From contig NW_027361993.1 in the NCBI RefSeq assembly GCF_039654945.1, forward strand, positions 10,416,001 to 10,480,000: a stretch of DNA of 64,000 bases, written 5' to 3'. Made by a program: the position numbers and the translations under genes. The notes below the pieces were generated by a model. That model saw nothing but the letters and a program-made list of their open reading frames with translations, did not search any database and was not told the origin of the DNA. The stretch is from Dendrobates tinctorius. Taxonomy: Eukaryota. How positions within the stretch are numbered: position 1 is the first letter of the stretch; each line of letters starts with the position of its first letter. Of this stretch, positions 1 to 64,000 are shown in pieces.

Positions 1-986
1 TTGATATCAGGTGATTGCACCTTTTTTCTTTTCGAACCCACGTGAAAAAGCGCATGAAAAATGAACATAGTTCACAGCAATGTAAAAACAACATTGCTGT
101 GTACATGTTCCATTGTTTGATTATTCTTTTTGAACCCTGGAGTTGTTAAAAGAAGTAGCATGTACGCTCTCCTCTACTATAATAGAACATGCAGAGAAAA
201 GACCCTGGCTACGGAGTTGCCCCAAATGCCACTTTAGAAAAAAGACCTCTGGTGTTTTCCTGAAGCGGCTTTGTTTAGGAAAAATGTGCGCTTCTGCTGC
301 TTGAAAAAATAAATGTGTGCATATGAAGGTGCCATCCTTCATGGGATTTCAACCCAGGACCCCTGTGCTGTAAAGCAACACTGCTAACTGCTGCATGAAG
401 ACATTTCTGTTTTTTTTTTCAAATCATGGATCAAAATTACCCACAGTCTAGGGGTTTCTTAAAAATCACTGACAACGCTTGGTGACATCCATGTGCAATC
501 AATGTCTGCTTTTAACATTGCAATAAGTGGGATAACGTTTCAATGTATATATTTACTGCATATAAGAAACTCAAAGATGAAACATTGATGGTAAAAACTA
601 GCACTTACCAAAGACTGATAAAAATCAGATCCAAAACGCTGATGAAAATTGGGCCGTTTTTTTTCCTGTGTGAGAAAAATCAGTGATGTCTGAATAAGCC
701 TTTAAACCAATGCTTTGGTGCAGCTGTCTGACATCAGCTCAGAGACCATCATGTAACTGGGTGTGAAAGTGTGCCTGGCACAGGGTTATGAAAAGTATCA
801 TATACGTATGAGGTAAAAGGAAGTCTTTCTTGTAGTTGTCCTCTCCAGTCCTCACATTACTGCTATGGGAGGTAATAGTTCATTACCAGTGAGGCAATGT
901 TCCTCGAAGCCCCTTGGGTTGTAATGGAGCTTCAGTTCCTGATACATTGTAGGGATAGATACAGTAGAAGCCTTTGGACTTCCTCT

Positions 987-1205
987 TCTCCCAGGCGGTT
1001 GTGATATTTCACACATTTCTACCAGGCACACTTCCAGTCTCATAGACAAGTGCCCTCAATTAGGACTAATGTCCTCAGTTTTCAGAGCCAGGCTGTGATA
1101 TCAAGGAGCTAAGGTGTGAAAGTGTGTTGCTCCGAAGGGGTCCATTCACACTCCGCTCATCAAAGGATAAGGGAGTGAACTATCTAGATCTAAACTGGGA
1201 GAGGA
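987..1205. promoter_or_regulatory. Candidate enhancer, copy A (T-box-like + TCF/LEF motifs)
   Basis: AGGTGTGAAAGTGTG 1112-1126, TTCACAC, ATCAAAG 1159-1165; clearly homologous to 4076-4283. Confidence 0.5.
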
Positions 1206-1974
1206 CAAGTGCATAGGAATTCAAAGACTACAAGTGTGGTTATGTGCAACTGTACCGGGGCCATTTACTGCCTTGGTATTGGCATCCTGGCAGTGTGGTG
1301 GCCTCAGTCTACAACCTCAAGCAACCTTATCCCACATGATTGCCTCCAACTTCCAATGACAGACTGACCATGGACCATAGATAGATGGTGCAAGTCATGG
1401 GAATTCATACTGCTCATCTAAGACAATGATGGTCAACCTGTGCTCTCCAGACAGTTATGGCAAGGAATAAATAACGGCACTCCTGGTTGGTGCTCAAGTA
1501 GGGTCCAAAACCAATTAAGTTTATGAAAAAAATTGACACTAATGAATGTCATGTTTTTTCATATACTCCAGACAGTTATGGCATGTGGCAAGCATTGTAG
1601 TTTCCCAGCAGCTGAAGGGCCACAAGTTGGACACCACTGATGTGAAAGTGGCCATACACATTAGATAGTAGTTTGATTGTTCAACAAACAATCTTTTGGT
1701 AAATGACCATTAAGCCTCCCACAGATATTAGAATAATGTTGGATGAACCCGCCTATATTGTTGAATTCAGGCGACAGTCTAGTGTGTATAAGATCTGAAG
1801 GAGACAAGGATGCCCAATTTCAGACTGACAAACTTTTTGTTCTCACAGAGATAAGCTGCCACAAGACATGTCTGTCACCAACTCTCATAGGTAATAAAGG
1901 AATACTCTGCCGAACAAATGCTCCTGTGTATGAGAGACACGGCTGAGATGGCTGTCAGCTGAACCATGGTGGCC

Positions 1975-3010
1975 CGAAAAAAAAATGAAGAGGCCTCAAC
2001 TTCAAGTTTGCAAACAAGTATGAAAAGTGGACAATAGAAGATTGGAAACAGGTGATGTGGAGCGATGACATGAAAGTCAATAGACTAGGCTCTGATGGGT
2101 GCAAATGGGTCTGGAAGAAACAAGGGAAAAATGGATTGAGAAATTGAAGGAAATGTCAAATTAGGTGGAGGAAGCCTGATGATATGGGGTTGTTTCACAG
2201 CCAAAGGTATTGGATACTTGACCAGGATCAATGGTGGTCTCAGTGCTGAGCTATATGTGAGTATCCTACAAGATGAGTTACCCTATTTTACGGATTATAG
2301 GATGCACTTTTCTCCCAAAACTTGGGGGGGAAATGGAGGTGCATCTTATAATGCGTATATACCTTACCGGTATCGTTGCTGCAGGCTAGGATGAGGGGGT
2401 GTCCGACGGTGCTGCTGGGGTGTCCGGCGGTGCTGCTGGAGTCTTTGGTGCTGCGGGGGGGGGATCTGCTGACATTTTGTGAAAGTCCTGCGTCCCCGCA
2501 GCCCCCGTGGTTTCCTGTGCAGTGGACTTCAGGAAAATGGCTGCCGGGGGGCGGCGAATGCACAGTTGGAGATCTTGGCATCAAGATCTCGGGAGATGAG
2601 ATTTCAGCAGCACCGCCGAGCACCCCAGCACCACCGCCGGGCACCCCCGCAGCACCAGACCCCCACAGCACTGGACCCTTGCAGCGGCGCAATGCACATC
2701 GGAACACCCCCTCATCCCAGCCTGCGGCCTGCAGCATCACCCCACTCCTGCCTCCTCCAGCAGTGACCCTGGGACCCCGCTTCACAGCAGCCACCACCCC
2801 GGGTAAGCAATAAGACGCATGGATTATAAGAAGCACCACCATTTTATTAAAACAAATTTTTTTTCCCATTTTTCTCCTCAAAATTTGGGGTGCATCTTAG
2901 AACCCGGAGCGTTTTATAATCAGAAAAATACGGTACATTGTACACTCGAGTACTATGGATATGAAAATGACGACATAGTGTTCCAGCAGGACAACAAACC
3001 GAACCATACG
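1975..3010 (+). mobile_element. Tc1 transposase fragment split by a MITE
   Basis: Motifs WKQVMWSDD, MIWGCF and ILQDEL|HCTLEYY..IVFQQDN continue across the 2281-2933 insert. Confidence 0.8.
2281..2933. mobile_element. Non-autonomous Tc1/mariner-type element
   Basis: Ends CCCTATTTTACGGATTATA..TATAATCAGAAAAATACGG, TA on both sides, host frame interrupted. Confidence 0.75.
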
Positions 3011-3411
3011 TTAAAGATTTTATATGTTTTCCCCATATTTGCGTGGGTTTCCGACACATTCTCCGGTTTACTCCAGATGATGATGTCCGTAAAACACTAT
3101 GTAATATGATGGCACTGTATACATCACATAAGAAAGAGCTGGTGAGGAGCACAGAGTGTTTTATCTCTGCCCATAAAGAACATCTTACCACTGGAAGTGT
3201 TGGACTTAATTCAATGCTGCGTATACTGTGGTGGTGTTTAGTAGTGAATGCTGCATGCATGTACACACACTCTACAGAAATAATAAAGGGCCAGCGGACA
3301 GAAAGATGGGACCTATGGTCCACCAGGAATCTGCCCATTGGCCGGGCTTGACCAAATAATATTGAGGTCCATAAATAGCCCACAGATCAGAGGTTCCCCT
3401 CACTACCCTTA

Positions 3412-3849
3412 AGGCCCCGTCGCACAAAGCGAGATCGTTAGAGAGATCGCTAATGCGTCACGGATTTTGTGACGCAACAGCGGTCTCGCTACATGTGATA
3501 CATAGCGGCGACCGGCCCCCTCGCTGATCGTGCTCGAATGTCCTGGGCCATTTTTTCATCGTCGGCGTCCCGCTGGCCAGCATGCATCGCTGTGTTTGAC
3601 ACCGACGAGCGACCTCGTTGGCAACGCAGAACTCAGGGACGCAGGCTGGAATCGTTCAGAATAACTACTATGTGACAACACACCAGCGATCCCTAACAGG
3701 TCATATCATTGTCGGGATCGCTGTTGCGTCGTTAAAGAGATGTGCCTGTTTGACATCTTACTAGTGAGCATTTAGCAATACACCAGCGATCCCTACCGGG
3801 TTGTATTGTTGTCGGAATCGCTGGTGCGTCGCTATGTGAAACGGGACCC
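3412..3849. mobile_element. PIF/Harbinger-like MITE
   Basis: TTA-AGGCCCCGTCGCACA..TGTGAAACGGGACCC-TTA; AGCGATC-rich internal inverted repeats. Confidence 0.7.
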
Positions 3850-4075
3850 TTACTCTAGGGTTAGACGTTGATTTATGTTTCCAGGCATGTTTTTCCTGTT
3901 TGTCAAGACATATCAGTATGGAGAGTGAAAGTGTGCTCGGCACAAGCCTTTGAGAAGTGCCATACACATGCTAAAGGGAAACCTCCATTGTGGGTGTGAT
4001 GACACCCACATTACACAGACAACTACAGAAGGACAGTAAGATATACCTATACAATGGGAGTTCTGGTTTCCCTAC

Positions 4076-4283
4076 TCTCCCAGGCGGTTGTGATATCTCA
4101 CACCTGCTTGCCAGGCACACTTCCAGTCTCATGAACAAGTGCCTATAGAGTAATTAGGACTAATGTTCAAGCTGTGATCAAAAGGTACTAAAGTGTGAAA
4201 GTGTGCTGCTGTGATGGGGTCCATTCACACTCAGCTCATCAAAGGACTGGGGTGGCTAGCCACCCAAACCTAAACTGGAGAGC
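4076..4283. promoter_or_regulatory. Candidate enhancer, copy B
   Basis: TCTCACACCT, GTGTGAAAGTGTG 4193-4205, TTCACAC, ATCAAAG 4238-4244; motifs are retained while spacers diverge from copy A. Confidence 0.5.
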
Positions 4284-4637
4284 AAACTTGACACTTGCAA
4301 GTTCAATAACTAAATATCTGCAATGGGTGTTTGATCTATTGTTCATCTACTGTAAAACTTTACCTTGGTTATATAGAATTACCTTTTTATTCTCAAAAGT
4401 AAGACAGACTGATTGGCCCCCCTATTCATTGCTGTCTTTTACTATTTTATCAATAGCAGCGTATCATTAGATGATTCAATAAAAAGGGTTTTTTTTTTAC
4501 CCAAAGAACTAACAAGGCAATGTTCCAGTTTAGCCACTGAGCCATTTTCAAGATATTCATTAAATATATCTAATTTAATTTACTTCATATACACAGTACT
4601 ATTCAAAATGTTTAGGTAAGTGTAGAAAAATGACTAA

Positions 4638-5085
4638 AGGCCCGTCACACACAGCGATCTTGCCAGTGAGATCGCTGATTTTGTGACGCCACAGCGATCT
4701 CACCAGCGAAATCTCTGTGTGTGACATGGATCAGCAATCGGCCCCCCCCCGCCAGGTATCGCTGATCGTGTAGCATCGTCCTGGGCCATTTTTTGATCAT
4801 TGGTCTCCCGCTGGCCAGCGTGCATCGCTGCGTGTGGCAGCGAGAGACCAGCGATCAGCAACGCTGGACGCTGGTTTCCAATGTAAACAGCGGGTATCCA
4901 AGAGCCGTGTGGCTGTTAGATACCCGCTGTTTACATTGGAAAGCAGCTTGCTCGCTGGTCCTGATCACTAGAGGGGCTGTCTATGTGACAGCTCACCAGC
5001 GATCAGCCTAGCGATGTCCCAGCGATCCCATCCATGTCGGATCGTTGGTGGGATCGCTGGGACATCGTTATATGTAACTGGGCCT
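4638..5085. mobile_element. PIF/Harbinger-like MITE (same group)
   Basis: TAA-AGGCCCGTCACAC..GTAACTGGGCCT-TAA. Confidence 0.7.
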
Positions 5086-5089
5086 TAAG

Positions 5090-5765
5090 ACTGAAACACA
5101 GTCATTAACTGAAACAGAAACAGATGTGTATGAGGCTTTAAATTAGGTGAGGAACAGGAAAACTGCTATAAATGTGATGTAACCTATGTAATGGTTGTGG
5201 AAGACAGTTTCATGTCTCAGCTCATGCACCATAGAAAGACTGAGCACAACAACAAAACACAAAGTCATTATAGTGCATCAGCAAGGTATCTCCTGGGTAA
5301 ATATTTTAAATCAGACTGGGGTTTCAAGATGTGCTGTTCAAGCTCTCTTGAGCAAATGGGCAAAGTTGAGGACCTTAGATGCAGTGTTCGGCCAAGGAAA
5401 CTAACTTAGTGTAACAGATGAAAGACATGTCCTGCTTACATCCTTTCAAAATCAGAAGATGACCAGCAGTGGCATAAGCTCTGAACTGGCAATAACCAGT
5501 GGGACCCAGCTAAACTTCTCTACTGTTCAGAGAAGTTTGCCAAAAGTTGTTCTTCATGGATGAATTGCTGACAGAAAACAGTACCTTCCACATGGACACA
5601 AGGCCAAGCGACTCAAGTATAAGCAAAAACATAGGAACTGGAAGAAGAAAAATGGAAGAAGGTGTTCTGGTCTATGAGTCAAAATGTGAAATATTTGGCT
5701 GTAACAGAAGGCTGTTTATTCGCCAAAGGACTGGAGAGCGGTACAATAATGAATGTCTGCAGGAG
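5090..5765 (+). mobile_element. Decayed Tc1 fragment
   Basis: HTH-like QTGVSRCAVQALL and YESKCEIFG (DESKFEIFG-like); many frameshifts. Confidence 0.7.
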
Positions 5766-6119
5766 ATGTGTGGATCCATTGCTTTGGCCCTGTATGTTTG
5801 TTTTTTTTAACATACAGTACTTAAAAAAGGACAAAACACACAAGCCAGAAAGACTGTAGTACATAGGTGAATAAAGAAACACTTTTTTGACACTGAGCTT
5901 AGACGGGTAATATGAACACTATAACATAAAATACTTGTATTAATGATAAAATATTCACTCCTATCATTTTGCAATCATGTTGTAATCTGTGTCATTATTT
6001 TTAAATGCTTCCTAATGATTTTTCAAATAAATTAAATCTGAAAGATTCTCCGCGTGCTTCATTGTCGGTGCCTAGTGCAAAGCAGCAGATGCGCTAAAAC
6101 CTTTTTTTATGGTGTGTTC

Positions 6120-6373
6120 CTTTCCCACACTTTCATGTCTGTCTGCACAATACCCACTCCAGATGCTATCCTGCTCTATCACAGTTTACTGAGACACACG
6201 TCCATTGTCCCCGCAGCAGTGGGATTGGAGGGTGAGTGTGGGAACCTCTTGTAAGTCCGCTCTCCACACATCATTATGCAGGGAGAGGGGTATATAGAGG
6301 GGAGGCCGCTCACTAGTAGTCAGACAGCTCCTGCCCCACACAGCACAAGACTACAGACTGCCAGACCTGCACC
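6120..6373 (+). promoter_or_regulatory. Notch-responsive promoter of copy 1
   Basis: CSL/RBPJ sites TTTCCCACAC (6121) and GTGTGGGAA (6236-6244), inverted CCAAT (GATTGG), SOX-like CATTGT, TATATAG 6291-6297, N-boxes CACTAG 6311 and CACAAG 6344. Confidence 0.8.
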
Positions 6374-7344
6374 ATGGCCCCATGTAATATGAGGACCCCG
6401 GACCATCAGGCTGACAGCGGCCTCAGAAAGGTAAGAGCCCCCCGACTAGTGGCAGCGTCCCCCCCATATATCTACACGTAGAAACTTATAGGAACAGGAG
6501 TCGGATGTTTTCCAAGTTGTCATCCATAGACATGGCCACTGGCGCAGGGTAATAATGAGAGATTCTTCTTTTCTGCAGCTGAGGAAGCCGGTGATTGAGA
6601 AGTTGAGGAGAGATCGCATTAACAGCAGCATTGAGCAGCTCCGCGTCTTACTGGAGAAGGAGTTTCAGAGACATCAGCTCCCCTCCAAACCGGAGAAAGC
6701 CGATATCCTGGAGATGACGGTCACCTTCCTGCAGCGGCACATGGCGGAGAGAGGTAAGTGTCGTGTCCGCACTCCTCACACCCCTCACGTGTTTCTTAAT
6801 GGATGAGTGCTGTGTTTATTATATTGTTTCTTAAAGTAGGGTCATAAATCTGATTATTCTGATCTGACTTTGATGTCATCCGAGTGCGGTCCGATTTTTT
6901 CCACGGATACATAGACTTGCATTCCCAATTTTGTTCAGACACTCGGATCAAAATTGGACGTCTCCGATTTTTTTTCCTCTGTCATGTGAACAGCCCCATA
7001 GAATATCATAGGTATAAGTGCTATCCTTAAAAAACTCTGATAGCACTCGTGTGGGAAAATTGTGTGCATGACCCTTTATAGAGAGCAGAACAGCCGGTGA
7101 TGGACGCTGTCACTGATATGTTGTCTTTCCTGTTCTAGATGTCACAGCCTCCAGCCAGGCCCAGAGAGAAGGCTACTCCACCTGCGCCCAGGACGCCGTC
7201 ACCTTCTTACCAGTCCCGAATCAACAAGATGGCTCCTTCTGCAGTGGCTACCCTGTATCCTATGAGCTGTCTACCATGAAGACTTCTAAGAAAGCAAGTC
7301 CATTCACTGGGAACAAGAATAAATCTATGTGGAGACCCTGGTGA
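6374..7344 (+). CDS. hes5: HES5-like bHLH-Orange-WRPW repressor, copy 1 (145 aa, divergent C-terminus)
   Basis: Exons 6374-6430, 6579-6753, 7139-7344 with GT..AG introns. Spliced protein: MAPCNMRTPDHQADSGLRK|LRKPVIEKLRRDRINSSIEQLRVLLEKEF..KPEKADILEMTVTFL..|DVTASSQAQREGYSTCAQDAVTFLPVPNQQ..KSMWRPW*. RKPVxEKxRRDRINSSIEQL is the HES5-type basic/helix 1. Paralog number cannot be assigned. Confidence 0.93.
6839..7074. mobile_element. Old MITE-like insertion in intron 2 of copy 1
   Basis: Ends GGGTCAT..ATGACCC with internal TCCGATTTTTT inverted repeats; absent from copies 3 and 4. Confidence 0.55.
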
Positions 7345-8991
7345 ATAATGACCAAGGCATTGACCATATCATGGACTGGTCTAAGATGGTCACTTTATGC
7401 CATTATGGTCTATTTGACCCCGGACGATCCTTAGTACATGGACATTTGTGCAGTGATGATGATAATGACGATGAGACGTCCACTCTGCTAGTTAAGGGGT
7501 GACCTAAAGAAGCCAAGCCTTTCTTATAGAAAGTCCTGTTTTTCCTTCTCTTAGGGAAGTTATATTGAAGTTCCTACATCGGGGACAAAATGTTAACTGA
7601 TTATGAGTTGTGTCATTTTTATGTATTTTCACATATGCCTATTTCTGTGGAGCCACATAGTGCGCTCCTCCTATCAATGAAAAGTCCTGCCGTATTTTGT
7701 ACTCAGGCCATGATGCACCCACGACGAGGGTTAGGACCTGATGGACTCTAATAATATGTTCCTTCTCTTCTGTGAAGATGCTATTTAGGGTTAACACTGA
7801 TAATGTGCATTCCTTAGGTAGACCAATGTCTTGGTCTGTAGCAGTTTGGGGGGTTATTGAGTTGGAAAAAGTTTTTTTATGGTTTGTTAAAAAACTTCTG
7901 TAATTTCTGTGAAATGTATTCATTCACATGCCGAATCAATGTCATTCAATAAGTATGAGATGTCGCATTGTGTTACATGCAGATGTTTGGATTTATTACA
8001 TCGCTGTCAGTACCCAATAAAATAAATTATTATTATTACAGAAATGTTTTCATCAATAAATTAATATAAATAAATAAGAAATGCAGAAGTGTTAAAGTAG
8101 TTGTTCAGGATTAGAAAAATAAAATATGTTCTCTTCTTTCTAAAAACAGCCCCATATCTGTCTGCAGATTTTATGTGACATTGCAGCTCATCCCTACTCA
8201 CTTCAATGGTGCTGAGATGCAATACCACACACGGCCTGTAGATAGGTGGGGCACTTTTTTTGGAAGAAAGCAGTCATGTTTTAATTCTTGGCAAAACCTT
8301 AAAACAATACAGTGTAGTAAGTAAAACAACACATTTCATTCTGCTAAAGGGGTTAGTTATTGGTGGTCAGTCCTTAGTCGGTGCTGTGGCCCCAAGACTT
8401 ACCTGGTCAGTGGGGGTGCCAGGACTCAGACCCCCTATAGATGAAATCATCTGACGTAAGGATAGGCCATCAATATTACAATCCTGGTAATAAATGACAT
8501 TATAGCAACTGTTATGACACTTTACTCTACAAGGCCAATAGTTATGGGTGCCAAATCTGTGGCAATATCTGCCTTTCAGGAGCTAGGGATAGCTGGGTGA
8601 CATAGCTAGGGTTTTGGTTCGGGGGGGCGAAACTTCTGAGTGGGCCGCTAACCAGACAACCTCAGCAGATGACCGCGCTGTTGCCAAAAATAATCTATAT
8701 ATAAAAAGACCAGTATTGACATTACCGCCATATGGTCAGTGGTAAATAATACCAGTCCTACAAAACGTATGGTAGATTACAGCAGAGTTACAGATAATGA
8801 CTTACCGCTGACGTTCTTTCTGATGGAATCGTTCACTTTTCCAGTCTTTCCCATCTGGCCCAGACCGACATGACGACTCCTCCAGCCAGGACTCGGCTAC
8901 AGAGAATACAACAAAGACACGTTTCACTTCTCATATTTTCAGCACTGTCACCAATTGGACTATTCTCAACCTGCACAAACTGCTCATCCTG

Positions 8992-9356
8992 CTAATACCC
9001 CAATACTGAGCGGCTGCTGCCGTATGTGTCCCTATTACTGCACCTGATACCCCAATACTGAGCCGCTGCTGCTGTATGTGTCCCTATTACTGCACCTGAT
9101 ACCCCAATACTGAGCGGCTGCTGCTGTATGTGTCCCTATTACTGCACCTGATACCCCAATACTGAGCCGCTGCTGCTGTATGTGTCCCTATTACTGCACC
9201 TGATACCCCAATACTGAGCCGCTGCTGCTGTATGTGTCCCTATTACTTAACCTGATACCCCAATGCTGAGCCGCTGTTGCCATATGTGCCCTATTACTGC
9301 ACCTGATACTCCAATACTGAGTCGCTGCTGCCGTGTGTGTCCCTATTACTGCACCT
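8992..9356. repeat. 52-bp minisatellite (~7 units)
   Basis: Unit CTGATACCCCAATACTGAGCCGCTGCTGCTGTATGTGTCCCTATTACTGCAC. Confidence 0.9.
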
Positions 9357-9404
9357 AATGTGTGGTTCTGTGTGACCTCTAAATTCTAAAGCAACTCTAT
9401 AGAA

Positions 9405-9872
9405 CAGTGGTCCCCAACCTTTCTGACCTTGAGAGCCACATTCAGCTTAGAGAAAGGGTCACGAGCCACATCGATCTCCCACCCCCTTCAAAGTAGTGTC
9501 AACCAAAGCCACCATTACAGGTATAATGATAACCAAAGGTTTTCCACAGAAATCCCCCCAAAGCAGTACACTGAAATCCAGGGGTTCCTACAATACCTCC
9601 ATTCAGTATTCTCCCATCAAGGACTCCCAACACACTGTCACATCCAGCTTCAGGCACCTGCTCCGACAGCTAGTATCATCCTCCAGCGTACCATACCTAA
9701 AACATCTTTAAACCCCTAAGACCAGTGTATGTGCATCCAGATCTGCTATTCTGTTCAGGGCTACTCACAAAATTCACCATTTTGAGATGTGCTCTTCATA
9801 CGTGTTTGCTAAACCTGGAGATAACGCACCAAGCTGGCAGACAGCTGCGAGTCACAATTCATGGGACCCCTG
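9405..9872. mobile_element. hAT-like non-autonomous element
   Basis: CAGTGGTCCCCAA..TGGGACCCCTG ends; imperfect 8-bp flanks ending in TAGAA. Confidence 0.55.
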
Positions 9873-10004
9873 CGCTAGAATATAGTAATGTCGGGTGCAA
9901 GTGCCCTAGAAAACAGGGCCCACATTTTGTCCCCTAGAATGTAATATTGTCCTGTGTGTGCCCCTTTGACGGTCACAGTAATCTGAGTTCCCCTATAACA
10001 ATAA

Positions 10005-10399
10005 AGGTACTGTCACACTAAGCGATATCGCTAGCAATATCACTATAACTTGTGACGTTATAGCGATATTGCTAGCGATATCGCTATGTCTGATACTTAC
10101 CTCCGATCGCTCCCCCGCTGGTTATCGCTGATCGCGCGAGAACGTTCAGGACTGTTTCTCGTCGTCAGCTTCCTGCTGGGCTTCCTGCTGTGACGACGAG
10201 CGACGCGTGGAGCCGGGCGGGAGGACGCAGGATCGCCTGGTGTGACAGGTAAGTAGCGACCCCAGTCCCCAGCGATGTCGCTGGTGAGATCTGCCTGTGT
10301 GGCAACTCATTAGCGACCACATAGCGATGTACTAGCGATCCTGACCGCGTCATATCGCTGGTCGGGATCGCTGGTGCATCGCTAAGTGTGACAGTACCT
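10005..10399. mobile_element. PIF/Harbinger-like MITE
   Basis: TAA-AGGTACTGTCACACT..AGTGTGACAGTACCT-TAA. Confidence 0.8.
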
Positions 10400-10619
10400 T
10401 AAGTGCCCACTTTACATAACAATGTCCCGAATCTCCCCCTGTACAGCTCCACTTTACACAGTATGATGCCCCCTCACTGTATATATACTGACCCCTTAAT
10501 ATCCCCAAACTATTTAATGGCGCCAACACTGTATGATGGCCTCGTCACTATAATCCCCACACTGTATGATGGCCCCCTAGATAGCATCCATATCATAATA
10601 CACCAGATAGTCCTCATTA

Positions 10620-11072
10620 TAGTATAATGCACTCCCCACAGGCAGCCTATTATAATGCACCCCCTATAGGCAGCCTCTATATTGTAGTAAACTCTCATAG
10701 GCAGATTCTGTATTATAATGCACCCCCATAGGCAGAGTCTATAGTATAATGTACTCCCCATAGGCAGTCTCTATATTGTAATGCACCCCCATAGGCAGAG
10801 TCTTTAGTATAATGCACTCCCCATAGGCAGCCTCTATATTATCATGCACCCCCATAAGCAGCCTCTGTATTATAATGTACCCCCATAGGCAGCCTTTGTA
10901 TTATAATGCACCCCCATAGGCAGCCTCTATATTATAATGCACTGCCATAGGCAGCCTTTGTATTATAATGCACCCACATAGGCAGCCTCTATATTATAAT
11001 GCACTGCCATAGGCAGCCTTTGTATTATAATGCACCCACATAGGCAGCCTTTGTATTATAATGCACCCCCAT
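10620..11072. repeat. ~30-bp minisatellite
   Basis: Repeated TATTATAATGCACCCCCATAGGCAGCCTC. Confidence 0.85.
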
Positions 11073-11529
11073 TACAAAAATAATAAATCCAGTACTCACC
11101 TCTCTTTCTCCTGTTTCCTGCGCTGCTTACTGCTCCCGCTCATCTCCTGACAGCGGGCTCCGGGGAGTGACGTCAGCGCGACCGCTGTCAGACGCTGAGA
11201 GGGGGATGATGGGAGAAGGAGCGCTCGCTCCCTCTCTCATCACTGCAGTCAGGTGTATCAGCTGGATGCTGATATAGCTGACCCTGCGATGATGGGTGGG
11301 GGGCCCACTGCTGGCATCGGGCCCCCCCCGCCTGCTCAGGGCCCCATAGCGGTAGTGCAGGGAAATCGAGTCTCCCTGCTCTGTTGCCAAATGTAACTGC
11401 ATTGGCGCTCTGCGCACGCCGATACAGTTACAGTATAGTAGCTCCGGATGGGCCCCTTCAGAGCACAACCATCTAACGGCAATTCTTTCAGCGTTTCTGC
11501 AACATTTTTCACAAACTCAATTGAATGGG

Positions 11530-11815
11530 AAAAATACACATGCAAAAATGTGTAAAAAACAAGCAAAAATGCGTAAAAAACACAAGCAAAGCCGCATAAA
11601 AACAAGCAAAAAACGCATCAAAAAAACGAGCAAAAATGCGTAAAAAATACAAGCAGAGACGCATCAAAAACACAAGCAAAAAACGCGTATAAAACACAAG
11701 CAAAAAACGCGTAAAAAAACAAGCAAAAACACATAAAAAATACAAGCAAAAAACATGTAAGAAACACAAGCAAATTTCGTAAAAGACTCAAGTAAAAATG
11801 CGTAAAAACATGCAT
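11530..11815. repeat. A-rich low-complexity tandem repeat
   Basis: AAAAACAAGC/AAAAACGCGT units. Confidence 0.8.
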
Positions 11816-12777
11816 ATTTTACGCAGCATCTTTCCTGCCAAAACTGAAAAATCTTCTACAAATACCATGTGCACATACTGTAAGGGTCACAATGCGACCC
11901 CATTCATCTATGTTACGCGACCTGTGTCGCTGCCAAAATCGGCATCTAGCCCGATCCTTAACTAGCCAATCTTATTGGGGGGAGGCCATGGCCTGACAGA
12001 CATTACATCTCTACAGAGTATATGGCATAACCATCCTAATTTTTGTTCCCACTTTAACATACACCCTATTGGATAAATATTACAATAATGATTAGTTCAG
12101 ACACCAAGCGGTGATACCAGATAAGTTATATTTTTATAATGAACGCTCATCTGTGATTGCTGTGACAAAGACTTTTGGAGAGTTCTCATAAATCTGCAAC
12201 ATTACTCGTTGTGTAGTCCAGAGGATGTGCGCAACTATACTGGGTGCATCGGTTGCAGTTGCTCCCCCCAAGCCCTTTAGCTTAGGGGGCAAAAAGAAGT
12301 ACAATACTAAATAACAGATTTATTTGGGGTGAGAGATCAGTTCTGCATTTTTTTTTTTTCATAGATTCCTAGTTTGTCAGCACAGAGGCCATGAAGCCCA
12401 CATGTCACATCTTCACCTCCTGAAGACATAAGAAAACATAATTCCTGACTTTGATGGGTGAAGGTGGAGGACACACTTTCACACCTCGGTGCTAGCAGGA
12501 TTCTCAATCTCATCTGTGTTCTGGGGATTGTTGGCAGCTTTGCTTTGTGGGAAGAGACCCCCGGTACAGATAGAGGTATGGTAGGGGTCTGCCATGTGTG
12601 CAGGATTACCATACTCACAGTGCCGACCCATGTAGTTTTTAGAGAAAAAAAGTGAAACACTTATTACTTTCATTTCTAGTAGCAGGTCATGCTGGGAGTT
12701 GTAGTATTCTATGTATAGAATAATATTGTCATTTTTAATAGTAAGTCAATATTGAGAACTGTAGTATTCTATGCATA

Positions 12778-14342
12778 CAGTCATGGCCAAAAGTTTTGAG
12801 AATGACACAAATATTATATTTTCACATGATCTGCTGGCCTCTGGTTTTTATGTGTGTTTGTCAGATGTTTTTATCACATACAGAAATATAATTGCAATCA
12901 TATTATGAGTAACAAAAGGTTATATTGACAGTTAGAATGAGTTAATGCAGAAAGTCAATATTTGCAGTGTTGACCCTTCTTCTTCAGGACCTCAGCAATT
13001 CTCCCTGGCATGCTCTCAATCAACTTCTGGATCAAATCCTGACTGATAGCAGTCCATTCTTGCAAAATCAATGCTTTTATTTTGTCTGAATTTGAAGGTT
13101 TTTGTTTGTCCACCCGTCTCTTGATGATTGACCACAAGTTCTCAATGGGATTAAGATCTGGGGAGTTTCCAGGCCATGGTCCCAAAATCTCTATGTTTTG
13201 TTACCTGAGCCATTTAGTTATCACCTTTGCTTTATGGCAAGGTGCTCCATCATGTTGAAAAAGGCATTGTTGATTGCCAAACTGCTCTTGGATGGTTGGG
13301 AGAAGTTGCTCTTGGAGGACATTCTGGTACCATTCTTTATTCATGGCTGTGTTTTTAGGCAAGACTGAGAGAGAGCCCATTCCCTTGGCTGAGAAGCAAC
13401 CTCACACATGAATGGTTTCAGGATGCTTGACAGTTGGCATGAGACAAGACTGGTGGTAGCGCTCACCTGGTCTTCTCCGAATAAGCCGTTTTCCAGATGT
13501 CCCAAACAATCGAAAAGGGGATTCATCAGAGAAAATGACTTTACCCCAGTCCTCAGCAGTCCACTCCCTGTACCTCTTGCAGAATATCAGTCTGTCCATG
13601 ATGTTTTTCCTGGAGAGAAGTGGCTTCTTTGCTGCCCTCCTTGAGACCAGGCCTTGCTTCAAGAGTCTCCGCCTCACAGTGTGTGCAGATGCACTCATAC
13701 CTGCCTGCTGCCATTCCTGAGCAAGCTCTGCACTGCTGGTGGCTGATCCCGCAGCTGAAACACTTTTAAGAGACGGTCCTGGCGCTTGCTGGTCTTTTTG
13801 GGCGCCCTGGAGCCTTTTTGGCAACAAGGGAACCTCTCTCCTTGAAGTTCTTGATGATGCGATAGATTGTTGACTGAGGTGCAATCTTTCTAGCTGCGAT
13901 ACTCTTCCCTGTTAGGCCATTTTTGTGCAGTGCAATGATGACTGCACGTGTTTCTTTAGAGATAACCATGGTTAACAGACGAGAAACAATGATGCCAAGC
14001 ACCAGCCTCCTTTTAAAGTGTCCAGTGGTGTCATTCTTACTTAATCATGACAGATTGATCTCCAGCCCTGTCCTCATCAACACCCACACCTGTGCTAATG
14101 GAGCAATCACTGAAACGATGTTAGCTGGTCCTTTTAAGGCAGGGCTGCAATGATGTTGAAATGTGTTTTGGGGGATAAAGTTCATTTTCTAGGCAAATAT
14201 TGACTTTGCAAGTAATTGCTGTTAAGCTGATCACTCTTTATAACATTCTGGAGTATATGCAAATTGCCATTAGAAAAAATGAAGCAGTAGACTTTGTAAA
14301 AATTAATATTTGTGTCATTCTCAAAACTTTTGGCCATGACTG
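12778..14342 (-). mobile_element. Full-length Tc1 element with disrupted transposase
   Basis: TIR CAGTCATGGCCAAAAGTTTTGAGAATGACACAAATATTA at both ends, TA target duplication; ORF pieces with VIFSDES and [15 protein letters not shown] in different frames. Confidence 0.95.
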
Positions 14343-14520
14343 TAGTGCATAATAGAATTATGTAATAGTTGTGTCCAGTGATCAGGCCATGATGGGAGTT
14401 GTACTATGGTATTATTAAGTAACTGAGTTAACGTTGGGGGTTGCAGTGCTCTCTATATAGTGTATAACAGGGTTGTAAAAAAGATATGTTGGGGGTTGTA
14501 GTATATTAGAGTAATATCTA

Positions 14521-15213
14521 CAATAGCATGTAAAAGTTTGGTCAAAATTAACTGTTATTACGAACAGTTAAGCAAGTTGAAGATGAAATGATCTCTAAAA
14601 GGCCTAAAGTTAAATATGACACATTTCCTTTGTGTTTTAGGCAAAAAATATATATGCATATTTTCATCTTTAACATTTTAAAAATTATAAGAAGGAAAAA
14701 TTTGAACACCCTTGTGAGCTCAGATAACTTTGACCAAGGTTTCAGACCTTATTTAGCCTGTTAGGGTTATGGCTTTTTCACTATCATTGTTAGAAAAGGC
14801 CAGCTGATGTAAATTTCCCAGATTTATGAAAAATCAGCCTCCTCTAATCTTGTTCTTGAAAACTGCAGCCATGGGTTCTTCTAAGCAGCTGCCTAGCACT
14901 CTGAAAATGAAAATGGTGGAGGCCCACAAACCAGGAGAAGGCTATAAGAAGATAGCAAAGTGTATTCAAGTTGCTCTTTCCTCAGTTTGAAATGTAATTA
15001 AGAAATGTCAGTTAACAGGAACAGTGGAGGTCAAGATAAGGTCTGGAAGACCAAGCAAAATTTCAGTGAGAGCTGCTTGTAAGATTGCTAGAGAAGAACC
15101 CCTGCTTGACTGCAAAAGACCTTCAGAAAGATTTAGCAGACTTTGGAGTTGTGCCTCATTGTTCTACTGTTCAGAGACACCTGCACAAGTATGGCCTTCA
15201 TGGAAGAGTCATC
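14521..15213 (+). mobile_element. 5' fragment of a Tc1 element
   Basis: MGSSKQL..GEGYKKIAK and RSGRPSKIS motifs; truncated. Confidence 0.75.
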
Positions 15214-16646
15214 CTAAATACACATCAAAATCCACAATAGACCTCAAAAGGCGCAAAGTTATGTATTACTCTATGTGTAGAGTAATATATAACTGCATTA
15301 TGACCGTGTACAGCTTAATAGAATAGACTGATATAAGGATCCTACCCAGTGGTAAGGTCATATGACGAGCTAAGTCTAATGTCCTTTTAAGTTACCGTAG
15401 ACCTGGTCAGCAGAGTATTAAATCCCATTCACATGCAGCAGATGTCAGGCAAAACATTCAATTCAAGCAAAGATCATCTTCCAAGTCAGACCTGTTCCCA
15501 CAGTTATCTTCCTGCTGCTTCATGAATCCCTCTATTATATTACCGCCCCAGATGTTAGTGTTGTGTCCTCCACGGTTAAATGTGACACACTCCTATTGTC
15601 TGTGCCCTCTATCTAATGCCTGCTGTGTGTGGGAAAGCCTGGACTGCAGGGGGAGGGTGGCGTCTGCCTATCTTCACACTTACTACTGCCTGGGGACAGG
15701 CACTGCAGAGTATGTCATGTATCGATTACTATGTTATATACACTTAATTAATAAATACATTTGTAACAAATAGAAACATTTAATTTCTGCATATATATGA
15801 AAATAAGACTGGGCTAGGGAGCAATGGAGGCATTGTATACTCCACCTAGGCAGGCATGTCTACTCACCCAGTTTTCCATGGAGCCACCCATGTTGCTCAC
15901 AACCAGGGTTACGTTGGAGACATCCATAAAAATTGTATACTTTTTTCCACTGTCCGTTAGAAAGTCTGTACATTTTTTGTAATGATCATTTTACAGTTCA
16001 GTGACTGCGTCTTACAGGTTTAGATCAGTTTTTAAATCTGTAAACATTTATTTCCTATCATTTTTATGTTTCATTATGGCTTTCCAATATATCAGTATAA
16101 AATGTTGTCTGTGATTTTCAGATGAATAGTTCAGAAAAAAGTAAAAACCAAGATGGTAAAGTCCCGGAACATCAGGGTGCAATCGCTATTGTGGCAAAAA
16201 AGATTCGGAGAACGCTGAGAACCTCATCCCTGATGCCTCTTCTGATTACTAGGCTCAGTGCTGTGTCATACACTGACGACCTACGTGGCCAATGGTCCAG
16301 GGTCCTGCAAGTGGCGATGTATGGGGATATCTAGACTAATAGCTTTAGGGCAAGTAAGTGGTCAACTGAACTGCAAATATCCAAATCTCTCCACTCTTAA
16401 GGATAAACGTGAAGGACATTGTCTGTGGCACGTCGTGGCAATTTTTTTTTACAGCTATGCTTTAGGGCTTTTCACTCATCTGTGCAATTCAGTCCAATGT
16501 CAGATCGCAAAACTCCTGACCCGAGAAATATATGAAGCTATATCATGCTCGGGTCGGGTGTCGCGGCCAGTCTGTGCATTGCTATCCAAAATCGGACTGA
16601 ATTGCACGAACGTATGAAATAGCCGTAATCTTGCCTAGTCCCTTAT

Positions 16647-17375
16647 CAGTGGCGGATTATAATGAGGTCAATTTGGGCAGTTGCCCCGGGCCCAGTGGGG
16701 TTAAGGGGCCCACAGCCCAGGCCAGTAAATTGCCCCATTATAATCCGCCACCGCGCAGGGCCGGATTAAAGGCAGGGCAGGCGGGGCTTCAGCCCCGGGG
16801 CCCCCACCACAAGAGCTTCTAAGGGGGCCCCCACCACATTCCTGCTGGCTGCTGCAATGGCACTCCATCTTCTCCCCACCTAAAAGTGAGTGACCGTGGG
16901 GGCGGCATTATGTGCTCTGCTACCAGCAGCATCTACAAGCTCACAGGAGGTAAGGTGTCAGGGCCCCCGATCATGTGACCCCTGTCTCCTCCCCTCCTGT
17001 GACCTCATCACAGGTCCTGTGCGCACAGCACAGAGCACTGAGAGCAGCCATGTATGTGGAGTGCGGCTCTGCGGGTGGAGGTCGGTTCTGGAGGCTCCAT
17101 TATTCTCTATGTAGAGTGTGGCTCTGCGGGTGGAGGTCGGTGCTGGAGGCCCCATTATTCTCTATGTGGAGTGCGGCTCTGCAGGTGGAGGTCGGTGCTG
17201 GAGGCTCCATTATTCTCTATGTGGAGTGCGGCTCTGCGGGTGGAGGTCGGTGCTGGAGGCTCCATTATTCTCTATGTAGAGTGTGGCTCTACGATTCGTG
17301 ACCCCCGTCACGTGACGAGGGGGGCCCACAGAGTCTGAACTGCCCCGGGCCCTGGCTACCCTTAATCCACCCCTG
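16647..17375. mobile_element. hAT-like non-autonomous element carrying a 55-bp tandem repeat
   Basis: 8-bp duplication TCCCTTAT on both sides; ends CAGTGGCGGATTA/TAATCCACCCCTG; internal repeat ~17050-17290. Confidence 0.85.
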
Positions 17376-19244
17376 TCCCTTATATACTATCCTAAAAATA
17401 TAGTGCCCCTAATGAAGCCTCTTAATACTCCCACACAGTTAAATGAACCCTTCATGGCCTTCACAAAGTATGATGCCCCAAAGATACCCCCCACACACAT
17501 TCATTTCCCCCATATTGCCAATCGTACACATAGAATAATGAACCCCCAGTGCCTCCCACAAACAATATGGTGCCTGCCCTTCCCTATTCCCACAAAGAAG
17601 CCATCCACAAAGTATGATGCACCCTCAGTCCTCCTCTACACACAGTCTGATGCCCTCAGTATCCCCACCAGAGTATGATTGCCCCACATCCCCAACTATA
17701 CATATAATATAATTCCCCACAATGCCCCATTCCCACCAGTATGGTACCCCTCCATTCCTCTCTGTACTGTACCTGTTCCCAGCGCAGCAGGCACGATGTA
17801 GCGGCATTATTGTACCTCCTGACCTCCTGTGCTGCGCCTCAGATGGCACAAGTGAATGGTGGCACATGGAGCAGTTGGCTCCCGGCTCCACCACTATGTT
17901 AAGCTGCAAATGCATCCCAAAGACTCAGACAGCATGACATGCCACTTACCTCCTGGGACAATGGGACATACAGGATGACCATACGGCCATCCTTCCATAT
18001 TGGACATTCATGGCATATCCACAAGATATGCCATAACTGGCTGATAGATGCAGGTCCCAGAAGAGCCGTGACCTGCATATACTATATCTCTAAAAATGTC
18101 CCAAGGCTGCCATGAACAGAGAGGTGGCAGACAGTACATGAGCGTCTATTACTACCGGCATGAGATGGGGCACTGTTCTTGAAATGGGTGGCGGTCCCTC
18201 AGGTGTTTCCCACATCCATTAGACCTTATAGTATATCCTGGGAATATTATCCCACTTCTATCCCCTATTGAAATTATATAGGGAAGACAGAGAAGATAGT
18301 TATCTATTGGACACTGATCTTTTCTGTGGGACCAGTCATTGTCTAGAAGCTCAGATTCTCCAACCTAACCAGTCTGAGAGCTAATGGTTTTGTCTCCTTC
18401 CTTTGATATGGAGGTGACATTTGCCACATAGCCTGCTTGGGATAATAGACACACACTTTCACAAGGTGGTGATGCTGGCCTGGTATTGTCAGGACTCCTA
18501 ATAGCACGTCATAAAAGACAGTTTCACAGATACTGGGAACAGATAGATCACAGTCAGGGCGAAAAGGCTGAAAGGAATCCTGTACTTCAGAAGGAGCTAA
18601 GGTGTTTCTTAATGTGATATCAGATCAGATTTTTGTTTCCTGGTAGGAGAAGTTGGGAATAATCTCGCTGTCAACATAGACATCATGATGTCAAGATTGT
18701 TGGGATCCATGTAATGTCTACAGAAGGGTATAATTGGTTCTGATTGTTTTCCCAGCTTTTTGTTAGCAGCACTCTTCATAAATGAGCGTTATTATCAGAA
18801 TCACTGTTTTTACTAGCAGGATGGATTAAATATACAGGATTGCGAAAAATTATGTTTCCCACCACTTCAGTACGTGACATCAGTCGAACATCCATAAATT
18901 GTGATCTGTATTCAGATATTTTGAAAATAGTGAGATATTTGACCATATAGTATATTACAGAGTTGCAGAACATTATATAATGAAAACAATAAAGGGGTTG
19001 TCCATTCTTTTTCTTTAGGAGCGCACCGCCACTTTGCATCCAAGCTTCCTGCTTGCAGGGTGCAGTGCTCTCCCGAACACCAGTTTGGACCTGTGACTTT
19101 GTCATGCCAGTGCACTTTCCCATCTTGGGGTAACTTTGCCTCTGCAGCATTGGAGGAGCACAGGGACAATGAAGTTGGCCAGATTCAGAGTTGCAGGAGA
19201 CTACAAGCATGGCCTCCTTTGCCTAGAAAACTAGCCATCTATAA

Positions 19245-19626
19245 AGGCCCCGTTACATTTAGCAATGCACCAGCGATCGTGACCACGATATGACCTGGTC
19301 AGGATCGCTGATGAATTGCTAAATGGTCGCTAGTGAGCTGCCAAACAGGCAGATCTCACTAGCGACGCAGCAGCCGTCGGCGGTTGCGCTTACCTTTCAG
19401 ATACGGCGAGGGTGATCGTCTTCCGCCTGCGTCCATGGCTCGCTCGTCGGCGTCAGCAGGAAGCCGACGAAGAGAAATGGACCAGGCCGATCTTGCGCGA
19501 TCAGCGATAGCCAGCTGGGGAGCCGGTCGGAGGTAAGTATCACATGTAGCGATATCGCTAGTGATATCGCTGCTGCGTCACAAAATCGGTGACGCTTTAG
19601 CGATATCGCTATGTGTAAAGGGCCCT
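19245..19626. mobile_element. PIF/Harbinger-like MITE
   Basis: TAA-AGGCCCCGTTACA..TGTAAAGGGCCCT-TAA. Confidence 0.7.
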
Positions 19627-20603
19627 TAATACACGGCAGAGGTGGCTGGTAGCCTAGCCAAAGAACTGTACGTTATAAAATAAAAAATCCATCTGTTTTT
19701 GAAAAAGTGGTAAATTGCAAATTTGCTCACTCATTTTAACAACCTTTTTAAGTTTTATTAACATTGAACAAAAACCCTTTGAAGATGTGTTCCCGTGATA
19801 AGTTTTTGGTGAGTTTTTGATGCTTTATTTTCGCTGCATCAATTATCTTGGATTAGAAATCATGGCCACATTTGTATTTGTTCTAGTCCTGGACAACATG
19901 TTTAATAGGATTTGTAGCAAGGACTGCAGCAAATAAATGGGAAGGTGTTTCCCAGCAGACATAATCGGATTCCTGATTGTTTTAAGATAATCATAGATAT
20001 AAGCTTGCTGATAGACATGTTCATCAATTAAAGAACATATGTGATTTGACTCTTGCATGCAGGCAATGAATAAGCGGATGCCTGACAGCTGCAAAGCTTT
20101 GTAGAGCCAATCAATGTCAAAAGTTTAAAAAGCAAAAATACAAAAAGCATTGCTTGAAAATAGGACACTCACAATATTTATAGCAATGAATCCATATTTG
20201 AGGTGCAGAACACAGAATAACTGTAGATATTATAATGTATCCAACAGGACAAATTAGGGAAACTGCAAATAAATAAAATCTGTATAAAACCTTAATCTCA
20301 AAAAAAATAAAAATGCATTCTAGGAGTGATGCATTTAATGCCTCACAAAAAACAATGACATCACATCTAGAATACTTTTGTTTTGTTTATCAGTTAGGTT
20401 TTGATGATTTTTCTGGCACCAAAATATATTTTTTGCTGTGCATCAAAAGAAATAAGATAAATAAAATAAATGTACAAATGCATTAATGTAATCTACAACA
20501 TTTCTTGCCTGATTAGTACTGTCAGGGTCTATGTCATCAACAGGGCCAGATGTTCCCTGACAGTGTCACAGTCTGAGAAAGGGACTAATCTACTGTGCCC
20601 CCT

Positions 20604-20741
20604 GCAATGTGTGTGATTGGATGCAGAGTGTGAGAACCGTGCACAGGACCCTGCTCCACACATCATTTTGCTGAAGGATTGCCCCATATAAAAACCAAAC
20701 CAGCCACTGTCATCTGTTCCCAAACTGACGGCCATGTAAGT
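20604..20741 (+). promoter_or_regulatory. Orphan hes5-type promoter with a very short putative first exon
   Basis: GATTGG, GTGTGAGAA (20628-20636), TCCACACATCATT (20655), TATAAAA (20687) in the same order and spacing as the hes5 promoters; then GCCAT|GTAAGT. Confidence 0.6.
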
Positions 20742-20766
20742 TGTGTGACTTATAAAATGTGAATGT

Positions 20767-20804
<38 letters not shown>

Positions 20805-20811
20805 TATTATA

Positions 20812-23800
20812 TTAATTAAGACTTCAGTCTGCATTGTGATTCCTATAAGTGTGTGCTAGAAGTGTGAAGATTAATTTAAGAATTAAAACCAGAATTGAAC
20901 CAGAAGGGAACTGAAGGTAACTGTACACAGTCACTGTAAACAATGTTTCTGTTTGTTTTCACCCCTATAATCCTTCACTTTCTGCTAATTCCCCTAATCC
21001 CTACTCCTAGTAAGGAACTGTTCATCTCTTCTTCAATCCTCCCCATCCACCTCACCTCCACCTCAAAACTGTTCCTTACCATACAGTCTCCAAACACAGA
21101 CAGCCCCCTCATTCCCTCTCCTGCTCCCACCTGCTAACACTTTCTCTGCTCCTTCTCACTGCTGGTGATATCTCCCCAAATCATGGTCCTCCTCACCACA
21201 TTCCCACAGTCATTTCTACCTCCCATCCACGCTCTATCACAACCTTCCGTAACCTCTCCAACCTTATACCCATTCACCCGGCCCCCGCTTCCCCAGTCCC
21301 ACTAACAGGAGCTCTGTGGAACGCTCGCTCTGTTTGCAACAAGCTTTCCTACATCCATGATCTTTTTGTTACTACCAAACTTTCCTTCCTCGCCATCAAC
21401 GAAACCTGGCTCACCCCTTCTGACACAGCCTCTCCTGCTGCACTTTCATATGGTGGCTTCCACCTTTCTCACACCCCCCGCCCCAGCAGCAAACATGGCG
21501 GAGGAGTTGGTTTTCTCCTTTCAGATACCTGCTCCTTCACCCCAATCTCACTGCCACCCTCTGTTACCCTCCCTTCCTTTGAGGTGCACTCTGTGCGCAT
21601 CTACTCCCCCTCCCACCTCCAACTGGCTGTCATCTACCGCCCCCCAGGGCCAGCCACCACCTTCTTTGACCACTTCACCACCTGGCTACTTCATTTCCTT
21701 TCCGCGGACATCCCTACTATCATCATGGGCGACTTCAACATCCCCATTGACACTTCCCTCTCAGCTGCCACTAAACTCCTATCTCTCACTTCCTCCTTCG
21801 GCCTCACTCAATGGTCTTCTACAGCCACCCACAAAGATGGCCACACACTGGACCTCATCTTCACCCAACTCTGCTCCCTATCTAACCTCTCTAACTCACC
21901 TCTTCCTCTCTCTGACCACAACCTTCTCACATTCTCTTCCCTCTTCACTCCATGTCTACAATCCCCACCCCACAAACTTTCACACCCTTGCAGAAATCTT
22001 AAACACCTTGACCAACACTCGTTCTCTGAATCCCTTCTCCCTCTCACAGATATAAGTTCCTTACACAATGCGGATGACGCTGCCGCTCTATATAACACCA
22101 CAATAGCTGTAGCTTTGGAATCCGCTGCCCCACTTACACATACCAAAGCTCACAAAATCAACAGACAGCCCTGGCACACCAGCCTGACCAAAGTGCTGAG
22201 GCGAGCTTCCAGGGCTGCTGAGCGCAGATGGAAAAGATCCCACTCCAACGAGCACTTCATCGCATTCAAACAGTCCCTCACTACTTTCAAGACCACACTC
22301 GCCACAGCTAAACAAACCTACTTCTCATCTCTCATATCCTCCCTGTCTCACAACCCTAAACAGTTATTCAACACCTTCAATTCTCTCCTCCACCCCCCAG
22401 CACCTCCTCCCTCCCCACTCATCTCAGCTGAAGACTTTGCCTCATTTTTCAAGCAGAAGATTGATAACATCAGAGAAAGTTTTGGTCAACAACCCCCAGA
22501 ACCCTTCCTCCCGACTTCCCAGCCCTCCACCTTCAAAACCAACTTCTCCACCATTACAGAAGATCGACTCTCCACTCTACTCTCAAGATCACATGTCACC
22601 ACCTGTGCACTCGACCCGATCCCATCCCACTTCATACCAAACCTCACCACAGTCTTCATCCCAACCCTAACCCATCTCTTCAACCTATCACTAACAACTG
22701 GTGTTTTCCCCTCAAGCTTTAAACATGCCTCCATCACACCTATCCTCAAAAAGCCCTCTCTTGACCCATCCTCTGTATCTAGCTATCGCCCTATATCACT
22801 TCTCCCCTACGCCTCCAAGCTACTGGAACAACACGTCTACCTTGAACTGTCCTCCCATCTCTCTTCTTGCTCCCTCTTCGACCGCTTACAATCTGGCTTC
22901 CGGTCACAACACTCCACTGAAACTGCCCTTACTAAGGTCACCAATGACCTCTTAACCGCCAAGAGCAAGCGACACTACTCTGTCCTCCTCCTCCTGGACC
23001 TGTCGGCTGCCTTTGACACAGTGGACCATTCCCTATTATTACAGACCCTCTCATCCCTCGGCATCACAGACTTGGCCCTATCCTGGATCTCATCATACCT
23101 AACAGACCGGACATTCAGCGTCTCCCACTCACACACCACCTCCTCACCTCGCCCCCTATCTGTCGGAGTCCCACAAGGTTCAGTCCTTGGGCCCCTGCTG
23201 TTCTCTATTTACACCTTTGGCCTGGGACAGCTCATAGAATCTCATGGCTTTCAGTATCATCTCTACGCTGATGACACACAGATCTACATCTCTGGACCAG
23301 ATATCACCTCCCTACTAACCAGAATCCCTCAATGTCTGTCCACTATTTCATCCTTCTTCTCCGCTAGATTTCTGAAACTCAACATGGACAAAACAGAATT
23401 CATCATCTTTCCCCCATCTCACGTGACCCCCCCTACGAACCTATCAATTACAGTAAATGACTGCCCACTCTCCCCAGTCCCACAAGCTCGCTGCCTCGGA
23501 GTAATCCTTGACGCTAATCTCTCCTTCAAACCACATATCCAAGCCCTTTCCACTTCCTGCCGACTTCAACTCAAAAATATTTCACGAATCCGTTCATTCC
23601 TCACCCAAGAATCTGCAAAAACCCTAGTCCATGCCCTCATCATCTCTTGCCTTGACTACTGCAACCTCCTGCTCTGTGGCCTCCCCTCAAACACTGTCGC
23701 ACCCCTCCAATCTATTCTAAACTCTGCTGCCCGACTAATCCACCTGTCCCCCCCGCTATTCCCCAGCTTCTCCCCTCTGTCAATCCCTTCACTTGCTCCC

Positions 23801-24319
23801 AATTGCCCAGAGACTCCATTACAAAACCCTAACCATGACATACAAAGCAATCCACAACCTGTCTCCTCCATACATCTGTGACCTCGTCTCCCGGTACTTT
23901 CCTGCACGCAACCTCCGAGATCCTCACAAGATCTCCTTCTCTACTCCCCTCTTATCTCCTCTTCCCACAATCGCATACAAAATTTCTCTCGCGCATCACC
24001 CCTACTCTGGAACTCTCTACCACAACATATAAGACTCTCACCTACCATCGAAACCTTCAAAAAGAGCCTGAAGACCCACCTCTTCCAACAAGCCTACAAC
24101 CTGCAGTAACCACCGATCGACCAAACCGCTGCATGACCAGCTCTACCCTCGCCTACTGTATTATCACCCATCCCTTGTAGATTGTGAGCCCTCGCGGGCA
24201 GGGTCCTCTCTCCTCCTGTACCAGTTATGATTTGTATTGTTTAAGATTATTGTACTTGTTTTTATGTATACCGCTCCTCACATGTAAAGCGCCATGGAAT
24301 AAATGGCGCTATAACAATA

Positions 24320-24337
<18 letters not shown>
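20812..24337 (+). mobile_element. L2-type LINE, near-complete ORF2 (APE endonuclease + RT)
   Basis: In-frame [46 protein letters not shown]; frameshifts near both ends; 3' stem-loop GCGCCAT..ATGGCGC and (TAA)n tail. 5' boundary approximate. Confidence 0.93.
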
Positions 24338-24355
<18 letters not shown>

Positions 24356-24668
24356 TATTTATATAGCGCCATTGATTCCATGGTGCTGTACATGGGAAAG
24401 GGTTACATACAAAATACAGATATCACTTACAGTAAACAAACTAACAATGACAGACTGATACAGAGGGGAGAGAGGACCCTGCCCTTTCGGGCTTACATGC
24501 TACAGAATGGTGAGGAAGGAGACAGTAGGTTGGGGGGTTGCAGCAGCTCCAGTGATGGTGAGGCGGTAGCTCCAGTAGTGGTGAGTGGCAGCAGGGTCAT
24601 TGCAGGCTGTAGGCTATCCTGAAGAGGTGGGTTTTCAGGTTCCGTCTGAAAGATCCGAAAGTGGTTGA
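24338..24668 (-). mobile_element. L2 3' fragment, tail-to-tail with the previous element
   Basis: (ATT)n followed by the reverse complement of an L2 3' end. Confidence 0.8.
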
Positions 24669-24706
24669 TATCTATCTACCTATTATCTATTGCTCTATTA
24701 TTTATC

Positions 24707-24923
24707 NNNNNNNNNNNNNNNNNNNNNNNNNNNNNNNNNNNNNNNNNNNNNNNNNNNNNNNNNNNNNNNNNNNNNNNNNNNNNNNNNNNNNNNNNNNNNN
24801 NNNNNNNNNNNNNNNNNNNNNNNNNNNNNNNNNNNNNNNNNNNNNNNNNNNNNNNNNNNNNNNNNNNNNNNNNNNNNNNNNNNNNNNNNNNNNNNNNNNN
24901 NNNNNNNNNNNNNNNNNNNNNNN
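24707..24923. other. Assembly gap
   Basis: 217 N. Confidence 1.
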
Positions 24924-27736
24924 TAGCTGCATATGGTATATATGATATCTATGTACAGTACCTACAAGAAGCAAAATAAACATAAACCCTGCTGTATCTA
25001 AATAAGTAAAAAGCAAAAGTGCATGTAAATAACACAGGGTTCTTAGTAATAGTTTTTTTGATCAAAAATAGCATCTATCTATATACAGTGTCTACATTCT
25101 TTATTTCGTTCTGACGCAGACCAGATACCAACATTGGGTATCGGAAATGTTATTGATCAAAAAGAAAGTAGAATTTTTCTTCCTGCTGAGTAAAACCAAG
25201 TAGTAAACTATCTGAAGAATGCATGGGAGCAGCCGGTAGGGCAGGGAAGTGTGACATGGAGTGTGCTTCAGAGTCATTTGTGAATTGTCAAACTCAACAA
25301 TTACGACCAGTACTGAGATGTCTTTATTGTCAGCTTTAGCGAATGATGGGAAAGTGTGTTGGGATATACAAGGTGCCACTTCTAGCCCATCAGTAATGCC
25401 TGCAGAGACTCTGCTGTCTGGCAGAGGTGTGTGTAGTAGCACATTGTGTGTGCTGGGGTGATGTATGCACTCCCTATGTGACACTGCAGGGAGAAAATAA
25501 TTTACATCCCCTAGTATTCTCAATATCCTGTGCTGATTCAGTTCATAATTTATCCTTGCAGCATTTCATTTACAAAGCCATATAGTTCAAAGGGGGTCAT
25601 ATACAGATTACTCCTAAACTTCCCTTATGGTGGCTGCAAGTAATGGCGATTATTGTAGTTATTGTATGTAGGTCCACGCAGAGGGTTTGGAGATCTGTTT
25701 TCGACAAACTCTAAAAATGATAGCAAATGAATCAGAACAGCATTGTGCTTTTGTGTAGATTAAAACGTTACTACTACCAATATTAAAGGGTTTGTCTGGT
25801 ACTATGTTATTTCTTATGGTTTTTGCGCCTGGCACCAATCTCTTCTGGCTCAGAGGAGTCACAGACCGCTTCTGTGCACTGATGGTGATTCTGCGGCTTC
25901 TACTGATGCAATATCGATAGGGAAGCAGCTTCTCTTCCTCTCTGTTCTGTTGACTGGGCGTGACTGCTAATGTCATGCTTATAGCCGACTCCCCACTGCC
26001 TAACTGCGGGAAGCCAGCAGTCAATAAACATGACTTCGGAAGTCATGTCACATTGACAGAGCAGCCCGAAAAAAAAGCTGATCAGTTGACATGAAGTAGA
26101 ATCGCGGGCGGCGGAGGTCTGTGATTGCTCCTAGTCGGCGCTGGACAGAACAGGCAGGTAGTTAAAGGGGTTGTCCCGTCTAAATTGTTAAGTCTGCAGT
26201 TGTTGTGTGCTGTGAGGATTTGCCAGTATCTGAGCCAGGAACGGCGGTGATGTATGCATTATACCTGCTCCTGGGCCAAACCCATCTAGTGGGCGTGATC
26301 TCGCTTCATACATTTTCATGGAGTGAGGCTCCTCCCTGTGAGTGACACAGCCACCCAGTGGGCGTGGCTATATACTTTAATGCTGTACACTAGATGTGTT
26401 CGGCCCAGCAGCAAGCATATTGCATATATCATCGCCATTCCTGGCTCAGAAACTGGAGAATCCTTGCAGTACACAGTACGTTCGCTGGGGGGATGCATAT
26501 GTCTGTAGTCTCATAGAGGGACTGCAGACTTTTCATTTTAGACCGGACATCCCCTTTAAATAAATCAAACTGATAGACATGCAGTATAACCTTACTTATG
26601 CAATATGTTACCAAGACGGGGTGCATTTTACTCTGTGCTGGTGGCATCTCCAGAATGTTGGGTATCATCAGCATGGTGCTTTCCAGGGGTGCACCTGGCT
26701 GTCTATGTAAAATATTAATGACTAAAACTCTAGTCCAGTGAATTACGATGTCTATTTTCTACTGCTAGCAATGGTTTCCTTTACTTTTCAGCTTTGGAAA
26801 AATCTATGTAGATAGATCCTGTGAAGAACCATCGAGGAGCCCCATCCGCCCCTCTGGTATCAAACTATCTGTAGGGGAAATCAGTTTTGCCAAATGTGAT
26901 GCCGGTCATGGAAAGTCTGCACTGGGCTTTACACATGAAGCATATTACTGGGAACATTTCGTACATTTCATTTTTAGGGCGGATTCTCTGCTTTTGTCAC
27001 AGTAACAATCCATTTTTGAAACATTTTAAGATAAGCAGAATTTTATTTGTATATTTATATAAAAATTCCACCTTAAAGGGAAACTGTCATCAGGGAAATG
27101 CAGGCAGATCTGCTGGCACCATGTCAACCCTGAAGTACAGTTTGGCTGAACGGAGGAACGGAATATAAAAAGCTAGAATTAATACAAGCCAAGTGACTTA
27201 TCTACCTTGTTAGCATATTCATCTAAAAGTGATATAAGACAGATGGAGAAGATTTATGAGTGCAATAAAGCGTCAAGTGTTAAACTGTGTTGGTGTATCA
27301 TGTTTTATAGCATCTAACACAGCCTGTGTGGCCTCTGCTCTGTTCCCCAGAATCCCGTATATTGATGACACATAAAGTTGGGAGCATCTTGGCTCCAGAG
27401 CTTTGGGCAGGGCTGTAACTTTTGTAACTTTTGCTCCCCTTCTGAGAGATATACCAAATCTAACCCAGTCCACCACGGTCATGTTTATGGCCAGTGTCAT
27501 ACAGGTACATACATGTCAGATTACATTGCATTGTCTGCTTCAATTCTTTTTTTCCCAGGGCCAGACATGTGCCCTTTTGATGTTGAAACTGTGACACATA
27601 ACTGTGACATTGACTCCTATTCTGTTCCCATACCTGCTCAGACATCCGGTATAGCCGAAGCCTAAGGAGCCATTTACTACTCACCGGTCTGTAAACAGAG
27701 GAAGGGTTTTGTGACATTCTGTTACTTTCTTAAAGA

Positions 27737-27767
<31 letters not shown>

Positions 27768-27810
27768 TTCGATAAATAGATCATAGATAGATACAGTAGA
27801 TAGATAGATG

Positions 27811-28343
27811 ACGGAGACTTGTCTTCCAACAAGACAATGATCCCAAACATAAAGTAAAATCTACAATGGAATGATTCACAAATAAACCTATCGAGGTGTT
27901 AGAATGGCCAAATCAAAGTCCAGACCTAAATCCAATCGAGAATCTGTGGAAAGAGTTGAAAACTGCTGTTCACAAACGATCTCCACAACCCTCACTGAGC
28001 TCGAGCTGTTTGCCAAGGAAGAATGGGCAAGAATTTCAGTCTCTCAATGTACAAACCTGATAGAGACATACGCCAAGCGACTTGCAGCTGTAATCACAGC
28101 AAAAGGTGGCGCAACAAAGTAATAAGTAAAGGGGCCGAATAATATTGCACGTCCCACTTTTCAGTTTTTGTATTTTCACAAAAATTTAAAATAACCAATA
28201 AATTTTGTTCAACTTCACAATTGTGTCCCACTTGTTGTTGATTCTTCACCAAAAATTTACATTTGGTATTTTTATGTTTGAAGCATGATATGTGGGTAAA
28301 GGTTGAAAAGTTTCAGGGGGCCGAATACTTTCACAAGGCACTG
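27811..28343 (+). mobile_element. Tc1 3' fragment
   Basis: [25 protein letters not shown]; terminal ..GGCACTG-TA. Confidence 0.85.
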
Positions 28344-29691
28344 TATATATATATATGTGACACACATACTGTATATATATATATGTATTTATATTGCATA
28401 CAGAGATAGAAGAAAAGTCGGTAATACATCTGCCGGGTTCTGTAAAATCACTGCAGGAGCAGACAGGATAGAAGAGATGGATTACTTACAGTAAATACAA
28501 ATAGAGTAAGTAGATATATAGATGTCAGTGACAAATACAGAGTAAGGGCTCATACTCACTTGCGAGAGACTCGCACCATTCTCGTGCGAGTCTCTCGCAC
28601 TAATACCCGGCACTGCCGCCGGCACTTGGACCGGAGCTTGCGGCTACATGTATTTCTATGCAGCCGCACACTCCAGTCCCAGTGCCAGCGGCAGTGCCAG
28701 GTTATCATGCAAGAGACTCGCACGAGAATGGTGCGAGTCTCTCGCAAGTGGGTATGAGCCCGAATACAAAGGGTAGCCAGCTCACTGTCTTTAGATGCCC
28801 AGCGTGCACGGACAACGCACTGACCGGCGGGAATAGAACAAATAGAAAGAAAAGTCCAGCTTCTGGTAGAAAAAAAAAAATTTTCATAAAAATTTCCTTT
28901 ACTCCAAAAATGATTAAAAATCCGTATGCAAACAGTGGGGAACAGGAGAACACATGGCGACACGTTTGGAGTGCAAGCAGCGCTCTTTCCCAAAACCTAA
29001 TGTCAAAAAATTTCCCTCAAACCTTATATACAAGAATGAAACTCTCCCATTGGTGAAAGATCATACGACATTTAAAATACATGCAAAATACAAATCAACT
29101 AACCTGTTTAGTATCACTAGATATCACAAAATAAATCAAAACAATGAGATTATACATCATGAGAAAAACACATCTAATAATGACACATAACATCTCGACG
29201 AAAATTTTAGCCGTCTGGTCTGGATATCTTGTTCCCAGCTGGAAAATCCAGAAGGCTTCTTTGGTAAGTAAAAGTCTCCTGAGAAAATCCCGAAGGCTTC
29301 TCTGGTAAGTAAAAGTCTCCTGAGATCACCACCTCGGGGCGGTAAATTCACTCTTTTAAATGCAAAAACCTGGAATGAAGATAGGGATCTGTAAGGACAA
29401 GTAATAAAGTGTTTAGATGCAGCAGATATATTCCAGTTATTCAAACTACTGGTATTAGTGATGTCATTTAAATGTTCCTTGATGTGTGTCTTCATTTTCC
29501 GACTAGTACATCCAATATATAATAAATTACAAGGCACGCATCGGTTTCAATAAATGACATCATCTTAATTACAATTAATGTACTGTTTAATTAGATTAGT
29601 TTGTGTACCATCATAGTTATGAAAAGTGCTGCATGGGTATGCAAATTTACAAAGTTTACATTGCATTGCCCCACATTTAAAGAAACCCTTA

Positions 29692-31146
29692 GGCCAGTGG
29701 TCCCCAACTCCAGTCCTCAAGAGCCACCAACAGGTCAGGTTTAAGGCTATGTGCACATGGTGCGGTTTCTGCTGCGGATCCGCAGCGTTTCAGGCTCTGC
29801 GGGTCCGCAGCTGATTTAGGTGAGTTGTACAGTACCATTGTTTTCAATGATTAACTCAAAAATGCTGTGCACATGCTGCAGATTTTGCCGCGCGGATTTG
29901 CTGCGGGTTCAAATCCGCAGCATGTCAATTCTTTGTGCGGATTCCGCTGCGGTTTCACACCTTCTCCATTGCAGAGGTGTGAAACCGCAGGGCTAAACCG
30001 CAAGCAAATCCGCAGGTAAACCGCAGGTCTTTTGACCTGAGAATTTACCTGCGGATTTTTCCAAATTTGCGCGGAAAAATCCACTGGACCAAAATCTATG
30101 TGTGCACATAGCCTTAAGGATTTCCTTTGTATCGCCCAGGTGGTGCAATTATTGCTTGTGCAGGTGAGCAGATCTCACCTGTGCAATTTTAAGGGAAATT
30201 CTGAAAACATGACCTGTTGGTGGCTCTTGAGGACTGTAGTTGGGGAACCCTGCCTTAGTCTTTGTGCACACGTTGAGGACATGCTGTGGAAATTTCAGCA
30301 GAATTTCCACAACTCCCTGCCACTGGTAATACGCATGCGGAATTCATTTGTGTATTCCTGCAAAACACTAGCGTTTTGCAAGCATATTTAGCTTGCAGAA
30401 TGCTAGCGTTTTCCAAGCGCTTGGAAAACTGATTGACAGGTTGGTCACACTTGTCAAGCATAGTGCTGGACAAGTGTGACCAACTTTTTACTATTACTAT
30501 ACAGCATCAATAGTAAAAGATAGAATGTTAAAAAAAAAAAAAATAATTATACACTCACCTTTTGGCGGCCCCCGGAACCTTCCCGGTCCTCAGCGATGCT
30601 CCCGGCAACTCCCATTCCCAGGGATGCCTTGCGACAATGACCTCTGATGACGTAGCATCACGCGAGACCGCTACAGTATCGCGAGACCGCGACGTCATCA
30701 AAGGTCATTGTCGCAAGGCATCACTGGGAATGGGAATTGCTGGGAGCATCGCTGAGGACCGGGAAGGTTCCGGGGGCCGCCAGAAGGTGAGTATATAACT
30801 ATTTTTATTTTAATTCTTTTTTAACAGGGATATGGTACCCAGGGTCTGGAGGAGAGTCTCCTCTCCTCCAGACCCTGGGTACCATCCGCACATGAACCAC
30901 TCACTTTGCACATGGTGGGCATAGCCACATGCGGAAAGTGAGCGTTTCCATGCATTCTTATGTGAGCAGAATCGCCGTGATTCCACTCAAAGAATGAACA
31001 TGCTTCGAATCCGCTGCGGAAAAATGCGCAGCATTAGCACAGCAATGCGGAATGCCATTAAATTTAATGGTACGCATTTTGTAAACGTTTTCGCAGTGGA
31101 AAAACATGGCAAAAATGCTCACAATCCGCAACGTGTGCACATAGCC
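29692..31146. mobile_element. Nested non-autonomous DNA transposons (Harbinger-like > hAT-like 29695-30252 > inner MITE 29745-30113)
   Basis: GGCTATGTGCACA-type inverted ends with TTA/TTAA flanks; CAGTGGTCCCCAAC..GTTGGGGAACCCTG with 8-bp CCTTAGGC/CCTTAGTC. Confidence 0.75.
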
Positions 31147-31980
31147 TTATAATCCAACCAAGTTTCACTTTGTTTTTTCCTCTGAAAAAAAAACTAGGTG
31201 ATAAGGTGTTAGATAATTAAGGCGCTTTGTTGGCATATATTATTGCAATATTGCATCCTGATTTTAAAATTTCAGCCAAGGTTTTGTCTTCATATAGAAC
31301 AGGTAGATCTTATTAATAATACCTTTCATATCAGAAAATTGAGAGCTGTACTGAATGGAGACAACAGGCTTGGCAGTAATATTTGAACCATTAATAAAAG
31401 ATCTAGTATTATAATGAATCAGTTCCATGCTATTTTTGTCAGCAACCAAATTGCGAGCACGTTTAATAGTCCATTCAGGATAACCTCTGGTGCGCAATCT
31501 TGATTCAGTCTGAGTAATTTCTTTTTCACAGCTTGCAGGATCACTGCAATTGCGAAAAACCCTAGTGAACTCACCCACTGGAATAGACTTGATGGTATGT
31601 CTAGGGTGACAACTGGTTGTATGCAATATAGTATTGCCAGCTATGGGTTTCTTAAACATAGTGGATGAAATAACATGGTTAGGCACACCTGTAAATTTCA
31701 AATCAAGAAAAGTAATATTTGACAAATCAAAAAAACGGGTGAATTTTAAATTATATCCATTATTATTGATACATTCCATGAAATCTGATATTTTGAGATT
31801 ACATTCCCGGACCATATAAACAATAAATCATCTATAAGTCTACCGTACCAATGGATGCAATCCAAAAATGGGTTTTGTGAATTATAGAGAATCTAGCTGA
31901 AGAGCCCGGCATTGCCTGGGCATAGTAACCAACTATGCTTAGTTATAACAAATTATAATGATTATATTGCACATAAAAAC

Positions 31981-32625
31981 CGTGCATCTAATCCTATCCT
32001 GTGTGATACTGACTGCTGAGCCATGTATCTAATCCTATCCTGTGTGATACTGACTGCTGAGCCGTGTATCTAATCCTATTCTGTGTGATACTGTCTGCTG
32101 AGCCATGTATCTAATACTATTCTGTGTGATACTGTGTGCTGAGCTGCGTATCTAATCCTATCCTGTGTGATACTGTCTGCTGAGCTGTGTATCTAATCCT
32201 ATCCTGTGTGATACTGCCTGCTGAGCCATGTATCTAATCCTATCCTGTGTGATACTGTCTGCTGAGCTGCGTATCTAATCCTATCCTGTGTGATACTGTC
32301 TGCTGAGCTGTGTATCTAATCCTATCCTGTGTGATACTGTCTGCTGAGCTGTGTATCTAATCCTATCCTGTGTGATACTGTCTGCTGAGCTGCGTATCTA
32401 ATTCTATCCTGTGTGATACTGACTGCTGAGTTGTGTATCTAATCCTATCCTGTGTGATACTGACTGCTGAGCTGTGTATCTAATCCTATCCTGTGTGATA
32501 CTGACTACTGAGCTGTTTATCTAATCCTATCCTGTGTGATACTGCCTGCTGAGCCATGTGTCTTATCCTCTCCTGTGTGATACTGACTGCTGAGCCGTGT
32601 ATCTAATCCTATCCTGTGTGATACT
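31981..32625. repeat. 41-bp minisatellite (~15 units)
   Basis: Unit GTATCTAATCCTATCCTGTGTGATACTGTCTGCTGAGCTGT. Confidence 0.92.
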
Positions 32626-33460
32626 GGGCTCCCCCTGCAGTCTGTGTCAGAGGGTGGTCTGTGTTGGCACGGTAATAAATTGTGTTATTTCCAGCTTTAC
32701 AGAAGGACGATAACACCATAGAAATGATAAGAATAATAGGCCTCAGTTACCACAACTGTCTACAAAGAAAACTGCTGCTGATAGCAACCAATCACAGCTC
32801 ATTTTTCATCTTTTAAACAGCTCTGGGACAGAGTAGCGACTTTTGTGTTTCGACTTTTATGTGGCGAGGTTGGTGTATGTGTGGTGAAATGTGTGCTGAG
32901 GGTGGTATATGTGTTGAAGCACGTGGTAGTGTGTGGCGCATTTTGTGTGTGTGTTCATATCCCCGTGTGTGGTGAGTATCCCATGTCAGGGCCCCACCTT
33001 AGCAACTGTATGGTATATACTCTTTGGTGCCATCGCTCTCATTCTTTAAGTCCCCCTTGTTCACATCTGGCAGCTGTCAATTTGCCTCCAACACTGTTCC
33101 TTTCATTTTTCCCCATTATGTAGATAGGCGCAAAATTGTTTGGTGAATTGGAACGTGCAGGATTAAAATTTCGCCTCACAACATAGCCTATGACGCTCTC
33201 GGGGTCCAGACGTGTGACTGTGCAAAATTTTGTGGCTGTAGCTACGACGGTGCAGATGCCAATACATACACACACTTTTTCCCCATTATGTAGATAGGGG
33301 CAAAATTGTTTGCTGAATTGGAACGCGCAGGGTTAAAATTTTGCCTCACAACATAGCCTATGACGCTCTCGGGGTCCAGACGTGTGACTGTGCCAAATTT
33401 TGTGGCTGTAGCTGCGACGGTGCGGATGCCAATCCCAGACATACATACAGTACATACATA

Positions 33461-35089
<1,629 letters not shown>

Positions 35090-37739
35090 TACATACACAC
35101 ACACATTGAGCTTTATATATTAGATTGTTCTTCCCAAAAAGCCATAACCAAGTTTGCCAAAGAAGGGGAGAATTTCGCTCCCATTGAAACCCCCATATGC
35201 TGTCTATAGTCCCTTGAATCAAAAACAAAAAAATTATGTCTCATGAGAAATTCTGTAACCTGAATAATATAAGATTGCAAACCAGATGTATATTGGCTAT
35301 ATTTAGATAAATGGAACTCCAGTGCTTGTATGGCAACAGACTGCAGTATAGAAGTATACAAAGATATAACGCCATATATAATTTGATTGTCATTCCTTGG
35401 TAGAAAATTGATTAAGGATATCAATTGAATCCTTAATGTAACCAGGAGATCGCTGCGCCAAAGGTTGTAAAAGTGTATCCAACCACTCCCCTAAATGCTG
35501 GTTTGCAGATCCAATACCTGTAATGATGGGTCTCATGGGGGGGGATGCCTTTATGTACCTTAGGCAAGGCATGTAATGTTGGTGTTATAGGATTCTTTAC
35601 TACCAAATAATCAGATTGTTTTTTTTAGAAATAACACCTAGAGAAACCCCTTCTTGTATTACCTGTGCTGTTAATACAGAAAATCTTGTCACAGTGATCT
35701 GCTGTGAAGACTCTGAGCTTGAACTGCGGTCACCTCATCACTGACATTTTCACACGGTCCAGAGGTCACCGCAGTTCAGCCTGTGAGGGAGTGCAGCTTC
35801 AGTGATTTCACCGCTAGGCACTGAGGCTGCACTCGCAGCATCTCCTAATTCACCAGTGGTTTTCAGCTAGGGTGGTCACATCTTGGCACGATCAAGGTTG
35901 AAAACTGTATGTCCCCCAGATATGGATTACTGCGTGAGACACAAGGACGGACAGATACGGCATATTTTTGGGTTATTTTACTTTTATTACAGGAGATCGA
36001 GGGCTTCGCAGGAATAAGGTGAGGTCCTAAGTATGGTTTAATTAAGAATATTAAAGGAGTCTGTGTCTTTACTTCAATTCAAGGATTTTTTCTGGGTGTC
36101 TGTGTTTTCTTTACAATGTGACTATGGGGTTAGCAATAGGGACGTCTTACTGACGCCTCTCCATTACTATCCTCGGGGCTTGATGTCACAAAGGTGACTT
36201 CAACCCCCCCCAACTATTACCCCACTTGCCACCAATACTGGGCAAGTGGCAAGAGCAAGGCTAAGTGCCAGAATTGGCCATCCTAGAAATGTGCCTTTTC
36301 TGGGGCGGCTGAGAGCTGATCCTTTTAGCCGGGGGGGGGGCAGTATCCATTGCCCCTTCCTAGGCAATTAATATCAGCCTGTAGCTGTCTGCATAGACTT
36401 TTCTGGCTATTAATTATAGGGGGACCCCACGTCATTTGTTTGGGGTCCCCCATTTTAAAAACCTGTAAAGGCTAAGTATACAGCTGTGAGCTGATATTAA
36501 TAGCCTGGGAAGCTCCATTGGTATTACCCCCTTCCCATGCTATAAACATTGGCCCCCAGCTTATCCTCTGCTGATTACAAAAATTGAGCGGGAGCCCACA
36601 CCATTTTTTTTGGAAAAATAATTGTTTATTAATAAAATACAGGTACAGTAAGCTACACACACACTGGACTAATTGTATTTGTCACCGATATCTATATATC
36701 TACCTATTCTATTTGTATTTACTGTATGTAATCCATCACTTCTATCCTGTCGGCTCCTGCAGTGATTTTACAGAACCCAGCGGATGTATTACCGACTTTT
36801 CTTCTATCTCACTATACAATATAAATACATATATATATATGTGTGTGTGTGTCACTGACATCTATATACAGTATATATTTATATATATGTATTCTATGTG
36901 TATATATTCTATTCTAACCTGTCAGTGTGATTTTACTGTACACCGCATATGAATTGCCAGGTTTTCAGTGCGTAAAAATCCGACAGCACTCTCATGGTCC
37001 AAGTGCTGTGCGATTTTTTCTTCTCGCACCCATTGACTTCTATTGCGGGATGCGATCCGAATACCGATTGCAATCCCAACATGCTGTGATTTTTTCCAGT
37101 CCGATCGTGATCCGATCTGAGCTGGAAAACAAATTGCAGATGAACACACAATCATAAAATAACATTGGTCCCAATTCAATTTGATTTTTTATCAGATTGC
37201 AATCGTCCGATTTCATCACAAGTGGGAATGAGCCCTTATTGTGACACTGGACTTGTGTTTTTCAGTGATCTTTTCTCTTTTCTATATTTATATTATAGCA
37301 TTTTGATTATCGCCCAATATCATTGGTGAGCATAAAAAGATTCACCCACCTAGATAAATGTATCTGTTGATACAACATAAAATGAGTTTTATACAGGGAT
37401 ATTCTGAATTACGGAGAAATAGAAAAAAAATTGAAAAACAAAAAACGATTGACTTATGAGTTGTGGTCAAAAGTAGGTCTGGTGTGGAAAATGGAGATTG
37501 ATATGATTGTTCTGTTTGTGCTTGGAAGATTAATGCAATCAATGGCAGTTATCAGAAAAGGACCATGAAAGGAGTATATAAAGGGGGAATTGGTGGTACC
37601 TAAGATGCACTGAAAACATTCTTAACTAATATACTAGCCTTACCCCACTCCGGGGGTTGGCACCCTAATAACCTGCACAAACGGCGTCCCCACTCATCGC
37701 TGTCTCACCCTCAGAAAATAACCCTATTAAACCCTAATT

Positions 37740-38280
37740 GTATAAAGCTACAATAAGTCAATTGTTTGTTACGACCCAATGATGATACAGTTGTAAGGTG
37801 ATAGATCCACTTCGCTTCTCGTTGCAAAATGGTTCTATCCCATTCGCCTTCCTCAGGGTTTTTTCCAACTCTATCAACCCCCCGTAGATGTTATTGTTGA
37901 CATTTTTCCTGAATGTTCCTGATTGACAAGTCTAGCTAATGGGGTATCACTTTTCTTACTGACATCGCAAAGATGTTTTCCTATCCTTCTCCTGAACTCT
38001 TTCCTTGTCTTGCACACATACTCATGGCCGAATTGGCTCGTGGCCTTATGAATCCAACCCTCACTCCAACACTTGATGAACACTCTAATTCTATACTGTC
38101 TCCCTGTTATTGTACTTTGGAAGGTTTTGCCGACAGTCATGGCTGTACATGCTTATACAGTCACCACATCTATAGCATCCCGGTACACCTTCTGACAGCC
38201 ATGAGGTTTCTTTGTATGTGGTGTAATGTCTGCGAGGCCCCAATACATGCGATTAGTGACATGAATATCCCATAATTAGA
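37740..38280 (-). mobile_element. Decayed Penelope-like GIY-YIG fragment (host of the next insertion; resumes after 39158)
   Basis: FQSTITGRQYRIRVFIKC..YVCKTRKEFRRRIGKH. Confidence 0.65.
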
Positions 38281-39157
38281 TGCAGGAAAGATGTATATCT
38301 TTGTACCGTGTTAGCCAGTAGATAGAAAAATATTCAGGATTGAGAGTCCTCAGTGGTTGATACCTTTTAATGGCTAACTGAAAAGATGGTAACACATTGC
38401 AAGCTTTCGAGACTACTCAGGTCTCTTCTTTAGGTTAGACTAATACAAAAATCTGAAGAGTCACATATTTATGCACAATACAACACAGAAAAAATGCTGT
38501 ATTACATCTAATGTGGTGTACTTAATTATTTGTACTAAATGTCCAACTGGGGGTCTGTATGTGGGGGAGACAGGGCAAAAGCTTAGAACAAGGATGAATG
38601 CTCATCGTCACACAATAAGAGAAAAAAGAATGGATCTACCTGTGGCGAAACATTTTTGTATCCCTGATCACAGCAACATGGATATGAAATTACTGATATT
38701 GAAAGGTAACTTCACATCTCAGAGAGAGAGACGTGTTTGGGAGTATAAATTTATGACGACCTTTGACACTCTCAGTGCTGGAATGAATGTGTCGCATGAA
38801 TTTATGTCTTTTTACATCAATTAAGGAATTTGCTTTCAAGACCTGGTGGGGGCATCACAACACATTAGGAGACCCCAATCAGAGGGCTTTAAAACATCCG
38901 GACTCCTTATCTATGTACTGGTCCAATATTTATGTTTCTCCCTCTCCCATATTGGTAGTTCTACTTCACGTCACTTGTCTTATCCATTGCATTTTTTCTG
39001 TGTTGTATTGTGCATAAATATGTGACTTCAGATTTTGTATTAGTCTAGCCTGATGAAGAGACCCGAGCAATCTCGAATGCTTGCAATGTATTACCATCTT
39101 TTCAGTTAGCCATTAAAAGGTATCAACCACTGAGGACTCTCAATCCTGAATATTTTT
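38281..39157 (+). mobile_element. 5'-truncated Penelope-like element with inverted pseudo-LTR
   Basis: GIY-YIG ORF NVVYLIICTKC..LYVGETGQKLRTRMNAH; ~38325-38497 is the reverse complement of ~38989-39157; CCATAATTAGA duplicated at 38270 and 39158. Confidence 0.88.
39046..39086 (+). ncRNA. Minimal hammerhead-ribozyme motif (one core mismatch)
   Basis: CTGATGA-AGAGA..TCTC-GAAT-GCTTGC; the inverted copy at ~38398-38440 has GAAA but CTAAAGA. Confidence 0.65.
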
Positions 39158-39670
39158 CCATAATTAGACGGGTGTTTAGTCATTTTGCTCCATGAGTCGT
39201 CAATGTTGCAATATCTTTTATTTGTGTAATGTGTTTTATATAACATTGGATGTTACATGTTTAGTCCCATTTTTTTGCTATAGACTTTTCTATAAAACCA
39301 AAAAATGTCTCAGGGGATGACAGATGGTGTGAGGGGGATCCTTACTTAGGTGTAATGCTTCATGTTACAGTGCGAATTGTTTTATGGATAGTTAAATATT
39401 AGTTATGTAATCAAATAATAAAATATATTTGCGCGTCAAACTCCTGTCCGTACGGGATATAGTTTGCCCTTAAGTGTCTGTAGAGTGCGCTGGAGATCTA
39501 CACACCTGGGCAGTCGTGTCGACACCTTGATCAATTGTATCGATTGGATTTCCTTTAGTGACAATTGTGTGGTCATTGTCTCATTTGCTGCTTAACTCTT
39601 GTTTACACCAGCTCCACTGAATTAGACTATTCTCCAAAAATGTATTATGACAGAATTATGTATATTTCTT

Positions 39671-39900
39671 GGGGTTTCCCACACTCCAGCTCACATCTAT
39701 TATCTCCTGGATTGGAGCAGATGGACACACGTCCATTATCCCGGCTGCGGTGGGATTGGAGGGTGAGTGTGGGAACCTCTTGTAAGTCCGCTCTCCACAC
39801 ATCATTATGCAGGGAGAGGGGTATATAGAGGGGAGGCCGCTCACTAGTAGACAGCTCCTGCCCCACACAGCACAAGACTACAGACTGCCAGACCTGCACC
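39671..39900 (+). promoter_or_regulatory. Notch-responsive promoter of copy 2
   Basis: TTTCCCACAC, E-box CAGATG, two GATTGG, GTGTGGGAA, TATATAG and N-boxes; near-identical to the other copies. Confidence 0.8.
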
Positions 39901-41081
39901 ATGGCCCCATGTAATATGAGGACCCCGGACCATCAGGCTGACAGCGGCCTCAGAAAGGTAAGAGCCCCCCGACTAGTGGCAGCGTCCCCCCATATCTCTA
40001 CATGTAGAAACTTATAGGAACAGGAGTCAGAGATGTTTTCCAAGTTGTCATCCATAGACATGGCCACTGGCGCAGGGTAATAATGAGAGATTCTTTTCTG
40101 CAGCTGAGGAAGCCGGTGATTGAGAAGATGAGGAGAGATCGGATTAACAGCAGCATTGAGCAGCTCCGCATCTTACTGGAGAAGGAGTTTCAGAGACATC
40201 AGCTCCCCTCCAAACCGGAGAAAGCCGATATCCTGGAGATGACGGTCACCTTCCTGCAGCGGCACATGGAGGAGAGGGGTAAGTGTCGTGTCCGCACTCC
40301 TCATACCCCTCACGTGTTTCTTAGGCCTCTTTCACACTTCAGTTTTTTACAATCAGTCACAATCCGCTAGGTTTTGAAAAAAACGGATCCTCAATTTTCT
40401 TTTGAGGATCCGTTTTTTTCCCCATTGACTTCCATTACTGGCGGATTGTGACGGATTGCCGTCCGTTGCATCCGTTTTTTTTGAGGATCCGCCAAAACTT
40501 GCTGTCCGTCACCATCCTCAAAGATTTCAAAACGGAGCTTGCAACGTTTTTTTTTTCTGGCGGATCCTCCAGACACTAATTTAACCCGATATTCTTCCTG
40601 AGTGCCGGACAAAAAAAAAATCTCTCTCTCTCGGCCAGCGTTTCCTTTAAATTTCCTCATTTTCAGGATCCGTCTGAAAACGGATCCTGTGCCATCCGTT
40701 CACATCAGTTCAGAATGGATCCGCTTGTCTGCCTTTTTGGCGGATTTGAACTGATGCAAAAAACTGAAGTGTGAAAGAGGCCTTACCGAGAGCATAGCAG
40801 CCGGTGATGGACGCTGTCACTGACATGTTATCTTTCCTGTTCTAGATGTCACAGCCTCTAGCCAGGCCCAGAGAGAAGGCTACTCCACCTGCGCCCAGGA
40901 CGCCGTCACCTTCCTGACCCAGCACAAACAGAGCAACCTCCAGATCCAGCTGCTGCAGAACCTCCCTGGGGCTCACACTGTGGTATACAGGGCCGCATCT
41001 CCTCCTGTATCTCCTGTCTACCAGACCCCCAGCAAGTACAGCCCCCCAGACAGCAGCACAGCCTTGTGGAGACCCTGGTAA
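39901..41081 (+). CDS. hes5: HES5-like repressor, copy 2 (155 aa)
   Basis: Exons 39901-39957, 40104-40278, 40846-41081. Intact bHLH and Orange region (EGYSTCAQDAVTFLTQHKQSNLQIQLLQNL); ends ALWRPW-TAA. Confidence 0.95.
40324..40782. mobile_element. 459-bp PIF/Harbinger-like MITE in intron 2 of copy 2
   Basis: TIR GGCCTCTTTCACACTTCAGTTTTTT, TTA duplication; the empty site GTTTC-TTA-CCGAG is seen in copies 3 and 4. Confidence 0.92.
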
Positions 41082-42193
41082 CATGGCCTCCGGATCATAC
41101 AAGACTGTTGGACACTTTAGAGTCCATCGGACATAGAGACAAACTTCTTGCACTGTGCAGCATGGCGGACGCGCTATGGGCACCATTGTATTGTACTAGT
41201 GTAGGACACATTTAGGGTCCACCGCTGACCTGATGTCCTCCTAAGTCTTCCATGAAGAGTTTGTCCTGGAGAAGCTGCTGTTAGTATGGGGATCCCAGAG
41301 AGAGGGGTAGCTTATTGCTATATATTTATTTTTCTGTGATATATTTATAATATTGTTGATTAACCCCTTCACTTCTTGGGAGGGACGTGTCTTTGCTTTT
41401 AAGATAGGAGGCCCAGGTGTCTCATGTCCATGAGTCTCAATGAACTTGAAGTAGTAGTTTTACCTATGAAAACTTTATTTAGTCTGCAATTCGCACATTA
41501 TAGTAATAAGGTGCCCCGAGACGTCTGTGGGACCGACTTGTACCTATATGACTATACCTTCATACGTGATGCCAATATCTTCATGTATTGCATCCTTCAT
41601 TACAAAGTTATCCTCATATAATGAAGAATGCTTTATTAATGTGTCCCCAGGATCTATTCAAAACCTGGAGATAATGTAACATGCTGCTTGGTAAAGGATA
41701 CGGCATATACTGCTCTAGGGAACAAGCTATAACTTGTGCAGTGGGGTAAGGCACCCGTAATGGTGACCTGATGGATGTGTGTAACAGGAGAGACATCCGG
41801 GACAATGACTCCCAGATAGCGGGAAACACAAGGCAATGTGCATGTGTTATGTGATATATTATATATATGTGCTGTTACTGTATATGGATTCCAGTATCTG
41901 GAAATAAGTGAATAATTATGTTATTATGTCATATATATTATTACGTCAGCCTTGTAATGGGGTTTTACTCATGGTATCAGCGCTGGATGGAATTCTGAAT
42001 TTGTACTTTCTTGAGTGCAACCAAATGTATGAATATATTATTCATTGGAAAAAAGTAATAAAATAACTTTGCATTTAGCTGTTCTGTTTCCTGATTTATT
42101 ATTTCCCAAAAATATTATGTTAGTGTCTGCGTGAAATAAATAGTTAATAATGGGAGTTTGACTGTACATCTATCTATCTATCATCTCTCTATC

Positions 42194-42397
42194 TATAGAA
42201 AAAATGGAAGCAGCACACCATCATAGTGCAAAAAACAAGTAGCTTTTAATAGCCCATCATGTGACGGTTTGGCTCTGTGTGGGAGCCTTCTTCAGGCTTG
42301 AAGAAGGCTCACACTCAGAGCGGAAACATCGCATGGGCTATTAAATGATACTTGTTTTTTTGCGCTATGATGGTGTGCTGCTTCCATTTCTTCTATA
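42194..42397. repeat. ~200-bp palindrome of two Penelope pseudo-LTR-like ends
   Basis: Arms are reverse complements; the centre has back-to-back (C/T)TGAAGAAGGCTC..GAGC..AAAC motifs; flanked by (TCTA)n. Confidence 0.7.
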
Positions 42398-42422
42398 CAT
42401 TATAAGGACTGGAATGTATCTG

Positions 42423-42466
<44 letters not shown>

Positions 42467-42838
42467 TTTCTAGCTATGATCTATCTATGATCTGTTTATC
42501 TACAAAACAAAGAATACAGCAGCCTCTGTAAGCACTAAGATATCTGCAAACATTAAATATATGATATTTGGACTGCTATATAAAATATGAAACTTAATAG
42601 CAAAAGAGGTCTAAAAGTCCTCCAAAAATTAAAGAATTAATACAGCAGAAAAGGGGCAGCAGTGTTTACCTGCCCAGGTCTCCGAACACAGGCACTATCA
42701 GGATGCAGCAAACCCATGTAGTAAAGATGACGGCAACACCCCCTCCATGAATTGGTAGGTTGTGAGTGGTTGTCTTATCAGTATCTTGCACCTGTGTTGC
42801 CGCCATCTTTACTACATGGGTTTACTGCATCCTGATAG

Positions 42839-43723
42839 TGTCACGTATACCTATCCCGTGTGACATGACCCGCAGGTTGGTAACTAAAACAACAAGACAA
42901 AAGGGGAACACCGGGGAAACAGTTACAACGGTGGGCCCTGCAATAGGGAATGGGGACGTGGAGACCTCCTGCACTCCCTTGAGGCAGTGTCCCTGAACAC
43001 TCCTAATGGTCACTATACAGGCTCCTCACCTGTCGTCGAGCAGGATACCTGAATCCCTCACTATCCCTGCACCTATCCCTTGCTAGGGAACTGGATAGTG
43101 CGGACACTGGTCCCACCGCTGTACTAATACACACAAAGGAAAAAAGGGGAAAACACCAAAACACATATCTTTCTCTGCTGCAGTCACCAGGCAGCAGAGT
43201 GCAGCACCAGATCTGCTTTCAGCAGTGGCTCGACACCTCAGAGCCAGCTGCTACTGTCACCATCTTTCTAGGCTGCAGTCATCAGGCAGCAGAGTTCATC
43301 ACCGGATTAACTTTCAGCAGTGGCTCGACACCTCAGAGCCAGCTGCTACCTTCACCATCTATCTCTGATGCAGACACCAAGCAGGCAGAGTTCAGCACCA
43401 GTTTCAGCAGTGGCTCGACACCGCAGAGCCAGCTGCTACTTCACCAGGTTTCAGCAGTGGCTCAACACCTCAGAGCAAGCTGCTCACTTCACCATGGTTG
43501 GAATCCAAAAGGGACCTGCTATAACCAACACCTGCTGATACACCAGGTGACCTTATATAGCCAAGGGAGTGGTCACATCAGCAGGGAAAGCAACAGACAT
43601 GCAATAACACCTATGGCCACCGGGGCAAAAACCCATATTAAGCTCCCATGCCTGAAAGGAAAAAAAAAGGTTTAAATGAGGGAATCCCGAATCTGACTCA
43701 GATCCAAGAATTGGACTGTGACA
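42839..43723. mobile_element. Probable solo LTR with internal tandem repeats
   Basis: TGTCAC..GTGACA ends; interrupts CTGATAGTGCCT of the host repeat; no clear target duplication. Confidence 0.5.
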
Positions 43724-44870
43724 GTGCCTTTGTTCAGTGACCTGGGCAGGTAAACACTGCTGCCTCTTTTCTGCTGTATTAATTCTTGAATTTTTGGTGG
43801 ATTTTTTTTCCTCTTTTTGTGGCTTTGCTGCTAAGATTATTGTTAAAACTCACAAGTGTGAGGACCCTTGACACGGATTGCGAGCTTACATATCTTGGCC
43901 AAAATATCGACCAATTCCTCACATATTTATATGTATTTTTGCATCTAATTTTTCAGGGTGCAGCCAAGCCCCAGCACATTAGGTCTTGTAAACTGGGGTG
44001 TTCACATGGGATGCATTTAGATAGTGCTGGGCAGCCCACCTGATCAAATAGTATGGTCGTCACTAATAGGCTGTAAACCATACACTGTGCATTACCTGCA
44101 TGTGAACAGCACCCTAAGCAAGCCTCTTTTGTGCAATCATATACTAAGCAATCACCCCCTCCATGAATTGGTAGGATGTGAGTGGTTGTCTCATCAGTAT
44201 TTTGCACCTGTGTTCCCGCCATCTTTACTACAGGGGTTTGCTGCATCCTGATAGTGCATTTGTTCGGAGACCTGGGCTGGTAAGCACTGCTGCCCCTTTT
44301 CTGCTATATTAACTATATAAAATACGCTAATAAAAATGAAGATATTTGGCACATTAATTAGCCAAGTCATGAGAGCCCACCAGCCATGACAAGGCAAACA
44401 TTCTCTTATAGCACCCTGAACTAATATTTGTCAAACATGCCTCTCCCAGCTCAAAAGCCTACAAATTTAAAGGGCGGGTAAGATCGAGCATTAATTTAAA
44501 TCAGCCTTGGGCTGCGCACTCCTCCCACCAGTCTTAGCCTGTTTTAATTACTGTTGGATCCTACAATCACTTTAAATTTGCAGGCTTCTAGCTAGGGAGA
44601 GGCATGTTTGATAAATATTAAGTTTAAGGTCTCATCAAAAAAGGTCACTTGTCATAGCTGGTGGGCTCTTCTGAATTGGACAATTTATGCGAGATGCAGA
44701 TTAATTTTTATAAGTATATTCTATGTAGCAGTAATGCAGTCCAAAATGCATATATTCAATGTTTGCATACATTTGCACTTACAGAGGTTGTGGTATTCTC
44801 TTGTTAGTATATTACGCAGTCATAGCAACTTGCAACTGTTCAGAGGTGCTGGTCAGTTCAGATTTTTTTG

Positions 44871-44929
<59 letters not shown>
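44871..44929. repeat. (TATC)n microsatellite
   Basis: Direct; similar tracts at ~20769, ~27738 and ~42429. Confidence 0.95.
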
Positions 44930-44930
<1 letters not shown>

Positions 44931-45347
44931 GTAATGATTTATGCATCTTATACCTATCGAGTTATCTATAATCTATTATCTCTTTATTTCCTATCTATGT
45001 ATGTCACCTATCCACTATCAGTTTATCTGTCTATCTTTCTTTCTATCTTTACATCTATCTAATATATATCAATTGATCCACCCATCCACCCATCTAGCTA
45101 GCTTTTTTTTTACTTTCTCCACCTTAAAAAAAAGTGTAAAAGCCATCCCACCAAGACAAGGTGTACCCAATTCCTTGATGGTCCTATCTGTAATATAAAA
45201 CCTCTTTATGTGACAGCCTGCCTCAATAGATGGGGGCAGAACAGAACAAATAAATAACAAAGCTCAGTATAATAAAGTAATATTTGTCATCTTGGTTGTA
45301 GCCTATGCAGAGCGCAGCAGTAGATGACAAACATGTCTCCACTGGAA

Positions 45348-45610
45348 ATTATTATTATTATGCATTTATATAGCGCCATTTATTCCATGGCGCTTTACAT
45401 GTTAAAAGGGGAATTATAGACAAGTATAATATAAACAAGAATAATAAACAAGTGTATGACAAGGGACGCACAAGTACATAAGGAGAGAGGACCCTGCCCG
45501 CGAGGGCTCACAGTCTACAGGGATGGGTGAGAATACAGTAGGAGAGGAAAGAGCAGGTCGTGCGGTGGTTCAGTAGACCGAGGATCATTGCAGGCTGTAG
45601 GCTTGTCAGA
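45348..45610 (-). mobile_element. L2 3' fragment
   Basis: (ATT)n + TAGCGCCATTTATTCCATGGCGCTTTACATG, the reverse complement of 24280-24312. Confidence 0.8.
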
Positions 45611-46136
45611 AATGACACAAGATTAGCACATAATGAATGAAGACAGTATTGTATAAAGTGCTGCTCTCTTCTTTCCTTACTTAGAGCTGGTTATTATATT
45701 TTTTACACCTTTTATAACCCTAACTAGGTATAGCAATTGGGCTAGTTTTAGGTCTAAGAACTGGGTTAGGGTTAGGCCAATGGGAATAAAATTGATACAT
45801 AAACATGTAATAAAAAAATCTAAAAAAAACAACATGACCACTTATTTTTAAAATCTTAACAAAAAGCAGAAAAAACTAGGAGGTAAAAGCACAAAATATA
45901 ATGACATCAGTGTTTTCCTCAAATTTCTGTACTGTACATGTGTTTGGAGGATAAGGGGTTCATTACTGGACTGGTGGAAGGAACTCCGGGAGAATGAATG
46001 GTTCATCATGGGTAAAAGGGAATACATGACTTGCTTTTCCCCAGGCATTAGTAACCCACGCTACACCAGTGAGTGCACATGTCAGTGACAGGTCAGGGGG
46101 TCGTCACTTAGAAGCACAATTTAATCCCATCCTGAG

Positions 46137-46404
46137 CAATGTGTGATTGGTGCAGGTCCCATCTTGTGGCCGGGGTTTCCCACACTCCAGCAGCCTCTAT
46201 TATCTCCTGGATTGGAGCAGATGGACACACGTCCATTGTCCCCGCAGCGGTGGGATTGGAGGGTGAGTGTGGGAACCTCTTGTAAGTCCGCTCTCCACAC
46301 ATCATTATGCAGGGAGAGGGGTATATAGAGGGGAGGCCGCTCACCAGTAGTCAGACAGCTCCTGCCCCACACAGCACAAGACTACAGACTGCCAGACCTG
46401 CACC
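46137..46404 (+). promoter_or_regulatory. Notch-responsive promoter of copy 3
   Basis: Same motif set; similarity to copy 4 starts at CAATGTGTGATTGG. Confidence 0.8.
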
Positions 46405-47125
46405 ATGGCCCCATGTAATATGAGGACCCCGGACCACCAGGCTGACAGCGGCCTCAGAAAGGTAAGAGCCCCCCGACTAGTGGCAGCGTCCCCCCCATAT
46501 ATCTACACGTAGAAACTTATAGGAACAGGAGTCGGATGTTTTCCAAGTTGTCATCCATAGACATGGCCACTGGCGCAGGGTAATAATGAGAGATTCTTCT
46601 TTTCTGCAGCTGAGGAAGCCGGTGATTGAGAAGATGAGGAGAGATCGGATTAACAGCAGCATTGAGCAGCTCCGCATCTTACTGGAGAAGGAGTTTCAGA
46701 GACATCAGCTCCCCTCCAAACCGGAGAAAGCCGATATCCTGGAGATGACGGTCACCTTCCTGCAGCGGCACATGGCGGAGAGAGGTAAGTGTCGTGTCCG
46801 CACTCCTCACACCCCTCACGTGTTTCTTACCGAGAGCAGAGCAGCCGGTGATGGACGCTGTCACTGACATGTTATCTTTCCTGCTCTAGATGTCACAGCC
46901 TCCAGCCAGGCCCAGAGAGAAGGCTACTCCACCTGCGCCCAGGACGCCGTCACCTTCCTGACCCAGCACAAACAGAGCGACCTCCAGGTCCAGCTGCTGC
47001 AGAACCTCCCTGGGGCTCACACTGTGGTATACAGGGCCGTATCGCCTCCTGTATCTTCTGTCTACCAGACCCCCAGCAAGTACAGCCCCCCAGACAGCAG
47101 CACAGCCTTGTGGAGACCCTGGTAG
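46405..47125 (+). CDS. hes5: HES5-like repressor, copy 3 (155 aa)
   Basis: Exons 46405-46461, 46610-46784, 46890-47125; 105-nt intron 2; ends ALWRPW-TAG. Confidence 0.95.
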
Positions 47126-47152
47126 TGACTGTATCCATTATGTGTGTGTGGA

Positions 47153-48243
47153 CTGGGAGCTGTGTACCCCCAGTATACCTGAGATCCGGGATCTGTGTAC
47201 CCCCAGTATACCCGAGAGCGGGGAGCTGTGTACCCCCAGTATACGAGACAGTGGGGAGCTGTATACCCCTCCAGTATACCTGAGAGCAGGGAGCTGTATA
47301 ACCCCAGTATTCCTGAGTTCTGTGTACCCCCAGTATACCTGAGAGCTGGGCGCTGTGTACACCCAGTGTATACCTGAGAGCTGTTTTACCCCCAGTATTC
47401 CTGAGTGCTCTGTGCCCCCAGTATTCCTGAGAGCTGTGTACCCCCAGTATACCTGAGAGCTGGGGGCTGTGTATCAACAGTATACCTGAGAGCAGGGAGC
47501 TGTGTACCCCGAGTATACCTGAGAGCAGGGAGCTGTGTACCCCGAGTATACCTGAGAGCAGGGAGCTGTGTACCCCCAGTATACCTGAGAGCAGGGAGCT
47601 GTGTACCCCCAGTATACCTGAGAGCTGGGAGCTGTGTACTCCCAGTATACCTGAGAGCAGGGAGCTGTGTACCCCCTGTATACCTGAGAGCAGGGAGCTG
47701 TGCACCCCCAGTATACCTGAGAGCAGGGAGCTGTGTACCCCGAGTATACCTGAGAGCAGGGAGCTGTGTACCCCCAGTATACCTGAGAGCTGGGAGCTGT
47801 GTACCCCCAGTATACCTGAGAGCAGGGAGCTGTGTACCCCCTGTATACCTGAGAGAAGGGAGCTGTGTACCCCCTGTATACCTGAGAGCAGGGAGCTGTG
47901 TACCCCCTGTATACCTGAGAGCAGGGAGCTGTGCACCCCCAGTATACCTGAGAGCAGGGAGCTGTGTACCCCCTGTATACCTGAGAGCAGGGAGCTGTGT
48001 ACCCCCTGTATACCTGAGAGCTGGGAGCTGTGTACCCCCAGTATACCTGAGAGCAGGGAGCTGTGTACCCCCAGTATACCTGAGAGCTGGGAGCTGTGTA
48101 CCCCCAGTATACCTGAGAGCAGGGAGCTGTGTACCCCCTGTATACCTGAGAGCAGGGAGCTGTGTACCCCCTGTATACCTGAGAGCAGGGAGCTGTGCAC
48201 CCCCAGTATACCTGAGAGCAGGGAGCTGTGTACCCCCAGTATG
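47153..48243. repeat. 33-bp minisatellite in the 3' UTR region of copy 3
   Basis: Unit GAGAGCAGGGAGCTGTGTACCCCCAGTATACCT, about 30 units. Confidence 0.95.
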
Positions 48244-50381
48244 CCTGTGGATGTCTTCTTGGTGTAATTACTCTGGGATTTTCTCATCCATCATATAATC
48301 TGCTGTCGGCTGCAGATCTCCTGTGTGCACTCGGTTCTATATCCTTCTATGAAGAACAGTCCTGGTCCTATATGGACACAATGTAGGGATATTCCCAATG
48401 ATACAATGTATCAGATTATATATAGTGTGTTCTGGCTCTATAGAGAGTGACGTATTGTATGTATATATCAGTGCTGCAGTGCAAAGCATTGCAGAATAAT
48501 GGAGGTGAGACCCCCGGCCTGATATATACAGTAGATATTATATATCATTCAGTCTTGTAATCCTACAGACTTCTGTACAGTAATATTTACATTGCTAGAT
48601 TCAGTGTATAGATGTACTGTGTACAGCGCCCCCTATAGTTCACTATTATTAGTGGTTAATGCTCTGTATATTGAATATTCAATAAATTAACAGGAGGCAT
48701 ATTTTCTATGTATGTTCATGATTATTGATTATAATGTAATGCTATGCAGGATGAAGTCATATACTTTACAACAGTATACAATATTTGTAATAATTGTCTC
48801 CTTATAGTTCACTATTATTAGTGGTAAATGTTCTATATATTATACTGTATTATGTGCGTCTGATAAATTATCAGAATATTCTAAATTCTATGAATTGTAC
48901 ATTATGTGATATGTATTATGGATTATTTTATTCCACGGTTTTCCTATATGGTATGCAATATTTGCAACAAATGTTAGAAAGTTATGTATAATATACACTG
49001 TATTGTGCAATATTTGCAGCATTACATCAGTGATGTTCCGTATATTATACACTGACTGCACGTGTCTGTGTACTTTGTATACTCTTATTAGTGGACAATG
49101 TTCAGTTGTCATATATTTTGAAATAAGTTGCAATCAATAAAATAAATTATTGTACATACGCTAAGTTTTCATTAATGTTGTGATGTTTGTACAACGGTAT
49201 TATCCTTAGCCCATCCCCCCATCAAAATCATTTTTCACTGGGGTCCCCCTTTTCAGAATGGTTTTTCATTTATCTCCGCCCCTCCCCTCCGTGATTGACA
49301 GCTCTGACTGATGGAAAAGAAGTAGGTGAGTGGGTGCACTGAACTGTTCGGGCACTATAAGGGTGCACCCAGCCCCTGTGCTTGGTATGAACAGTCATTT
49401 TGTGCTGACAGCAGCACTCCCAGGAATATCTAGATTTCTTAGTCCCTTTGCATAAAGCGTGCTGTACAGTGTGTATGTGGTCCTATATGTACTGATCACT
49501 GTCTTGTATGATATCAGTATAGCTGCTCCTCTTCTCTACCTTGTGACCACATTACAGATTAGCAGCTCACACAGCAGATTCTTTGCTAGACCTGAATTTG
49601 ATTTTTTTAGTGTAACCCTATGAGACTCACATAGAGGCGTTTGTAGGATTGCACTGAGAAAGTGATTTTTGGTCCGCACAAAAGTCTCCATGTTAGACAG
49701 CCAGTCTGAATTGTGGTCTCATGATGCAAAAAAGGATTGAGGATCGCTGATCACATGAGAAGAGAAAGTTAGAAGAAAGAAAAGTAACATTACAGCCATA
49801 ACTTCATAGCTACCATCCTGCTGCATTCTGCCAATTAAATATCCCTCCCATCTTTCTTCAGTCCCCTCCAACATAAAGTCCCATATAAACAACATCAATC
49901 CCCTGTAAAGATAGTGCAAATACACTCGAAGGATCCGGTCCATCCACCACGTCAGTGTTCTGTGGCCACTGTACAGGAGCCCTGAAAACCATTTCTTATT
50001 TGATGGCATCAGCCGCTCTTCTTTTGATTAGCCGATGCCACTATCATCTTTGCAGCGTGATACACATGTGATACCTCCAGTATAATGGCCAAAGGACCGC
50101 GTCCTGTAAATCCATTCGCCCCTGTAACATACAGCTGTGATCACACCAACATTGCTCAATGGTATTGATAAAGATTGGCTAATATTTTAAGCCGAAAGCT
50201 CAAAAATCCCATTTTAACCAATCCAAAATAAAACATAATGTGACAACTGCACATCGCCCCTGCAAAATGGAAGCTCAGATTGGCTGAAGATTGGCAATCA
50301 TAATGATGAGGTCGCTCTGATGTAAGATGGGGTGGGTATACATAGTTTATTCTGCCATACTGATTTGCATTTTGCCTCATT

Positions 50382-50419
50382 GCCCTGAGGAAGCCCATAA
50401 GGGCGAAACATGTTGGGGA
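50382..50419 (+). ncRNA. Minimal type-I hammerhead-ribozyme motif with intact core
   Basis: GCC-CTGAGGA-A-GCCC-ATAA-GGGC-GAAA-CATG-TT-GGGG. Confidence 0.75.
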
Positions 50420-52603
50420 GGCTCTTCCACTGTTTTAATAGCGCCTTATTCCTCTGGTCATTAAAGAACACAAAATAAGACACAATCCTTGATGGTTAGA
50501 TAATGGAGGGCGGTGCTTGTGCTTTATGCTAGTAATACAATGTGAGGCTATTGGAGCTGTACACCTTTGCAGCTACAAATAGGAGATCTATCCAACCCAT
50601 ATTACAATTGAATAGCTCAACCAGCACAGCAATGTGACTTCTTGGGATACATTATTTAAACATAGGTAGGACCAATAAGGAACAGAGTGTAATTTTATTG
50701 TGCACCTTAACATACGATTTGCATCAGTTACTGATATTTTTAATTTTAAAATTAAAAGTTATGTTTTATTTTGGAATGGTGAAAGTAGGATTTGTTGGCC
50801 ATTGAATATTGGGTTTAAAATGTATATACAGCTCCATCCTAATGAACAGAGGCATATCTAAGGGGGGGAGGGCGGGTGGCAGGTGGGACATCTGGCCCAG
50901 ATGCAGCCAGAAAGGGGCCTGGCACAGAGAAGGTTCAGCATGCCAGCTCCTAGTGATCAATTTCAGACATGAGTACAATTGAAGCCTTACAGGATCGACT
51001 ACATCATCTTAATCAGATCATATGATAATAACCCAGTTGACGTCACTTGGTGAGCAGGAGGATGGGTGTGGACAGTATAAGGAGTGGGGGGAATGTATGT
51101 GGACACAAAATGGGGAGAATGGATGCAGAGACAGTATGTGGAGTAAAAAGGGGATAGGTACAGATACAGTGTGGTGAGTAGGGGGATGGGTGTAGACACA
51201 GTATGAGGAGCGAGGGTGATGCGATGGGTGCAGACACAGTATGGCCAGTCAGGGGCATGCGTGAGGAGGCAGTGTGGAGAGCGAGAGGGTAAATACGTGA
51301 GGAGATAGTATTGTTAGAGGAGGGGATGTGAAAGGAGACAACAATCTGAGGAGGGAGGGGTAAGTGTGTGAGGATACTATTGAGAGGAATAGTGTGAGGA
51401 GACAGTATGGGGAGAAAAGTGTGAGTGGTCACAGAATACAGACTGAGTAGTAAGGGGGACAGTGTAAGAGTGTAAAGGTGTGACAGTGACGGTCATACAC
51501 CTCTCCCATGGAGATTACGTTTGTGACTTCTTTCTGTGTTGGAATATGTGACTTTATTGTGCATAGTATCTCACAGGTACTAATGTGTGTAGTTAATGTA
51601 CATGTTATGAATGCATAATGTTCTTTATGGAGGGCACAAAAGAGTATGTATTGTTTGGCAACATGAGGACATCCATCACAAACTTCAGCGGACCTTCCAA
51701 GAACGTTCGGGGACTACGGCCCAACCAAGGTCCTGAGAAGCGTGCATTGATATCTCCATCTGAGAGGAATCTGAATGGGGAATTGCATAATGGAGTTGGG
51801 ACGGAACTCATTTAAGAGGCAAAGCAGGGCAGAGTATCCCAGGGGCCAGAGATGCCATTCAGGAAAGGGATAGCTCATCCTGAAGAAACAGTGAATACAA
51901 CATACTGTACTGTAACAGCAATTGAACTTGGTTTGCTCAGTAAAGTTAATCTGTTTGAAAAGAACTGGGAGTCCCTTATTGAATGTGCGGTTCCTGAAAC
52001 TGGGATCATGGAGACAGTGGAGGACTTTGGTCGAAAAGTGAGTGCTATGCAGTACACACACAGCACATGGGAGCTGGGGCACCATTTATGTGTGGGATAC
52101 CAGGGTGTGGGAACACAGCAGCCCCTTGCCCATCACTACAGCCTTGGCACCTTATAGCTTGGCATAGTTGGCAGGATCTAAAGTCCTTAAATACAGAAAG
52201 CGGAGGAACCCCACAAACGGCCAAGATGGCGGCTGTTAGAAGTCTCAAAATGGTGGATGTTGGTGTGGAAGTTGGTGAAAGCTCCACCCATTTTGGGCAT
52301 CGAAACAGCAAAATGGTGCTAGAATCTGAGAACTTTCTCACCCAGCGAGCAGTGACATCAGTGAGGTAACGGGTTCATCGACTATGAACTCCGTTGACAT
52401 TTTTCACGTCAGCGCTAGATACTGCAGGAGCGTAATCATGCACGTGTCTTAGTGTGTTCTGGCCAGCTTGCTAAGCGGTTGCATCATGTCACCGCTCAAC
52501 AAACTACCCAGATGTAGGAGAGCTGGAGTTCTTCATGGGACAGCATCACATAGAGATTATCGGCGGACAAGTGGAGGATATGGTGGTTTATTGTTTTCTA
52601 TTA

Positions 52604-53310
52604 TCTACTATATAATCGTCTAATTCTGTCTGTCTGTCTGTAACGGAAATCCCGCATCGCTGATTGGTCGCGGCCAGCCGGGCGCGACCAATCAGCGACA
52701 GGCACAGTCCGGCCGTGAATTGGCGCGGAATTCGAATGACGCATGCCACTGCTACCGTCGGGAGATCTGCAGCACTAGACACTGATCTCCCGATGGTTGC
52801 CGCGGGTCATCTCCTTCCACATGAAGGTCAGCGGCGACGCAGCCGGGAGATGACCGACGCAGCACTCAATGTGCAGATGGTACCCAGGGTCTGTAGGAGA
52901 GGAGACTCTCCTCCAGGCCCTGGGTACCATAAACCTGTAAAAAATAGAATTAAAATAAAAAATAGTGATATACTCACCTTTCGACGGCCCCCAGACTCTT
53001 TCCCTCCTCTCACCACGCGCCCAGCATCTTCCGGTCCCAGTAATGCTTTGCGCGAAAGACCGCTTATGACGTCGCACTCTCGCAAGAGTGACGTCAACTC
53101 CGGTCCTTCGCGCTAAGCATTACTGGGACCGGAAGATATCGGGAGCGTGGAGAGGAGATCGGGGGCTGTCGGAAGGTGAGAATAACCTTTTTTTATTTTT
53201 TTATTATTTTTTACATTCTATCTTTACTATTGATGCTGCATAGGCAGCATCAATAGTAAAACATACATATTCTAGAATACCCGATGCGTTAGAATCGGGC
53301 CACTATCTAG
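52604..53310 (+). mobile_element. Non-autonomous Helitron
   Basis: A|TCTACTATATAAT start, subterminal CCCGAT..ATCGGG hairpin, CTAG|T end. Confidence 0.82.
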
Positions 53311-54754
53311 TTCAGTAATAAATGGGTAAAAGAGGGTGGGGGGTATTTATTTCAAACAAAAGAGTCTGGGACTTTCTTTCAATTAAAGGATTTTATTCTG
53401 GTTATATATTTTTTACAATATGACTATGGGATTAGTAATGTTAATAAAGACGCCTCTCCATTACTAATCTCTGGGCTTGATGTCAGCGTCCATATAACAG
53501 TTGACATCAATCCCAACTCTATTACCCCACTTCCCACTGCACCCGGGCAAGTGGGAAGAGCAAGGCTAAGAGCCAGATTTGGCGCATCTTATGGATGCGC
53601 AATTTCTGGGGTGGCTGAGAGATGATGTTCTTAGTCAGGGAGGGGCCTATATTCATGGCTCTTCTATAGCCTATTATTATCAACCCGCAGCTTTCTGCCT
53701 AGCCTTTGCGCAGGCTATTAATTATAGAGGGGGACCCCACGTCATCTTTTTGGGGTCCCCCATTTTAATAACCAGTAGGCAGCTGTGAGCTGATATTAAT
53801 AGCCGGCAAAGCTATATGTTTATTACCCCCATTCCAGGCTATAAGCATCTGCCCCCATCTGTCAACTTTCCCTCAGCTGGTTATTAAAAATATGGGGGAA
53901 CCCAGTACATTTTTTCTTACATATTTAATTATTAGCTAAACACATATATAATCAGTGCAATGCAGCTTACTGTAGATCTTAATTGTATCTATTGATCTAA
54001 TTATCGATCTACCTATCTAAATCTGTATCTGAGATTGTTTTATTAGTTACTAAACTAGCTTGAAATGACATAGAGAATTCCTGTATGTAAAAGTTGATGT
54101 TAAAAACACATTGCATATGGATTTGCATATAGATGTCATATGGATACTGTGTGAAAAGAATTGCATTGTACTTACATGACACTTGTACTTCTTTCAGGAA
54201 TAACATTGGACCAATTTTGAGTATGAGCCCATAGAAAGAGCAGCTAGTTGGCACCTGACTGTGAGTAGGCAAATCGCATATGTGCTTGGGAGTGGAGGAA
54301 CGCCTAACTGAATTCTTACCCTGTATGCTGGAAAACCTGGATACACCTGTGAACGATGGCATGGGAAAGATCACGTAGAATCCCACCACTGTCATCACAT
54401 GTGACGAACCCCGCAACCCGCCACCTGCCTGACGTCACTATTCGTAGATTGCCCAAAATTTGAAAAATGTTTGCTTCCCTGCGTAAAGAGCATCACATCT
54501 GTCCAGGTGTTATACCTGTTATTAAATCTTAGCATTATTGACCTGAACGGGGCTGAGGTGCATCAACGCACACTTATCTTATGGACAGGTTGGGCACTGT
54601 TTATGGAAGAATACAGCCATGTTATTCTTAAATATCCCTTTTATTAATAAGCGATGGTTCACTCAAGTTGGAATTGCTGTATACAATTTTGCAACGATTT
54701 TTGGGGAAATCTATAAATAAAATCTAAGCTGAGTTGTGTGGATATTGGTGCAGA

Positions 54755-57700
54755 TTTACAAGTTACAAGGACACTAAACTTCAGGAAGGCAAATTTCCAA
54801 CGGATGAGAGATGATCTTGGTGCAATTAACTGGGACGATATCCTGAGACTTAAAATTACACAAAGAAAATGGGAGACGTTTATTAGCATCCTGAATAGGA
54901 CCTGTGCACAATATATACCATATGGGAATAAACATGCAAGAAATAGGAGGAAACCACTATGGCTAAATAGAGCTGTAAGAGGCGCAATAGGTGACAAAAA
55001 GAAAGTATTTAGAGAATTAAAGCAAGGAGGTAGTGATGAGGCATTAACTAAATACAGAAAATTAAATAAATTCTGTAAAAAGCAAATCAAAACAGCAAAA
55101 ATTGAGACAGAGAGACTCATTGCCAGAGAAAGTAAAAATAATCCCAAAATATTCTTTAACTACATAAATAGTAAGAAACTAAAAAATGATAGTGTTGGCC
55201 CCCTTAAAAATAGTCTGGGTGAAATGGTGGATGAGGATGAGGAAAAAGCCAATATGCTAAATGACTTTTTTTCATCAGTATTTACACAAGAAAATTCCAT
55301 GACGGATAACATGATCAGTGATAAAAATTCTCCGTTAAATGTCACCTGCTTAACCCAGCAGGAAGTACGGCGGCGTCTAAAAATCACTAAAATTGACAAA
55401 TCCCCGGGCCCGGATGGGATACACCTCCGAGTACTGCAGGAATTAAGCACAGTCATAGATAGACCATTATTTTTAATTTTTAAAGATTCCATAATAACAT
55501 TGTCTGTACCACAGGACTGGTGTATAGCAAATGTGGTGCCAATATTCAAAAAGGGGACAAAAACTGAACTTGGAAATTATAGGCCAGTGAGTTTAACCTC
55601 AACTGTGGGTAAAATCCTGGAGGGTTTTCTAAGAGATACTATACTGGAGTATCTGGAGAAGAATAAACTTATGACCCAATATCAACATGGGTTTGCAAGG
55701 GACCGTTCGTGTCAGACTAATCTGATAAGCTTTTATGAAGAGGTAAGTTCCGGACTGGACCAAGGGAATGCAGTGGATGTGGTGTACATGGACTTTTCAA
55801 AAGCTTTTGATACGGTGCCACACAAAAGGTTGATACATAAAATGAAAACAATGGGGATAGGGGAAAATACGTGTAAATGGGTTAAGAGCTGGCTCAGGGA
55901 TAGGAAACAAAGGGTGGTTATTAATGGAGCACACTCAGACTGGGTCACGGTTAGCAGTGGGGTACCACAGGGGTCAGTTTTGGGCCCGCTTCTTTTTAAC
56001 ATATTTATTAATGACCTTGTAGGGGGCATAGAGAGTAGAATTTCAATATTTGCAGATAACACTAAACTCTGCAGGGTAATCAATACAGAGGAGGACAATT
56101 TTATATTACAGGAGGATTTATGTAAACTAGAAGCTTGGGCTGATAAATGGCAAATGAACTTTAATGGGGATAAATGTAAGATCATGCACTTGGGTAGAAA
56201 AAACACGATGTATAATTATGTGCTTAATTGTAAAACACTGGGCAAAACAGTCACTGAAAAAGACCTGGGTGTATGGGTGGACGACAAACTCACATTTAGC
56301 GGCCAGTGTCAGGCAGCTGCTGCAAAGGCAAATAAAATAATGGGATGCATTAAAAGAGGCATAGATGCCCATGAGGAGAACATAATTTTACCTCTATATA
56401 AGTCACTAGTGCGACCACACTTAGAATACTGTGTACAGTTCTGCGCAATATGGAAAAAAATTCCAGCATCCAGATCAGTAATTAGATTAAAAAATTTTTT
56501 ATTCCTTTATTCCAAAATTTAAAAAAATCATAAGATTCTCCATCATGATAAGAGACGCATCAGGACGTGTAGTTGGACGCGTTTCGGACAAAAAACCAGT
56601 CCTTATTCTAAGACAACACATAATACATCTGAACACATGCTTATAAAGGGAAACAAAGGAAGTCAAGGAACAATCAAGACTAAACATAGCCAGCTGATTA
56701 ATGGGAGGTAGTAAGTCAAAATCACACTTACAAAACACTCAAAATCTCACTCCTAATATTCATACCCGTTGGAACTCTGCTTTGTAACAATAACATCCAT
56801 TTTGCCTCTCGGCGTAATAATAAATCATTTAAATTTCCACCTACCCTCTTTGTCTGCACCTTCTCTATGGCATTAACCCTAAAGTTGCTGAGATCTCCTT
56901 TATGTATATGCAAAAAATGTCGAGAAGCAGCAGACAAACTGCGTGTAGTAGTGTGACCTACGTCATAAACGTGCTCGGAAATACGACGTCTCAAGGTGCG
57001 TGAAGTATTTCCCACATACTGAATATTACAATCCACGCATGTTATGACATAGATCACACCAGTAGAACCACAGTTCAAAAAAGATTTTATTTTAAATTCC
57101 TTTCCATTAACAGAAGATACTATTTTTTCTGTGTTCCACATAAACCTACAAAGCCCACAGTTTTTCTGAGCACATTTAAAAGATCCACAAGTGGGTAACC
57201 AATTAGTTATACTTGCTGAACTGTCTGAAAAAAATTTATTAGCATGTCTATTGACACTAGTATGATCACTTGGAGATACCTTATTAGCAATAGTTTTATT
57301 CCTCCTTGAAACAAATCTAATCCCATCCTTCAGTATATTCTTTAATGTATCATCAACATACAAAATAGGGAGGAATTTTTTAATAATATGAACAATCCTG
57401 TAGTAGTCAGTACTAAAATTAGTTGAAAAAACAATAGGTGACCGACCCCCCACAGAATTTGGTGTTTTTCTGCTTTCCTTCTGCAAATAATCCTCTCTAC
57501 TTTTTTCATCCGTTCTATGCTTAGCTTTCTGAATGTCTACCTTAGTATAACCCCTTTTTATAAAACGTTTACCAATGATCTCACATTGTTTATCGTATAA
57601 ATTAGGCGTGGTACATGTTCTTTTTGCTCTTACAAACTCCCCTGTAGGTATATTGGCTATAACATGACGTGGATAACAGCTAGATGCGTGTAACAGTGAA

Positions 57701-60036
57701 TTACCTGCCGTAGGTTTTCTAAAAATATCACAATCAATCTTTCTTTCTTCCAAATTTGCCGACAAAAGAATATCCAAAAACGAAATTGTCTTGGCATCAA
57801 ATTGATGTGTGAAACGTATATTGCATGGATTATTATTAATATAGAACATGAAATTCTCAATATTAAATACATCACCATCCCACACAATTATAACATCATC
57901 AATAAATCTCAAAAAAAGAAAAATATCAGAAGAAAAAGGATTTTTTTCAGAAAAAATATACTCCTCCTCCCACCAGGCCATAAAAATATTAGCAAGAGAC
58001 GGTGAAAACTTGGAACCCATGGAACAGCCTTGCACCTGTAAATAAAGATCATCCAAAAAAGAAAAAAAATTGTTTTTTAACAAAAAATAGGTCACTTCAA
58101 TCAAATACATCTGTAAATCTTCTGAAAAATTACTGTATTTCTGTAAATAAGTAGTAAGAGCCAAAATAGCCAAATCGTGTGGGATGGAAGTGTACAAACT
58201 TTGTACATCACAAGTGAGCCAACAAAAGGAACTTCGCCATTCCACCTGAGAAAAAATACTAAGAACATGCTTCGAATCCTGCACATAGCTAGGTGAAATA
58301 GTGGCTAGAGGTTTTAATCTTGCATCCAACCATTCCGACAAGTTTTCATTAAGAGATCCTATGCCCGATATGATAGGACGAAACAAAGGTGGAAAAACCT
58401 CCTTATGAACTTTTGGAAGTGCATGTAACAAAGGAACTCTGGGATATAAAGGACAGAAAAATTCACATTGTTTCTGATTAATAATTCCCAAACTAAAACC
58501 CCTATGTAACAATTCCTGTAATTCCATTCTGATGTTATCTGTAGGGTTATAATTAATTCCCTTGTATACCTCACTATTAAAAAGCATAGCCCTCACCTCT
58601 CTTTCATACAGCCCAGTATCTAATATGGTCACAGATCCCCTCTTGTCAGAATTTCTTACCACGATATTGACATTAGCAGATAACAAATCAAGTGCCTGTT
58701 TCTCAGTACGAGAAATGTTAGAACGACCATTCTGATTAGCATTATAGATTTTCATAAGTTCATCCTCAACAAGAAATTGAAAATCATCCATAACTTGCAA
58801 TTTTGACTGCTCAGGATAATATCTAGGATTAGGGACTCTAGAGGAAAAATTAACATCAGTTAAATACGTTAACTTAGAACCAGATTCAGACAAGTCCCTC
58901 AAATTCTTTAGGGTAACTTGCTCCTGGAAAGAAGTAGGCATAAATTCCTCAGGAACTTTATCAACATATTCATCATTGATATTGGAAGTTTTTTCACGTT
59001 CCACATCTTCTGCAAAAAAATGTCTCCTAAGAGTCAATCTTCTCATAAAGTGATTAACATCAAGCATAGTGTTGAATAAGTCCATTTTCGCTGTAGGCAC
59101 AAAATTAAGACCCCTTTCAAGGATATTAATTTGATCAGTCGATAAAATCGATGCAGAAAGGTTCAGGACTGTAAAATTATCAGTTGTATCTAAGCATGCT
59201 TGTTCCGCGCTGATCTCCTGAATTCTCTTATGATGGGAGTGTTTCCTCCCTGATCTCCTCTGACGTTTCTTTTTCCTGAACAGTTTTTTGAAAAACTACT
59301 GCTTTGTGAAATCCGCTGCCCCACATCCCGTGCACACATAAGTCACTAGTGCGACCACACATAGAATACTGTGTACAGTTCTGGTCTCCGGTGTATAAGA
59401 AAGACATAGCTGAACTGGAGCGGGTGCAGAGAAGAGCGACCAAGGTTATTAGGGAACTAGGGGGTCTGCAATACCAAGACAGGTTATTACACTTGGGGTT
59501 ATTTAGTTTGGAGAATCGAAGGCTTAGGGGTGATCTTATTACAATGTATAAATATATGTGGGGACAATACAAAGAGCTTTCTAATGATCTTTTTACTCTT
59601 AGACCTGTGACGGGGACAAGGGGGCATCCTCTACGTCTGGAGGAAAGAAGGTTTAAGCATACTCACAGATGCGGATTCTTTACTGTAAGAGCAGTGAGAC
59701 TATGGAACTCTCTGCCATATGATGTTGTAATGAGTGATTCCCTACTAAAATGTAAGAAGGCACTGGATGCCTTTCTTGAAAAGTATAATAATACAGGGTA
59801 TATACACTAGTTTCCTTAATATTGCGTTGATCCAGGGAGCTAGTCTGATTGCCGTATGTGGAGTCGGGAAGGAATTTTTTTCCCCAATGTGAAGCTTACT
59901 GTTTGCCACATGGGGTTTTTTTTGCCTTCCTCTGGATCAACATGTTAGGGCAAGTTAGGATAGGATATGGGTTGAACTAGATGGACTTAAAGTCTTCCTT
60001 CAACGTTAATAACTATGTTACTATGTTACTATGTTA
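54755..60036 (+). mobile_element. 5'-truncated CR1 LINE split by a Penelope-like insertion
   Basis: RT motifs [39 protein letters not shown] (catalytic D mutated). The frame continues at 59338 (RPHIEYCVQFWSP..LRGDLI..TRGH); (ACTATGTT)n tail at ~60012-60036. Confidence 0.93.
56444..59337 (-). mobile_element. Penelope-like retroelement (Neptune-type) with an uninterrupted RT + GIY-YIG frame
   Basis: Stop-free frame 59295-56728 including VLNLS..LERGLNFVPT, FRPIISG, DVQSLYTSI, MGSKFSP, RFIDD, Cys-rich linker CAQKNCGLC, VIYVITC..YVGNTSR..RISEH. No upstream ATG, so 5' damaged. Confidence 0.93.
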
Positions 60037-60919
60037 GATTTGCCACTGATTTTCCTGAGTGTTATGAAAAGAAGAAGAAAGTCAATGACTTTAAAATCAA
60101 CAGCAAAATAATACCAATCATTTTACAGAATACACTCCTCAGCTGCTGCAGAACATCATAAAACACACTGAGGAGCCAATATCACATTTAATTGCTGCAA
60201 TCGTTTTCCTTTCCACATTAAAACCTTTACATGATGATTTGGTGTTGAGATCAAAGTGAAAAAAATATCAGTTTGCTATGTGTGCAAATATCACAAGTAA
60301 TGTGAGTCCCAATGGGGACAGTGATAACCATGTTGTCTGTAAAGCGCTGCAGAATACAATGGTGGTATAAAAGCATAATAAATGGGGGAGATGGAGCTGA
60401 CAGTCTCTACATGTCCATGGGCAGCATTAGGGAAGAAATCAATCTATTTATCAGGATCATTAATGCATGAAGCGACTCATTATCTGCAGATAAGATCACG
60501 CTGCACTTAATAGGATTAGTTGCCATTTTATAAATTGTTTTCCTACTATGTAAATATATATAATGTTATCTCGTGCCCCACACTCTACTATATATCATCC
60601 TATGTGATGCTGAGGATAATGAGGTGTCACCGAGATGTCAGCCCTCTCTTATCACACCACCACATCCTTTGTCCTCAGAGACCAGACCCAGGACCCTCAT
60701 CTCCAGCACATGAGATATCACATGTAAGTCAATTAGAAAATCCTTATTATTTCCCTATCAAGTAATTGTCACTAAGTAAATCAGCACAAAAATATTTTGG
60801 TAAATAACTATTTGCTTTAAACAAAAATTTGCTGTGTATAAACTACAACAGTGGACGGAGCAGCGAGTCAGAATTCAAGATTTTTTAAATGTATTATATA
60901 AAGGATTTTTTAAAGTATT

Positions 60920-61590
60920 TAAGGTGTGTATCATGAGGTTCTGCAGCAGCTGAGGTGTGTATCATGAGGTTCTGCAGCAGCTGAGGTGTGTGTACTATGA
61001 GGTTCTGCCGCAACTGAGAACTGAGGTGTGAATTTTGATGCTCTACAGCAGCTGCGGTGTGAATTATGAGGTTCTGTAGCAGCTGAGGTGTGCATACTAT
61101 GAGGTTCTGCAGCAACTGAGGTGTTTATTATGATGCTCTGCAGCAGCTGAGGTGTGTATTATGACATCCTGCAGCAGCTGAGATGTGGATTATGAGGTTC
61201 TGCAGCAGCTGAAGTGTGTATTATGAGGTTCTGCAGCAGCTGAATTGTGTATTATAGTGTTCTGCTGCAGCTGAGGTGTGTATTGTGATGTTCTGCAGCA
61301 GCTGAGGTGTGTATTATGATGTACTGCAGCAACTTAGTTGTGCATTGTGAGGTTCTGCAGCAGCTAAGATGTATATTATGAAGTTCTGCAGCAGCTGAGG
61401 TGTTGTATTAGGAGGTTCTACAGCAACTGAGGACTGTATAATGATGTTCTGCAGCAGCTAAGATGTGTGTTATGGCATTCTGCAGCAGCTGAGGTGTGTA
61501 TTATGATGTTCTACAGCAGCTGAGATGTGTATTGTCATGTTCTACAGCAGGTGAAGTATGTTATAATGAATTCCACAGCTGAGATGTCTG
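60920..61590. repeat. 31-bp minisatellite
   Basis: Unit GCTGAGGTGTGTATTATGAGGTTCTGCAGCA. Confidence 0.9.
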
Positions 61591-62429
61591 TTAAGAGGTT
61601 TCGCAGCATTGCAGCATCTTATTTGTTTCTTACTACTGTAGTGCAGCGGAGTTGGTGCAGTGTGACAGATAGGCAGGGACCACAGGAAAGTTCACAGCAA
61701 ACGTGTTTAATGTCCAAAAACTCAAACAGTGCACAGCATATGGTGTCCTCCAGATCGCAGCAGTGGCACCACAACAGTCCATACACGAGAACGGTTGCTG
61801 AGGGCGACTGCACCACCGTATCACGCTGCGGGGTGCCAGGCGTTCGCTGCTCTGGGCTCTGTGTTACCTTACAAAGGCTTGACACTGCAAAGCCACCTGC
61901 TCTGCTACTTGTAAACAAACACTGACATACAAACCCTATACTGCAGGGATTTTAACTTGAATCTGTGGCAGTGGGCCACTTGTAAGACCCGGCTTAGAGG
62001 AAGCGGACCGCCCCACTACTGTCCTGTAGTCCGCTTCAAAAATGAAAGCCCTTAGAGGGTTTTCCTGAACATTGCCTTGGCCAAATAGCTTGAAAAGGTC
62101 CACACTCTTTTACTTTGCCTTGTGACTCACACTTGTCCTGCTGTGAATACAAGCCACTCTAGCGGGTCTAATAGGACGCCGTCCGCATCCTGGGAGATAC
62201 ATAACGACCCTCGCATATGATTCCCCTCACTGCCTCACACTACTTTAATATTATTATTACTACTAGAGGTAATAATTTTACATGTGAGGGACAATTCACT
62301 TACATTATAGTTATATAATTATTATTTCTTTTGAATTTCTCAAATTTTCTGTTAGTAAGAATTAGGATATTTTAACATTTCCTCTGTCATATAAGAATGG
62401 ATCAATAGTGAAAACATCAGTGGTCAGTA

Positions 62430-62697
62430 CAATGTGTGATTGGTGCAGGTCCCATCTTGTGGCCGGGGTTTCCCACACTCCAGCAGCCTCTATTATCTCC
62501 TGGATTGGAGCAGATGGACACACGTCCATTGTCCCCGCAGCGGTGGGGTTGGAGGGTGAGTGTGGGAACCTCTTGTAAGTCCGCTCTCCACACATCATTA
62601 TGCAGGGAGAGGGGTATATAGAGGGGAGGCCGCTCACTAGTAGTCAGACAGCTCCTGCCCCACACAGCACAAGACTACAGACTGCCAGACCTGCACC
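62430..62697 (+). promoter_or_regulatory. Notch-responsive promoter of copy 4
   Basis: Same motif set, almost identical to 46137-46404. Confidence 0.8.
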
Positions 62698-63418
62698 ATG
62701 GCCCCATGTAATATGAGGACCCCGGACCACCAGGCTGACAGCGGCCTCAGAAAGGTAAGAGCCCCCCGACTAGTGGCAGCGTCCCCCCCATATATCTACA
62801 CGTAGAAACTTATAGGAACAGGAGTCGGATGTTTTCCAAGTTGTCATCCATAGACATGGCCACTGGCGCAGGGTAATAATGAGAGATTCTTCTTTTCTGC
62901 AGCTGAGGAAGCCGGTGATTGAGAAGATGAGGAGAGATCGGATTAACAGCAGCATTGAGCAGCTCCGCGACTTACTGGAGAAGGAGTTTCAGAGACATCA
63001 GCTCCCCTCCAAACCGGAGAAAGCCGATATCCTGGAGATGACGGTCACCTTCCTGCAGCGGCACATGGCGGAGAGAGGTAAGTGTCGTGTCCGCACTCCT
63101 CACACCCCTCACGTGTTTCTTACCGAGAGCAGAGCAGCCGGTGATGGACGCTGTCACTGACATGTTATCTTTCCTGCTCTAGATGTCACAGCCTCCAGCC
63201 AGGCCCAGAGAGAAGGCTACTCCACCTGCGCCCAGGACGCCGTCACCTTCCTGACCCAGCACAAACAGAGCGACCTCCAGGTCCAGCTGCTGCAGAACCT
63301 CCCTGGGGCTCACACTGTGGTATACAGGGCCGTATCGCCTCCTCTATCTTCTGTCTACCAGACCCCCAACAAATACAGCCCCCCAGACAGCAGCAAAGCC
63401 TTGTGGAGACCCTGGTAG
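62698..63418 (+). CDS. hes5: HES5-like repressor, copy 4 (155 aa)
   Basis: Exons 62698-62754, 62903-63077, 63183-63418; helix-1 variant QLRDLL; ends KALWRPW-TAG. Confidence 0.95.
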
Positions 63419-63445
63419 TGACTGTATCCATTATGTGTGTGTGGA

Positions 63446-64000
63446 CTGGGAGCTGTGTACCCCCAGTATACCTGAGATCTGGGACCTGTGTACCCCCAGT
63501 ATACCTGAGATCCGGGACCAGTGTACCCCCAAGTATTCCTGAGATCCGGGATCTGTGTACCCCCAGTATACCTGAGATCCGGGACCAGTGTACCCCCAGA
63601 GCAGGGAGCTGTGTATCCCCAGTATACCTGAGAGCGGGGAGCTGTGTACCCCCAGTATACCTGAGAGCTGGGACCTGTGTACCCCCCAGTACACCTGAGC
63701 TGGGACCTGTGTACCCCCCAGTACACCTGAGAGCTGGGAGCTGTGTACCCCCAGTACACCTGGGAGCTGTGTACCCCCAGTACACCTGAGAGCTGGGAGC
63801 TGTGTACCCCCAGTATACCTGGGAGCTGTGTACCCTCAGTATACCTGAGAGCTGGGAGCTGTGTACCTCCAGTATACCTGAGAGCAGGGAGCTGTGTACC
63901 CCCATATACCTGAGAGCTGGGAGCTGTGTACCCCCAGAATACTTGAGAGCAGGGAGCTGTGTACCCCCAGTATATCTGAGAGCTGTGTACCCCCAGTATA
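63446..64000. repeat. 33-bp-family minisatellite after copy 4 (runs off the window)
   Basis: Same unit as 47153-48243, with a more variable unit order. Confidence 0.93.

Follow-up and report, generated by a model that had tools for sequence, protein, structure and literature searches.

Zebrafish her1 and her7 form a divergent hairy/E(spl) pair with a common T-box/Su(H)-dependent control region, which receives T-box input in the presomitic mesoderm. In mouse, the msd enhancer of Dll1 controls a Notch-pathway gene in the same tissue and requires both T-box and TCF/LEF sites (PMC7473639, citing Hofmann 2004, White & Chapman 2005). TBX1 binds tandem T-site repeats AGGTGTGAAGGTGTGA, among them forms whose downstream site is degenerate, and Brachyury, TBX15 and Eomes bind direct T-site repeats (PMC4010391). 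In Xenopus tropicalis, LOC733709 is hes5.9 (PMC7699193). According to PMC3791401, hes5.9 is dependent on Xbra/Xbra3, is a direct target of Xbra and VegT, which activated it in an induction test with cycloheximide, and shows esr5-like expression in presomitic mesoderm and tailbud (see also PMC7699193). It requires FGF (PMC3791401, PMC7699193). Its expression covers the mesoderm apart from the dorsal midline, and later the paraxial mesoderm and tailbud. Expression is also found in the neural plate and brain, and the gene responds to NICD and DAPT.

An earlier note on a 64-kb window of Dendrobates tinctorius DNA, the whole stretch analysed here, had described a 13-letter word, GTGTGAAAGTGTG, recurring beside TCF/LEF sites around a hes5 cluster. 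All six positions given for the word were recovered at no more than one mismatch, and a seventh was added: exact copies start at 761, 1114 and 4193 (+) and 12472 (-), and one-mismatch copies at 3923 (+), 18452 (-) and 21973 (-). Dinucleotide shuffles gave an expectation of 0.07 matches in the window, against the 7 observed. Among the 58,002 distinct 13-mers of the window, 24 recur at seven or more separate loci; GTGTGAAAGTGTG is one of these, and the remainder are words from microsatellites, poly-A stretches or hes5 gene copies. The TCF words also lay where they had been placed (ATCAAAG at 1159 and 4238, CTTTGAT at 12449 and 18401). ATCAAAG occurs eight times on the two strands of the 64 kb, and four of these words stand 16-44 nt downstream of a 13-mer in the same orientation, so that a TCF/LEF core accompanies the T-box sites in units A and B (described below) and in the 12.4-kb and 18.4-kb elements. 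For at least three of five independent loci to have ATCAAAG downstream of the 13-mer in matching orientation, P is ~5e-7. The GGTGA/GTGTGA half-site reported between word and TCF site is present as described, but it is not conserved in Xenopus.

The six sites are not six independent events, because 761/3923 and 1114/4193 are paralogous pairs in a duplicated unit. The words at 761 and 1114 belong to one unit of ~500 bp (A), and those at 3923 and 4193 to its paralogue (B); segment 987-1167 of A and 4076-4246 of B are 79% identical. The independent word events in the window are the unit type-1 site, the unit type-2 site, 12472 and 18452. No TCF site was found near the seventh match, which lies in a LINE reverse-transcriptase frame and is probably due to chance, outside the system. 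Coordinates are collected in Table 1.

Table 1. Positions of the units, their sites, the outlying elements and the nearest hes5 gene in the 64-kb window.
Feature	Position	Strand	Details
Unit A, conserved tandem module	704-1278	+	nhmmer with unit profile, E 1e-149
Type-1 13-mer, unit A	761-773	+	GTGTGAAAGTGTG then CCTGGCAC
Central invariant block GCACACTTCCAG, unit A	1026-1037	+	alignment of units
Type-2 13-mer, unit A	1114-1126	+	preceded by AAG, reading AAGGTGTGAAAG; perfect T-box half-site AGGTGTGAAA
TCF/LEF core ATCAAAG, unit A	1159-1165	+	32 nt after 13-mer
Unit B, paralogue of A	3881-4357	+	nhmmer with unit profile, E 4e-142
Type-1 13-mer, unit B	3923-3935	+	variant GAGTGAAAGTGTG; identical variant in Phyllobates B
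Central invariant block GCACACTTCCAG, unit B	4115-4126	+	alignment of units
Type-2 13-mer, unit B	4193-4205	+	exact GTGTGAAAGTGTG
TCF/LEF core ATCAAAG, unit B	4238-4244	+	same-orientation word upstream
hes5 gene 1	6375-7343	+	exons 6375-6431, 6579-6753, 7139-7343
12.4-kb element	12300-12640	-	13-mer 12472-12484; CATCAAAG 12449-12456; 37-nt invariant block 12403-12439
15.6-kb element	15583-15638	+	consensus CSL site GTGTGGGAAAG (15627-15637); 82% identity to X. tropicalis L008 22240-22294
18.4-kb element	18394-18464	-	13-mer variant TTGTGAAAGTGTG 18452-18464; TATCAAAGG 18400-18408
One-mismatch word	21973-21985	-	in LINE reverse-transcriptase ORF 21584-23881 (YADD motif)

Within the units, T-box half-sites matching AGGTGTGA are clustered over a few hundred bp: each unit has two 13-mers with (A/G)GGTGTGAAA and TCACAC(C) centrally, and a TCF/LEF site follows the second word by 32-34 nt. 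In reverse complement the central block gives CTGGAAGTGTGC, which echoes the latter half of the 13-mer and is similar to an ETS core. Conservation was assessed in an alignment of 8 units from 4 species (481 positions). Four blocks spanning 47 of these positions hold 44 of the 86 invariant columns, namely the type-1 13-mer (12 of 13 columns), the type-2 13-mer (13 of 13), the central block (11 of 12) and the TCF block CATCAAAGG (8 of 9). The sites are more conserved than their surroundings, and the T-box half-site AGGTGTGAAA in the 13-mer together with ATCAAAG forms the most conserved portion of each element. To this extent the T-box and TCF grammar proposed earlier was borne out, as a motif pair that is the best conserved part of conserved non-coding elements. 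The "recurring grammar", however, is largely common descent, because four of its six instances stem from one ancient tandem duplication.

The base ahead of GTGTGA is not always G, and the type-1 site of unit B is GAGTGAAAGTGTG; conservation is therefore centred on TGAAAGTGTG and not on the T-box core GGTGTGA, and this could point to a factor other than a T-box protein. PRDM1/Blimp-1 has the consensus AGTGAAAGTG. The word might thus stand in conserved regulatory DNA and be read by a PRDM1/Blimp-1-type zinc-finger repressor or by an ETS- or IRF-like factor, in the service of another programme (e.g. control of hes5 genes at the neural plate border or in primary neurogenesis) or of repression. Such a reading would suit the invariance over all 13 nt, centred on GTGAAAGTG, the GGAAGT contained in CTGGAAGTGTGC and the neural expression of hes5.9. 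Most copies match AGTGAAAGTG at 9 of 10 positions, and the type-1 site of unit B matches at all 10 yet breaks the T-box core. We nevertheless regard it as unlikely, since most sites read GGTGTGAAA, a full T-box half-site. Moreover, hes5.9 is experimentally T-box dependent (PMC3791401), and the word has a TCF site as its constant partner, an arrangement found in known T-box/Wnt enhancers (PMC7473639).

Copy number was measured as contigs per run at 80% likeness or more. For each of units A and B every run gave a single contig, both in the source species and in three further organisms, while adjoining transposons reached 1e3-1e5 in summed depth and flanking Tc1 and MITE sequences reached thousands; no further copies of the units were found in the 64 kb. 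Units A and B are single-copy. The units are also syntenic in Phyllobates, Eleutherodactylus coqui and X. tropicalis. Orthologues of unit A lie at L004 2505-3181 in Phyllobates and at L002 3084-3616 (minus strand) in E. coqui, where BLAST gave 75% identity over 484 nt; those of unit B lie at L004 5465-5911 and L002 1363-1881 (minus strand), respectively. Indels common to A and A' and to B and B', those of B being shared with E. coqui B' and Phyllobates B, indicate that the duplication is older than the species split. In X. tropicalis, three tandem units (nhmmer E ~1e-14 to 1e-15) separate the divergent genes hes5.9 and hes5.8. They contain six exact 13-mers, and every unit has a TCF site 34-39 nt past the word. 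The 10 kb upstream of hes5.9 has five GGTGTGA cores, all of which fall within these units. Ascaphus gave only a weak match to the unit, and the 10 kb around the hes5.9 orthologues of Bufo and Anomaloglossus yielded none, for which large intergenic distances could be the reason. These comparisons support the view that the elements are non-coding DNA conserved between poison frogs and Xenopus.

A dispersed repeat or transposable element was rejected on the single contig per run and the syntenic orthologues in four species. More broadly, the recurrences could be functionless, whether as repeat fragments or as a GT-rich word that is overrepresented by chance; transposons abound in the window, the extra match falls in a LINE and a single duplication produced four of the six instances. 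This explanation is already contradicted by the copy number, by orthologues that keep their order and whose words are exact in neobatrachians as well as in the pipid X. tropicalis, and by the word-TCF pairing, and we consider it extremely improbable.

The two single elements differ in their range. The 12.4-kb element was found in Phyllobates (L004 15110-15538, 86%). It was also found in Anomaloglossus (L003 20605-20841, 81.5%), in which the flanking intergenic DNA can no longer be aligned, and not at the X. tropicalis or E. coqui loci; it is seen in dendrobatoids only. The 18.4-kb element has an X. tropicalis orthologue (L008 22997-23060; BLAST E 3.5e-5, local-alignment z = 15.6 against shuffles) with an exact 13-mer at 23049 (-) and ATATCAAAG, and the 15.6-kb element is collinear with it in that species.

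The earlier note had offered GTGTGAA as a possible weak CSL site. On such a reading, the elements might be distal Notch-response elements of these Notch-target genes, with the word as a low-affinity CSL/RBPJ site. One of the two CSL sites in the HES1 paired site does contain TTTCACACG (= CGTGTGAAA) (PMC5410256), neobatrachian units carry an inverted TTCACAC after the type-2 word, and hes5.9 responds to NICD and DAPT. However, the base ahead of GTGTGAA, for which CSL prefers C or T, is G in most of the copies; position 5 is T. The inverted TTCACAC is 24 nt distant, against 16 nt for paired sites, and is absent in X. tropicalis. A Notch paired CSL site (SPS; two YGTGRGAA head-to-head ~16 nt apart, PMC5410256) was likewise rejected, the word being GGTGTGAA in most copies. 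Consensus CSL sites TGTGGGAA do occur at this locus, but in the hes5 promoters and the conserved 15.6-kb element, and a CSL reading of the word seems highly improbable to us.

As to the genes served, the spliced model of hes5 gene 1 is identical to D. tinctorius protein P0006, and its product is 51% identical to a 145-aa X. tropicalis protein (P0102), taken as hes5.8 by length and position. Gene 1 stands to the units as X. tropicalis hes5.8 does, both in position and in orientation. On sequence and position, hes5 gene 1 is the orthologue of hes5.8, and it is likely to be a target of the units. The proposed tie to the hes5 cluster held in part: the orthologous X. tropicalis region flanks the T-box-dependent hes5.9, but the cluster as a whole does not have this feature, since such sites are missing from hes5 copies 2-4 (40-63 kb). 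The divergent hes5.8/hes5.9 pair, and not the whole cluster, is the likely target.

The X. tropicalis intergenic region between LOC733709 and LOC100495414, the latter of which we infer from its position to be hes5.8, is orthologous DNA with matching units, order, orientation to hes5.8 and exact 13-mers. PMC3791401 illustrates Xbra binding with T-box motif matches there, taking the region as one instance of such binding; the text consulted says nothing of a repeated unit, a 13-mer, TCF pairing or conservation. The one ChIP-qPCR amplicon it lists lies at -2.2 kb of hes5.9 (L006 7781-7881), with the units at -4.4 to -7.5 kb, and the same text does not place the published Xbra peaks exactly on the units.

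We think it reasonably probable that the 13-mers mark ancient anuran T-box and TCF enhancers of mesoderm and tailbud at the hes5.3-type cluster, spread by ancient duplication. Their core is a tandem array of units of ~0.5-1.2 kb in the order C-A-B, of which A and B lie in the window; the array is flanked by the orthologues of hes5.9 and hes5.8, which are transcribed divergently. Two invariant GTGTGAAAGTGTG words, the invariant GCACACTTCCAG block and one TCF/LEF site are present in each unit, and the word-TCF pair recurs in the single 12.4-kb and 18.4-kb elements downstream of hes5.8. The word, which can be read as a T-box half-site AGGTGTGA and, with a period of 8 bp, a second, degenerate half-site AAGTGTGC, would be bound by the T-box factors Tbxt/Xbra, VegT and Tbx6 of nascent and paraxial mesoderm, and the neighbouring ATCAAAG by TCF/beta-catenin. 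Together they may add to the Notch input at the promoters and drive hes5.9 and hes5.8 in the marginal-zone mesoderm, the presomitic mesoderm and the tailbud. The identity of the binding proteins and the enhancer activity in the poison frog are what we infer here; T-box dependence and expression are taken from the X. tropicalis hes5.9 literature, and the anatomy, single-copy status, synteny and invariant positions come from the present analysis.

The TBX1-type tandem repeat AGGTGTGAAGGTGTGA is head-to-tail with the same 8-bp period as the word (PMC4010391), and type-2 sites, AGGTGTGAAAGTGTGC, match it at 14 of 16 positions. The first half-site and the period agree, but the second half-site, AAGTGTG(C/T), departs at two positions. 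A stronger version, which we entertain only as a doubtful possibility, would make the 13-mer a dedicated composite site (a T-box tandem dimer, or T-box plus partner). It would define an anuran-wide triplicated array that co-regulates hes5.8/hes5.9 as a segmentation-clock/tailbud unit in the manner of her1/her7, with the 12.4-kb and 18.4-kb outliers as ancient dispersed unit copies acting as distributed enhancers. The frog genes are likewise a divergent hairy/E(spl) pair, with candidate regulatory DNA between them, but her1-her7 belongs to a different hes subfamily. Dll1 msd, and also the Mesp2 promoter/enhancer, likewise combine clustered T-box half-sites (AGGTGTGA, AGGTGTTG) with TCF/LEF sites. 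Unlike those of msd, to which the frog elements have no sequence homology, the frog sites lie in a tandemly triplicated unit and two outliers beside hes5-type genes, and their putative T-box site is part of a longer, invariant 13-mer.

The analysis provides a precise map of candidate T-box/Wnt input to frog hes5 genes, in five short elements with four invariant blocks per unit, and turns a broad Xenopus ChIP observation into base-level predictions on the 13-mer, its halves and ATCAAAG. Enhancer multiplicity at this locus reflects tandem duplication, retained in distantly related frog lineages. This history bears on the expansion of the frog hes5 cluster and on how Notch targets were tied to mesoderm and tail formation.

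We searched the 64-kb window on both strands for the 13-mer GTGTGAAAGTGTG, and found seven matches with no more than one mismatch, against 0.07 expected. When every 13-mer of the window was counted alike, just 24 of 58,002 were found at seven or more separate loci: this word with its shifted forms, and otherwise only microsatellite, poly-A or hes5 gene-copy words. Counted over both strands, the window contains just eight copies of the TCF/LEF core ATCAAAG, and four of these copies (1159, 4238, 12449 and 18401) sit 16-44 nt downstream of a 13-mer on the same strand. The probability that three of five independent loci carry an ATCAAAG so placed is about 5e-7. These numbers confirm the pairing of a T-box-like word with a TCF/LEF site on which the earlier note was built. 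The site at 21973 lies inside a LINE reverse-transcriptase ORF without a TCF site, and was taken as a chance match. No discussion of the 13-mer was found in the searchable literature, and an Rfam search of window 1-21000 returned no RNA family. A palindromic T-box-like pair (TTTCACACCT ... AGGTGTGAAA) was also seen at 29950-29985, embedded in a hairpin-forming repeat with GCGG-rich arms on either side, and has the look of repeat sequence, not of a conserved element.

Features of the window and invariant columns of the eight-unit alignment
Feature	Window position	Strand	Remarks
Unit A	704-1278		~575 bp; contains sites 761 and 1114
Unit B	3881-4357		paralogue of A; contains sites 3923 and 4193
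Gene 1, spliced model	6375-6431, 6579-6753, 7139-7343	+	three exons
13-mer sites	761, 1114, 3923, 4193	+	
13-mer sites	12472, 18452, 21973	-	
First 13-mer			12/13 columns invariant
GCACACTTCCAG block			11/12 columns invariant
Second 13-mer			13/13 columns invariant
CATCAAAGG block			8/9 columns invariant

Four of the seven sites fall in the paralogous units A and B, which share 79% identity across their best-conserved 180 bp; Tc1-like and MITE-like insertions fill the DNA between them. Self-comparison of the window revealed no additional copies of the units. The word thus recurs as had been claimed, but mostly not independently, and its recurrence reflects, for the most part, an old tandem duplication and the common descent of its products. 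Contigs from public runs were mapped on window 600-6599 with a likeness of at least 80%. Each run had a single contig over unit A and a single one over unit B, whose own depth made up the whole summed depth there (6-9), while the flanking Tc1 and MITE stretches reached summed depths of 1e3-1e5; such coverage shows which sequences exist and is not a measured copy number. Three other organisms likewise gave one contig per run on A and B, diverging from the window by ~3-12% over the units. These results argue against an origin of the motifs in a dispersed repeat. A GCGATCGC-rich MITE-like family was observed at 3420-3852, 4640-5090, 10000-10400 and 19240-19630, whose summed contig depths reach 1e4-1e5 in two organisms, D. 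tinctorius among them, and stay far lower in two more; its copy at 3420-3852 is missing in one relative.

We then aligned the orthologous loci of other frogs, and the units were found to be kept in Phyllobates, Eleutherodactylus coqui and X. tropicalis. Collinearity with Phyllobates terribilis spans window 35-14502, and in that species units A and B are joined by a third, C, which lies upstream of A. In E. coqui, units B', A' and a partial C' lie ~5.6-8.6 kb upstream of a hes5.9-type gene; none of the five words is missing, four being exact and that of C' differing at one position, and CTCATCAAAGGA occurs in both full units. The indels of A agree with those of A', and those of B with those of B', and the duplication is therefore older than the divergence of these lineages. 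In X. tropicalis, the stretch between hes5.9 and hes5.8 contains three units in tandem (nhmmer E about 1e-14 to 1e-15), oriented relative to hes5.8 as in the window, with six exact 13-mers and an ATCAAAG 34 nt past the second word in all three. Across an alignment of eight units from four species, 86 of 481 positions were invariant, and 44 of these 86 fell within four blocks totalling 47 positions. The intermediate half-site (TTCACAC) pointed out earlier is kept in neobatrachians but is not conserved in Xenopus. The 13-mer was absent from the tandem hes5 array of E. coqui, and the hes5.9 orthologues of Bufo bufo and Anomaloglossus showed no unit at distances up to 10 kb. The Ascaphus truei locus (L009) has no 13-mer and gave a weak central-block match (E 7e-7) with TCF sites nearby. 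Upstream of its hes5.9-like gene, two mutually inverted stretches (L009 7760-7900 and 8580-8700) feature TCF words in pairs, TTCACAC-like words and TGAGAAAGTGTGTC; they may be highly diverged counterparts of the units.

Downstream of gene 1, the 18.4-kb site aligns with X. tropicalis L008 (a hes5.8-hes5.9 locus) 22997-23060, ~4.4 kb downstream of hes5.8, with a BLAST E of 3.5e-5 and a local score z of 15.6 relative to shuffled sequences; an exact word stands there on the matching strand, and ATATCAAAG is kept. The 12.4-kb site is part of a ~330-bp element kept in Phyllobates and in Anomaloglossus, where the surrounding intergenic DNA is no longer alignable; invariance covers the word, CATCAAAG and a 37-nt block. 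This element was not found in the E. coqui or X. tropicalis loci, and L008 21412 (GTGTGAGAGTGTG), tried as its X. tropicalis orthologue, was unsupported (z about 3). Self-comparison bore out that the 12.4-kb and 18.4-kb elements share no similarity beyond the motif pair, and profile searches gave marginal similarity (E 0.01-0.1) between the 12.4-kb element and the half of the units around the second word; it may be an ancient unit copy or the product of convergence. Between the 12.4-kb and 18.4-kb elements, window 15583-15638 matches L008 22240-22294, collinear in both species, and holds a consensus CSL site, GTGTGGGAAAG; this candidate is probably a distal Notch-response element. A Tc1/mariner element at 12776-14344, whose 47-nt terminal inverted repeats are 96% complementary and which retains fragments of a transposase ORF, is missing at the orthologous Phyllobates site, and its insertion is therefore younger than that split.

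The majority of copies read (A/G)GGTGTGAAAGTGTG(C/T). The first ten bases are the T-box half-site AGGTGTGAAA; the rest repeats AAGTGTG with an 8-bp period, so that 14 of 16 positions agree with the tandem T-site AGGTGTGAAGGTGTGA. Forms of this tandem site, among them ones with a degenerate downstream site, are bound by TBX1, and Brachyury, TBX15 and Eomes also bind direct T-site repeats (PMC4010391). A CSL reading of the word fits poorly: TTTCACACG is part of the HES1 paired site (PMC5410256), but the flanking base and position 5 of the word are wrong. Moreover, the inverted partner is 24 nt off rather than 16 and is not conserved, and genuine CSL sites at the locus read the consensus TGTGGGAA. 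Conservation is centred on GTGAAAGTG, which we take to be the PRDM1 core consensus, and the first site of unit B retains GTGAAAGTG but breaks GGTGTGA; a PRDM1-like protein may thus read the word.

The window contains four hes5-type genes, all on the plus strand; their bHLH exons lie near 6579, 40083, 46586 and 62879. The gene 1 model is identical over 145/145 residues to 'HES-5-like isoform X2 [Dendrobates tinctorius]', and the window thus comes from a poison frog and not from Xenopus. Its orthologues are near-identical in Ranitomeya and Phyllobates (145-147 aa), and related in Anomaloglossus (143 aa) and Leptodactylus (145 aa); the tail of gene 1 is accordingly an old feature and no recent accident. 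At the equivalent position, X. tropicalis has a 145-aa protein with 51% identity, which was taken as hes5.8 because length and position fit. The probable targets are hes5.8 and hes5.9, and not the whole hes5 cluster as first proposed. Copies 1, 3 and 4 of hes5 are 99% identical over the promoter and exons 1 and 2 (6193-6798 against 46224-46829 and 62517-63122) with flanks that do not align, which indicates gene conversion limited to promoter and coding sequence. Promoter copies of hes5 type without a called gene occur at window 20604-20741 and in the E. coqui array (L001 6604-6723 and 13273-13369), there regularly spaced in a ~7-kb tandem unit; such 'orphan' promoters are therefore not peculiar to the window.

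A functional link comes from X. tropicalis hes5.9, formerly LOC733709 (PMC7699193). According to Gentsch et al. (PMC3791401), LOC733709 is dependent on Xbra/Xbra3 and expressed like esr5, and the authors propose a part for it in segmentation; the gene, with the intergenic region towards LOC100495414, illustrates Xbra binding that overlaps T-box motif matches. In the gastrula, Huang et al. found hes5.9 throughout the mesoderm apart from the dorsal midline; at later stages it was present in paraxial mesoderm, tailbud and neural tissue, and it needs FGF and Notch. The Dll1-msd presomitic-mesoderm enhancer requires T-box and TCF/LEF sites (PMC7473639). The -2.2 kb primers of Gentsch et al. map, as predicted, to 7781-7881 of the X. 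tropicalis hes5.8-hes5.9 locus L006, and the coordinates agree. At L006 7560-7880, about -2.2 kb of hes5.9, this Xbra ChIP-qPCR amplicon adjoins two ATCAAAG, three consensus CSL sites and one T-box match. The stretch looks like a separate candidate compound element, whose poison-frog counterpart would be located to the left of the window. Adding 983,498 to an L006 coordinate gives the position on JGI4.1 scaffold_73, a conversion that the -2.2 kb primers bore out; the X. tropicalis units fall at about 986,000-989,100 of that scaffold. On CM004449.2 they occupy about 99.5480-99.5512 Mb, which is L008 13.5-16.7 kb, and the counterpart of the 18.4-kb site (L008 23.0 kb) is at about 99.5421 Mb.

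Collectively, a T-box/Wnt role in mesoderm and tailbud is the best-supported reading of the elements: the motif pairing is real and strongly constrained, although its recurrence is mostly common descent and its probable targets are narrower than the cluster. That they are functional cis-regulatory elements of some kind is predicted with high confidence; that they act as T-box/Wnt mesoderm-tailbud enhancers by the specific mechanism predicted is a reasonable expectation, held with less assurance. The main value of these findings lies in the exact mutational predictions that they provide in Xenopus.

Follow-up and report, generated by a model that had tools for sequence, protein, structure and literature searches.

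The question raised by this locus is how four neighboring hes5-like genes of Dendrobates tinctorius can be nearly identical from the promoter into the third exon and then continue into different tails. We analyzed a 64,000-nt stretch of genomic DNA (the window), following an original prediction, made from the sequence, that old paralogous loci had been overwritten by gene conversion.

The hes5 Cluster of the Window

The window contains four intact three-exon hes5-like genes (copies 1 to 4), all on the + strand, with intact reading frames and GT..AG introns throughout. Intron 1 measures 148, 146, 148 and 148 nt and intron 2 measures 385, 567, 105 and 105 nt in copies 1, 2, 3 and 4, respectively, the latter lengths being those previously predicted. 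Based on tblastn of the whole window, there are no further hes exons beyond the four copies. We refer to the short tail of copy 1 as type S and to the long tail of copies 2 to 4 as type L; the window is part of the D. tinctorius hes5 cluster, with one short-tail and three long-tail genes.

The gene models match D. tinctorius RefSeq proteins: the proteins of copies 3 and 4 equal XP_073417841 and XP_073417843, and XP_073417842 (128 aa) corresponds to residues 28–155 of copy 2, as judged by eye from the sequences. No match in the window was found for the alternative N-terminus of RefSeq isoform X1 (copy 1). With the stop-to-stop frame around exon 2 as the query, nearly all of the 120 best matches were named HES-5 or HES-5-like, and the best named matches among these 120 were frog “HES-5-like” proteins. 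Both the closest relatives and the three-exon structure place the genes in the hes5 subfamily, an assignment made from matches and exon structure rather than from a tree with the other hes subfamilies.

All four copies encode a bHLH region with a proline in its basic part (LRKPVIEK), and all four gene models terminate in WRPW and a stop codon. Exons were profile-scanned singly; exon 2 of copies 1 and 3 matched Pfam HLH (E about 1e-11, 45 bits, cut-off 20.7), and scores for Hairy_orange were below the cut-off of 25.3 in copy 3 (18.4 bits), copy 2 (15.8) and copy 1 (13.8). AlphaFold predicted helices at residues 85–103 and 108–115 of copy 3 (pLDDT 40–66) and no helix after residue 83 of copy 1 (pLDDT 40–66, low confidence). 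The short-type alignment used for the fold model included one long-type row (P0134), which cannot explain the missing predicted helices in copy 1. The genes share with canonical HES genes (e.g., mammalian HES5) the bHLH, the RKPVIEK proline, the C-terminal WRPW and a TATA promoter with RBPJ-type sites, but copy 1 and its orthologs are predicted to be without the second Orange helix.

The spacers between the copies are rich in LINE, Penelope-like and Tc1 sequences. An assembly gap (N) at 24707–24923, beside a TATC-type microsatellite, lies in the intergenic DNA between copies 1 and 2 (16.7 kb past the copy 1 3′ end and 14.7 kb before the copy 2 promoter). It touches no copy and no frame crosses it; only the spacing of copies 1 and 2 and possible hidden sequence depend on it.

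Promoters

In copy 1, a GTGGGAA at 6238 and a TATA box (TATATAG) at 6291 precede a transcript start that is likely near 6322, where an RNA contig begins directly after template-switch adaptor letters. Relative to this start, GTGGGAA lies about 84 nt and TTCCCAC about 176–200 nt upstream. A distal RBPJ-type site, TTTCCCACACT, is situated at 6118–6128 (+ strand), upstream of the part of copy 1 shared with the other copies; the same 11 letters recur in copies 2 to 4 at the corresponding positions (39676, 46177 and 62470), a match reached in 6 of 2000 shuffles. Based on the presence of these RBPJ-type motifs near a TATA box, the hes5 promoters are putatively Notch-responsive.

A relic of a fifth hes5-type promoter lies at 20546–20700 (+ strand) and shares 66–71% identity with the promoters of the live copies (E 2e-8 and 2e-6). 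By tblastn there is no hes exon near it, and a LINE ORF (21584–23881) lies past it. This relic exemplifies the drift of an unconverted copy of this promoter.

Copy 1: A Homogenized 5′ Part on a Short-Type Tail

Copy 1 (+ strand) begins with a homogenized patch (6193–6798) that is 99.0% identical to copies 3 and 4 over 606 nt and includes the promoter elements GTGGGAA and TATA, exon 1 (6374–6430), intron 1 (6431–6578), exon 2 (6579–6753) and the start of intron 2. A second homogenized patch (7081–7206), 96.8% identical to copies 3 and 4, takes in the last part of intron 2 and 68 nt of exon 3; these opening 68 nt encode Orange helix 1 and show 0/68 differences from copies 3 and 4. The identity of the two patches differs only with p 0.076. 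Between them lies a 282-nt insert (6799–7080) of a genome-wide repeat family at a place where copies 3 and 4 have CC, the replacement being shown by alignment and by a read joint (6798>7081) with CC between. Contig depth is 150–660 over 6818–7078 vs. about 8 in the flanks, the insert shows only internal inverted repeats (80–87%), and a contig of a second species crosses its right junction. A single insertion event shared by the second introns of copies 1 and 2 was ruled out, as their inserts have no common sequence.

The remainder of copy 1 (7207–8038) is its own: a short-type coding tail (7207–7344), terminating in WRPW and a stop codon, and a 3′ UTR with AATAAA at 8016. An RNA contig has splice joints at 6428>6577 and 6751>7137, RNA contigs of two other studies place the 3′ end near 8038, and the contigs 7158–8018 and 6699–6751|7137–8038 match copy 1 with 0 differences. 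Copy 1 is intact and expressed.

Copies 2 to 4: Long-Type Genes

Copy 2 extends from promoter to stop codon over 39671–41081 (+ strand; exons 39901–39957, 40104–40278 and 40846–41081) and is 96.2% (39671–40323) and 97.3% (40782–41080) identical to copy 3. Based on sensitive BLAST, it has no similarity to the other copies upstream of 39671 or past the stop codon. Its second intron contains a 459-nt MITE (40324–40782, + strand), with 29-nt terminal inverted repeats (97% complementary), a duplicated TTA target site (40321–40323 and 40783–40785), small size and no ORF. The empty site is present in copies 3 and 4, and the element with its duplication accounts for the length difference (459 + 3 = 567 − 105). 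The TTA duplication, as the one pointer to a superfamily, suggests that the MITE is PIF/Harbinger-like.

Copy 3 (46137–47125, + strand; exons 46405–46461, 46610–46784 and 46890–47125) is followed, about 30 nt past the stop codon, by a minisatellite of about 34 units of 33 nt (47155–48247, + strand), after which the first AATAAA is at 48681. The same 33-nt minisatellite stands behind copy 4 (62430–63418, + strand; exons 62698–62754, 62903–63077 and 63183–63418), where it runs from 63446 to the window end at 64000 (+ strand), so that copies 3 and 4 are alike past the stop codon, through the minisatellite and up to the window end. These two copies may be a recent duplicate, a pair for which duplication and conversion are indistinguishable.

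No sequence relationship links the 3′ UTRs of copies 1, 2 and 3, which measure about 694 nt, about 1 kb and about 1.55 kb, respectively, that of copy 3 being mostly minisatellite; the first downstream AATAAA signals at 8016, 42057 and 48681 are at their predicted positions. That the 3′ UTR of copy 3 might be that of copy 2 plus the minisatellite was ruled out by the lack of tail homology (sensitive BLAST).

Identity Pattern and Tract Edges

From the promoter to mid exon 3, the four copies are 96–99% identical, introns included, which bears out the near-identity described earlier for promoter, exon 1, intron 1 and exon 2. Repeat search and self-BLAST both recovered the abrupt starts of similarity at 6193, 39671, 46137 and 62430, and the ends of similarity foreseen mid exon 3 in copy 1 and at the stop codon of copy 2 were located at 7206 and 41080/41081. 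Intron 1, which had looked identical in copies 1, 3 and 4, has 0/148 differences among them, and that of copy 2 differs from these by 3 substitutions and 3 indels. Copies 1 and 3 differ at 10 of 729 core sites vs. 55 of 122 aligned sites past the break (Fisher p 8.7e-42), where 4 gaps are also present; in the core, 10 substitutions separate copies 1 and 3, and 14 substitutions and 4 indels separate copies 2 and 3. In the tail, copy 1 is far more distant from copy 3 than copy 2 is. Introns and synonymous sites are homogenized, with diverged DNA on both sides. Sensitive BLAST among the three 3′ tails and four upstream flanks revealed no homology beyond an AT-rich 43-mer.

The claim that variants form a patchwork was upheld for the exon-1 CAT (vs. 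CAC, synonymous), which at 6406 has the pattern T, T, C, C in copies 1 to 4, but the claim is limited by there being only three informative sites in total. Sites 6406 and 7133 group copies 1 and 2 vs. copies 3 and 4, and site 6645, a CpG, groups copies 1 and 4 vs. copies 2 and 3; all four letter combinations of 6406 and 6645 occur. One RNA contig joins copy 1 exon 2 letters to C at 6406 and may reflect either allelic variation or a switch between copies within the contig. Each copy also carries private differences. The G+C content is 0.49–0.58 in the tract (introns included), 0.37–0.40 in the flanks and 0.46 in copy 1’s own tail, which fits GC-biased conversion, confounded here by promoter and coding content.

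Different Histories of the 5′ Part and the Tails

Trees with orthologs, proposed with the original prediction, were built from 47 annotated proteins of 16 frog species, with few variable columns and many forks unresolved; the 5′ part was represented by exon 2 together with 24 codons from the start of exon 3. In this 5′ part, proteins group by species and not by tail type: the tail-type label requires 15 changes on the 5′ tree, compared with 14 for a random label, and a single clade of S genes was rejected for this part (p-AU 2.9e-9). A single branch with 100/100 support separates the S tails from the L tails. The gene therefore has different histories along its length, and inside the tract, at the level of proteins, paralogs within a species are closer than orthologs. 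Species-specific residues are common to both types, including the A in STCAQDA (D. tinctorius), ARREGY (Ranitomeya), and TVTSLQ and QREEGF (Anomaloglossus).

The short tail of copy 1 is a conserved paralog type, with orthologs in neobatrachian frogs of 16 species. As hyloid and ranoid frogs have both tail types, S and L split before the hyloid–ranoid divergence. The short-tail type is absent from Xenopus, Bombina, Ascaphus and pelobatoid proteins among the matches listed. Copy 1 is thus an old paralog that has a short tail and for which no Orange fold is predicted. It follows that, contrary to the earlier proposal, the cluster does not make one repressor; copy 1 encodes a different protein.

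Probable Gene Conversion and Alternative Explanations

We consider concerted evolution by non-allelic gene conversion of the 5′ part, with the tails kept apart, to be the very probable explanation. The earlier view of old paralogous loci overwritten by gene conversion thereby gains support from the conserved old tail, the grouping of the 5′ part by species, the identical introns and the unalignable flanks. S and L are old paralogs, separated before the hyloid–ranoid split, in which non-allelic conversion between same-strand neighbors would keep overwriting about 0.7–1 kb. The converted stretch would begin shortly before the distal RBPJ site, take in the TATA box, exons 1 and 2 and introns 1 and 2, and finish where Orange helix 1 ends. 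Tracts would end where homology is lost: for copy 1 this is codon 101/102, the point from which the S and L tails differ, and for copy 2 it is the stop codon on one side and, on the other, a point 5 nt before the distal RBPJ site. Each gene retains its own tail, 3′ UTR and transposon-rich flanks outside the tracts. We infer that conversion rather than crossover is the mechanism, that copy 1 is the recipient, and that tract limits are set by homology loss together with selection on the tails. The 282-nt insert within the copy 1 tract implies either two separate tracts or one conversion event that left the insert untouched. It is possible, but rather doubtful, that the edge at the end of Orange helix 1 is held by selection, defining two Hes5 effector classes, with and without a full Orange.

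Recent small duplications, in which a unit of about 1–1.6 kb (promoter to stop) was copied and the flanks were either uncopied or replaced by transposons, are an unlikely alternative to conversion. They would agree with the identity of about 99% between copies 3 and 4 from 46137/62430 through the gene with a minisatellite in common, with the equal divergence of copies 2 and 3 in the core and exon 3b (p 0.37), as one date gives, and with spacers full of LINE, Penelope-like and Tc1 sequences. However, the similarity of copy 1 stops in frame in the middle of exon 3, after which comes an old tail of the other type, and this in-frame switch to a conserved tail requires homologous exchange. Duplication would also leave unexplained the species-specific residues common to both types in 16 species, and the edges of copy 2 lie at functional limits (distal RBPJ site and stop codon), unexpected for a random unit. 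Regarding whole-unit duplication of the flanks, which would have told against the original prediction, only copies 3 and 4 are alike past the stop codon; the flanks are otherwise unalignable. Purifying selection on a very conserved 5′ part, with no exchange between copies, could draw on the nearly invariant bHLH region of frogs, but it is very improbable given that coding sites are no more alike than introns and synonymous sites, that the 5′ part groups by species with residues common to both types and rejection of a single S clade (p 2.9e-9), and that the identity of the relic promoter has fallen to about 70%.

Collapsed or cross-polished copies, or a wrong join in copy 1, would be suggested by the gap between copies 1 and 2 and by a core contig of the likely source run with about 2.4 times the flank word depth and copy 3 letters, which indicates that short-word assembly merges the copies. 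Nevertheless, contigs of the same run cross both copy 1 edges (6193 and 7206) with 0 differences, including a DNA contig (5734–6248) that spans the 6193 edge; RNA contigs of two other studies carry the private exon 2 letters 6603 T and 6617 C, the splice joints and the tail; the same S/L mosaic is annotated in 15 other species; and each copy has private differences. As RNA contigs confirm the splicing, break and 3′ end of copy 1 and DNA contigs span its edges, copy 1 is not an assembly artefact, and such an origin of the pattern has a negligible probability. The proposal that the cluster serves to provide one repressor at several intron delays and mRNA half-lives, as adaptive kinetic tuning, is likewise improbable: the proteins differ, copy 1 being of the conserved short-tail type, and the intron 2 differences consist of a MITE and a dispersed repeat that add only 280–460 nt. 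Such a length amounts to seconds of transcription, by elongation rates. In favor of tuning, the 3′ UTRs share neither sequence nor length, and the 3′ UTR of Hes7 matters for protein level and oscillation (PMC4173035).

Significance and Comparison With Known Systems

If selection does hold the edge at the end of Orange helix 1, the rather doubtful reading above, conversion would keep heterodimer partners and regulation matched while tails specialize, and both neobatrachian Hes5 classes would sit on one co-evolving DNA-binding/dimerization module and one Notch-responsive promoter. The cluster offers a natural case of a promoter (Notch-responsive by its motifs) and a dimerization module kept identical among paralogs. 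A conserved short-tail Hes5 class, predicted to be without the second Orange helix, is now defined. The orthology of frog hes5 genes is notoriously unclear, and one reason is that trees of the bHLH part report species and not gene identity; therefore, hes5 orthologs should be assigned from tails and synteny.

The hes5.1 and hes5.3 clusters of Xenopus and Nanorana (Kuretani et al., 2021; PMC8320183) are likewise tandem expansions of three-exon hes5 genes encoding bHLH-WRPW repressors; the words conversion, concerted and homogenisation are absent from the text of that study. There is no flanking marker gene in the window by which to match this cluster to hes5.1 or hes5.3. For hes5, her4 or E(spl), the literature searched, in which few subscription journals were covered, contained nothing relevant to gene conversion or concerted evolution.

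Partial gene conversion in a tandem cluster is itself a well-known mechanism, and the present case is one of clear but ordinary concerted evolution. In the human fetal globin genes HBG1/HBG2, which are same-strand neighbors, the 5′ part and introns are homogenized up to an abrupt intragenic edge, and the 3′ parts are older and diverged. The frog hes5 genes resemble this pair in having a homogenized 5′ part with its edge inside the gene. In contrast with HBG1/HBG2, the edge in the frog hes5 genes falls near one and the same codon in many species, between two old tail types, and the tract includes a promoter with Notch-response sites.

Core and tail of the hes5-like copies

A repeat search and a self-BLAST of the window identified four copies of one unit, all on the + strand, with the same similarity starts as the original prediction (6193, 39671, 46137, and 62430). 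All four gene models are intact: copy 1 (exons 6374–6430, 6579–6753, and 7139–7344) encodes 145 aa, and copy 2 (39901–39957, 40104–40278, and 40846–41081), copy 3 (46405–46461, 46610–46784, and 46890–47125), and copy 4 (62698–62754, 62903–63077, and 63183–63418) each encode 155 aa. Introns are GT..AG throughout, with intron 1 measuring 148/146/148/148 nt in copies 1/2/3/4; the predicted intron 2 lengths (385/567/105/105 nt) were reproduced by the models. Exon 2 encodes the bHLH domain (Pfam HLH, E about 1e-11), the Orange domain match is under the Pfam cut-off in all copies and lowest in copy 1, and WRPW forms the C-terminal end of all four products. No further hes exons were found by tblastn within the window.

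In a four-way alignment scanned in 50-column windows, identity leaps from noise to 94–100% at the tract edges, then drops again. Within the core, the near-identical stretch from the promoter into exon 3, copy 1 shows few differences from copy 3 (promoter 2/181, exon 1 1/57, intron 1 0/148, exon 2 3/175, shared parts of intron 2 4/100, and exon 3 up to the break at 7206 0/68), whereas the coding tail after the break has 55 substitutions and 4 gaps in 122 positions (core vs. tail, Fisher p = 8.7e-42). Between copies 2 and 3, the core has 14 substitutions and 4 indels and the tail differs at 5/165 sites, the rates being equal (p = 0.37). Copy 1 is no farther from copies 3 and 4 than copy 2 is in the core, and is by far the most distant in the tail; to be close in one part and remote in the other is the incongruence that conversion predicts. 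The 3′ tails and upstream flanks of the copies gave no mutual alignment, 7-letter words included. For copies 3 and 4, similarity extends past the stop codon, across a 33-nt minisatellite, to the window end. A finer patchwork of variants, originally predicted inside the core, would draw on three sites; the conflicting one, at 6645, is a CpG.

The minisatellite (unit GGGAGCTGTGTACCCCCAGTATACCTGAGAGCA) occupies 47155–48247 and 63446–64000, beginning ~30 nt past the copy 3 and copy 4 stops; if the AATAAA at 48681 is used, the array would make up most of the copy 3 3′ UTR.

Tail types in other frogs

The query for relatives was the stop-to-stop frame containing exon 2, with only exon 2 contributing to the score. 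Of 737 relatives, the best 120 are nearly all frog ‘HES-5-like’ proteins, and among these 120 the Dendrobatidae are closest. Their C-terminal halves fall into two tail types: a short type, as in copy 1 (FLPVQNQQD ... VSYELSTM ... NKSMWRPW), and a long type, as in copies 2–4 (FLSQHKQ.ELQIQLLQNLPGAH ... WRPW). Both occur in Dendrobates, Ranitomeya, Phyllobates, Anomaloglossus, and Rhinoderma, in Bufo, Engystomops, Eleutherodactylus, Leptodactylus, and Dendropsophus, and in the ranoids Mantella, Aquarana, Lithobates, and Rana.

When 47 proteins from 16 species were aligned (proteins only, from annotated models, with few variable columns), lineage-specific states before the break proved common to both tail types, for example the A in STCAQDA (D. 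tinctorius), ARREGY (Ranitomeya), DPPADSG, TVTSLQ, and QREEGF (Anomaloglossus), HMMERN (Leptodactylus), and TVTLLQQ (Engystomops). Maximum-likelihood trees, with many forks open, were inferred separately for the 5′ part (exon 2 plus the first 24 exon 3 codons) and for the tails. On the 5′ tree the tail-type label requires 15 changes, vs. 14 for random labels, and the species label requires 18 for 16 species; the best tree that unites every short-type gene falls 131 log-likelihood units short (p-AU 2.9e-9). On the tail tree the two types divide on one branch with 100/100 support. Judged from these sequence comparisons, the 5′ part evolves in concert and the tails independently, since before the hyloid–ranoid split. 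The species-shared 5′ residues, the rejected short-type clade, and the split of the tails support the original prediction of old paralogs overwritten by conversion.

In ranids the break lies ~eight codons earlier, such that the edge is similar and not fixed. One short-type model, from Ranitomeya imitator, spans only 959 nt, which argues against the stitching of two genes. In other hyloid frogs, exon 1 likewise exists in two old types, MAPCNMRTP.DHQA.. and MAPYSDSLI..QP, both found with the same exon 2, which suggests another mosaic joint where exons 1 and 2 meet.

Read evidence and expression

Positions 5600–8200 were compared with four runs, all in contig form; the two small runs are RNA, from the same organism in two different studies. 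The original prediction had raised assembly artefact as a concern; for copy 1, both edges are supported by DNA contigs of the likely source sample (5734–6248 and 7177–8200) with 0 differences. The core contig of this run has ~2.4x the flank depth and copy 3 letters, indicating that short-word assembly merges the copies, such that depth here is not copy number. In a second species the short-tail exon and 3′ UTR are present, with 10 substitutions and 6 indels over 7344–8152 and 6 other letters over 7164–7349.

One RNA contig (6322–6428 joined to 6577–6751 and 7137–7187) has both copy 1 introns spliced out at GT..AG. It starts immediately 3′ of template-switch adaptor letters, which places the copy 1 transcript start near 6322, ~30 nt past the TATA box at 6291. 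RNA contigs 7158–8018 and 6699–6751 joined to 7137–8038 span the break with 0 differences and stop just past the AATAAA at 8016. An RNA contig that departs from copy 1 at 7206 into long-type letters indicates that long-type genes are also expressed. An RNA contig over 6578–6728 represents an expressed hes5 paralog that lacks 3 nt at 6655 and differs in three further letters; it fits none of the four copies and thus derives from a gene outside the window. In a spliced RNA contig, the private exon 2 letters of copy 1 are joined to the C that copies 3 and 4 have at 6406; the molecule may come from an allele carrying a converted patch, or the contig may have switched copies within 48 identical letters.

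Probable conversion between copies

Non-crossover conversion between copies would account for the tracts, and fits better than a single unequal crossover because each tract has two edges within ~1 kb. Copy 1 looks like the recipient, as it has kept its own flanks and tail. Upstream of its tract, the 11-mer TTTCCCACACT still occupies the position that the distal RBPJ-type site (a Notch-response motif) has in the other copies, a match reached in 6/2000 shuffles; this retained 11-mer suggests an old paralogous promoter beneath the converted one. The copy 2 tract ends at functional limits, with one edge at the stop codon and the other 5 nt before the distal RBPJ-type site, as if conversion would persist only where selection kept enough homology. 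The G+C content is 0.49–0.58 in the tract, introns included, 0.37–0.40 in the flanks, and 0.46 in copy 1’s own tail; the tract excess is compatible with GC-biased conversion and is confounded by function.

The additional 462 nt of copy 2 intron 2 are accounted for by a MITE, a small transposon-type insert (40324–40782; 459 nt), whose 29-nt terminal inverted repeats match at 97% and whose target site, TTA, is duplicated; copies 3 and 4 represent the empty site. Directly 3′ of the same TTA, copy 1 carries a 282-nt insert (6799–7080) where the other copies have CC. The two inserts are mutually unrelated, which rules out one shared insertion. In two species, contig depth reaches 150–660 on the copy 1 insert vs. 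about 8 outside it, which marks the insert as a dispersed repeat; a contig of the second species runs across its right-hand junction, which dates the insertion to no later than the divergence of the two species. Its position inside the tract implies two tracts, or one conversion that spared the insert; identity to copy 3 is 99.0% in one flanking patch and 96.8% in the other, a difference that is not significant (p = 0.076).

Spacers and assembly gap

An intergenic N run (24707–24923) lies beside a TATC-type microsatellite, 16.7 kb 3′ of the copy 1 3′ end and 14.7 kb before the copy 2 promoter. It is crossed by no reading frame and touched by no copy; only the copy 1–copy 2 distance, their adjacency, and possible hidden sequence depend on it. 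The spacers contain a LINE ORF with endonuclease and reverse transcriptase (21584–23881, within 21357–23881), a second reverse-transcriptase ORF (54738–56522, +), a Penelope-like ORF with reverse transcriptase and GIY-YIG (56728–59100, minus strand), and a Tc1/mariner-type transposase HTH fragment (33798–34427, +). A relic of a fifth hes5-type promoter (20546–20700; 66–71% identity to the live promoters) retains GTGAGAA, CCACACATCATT, and TATAAAA; no hes exon lies 3′ of it, and the LINE ORF is just downstream, followed by the gap. Between copies 1 and 2, inverted repeat arms (28373–28539 and 36674–36840; 167 nt each, 93% complementary) enclose 8.1 kb.

Annotation and protein classes

RefSeq XP_073417840, XP_073417841, and XP_073417843 of D. 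tinctorius are identical to our models of copies 1, 3, and 4; existing annotation thus already covers the genes, under the name ‘HES-5-like’. A comparison of the printed sequences by eye matches XP_073417842 (128 aa) to residues 28–155 of copy 2; XP_073417780, a fifth long-type gene, maps to another part of the 20.8-Mb contig that carries the window. In RefSeq isoform X1 of copy 1, exon 2 is preceded by a different N-terminus of 32 residues, for which tblastn gave no match in the window. Intron 2 of copy 3 (46785–46889) is, at 105 nt, a multiple of three and contains a stop codon; a retained in-frame isoform of the 105-nt intron 2 is annotated in Rhinoderma, Leptodactylus, and Bufo.

The cluster had been predicted to supply one repressor with several kinetic settings. 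The single repressor does not hold: copy 1 falls in a conserved class that is predicted to lack the second Orange helix. AlphaFold models (monomers on family alignments, the short-type alignment including one wrong row) have helices at 85–103 and 108–115 in copy 3, and nothing folded past residue 83 in copy 1 (low confidence). The lengths of intron 2 differ through transposon insertions of 280–460 nt, and the 3′ UTRs of the copies are mutually unrelated in sequence; in Hes7, the 3′ UTR can affect the oscillator (PMC4173035).

The hes5 expansion in frogs has been described, in a paper that does not mention conversion or concerted evolution (PMC8320183), and we found no report of either for hes5, her4, or E(spl) in the literature searched. 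These findings have a practical use for hes5 orthology, and the short-tail Hes5 class merits functional testing. Tandem clusters are a classic setting for partial gene conversion, of which the hes5 copies of the window would be one more case.

Follow-up and report, generated by a model that had tools for sequence, protein, structure and literature searches.

A geneless hes5-type promoter shared by two frog families, a candidate regulatory relic in the hes5 cluster of Dendrobates tinctorius

Introduction

The hes5 clusters of frogs are a classic example of tandem gene expansion. Their genes respond to Notch signalling during neurogenesis and segmentation. The window analysed here, a stretch of 64,000 nucleotides from Dendrobates tinctorius (RefSeq assembly GCF_039654945.1, contig NW_027361993.1, positions 10,416,001 to 10,480,000), covers part of such a cluster. 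At 20505-20697 on its plus strand it carries a hes5 promoter of the Notch type that is complete and yet lacks a gene, hereafter called the orphan. What is a promoter that has no gene? The original prediction, made from the window alone, had proposed a Notch-inducible transcript, a promoter kept after the loss of its gene, or a gene partly hidden in an assembly gap. In this study, the orphan was compared with the hes5 promoters of the window and of other frogs, and these answers are weighed against each other.

Results

The four hes5 genes of the window

The window contains four hes5 genes, all on the plus strand (ATG to stop at 6374-7341, 39901-41078, 46405-47122 and 62698-63415, copies 1 to 4). 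Each has three exons and a WRPW end, the gene bodies measuring 0.7-1.2 kb, and frog Hes5 proteins, those of poison frogs being the closest, were retrieved when the exon 2 ORF of copy 2 was used as a protein query. The copies match exactly the RefSeq proteins XP_073417840/839 (P0007/P0137, copy 1), XP_073417842 (P0121, copy 2), XP_073417841 (P0133, copy 3) and XP_073417843 (P0123, copy 4). Since these accessions are numbered consecutively, a protein-coding model between copy 1 and copy 2, where the orphan lies, is unlikely.

The genes differ in some details. The RefSeq protein of copy 2 (128 aa) begins at the exon 2 methionine, with exon 1, the donor GTAAGA and the acceptor intact; the promoter of this copy (region 39793-40130) is devoid of four bases, TCAG, at the presumed start, which are present in the other three copies. 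The first exon of the copy 1 isoform P0137 lies outside the window. In copy 4, the main CCAAT box (62540-62545) reads GGTTGG and not GATTGG, the same change as in the Engystomops orphan described below.

Identity among the four genes, 92-99%, is limited to the segment between about -180 and the stop codon, and the similarity of copy 1 reaches only to intron 2. Such a confinement is a signature of gene conversion. The tail of copy 1 (7138-7341, 145-aa type) is also found in proteins of Phyllobates, Ranitomeya, Anomaloglossus, Engystomops, Leptodactylus, Bufo and Dendropsophus, and copy 1 is not a recent chimera but an old paralogue, in which neighbouring copies converted the part from the promoter to exon 2.

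A fifth promoter and its parts

The orphan aligns with its orthologue in Engystomops pustulosus and, less closely, with the promoters of live hes5 genes (six-way alignment). In its upstream part (20546-20576) it carries two blocks of the orphan lineage, CCAGATGTTCCC, which includes a CAGATG E-box, and the 16-mer CAGTGTCACAGTCTGA. They are followed at 20589-20595 by a degenerate SOX-like site, CTACTGT, which reads CTATTGT in the Engystomops orphan and in the gene-attached promoters shown. A reverse CCAAT box, GATTGG, is located at 20615-20620, 8 bases 5' of the RBPJ/Su(H) site TGTGAGAA (20629-20636), and GAGTGTGAGAACC was found at 20626. Exactly 16 bases after TGTGAGAA starts a cryptic reverse partner site, GCTCCACA (20653-20667), within the exact 14-mer CTCCACACATCATT (20654); both this spacing and the cryptic type of the partner are those of live frog promoters. 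The TATA box TATAAAA (20687-20693) lies ~50 bases 3' of the RBPJ site and is 2 bases farther from the 14-mer than in the four genes. The CCAAT box, RBPJ site, partner site and TATA box are all in register with the four hes5 promoters of the window, and the alignment of the five promoters is ungapped between the CCAAT box and the 14-mer.

Such an arrangement is not expected by chance. The 14-mer CTCCACACATCATT occurs exactly five times in the window, always on the plus strand, in the four gene promoters and the orphan, against an expectation of ~0.007 per shuffled window, and neither the composite pattern nor the RBPJ+17+partner pattern was found in any of 300 dinucleotide-preserving shuffles. 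A looser rule, an RBPJ site followed by a TATA box within 35-75 bases (window and first seven loci) or 30-85 bases (last two loci), returned hes5-type promoters and one unrelated hit in Dendropsophus (L010). The four motifs on which the original prediction had based its fifth hes5-type promoter (GATTGG, GAGTGTGAGAACC, CTCCACACATCATT and TATAAAA) are thus all in place, and the promoter itself is confirmed by the motif-significance check that had been suggested. The same prediction had likened CAATGTGTG-ATTGG to the upstream boundary of copies 3 and 4. The letters do occur there (46137 and 62430), but at a non-homologous promoter position in the six-sequence alignment, and the stretch matching CAATGTGTG reads GCAATATGYCATSAC in Engystomops, so this resemblance is probably a coincidence.

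Several other features were noted in and around these promoters. The live promoters each carry a second RBPJ site in reverse orientation (46177, 39676, 62470 and 6122), 91-115 bases upstream of the forward site; at the corresponding position of the alignment the orphans retain only TTCCC, a degenerate remnant. The single-copy island with the orphan is closely preceded by a very abundant repeat (19236-19800), with a summed contig depth of ~6-8 x 10^5 in two genomes and related copies at 10015-10400 and 3439-3852. An Rfam scan of 20300-21000 gave one upstream miRNA-family match, which was rejected as sub-threshold (26 bits against a gathering score of 96).

No hes coding sequence was found outside the four genes when the window was searched by tblastn with 120 frog Hes5 proteins as queries, and WRPW occurs in the window at the four gene ends only, which bears out the view that the orphan drives no visible hes gene. 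In particular, no bHLH, Orange or WRPW coding was found between 7341 and 39900. The best stray match (29029-29160, E 0.009 with the 120 queries) was an AT-rich low-complexity translation and was rejected. When the region 19000-26000 was compared with the window by blastn, only repeats and microsatellites were matched, and none of the four hes5 gene bodies or flanks. Neither the orphan nor its Engystomops orthologue heads a bHLH-Orange-WRPW gene.

An orthologue in Engystomops pustulosus

The Engystomops orthologue is located at ~17603-17409 on the minus strand of locus L009 (GCA_040894005.1), between two of the four hes5 genes called there. A blastn comparison of window positions 20510-20697 with L009 17603-17409 gave 75.9% identity over 195 bases (E 4e-36), while the MAFFT alignment of the two orphans has 148 of 188 bases identical (79%) and two indels, of 7 and 3 bases. 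In Engystomops the CCAAT box has become GGTTGG and the TATA box is kept as TATAAAAAA. The two species have in common a set of orphan-only states, namely TGTGAGAA, GCTCCACA, GGATG(C/T)AGAG, GAA.GATT, TATAAAAA, CCAGATGTTCCC and CAGTGTCACAGTCTGA. Blocks CCAGATGTTCCC and CAGTGTCACAGTCTGA are identical between the two orphans at 12/12 and 16/16 positions, respectively, and in the six-sequence alignment no live promoter has either of them in the orphan form. As to the RBPJ site, every other hes5-type promoter recovered from the ten loci and the window, whether gene-attached or belonging to a pseudogene, has TGTGGGAA (core GTGGGAA); TGTGAGAA, with a G to A change in the core, is confined to the two orphans, which therefore lack the high-affinity form and fit the looser YGTGRGAA.

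In both species the orphan lies between hes5 genes and has the same orientation as these genes. In Engystomops a (TATC)n array starts 6 bases past the TATA box, in the same position and on the same strand as in D. tinctorius, and the 3.1 kb of gap-free sequence that separate the orphan from the next hes5 promoter (L009:14313) contain no hes coding. The upstream neighbour of the Engystomops orphan, P0026, carries the 3' flank of D. tinctorius copy 3, so the gene order around the orphan differs between the species. The synteny comparison called for by the original prediction thus revealed a geneless orthologue in a rearranged hes5 neighbourhood. Because the geneless state and the adjacent repeat are common to both species, a hes5 gene would most simply have been lost once, before the two frog families split. 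The hyloid families, the poison frogs and leptodactylids included, diverged near the end of the Cretaceous.

Other non-coding sequences are also shared by the two clusters. Window segments 8080-8277, downstream of copy 1, and 60581-60693, upstream of copy 4, are 72-76% identical to L009:15859-15484, the Engystomops interval between the orphan and the next hes5 gene; these islands are conserved and their order relative to the orphan differs between the species. A 33-base minisatellite follows copies 3 and 4 (47155-48247 and 63446-64000), and a single unit of it follows the Engystomops orthologue (L009:19356-19314), which indicates that the array expanded in the poison-frog lineage.

No orthologue of the orphan was found in the 10-kb flanks from Ranitomeya, Phyllobates and Dendropsophus. 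Downstream of the copy 1 orthologue, Ranitomeya imitator (L004) is collinear with the window to 14660 only and Phyllobates terribilis (L005) to 14508 only. No similarity to the window was seen in the 10 kb upstream of R. imitator P0130 (L006) or in those upstream of the copy 2 orthologue of P. terribilis (L008), and the Dendropsophus locus (L010) holds a type-b pseudogene only. Given the limit of the flanks and the heavy transposon turnover, these blanks are uninformative. The promoter of a P0039-type gene (L003) was considered as a relative of the orphan and rejected on promoter comparison.

Live promoters and pseudogenes of frog hes5 clusters

The live promoters of the window and of Ranitomeya, Phyllobates, Engystomops, Dendropsophus and Spea share with the orphan one order and spacing: an E-box and a SOX-like site, a reverse CCAAT box, 8 bases, an RBPJ site, 16 bases, a weak reverse partner, ~20 bases and a TATA box. 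In Spea bombifrons, which has four tandem hes5 genes, the promoters read ...CATTGTCCC...TGTGATTGGCTGCTGAG-TGTGGGAA-16 bases-TCCTCACACATCATTATGCAG...TATATAGAGGG. The orphan differs from all of these in having no downstream gene, in having TGTGAGAA in place of the invariant TGTGGGAA, and in its own conserved upstream blocks.

Its relationship to them varies along its length. The promoters of the D. tinctorius genes are 80% identical to those of Spea over 115 aligned bases and 90% identical from the 14-mer to the TATA box. The orphan is 88% identical to Spea from the CCAAT box to the RBPJ site; its 14-mer is identical to that of the D. tinctorius genes, and over the partner site and the adjoining CATCATT it is 100% identical to these genes and 86% to Spea. 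In contrast, the 14-mer-to-TATA segment and the upstream ACACACGTC.ATTGTC block, which are 80-90% identical between Spea and the D. tinctorius genes, reach only 38-50% between the orphan and live promoters. Moreover, the orphan shares TGTGATTGG.TGC.GAG and the spacer 8-mer GTGCACAG with the Spea promoters, the latter displaced by one base in the orphan-Spea alignment, and the four neighbours have lost both. These Spea-shared states, together with the segment identities, mark the orphan as a separate old promoter lineage and not a recent copy. The spacers, described in the original prediction as diverged, have indeed diverged from those of the four neighbours, but part of the orphan spacer is the older state, shared with Spea and Engystomops promoters.

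The hyloid clusters also contain hes5 pseudogenes which, like the orphan, are products of birth and death within the cluster whose promoter homology has outlasted the coding sequence. One is common to D. tinctorius (L001:19657-20527) and Ranitomeya imitator (L002:15044-15885). Up to 10 bases past the TATA box the promoter of this pseudogene is intact, with 88-94% similarity to live ones. Beyond this point ~500 unrelated bases stand in place of exons 1-2, and the decayed exon 3 contains stop codons and ends in WRPW. Another, the type-b pseudogene of Dendropsophus ebraccatus (L010:16500-16000, minus strand), has the full upstream grammar with TGTGGGAA, a G-rich run in place of the TATA box and, after it, an internally deleted bHLH fragment. 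These pseudogenes retain recognisable decayed exons, stops, WRPW and live-type TGTGGGAA promoters, whereas the orphan has no coding trace and represents a promoter lineage of its own, common to two families.

In Spea, a further sequence beside the four hes5 genes (L007:19300-19100, minus strand) carries CATTGT, GATTGG, TGTGGGAA, a 16-base gap, TTCCGCAT and TATATAGG, with an ORF of 15 codons after it. Nothing Hes-like was found to be encoded on the minus strand of L007. This sequence may represent a second Notch-type promoter that lacks a gene, or else the beginning of a gene that escaped detection.

Binding sites are better kept than the bases between them

Over its whole length the orphan pair differs at 21% of positions, which is no better than the neutral or synonymous level: between D. 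tinctorius copy 3 and its Engystomops counterpart, used as a yardstick, pS is 0.29 and 22% of fourfold sites are different. The differences are unevenly distributed, however. In the E-box, SOX-like site, CCAAT box, RBPJ site, partner site and TATA box, whose limits were partly chosen post hoc, 42 of the 44 positions match, as compared with 106 of 144 elsewhere (Fisher p = 0.0008). Two motif differences were thus observed where ~10 would be expected if the sites were unconstrained, and the divergence of the non-motif part is close to synonymous. For this small sample with partly post hoc motif limits, a neutral relic in which all positions change at the neutral rate does not describe the data. 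Moreover, the 188 bases carry only two small indels, while most intergenic DNA of the two species is unalignable, as is intron 1 of orthologous genes (148 versus ~330 bases).

Since the overall identity is at the synonymous level, the case for constraint rests on the 44 motif positions and the scarcity of indels. In this small sample of two species they provide moderate evidence for purifying selection on the binding sites and their spacing. The orphan thus combines homology to live promoters over ~190 bases, the absence of a gene in two families and a conservation biased towards motifs, as would a repurposed promoter. The conservation check also turned out in favour of the original prediction, the orphan being conserved in a second frog family with its factor sites better kept than the bases between them.

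On the other side, the strongest features of live promoters are weakened: the RBPJ core by its G to A change in both orphans, the SOX-like site in D. tinctorius and the CCAAT box in Engystomops. In addition, the orphan and the live promoters share CATCATT within D. tinctorius and CATTATT within Engystomops, which may be a sign that part of the element is renewed by short gene conversion.

On balance, we lean towards the view that the orphan is a promoter relic kept as a Notch-responsive regulatory module. Among the proposals made for this locus, that of a promoter kept after gene loss fits best, with a geneless orthologue in a second family and better conserved factor sites. The orphan could instead be the dead promoter relic of a lost fifth hes5 gene, whose motifs were kept by chance, slow mutation or short conversion. 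We regard this as a serious but unlikely alternative. It is in keeping with the frequency of hes5 pseudogenes in these clusters (the one shared by L001 and L002, that of Dendropsophus), the synonymous-level identity of the pair, the weakened key sites, the absence of visible RNA in small contig-only runs, and the co-variation of CATCATT and CATTATT with live promoters within each species. It accounts poorly for the near-absence of changes in the motif positions and for 188 bases staying almost free of indels amid unalignable surroundings; nor could conversion from live promoters have supplied the best-kept blocks, which are orphan-specific.

Downstream sequence and transcription

As described in the original prediction, an ATG-TAA (20734) overlapping a strong donor, GTAAGT (20736), is present downstream of the TATA box (20734-20741, plus strand). 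It has no counterpart in Engystomops and is indistinguishable from chance. When 20694-20766 was compared with the 5'UTR, exon 1 and intron 1 of six live genes, the local alignments obtained were equalled by 15-80% of shuffles. Three specific proposals were dropped for alignments no better than those of shuffles: a match of CCATGTAA to gene codons 3-5, a match of CTGAC..ATG to type-b start contexts, and a model with a 57-base deletion in exon 1. The ATG-TAA/GTAAGT feature therefore looks like chance.

The left part of a (TATC)9.8 microsatellite (TRF) follows at 20767-20804 on the plus strand, and then, at 20806-24668 on the same strand (boundaries inferred), an inserted block that contains a LINE and has a palindromic 3' part. 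The LINE has an endonuclease/reverse-transcriptase ORF at 21584-23881 (Pfam), and repeat depth rises from ~20819. TATC-like sequence resumes at 24670-24706, after the block, and on the simplest reading the block (~20806-24668) appears to have landed inside a (TATC)n array. Next comes the assembly gap (24707-24923), the only N run of the window, flanked on both sides by TATC/TA-type simple repeat similar to the array at 20767-20804; the gap is most simply read as microsatellite sequence missing from the assembly. The order of microsatellite, LINE and gap is that given in the original prediction, which had named the LINE an L2; here it is assigned as a LINE only.

Of the words of 19650-20940, 93% are present in four DNA runs, all from one sample. 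No RNA-labelled run containing this region was found with the index of 31-letter words, to which a first exon of 16-24 bases is invisible. The X1 short-read contig corresponds exactly to 19603-20764 and ends at the microsatellite. In X5, a close relative, 15% of the sampled words are present, as would be expected at an identity of about 95%; the X5 contig over 19562-20265 is in line with this estimate, and X5 covers the single-copy island at single-copy depth. Depth over 19972-20707 is zero in X15 (guessed to be RNA) and 0-1.7 in X21 (kind not on record), both being small contig-only runs, and LINE copies aside no RNA contig lies over 20708-20818. In runs that are small and contig-only, such silence of the orphan is weak evidence.

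These observations bear on the possibility that the orphan is an active promoter whose transcript begins with a tiny non-coding exon (start at ~20712-20720, donor at 20735/20736) spliced far downstream, either to exon 2 of copy 2 (acceptor at ~40100) or as part of a long non-coding RNA. A GTAAGT within ~50 bases of the TATA box would suit this explanation, and the next gene on the same strand is hes5 in both species. The start of the copy 2 RefSeq product in exon 2, despite an intact exon 1, would fit a non-coding alternative exon, and the copy 1 isoform P0137 shows that distal first exons are modelled in the cluster. In Engystomops, however, the donor and the ATG are absent, the microsatellite comes directly after the TATA box, and inspection by eye of the ~400 bases downstream of it revealed no strong donor. 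With, in addition, no significant similarity between the post-TATA sequence and a live 5'UTR or exon 1, and no RNA contig over the place, a spliced first exon of this kind is improbable. A Notch-inducible transcript, as in the original prediction, may still start here, but the specific signs of it are weak: the micro-exon is chance-like and restricted to D. tinctorius in the pair, and no RNA contig covered the place in the small runs available.

A hes gene concealed in the gap is very improbable: a hes5 body is small, and without the LINE block the gap would start ~40 bases past the microsatellite, at the expected place of exon 2, but the repeat on either side of the gap is of TATC type, neither exon 3 nor WRPW is found in the sequence after it, the orphan has no intact exon 1, and the Engystomops orthologue is gap-free and hes-free over 3.1 kb.

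Discussion

How a promoter could outlive its gene

The promoter relic kept as a regulatory module, the reading to which we incline, would have arisen as follows. The gene body of a former hes5 paralogue would have been lost before the poison-frog and leptodactylid lineages separated, leaving ~190 bases of promoter grammar: the upstream E-box, the SOX-like site (damaged in D. tinctorius), the CCAAT box, the RBPJ site with its partner, and the TATA box. In both lineages the factor positions would have stayed near-unchanged while the intervening bases drifted at about the synonymous rate. Factor sites kept amid drifting spacers suggest that the module is most likely still bound by RBPJ/Notch and partner factors. 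With its 16-base partner gap, CCAAT box and TATA box, it could assemble a Notch transcription complex, and we infer from these sites both its Notch response and its mode of action.

The module would act as a cis-regulatory element of the hes5 cluster, for example as an enhancer for the neighbouring hes5 genes. Alternatively, it could be the promoter of a non-coding RNA, or could supply the hes5 gene that follows downstream with an alternative first exon. There is no conservation 3' of the TATA box, so the sequence of the RNA, if one is transcribed, is unlikely to matter. We favour a regulatory element, the sequence being compatible with an enhancer as well as with a non-coding or alternative promoter.

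A more far-reaching proposal, which we put forward only tentatively and think rather doubtful, is that the orphan is a dedicated Notch/RBPJ landing pad of the hes5 array, selectively kept, orphaned at least since the hyloid radiation, and tuning the whole cluster. It could do so as a shared Notch-responsive enhancer, as a low-affinity competitor site, or as a promoter for which the passage of transcription through the adjacent (TATC)n/GATA repeat counts, and not the RNA produced.

If the module is indeed functional, nature would have provided, in two frog families, a clean case of a promoter that became a regulatory element after the loss of its gene, with its Notch-pathway sites kept. If it is inert, the locus cautions that within tandem clusters dead DNA can stay conserved at the level of motifs.

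Comparison with known systems

Sequence-paired sites consist of an RBPJ site with a head-to-head partner at a gap of 15-17 bases, ideally 16, a spacing needed for cooperative NICD dimers (PMC7685452). In mammalian Hes5 the partner is 'cryptic', that is, off consensus, and the low-affinity class comprises sites with up to two differences (PMC7685452). The orphan resembles the paired sites of mammalian Hes5 and Hes1 in its canonical-type forward RBPJ site and its reverse partner after 16 bases (PMC7685452). It differs from mammalian Hes5 in that its forward site has one mismatch to TGTGGGAA, which is within the low-affinity class, and in having no downstream gene. The 190-base module could therefore serve as a test bed for what a weak RBPJ site and a cryptic partner do by themselves, a question that is open for mammalian Hes5 (PMC7685452).

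By descent and architecture, the orphan reads as a member of the hes5 promoter family that fails two of its defining features, TGTGGGAA and a hes gene. We found no literature on promoters or solo promoter elements in frog hes5 clusters, and a survey of these clusters (PMC8320183) is silent on promoters. In mammals, the repurposing of promoters into enhancers is rare, with about 1 case in 5110 ancestral promoters (Carelli et al. 2018, PMC6172195). The orphan is like these cases in that an ancestral promoter persists as a conserved non-coding element without a transcript. In the mammalian study repurposing was defined by chromatin marks and transcription, whereas here the argument for continued function is one of sequence conservation. 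The orphan would add a case to a known kind of element and does not define a new one.
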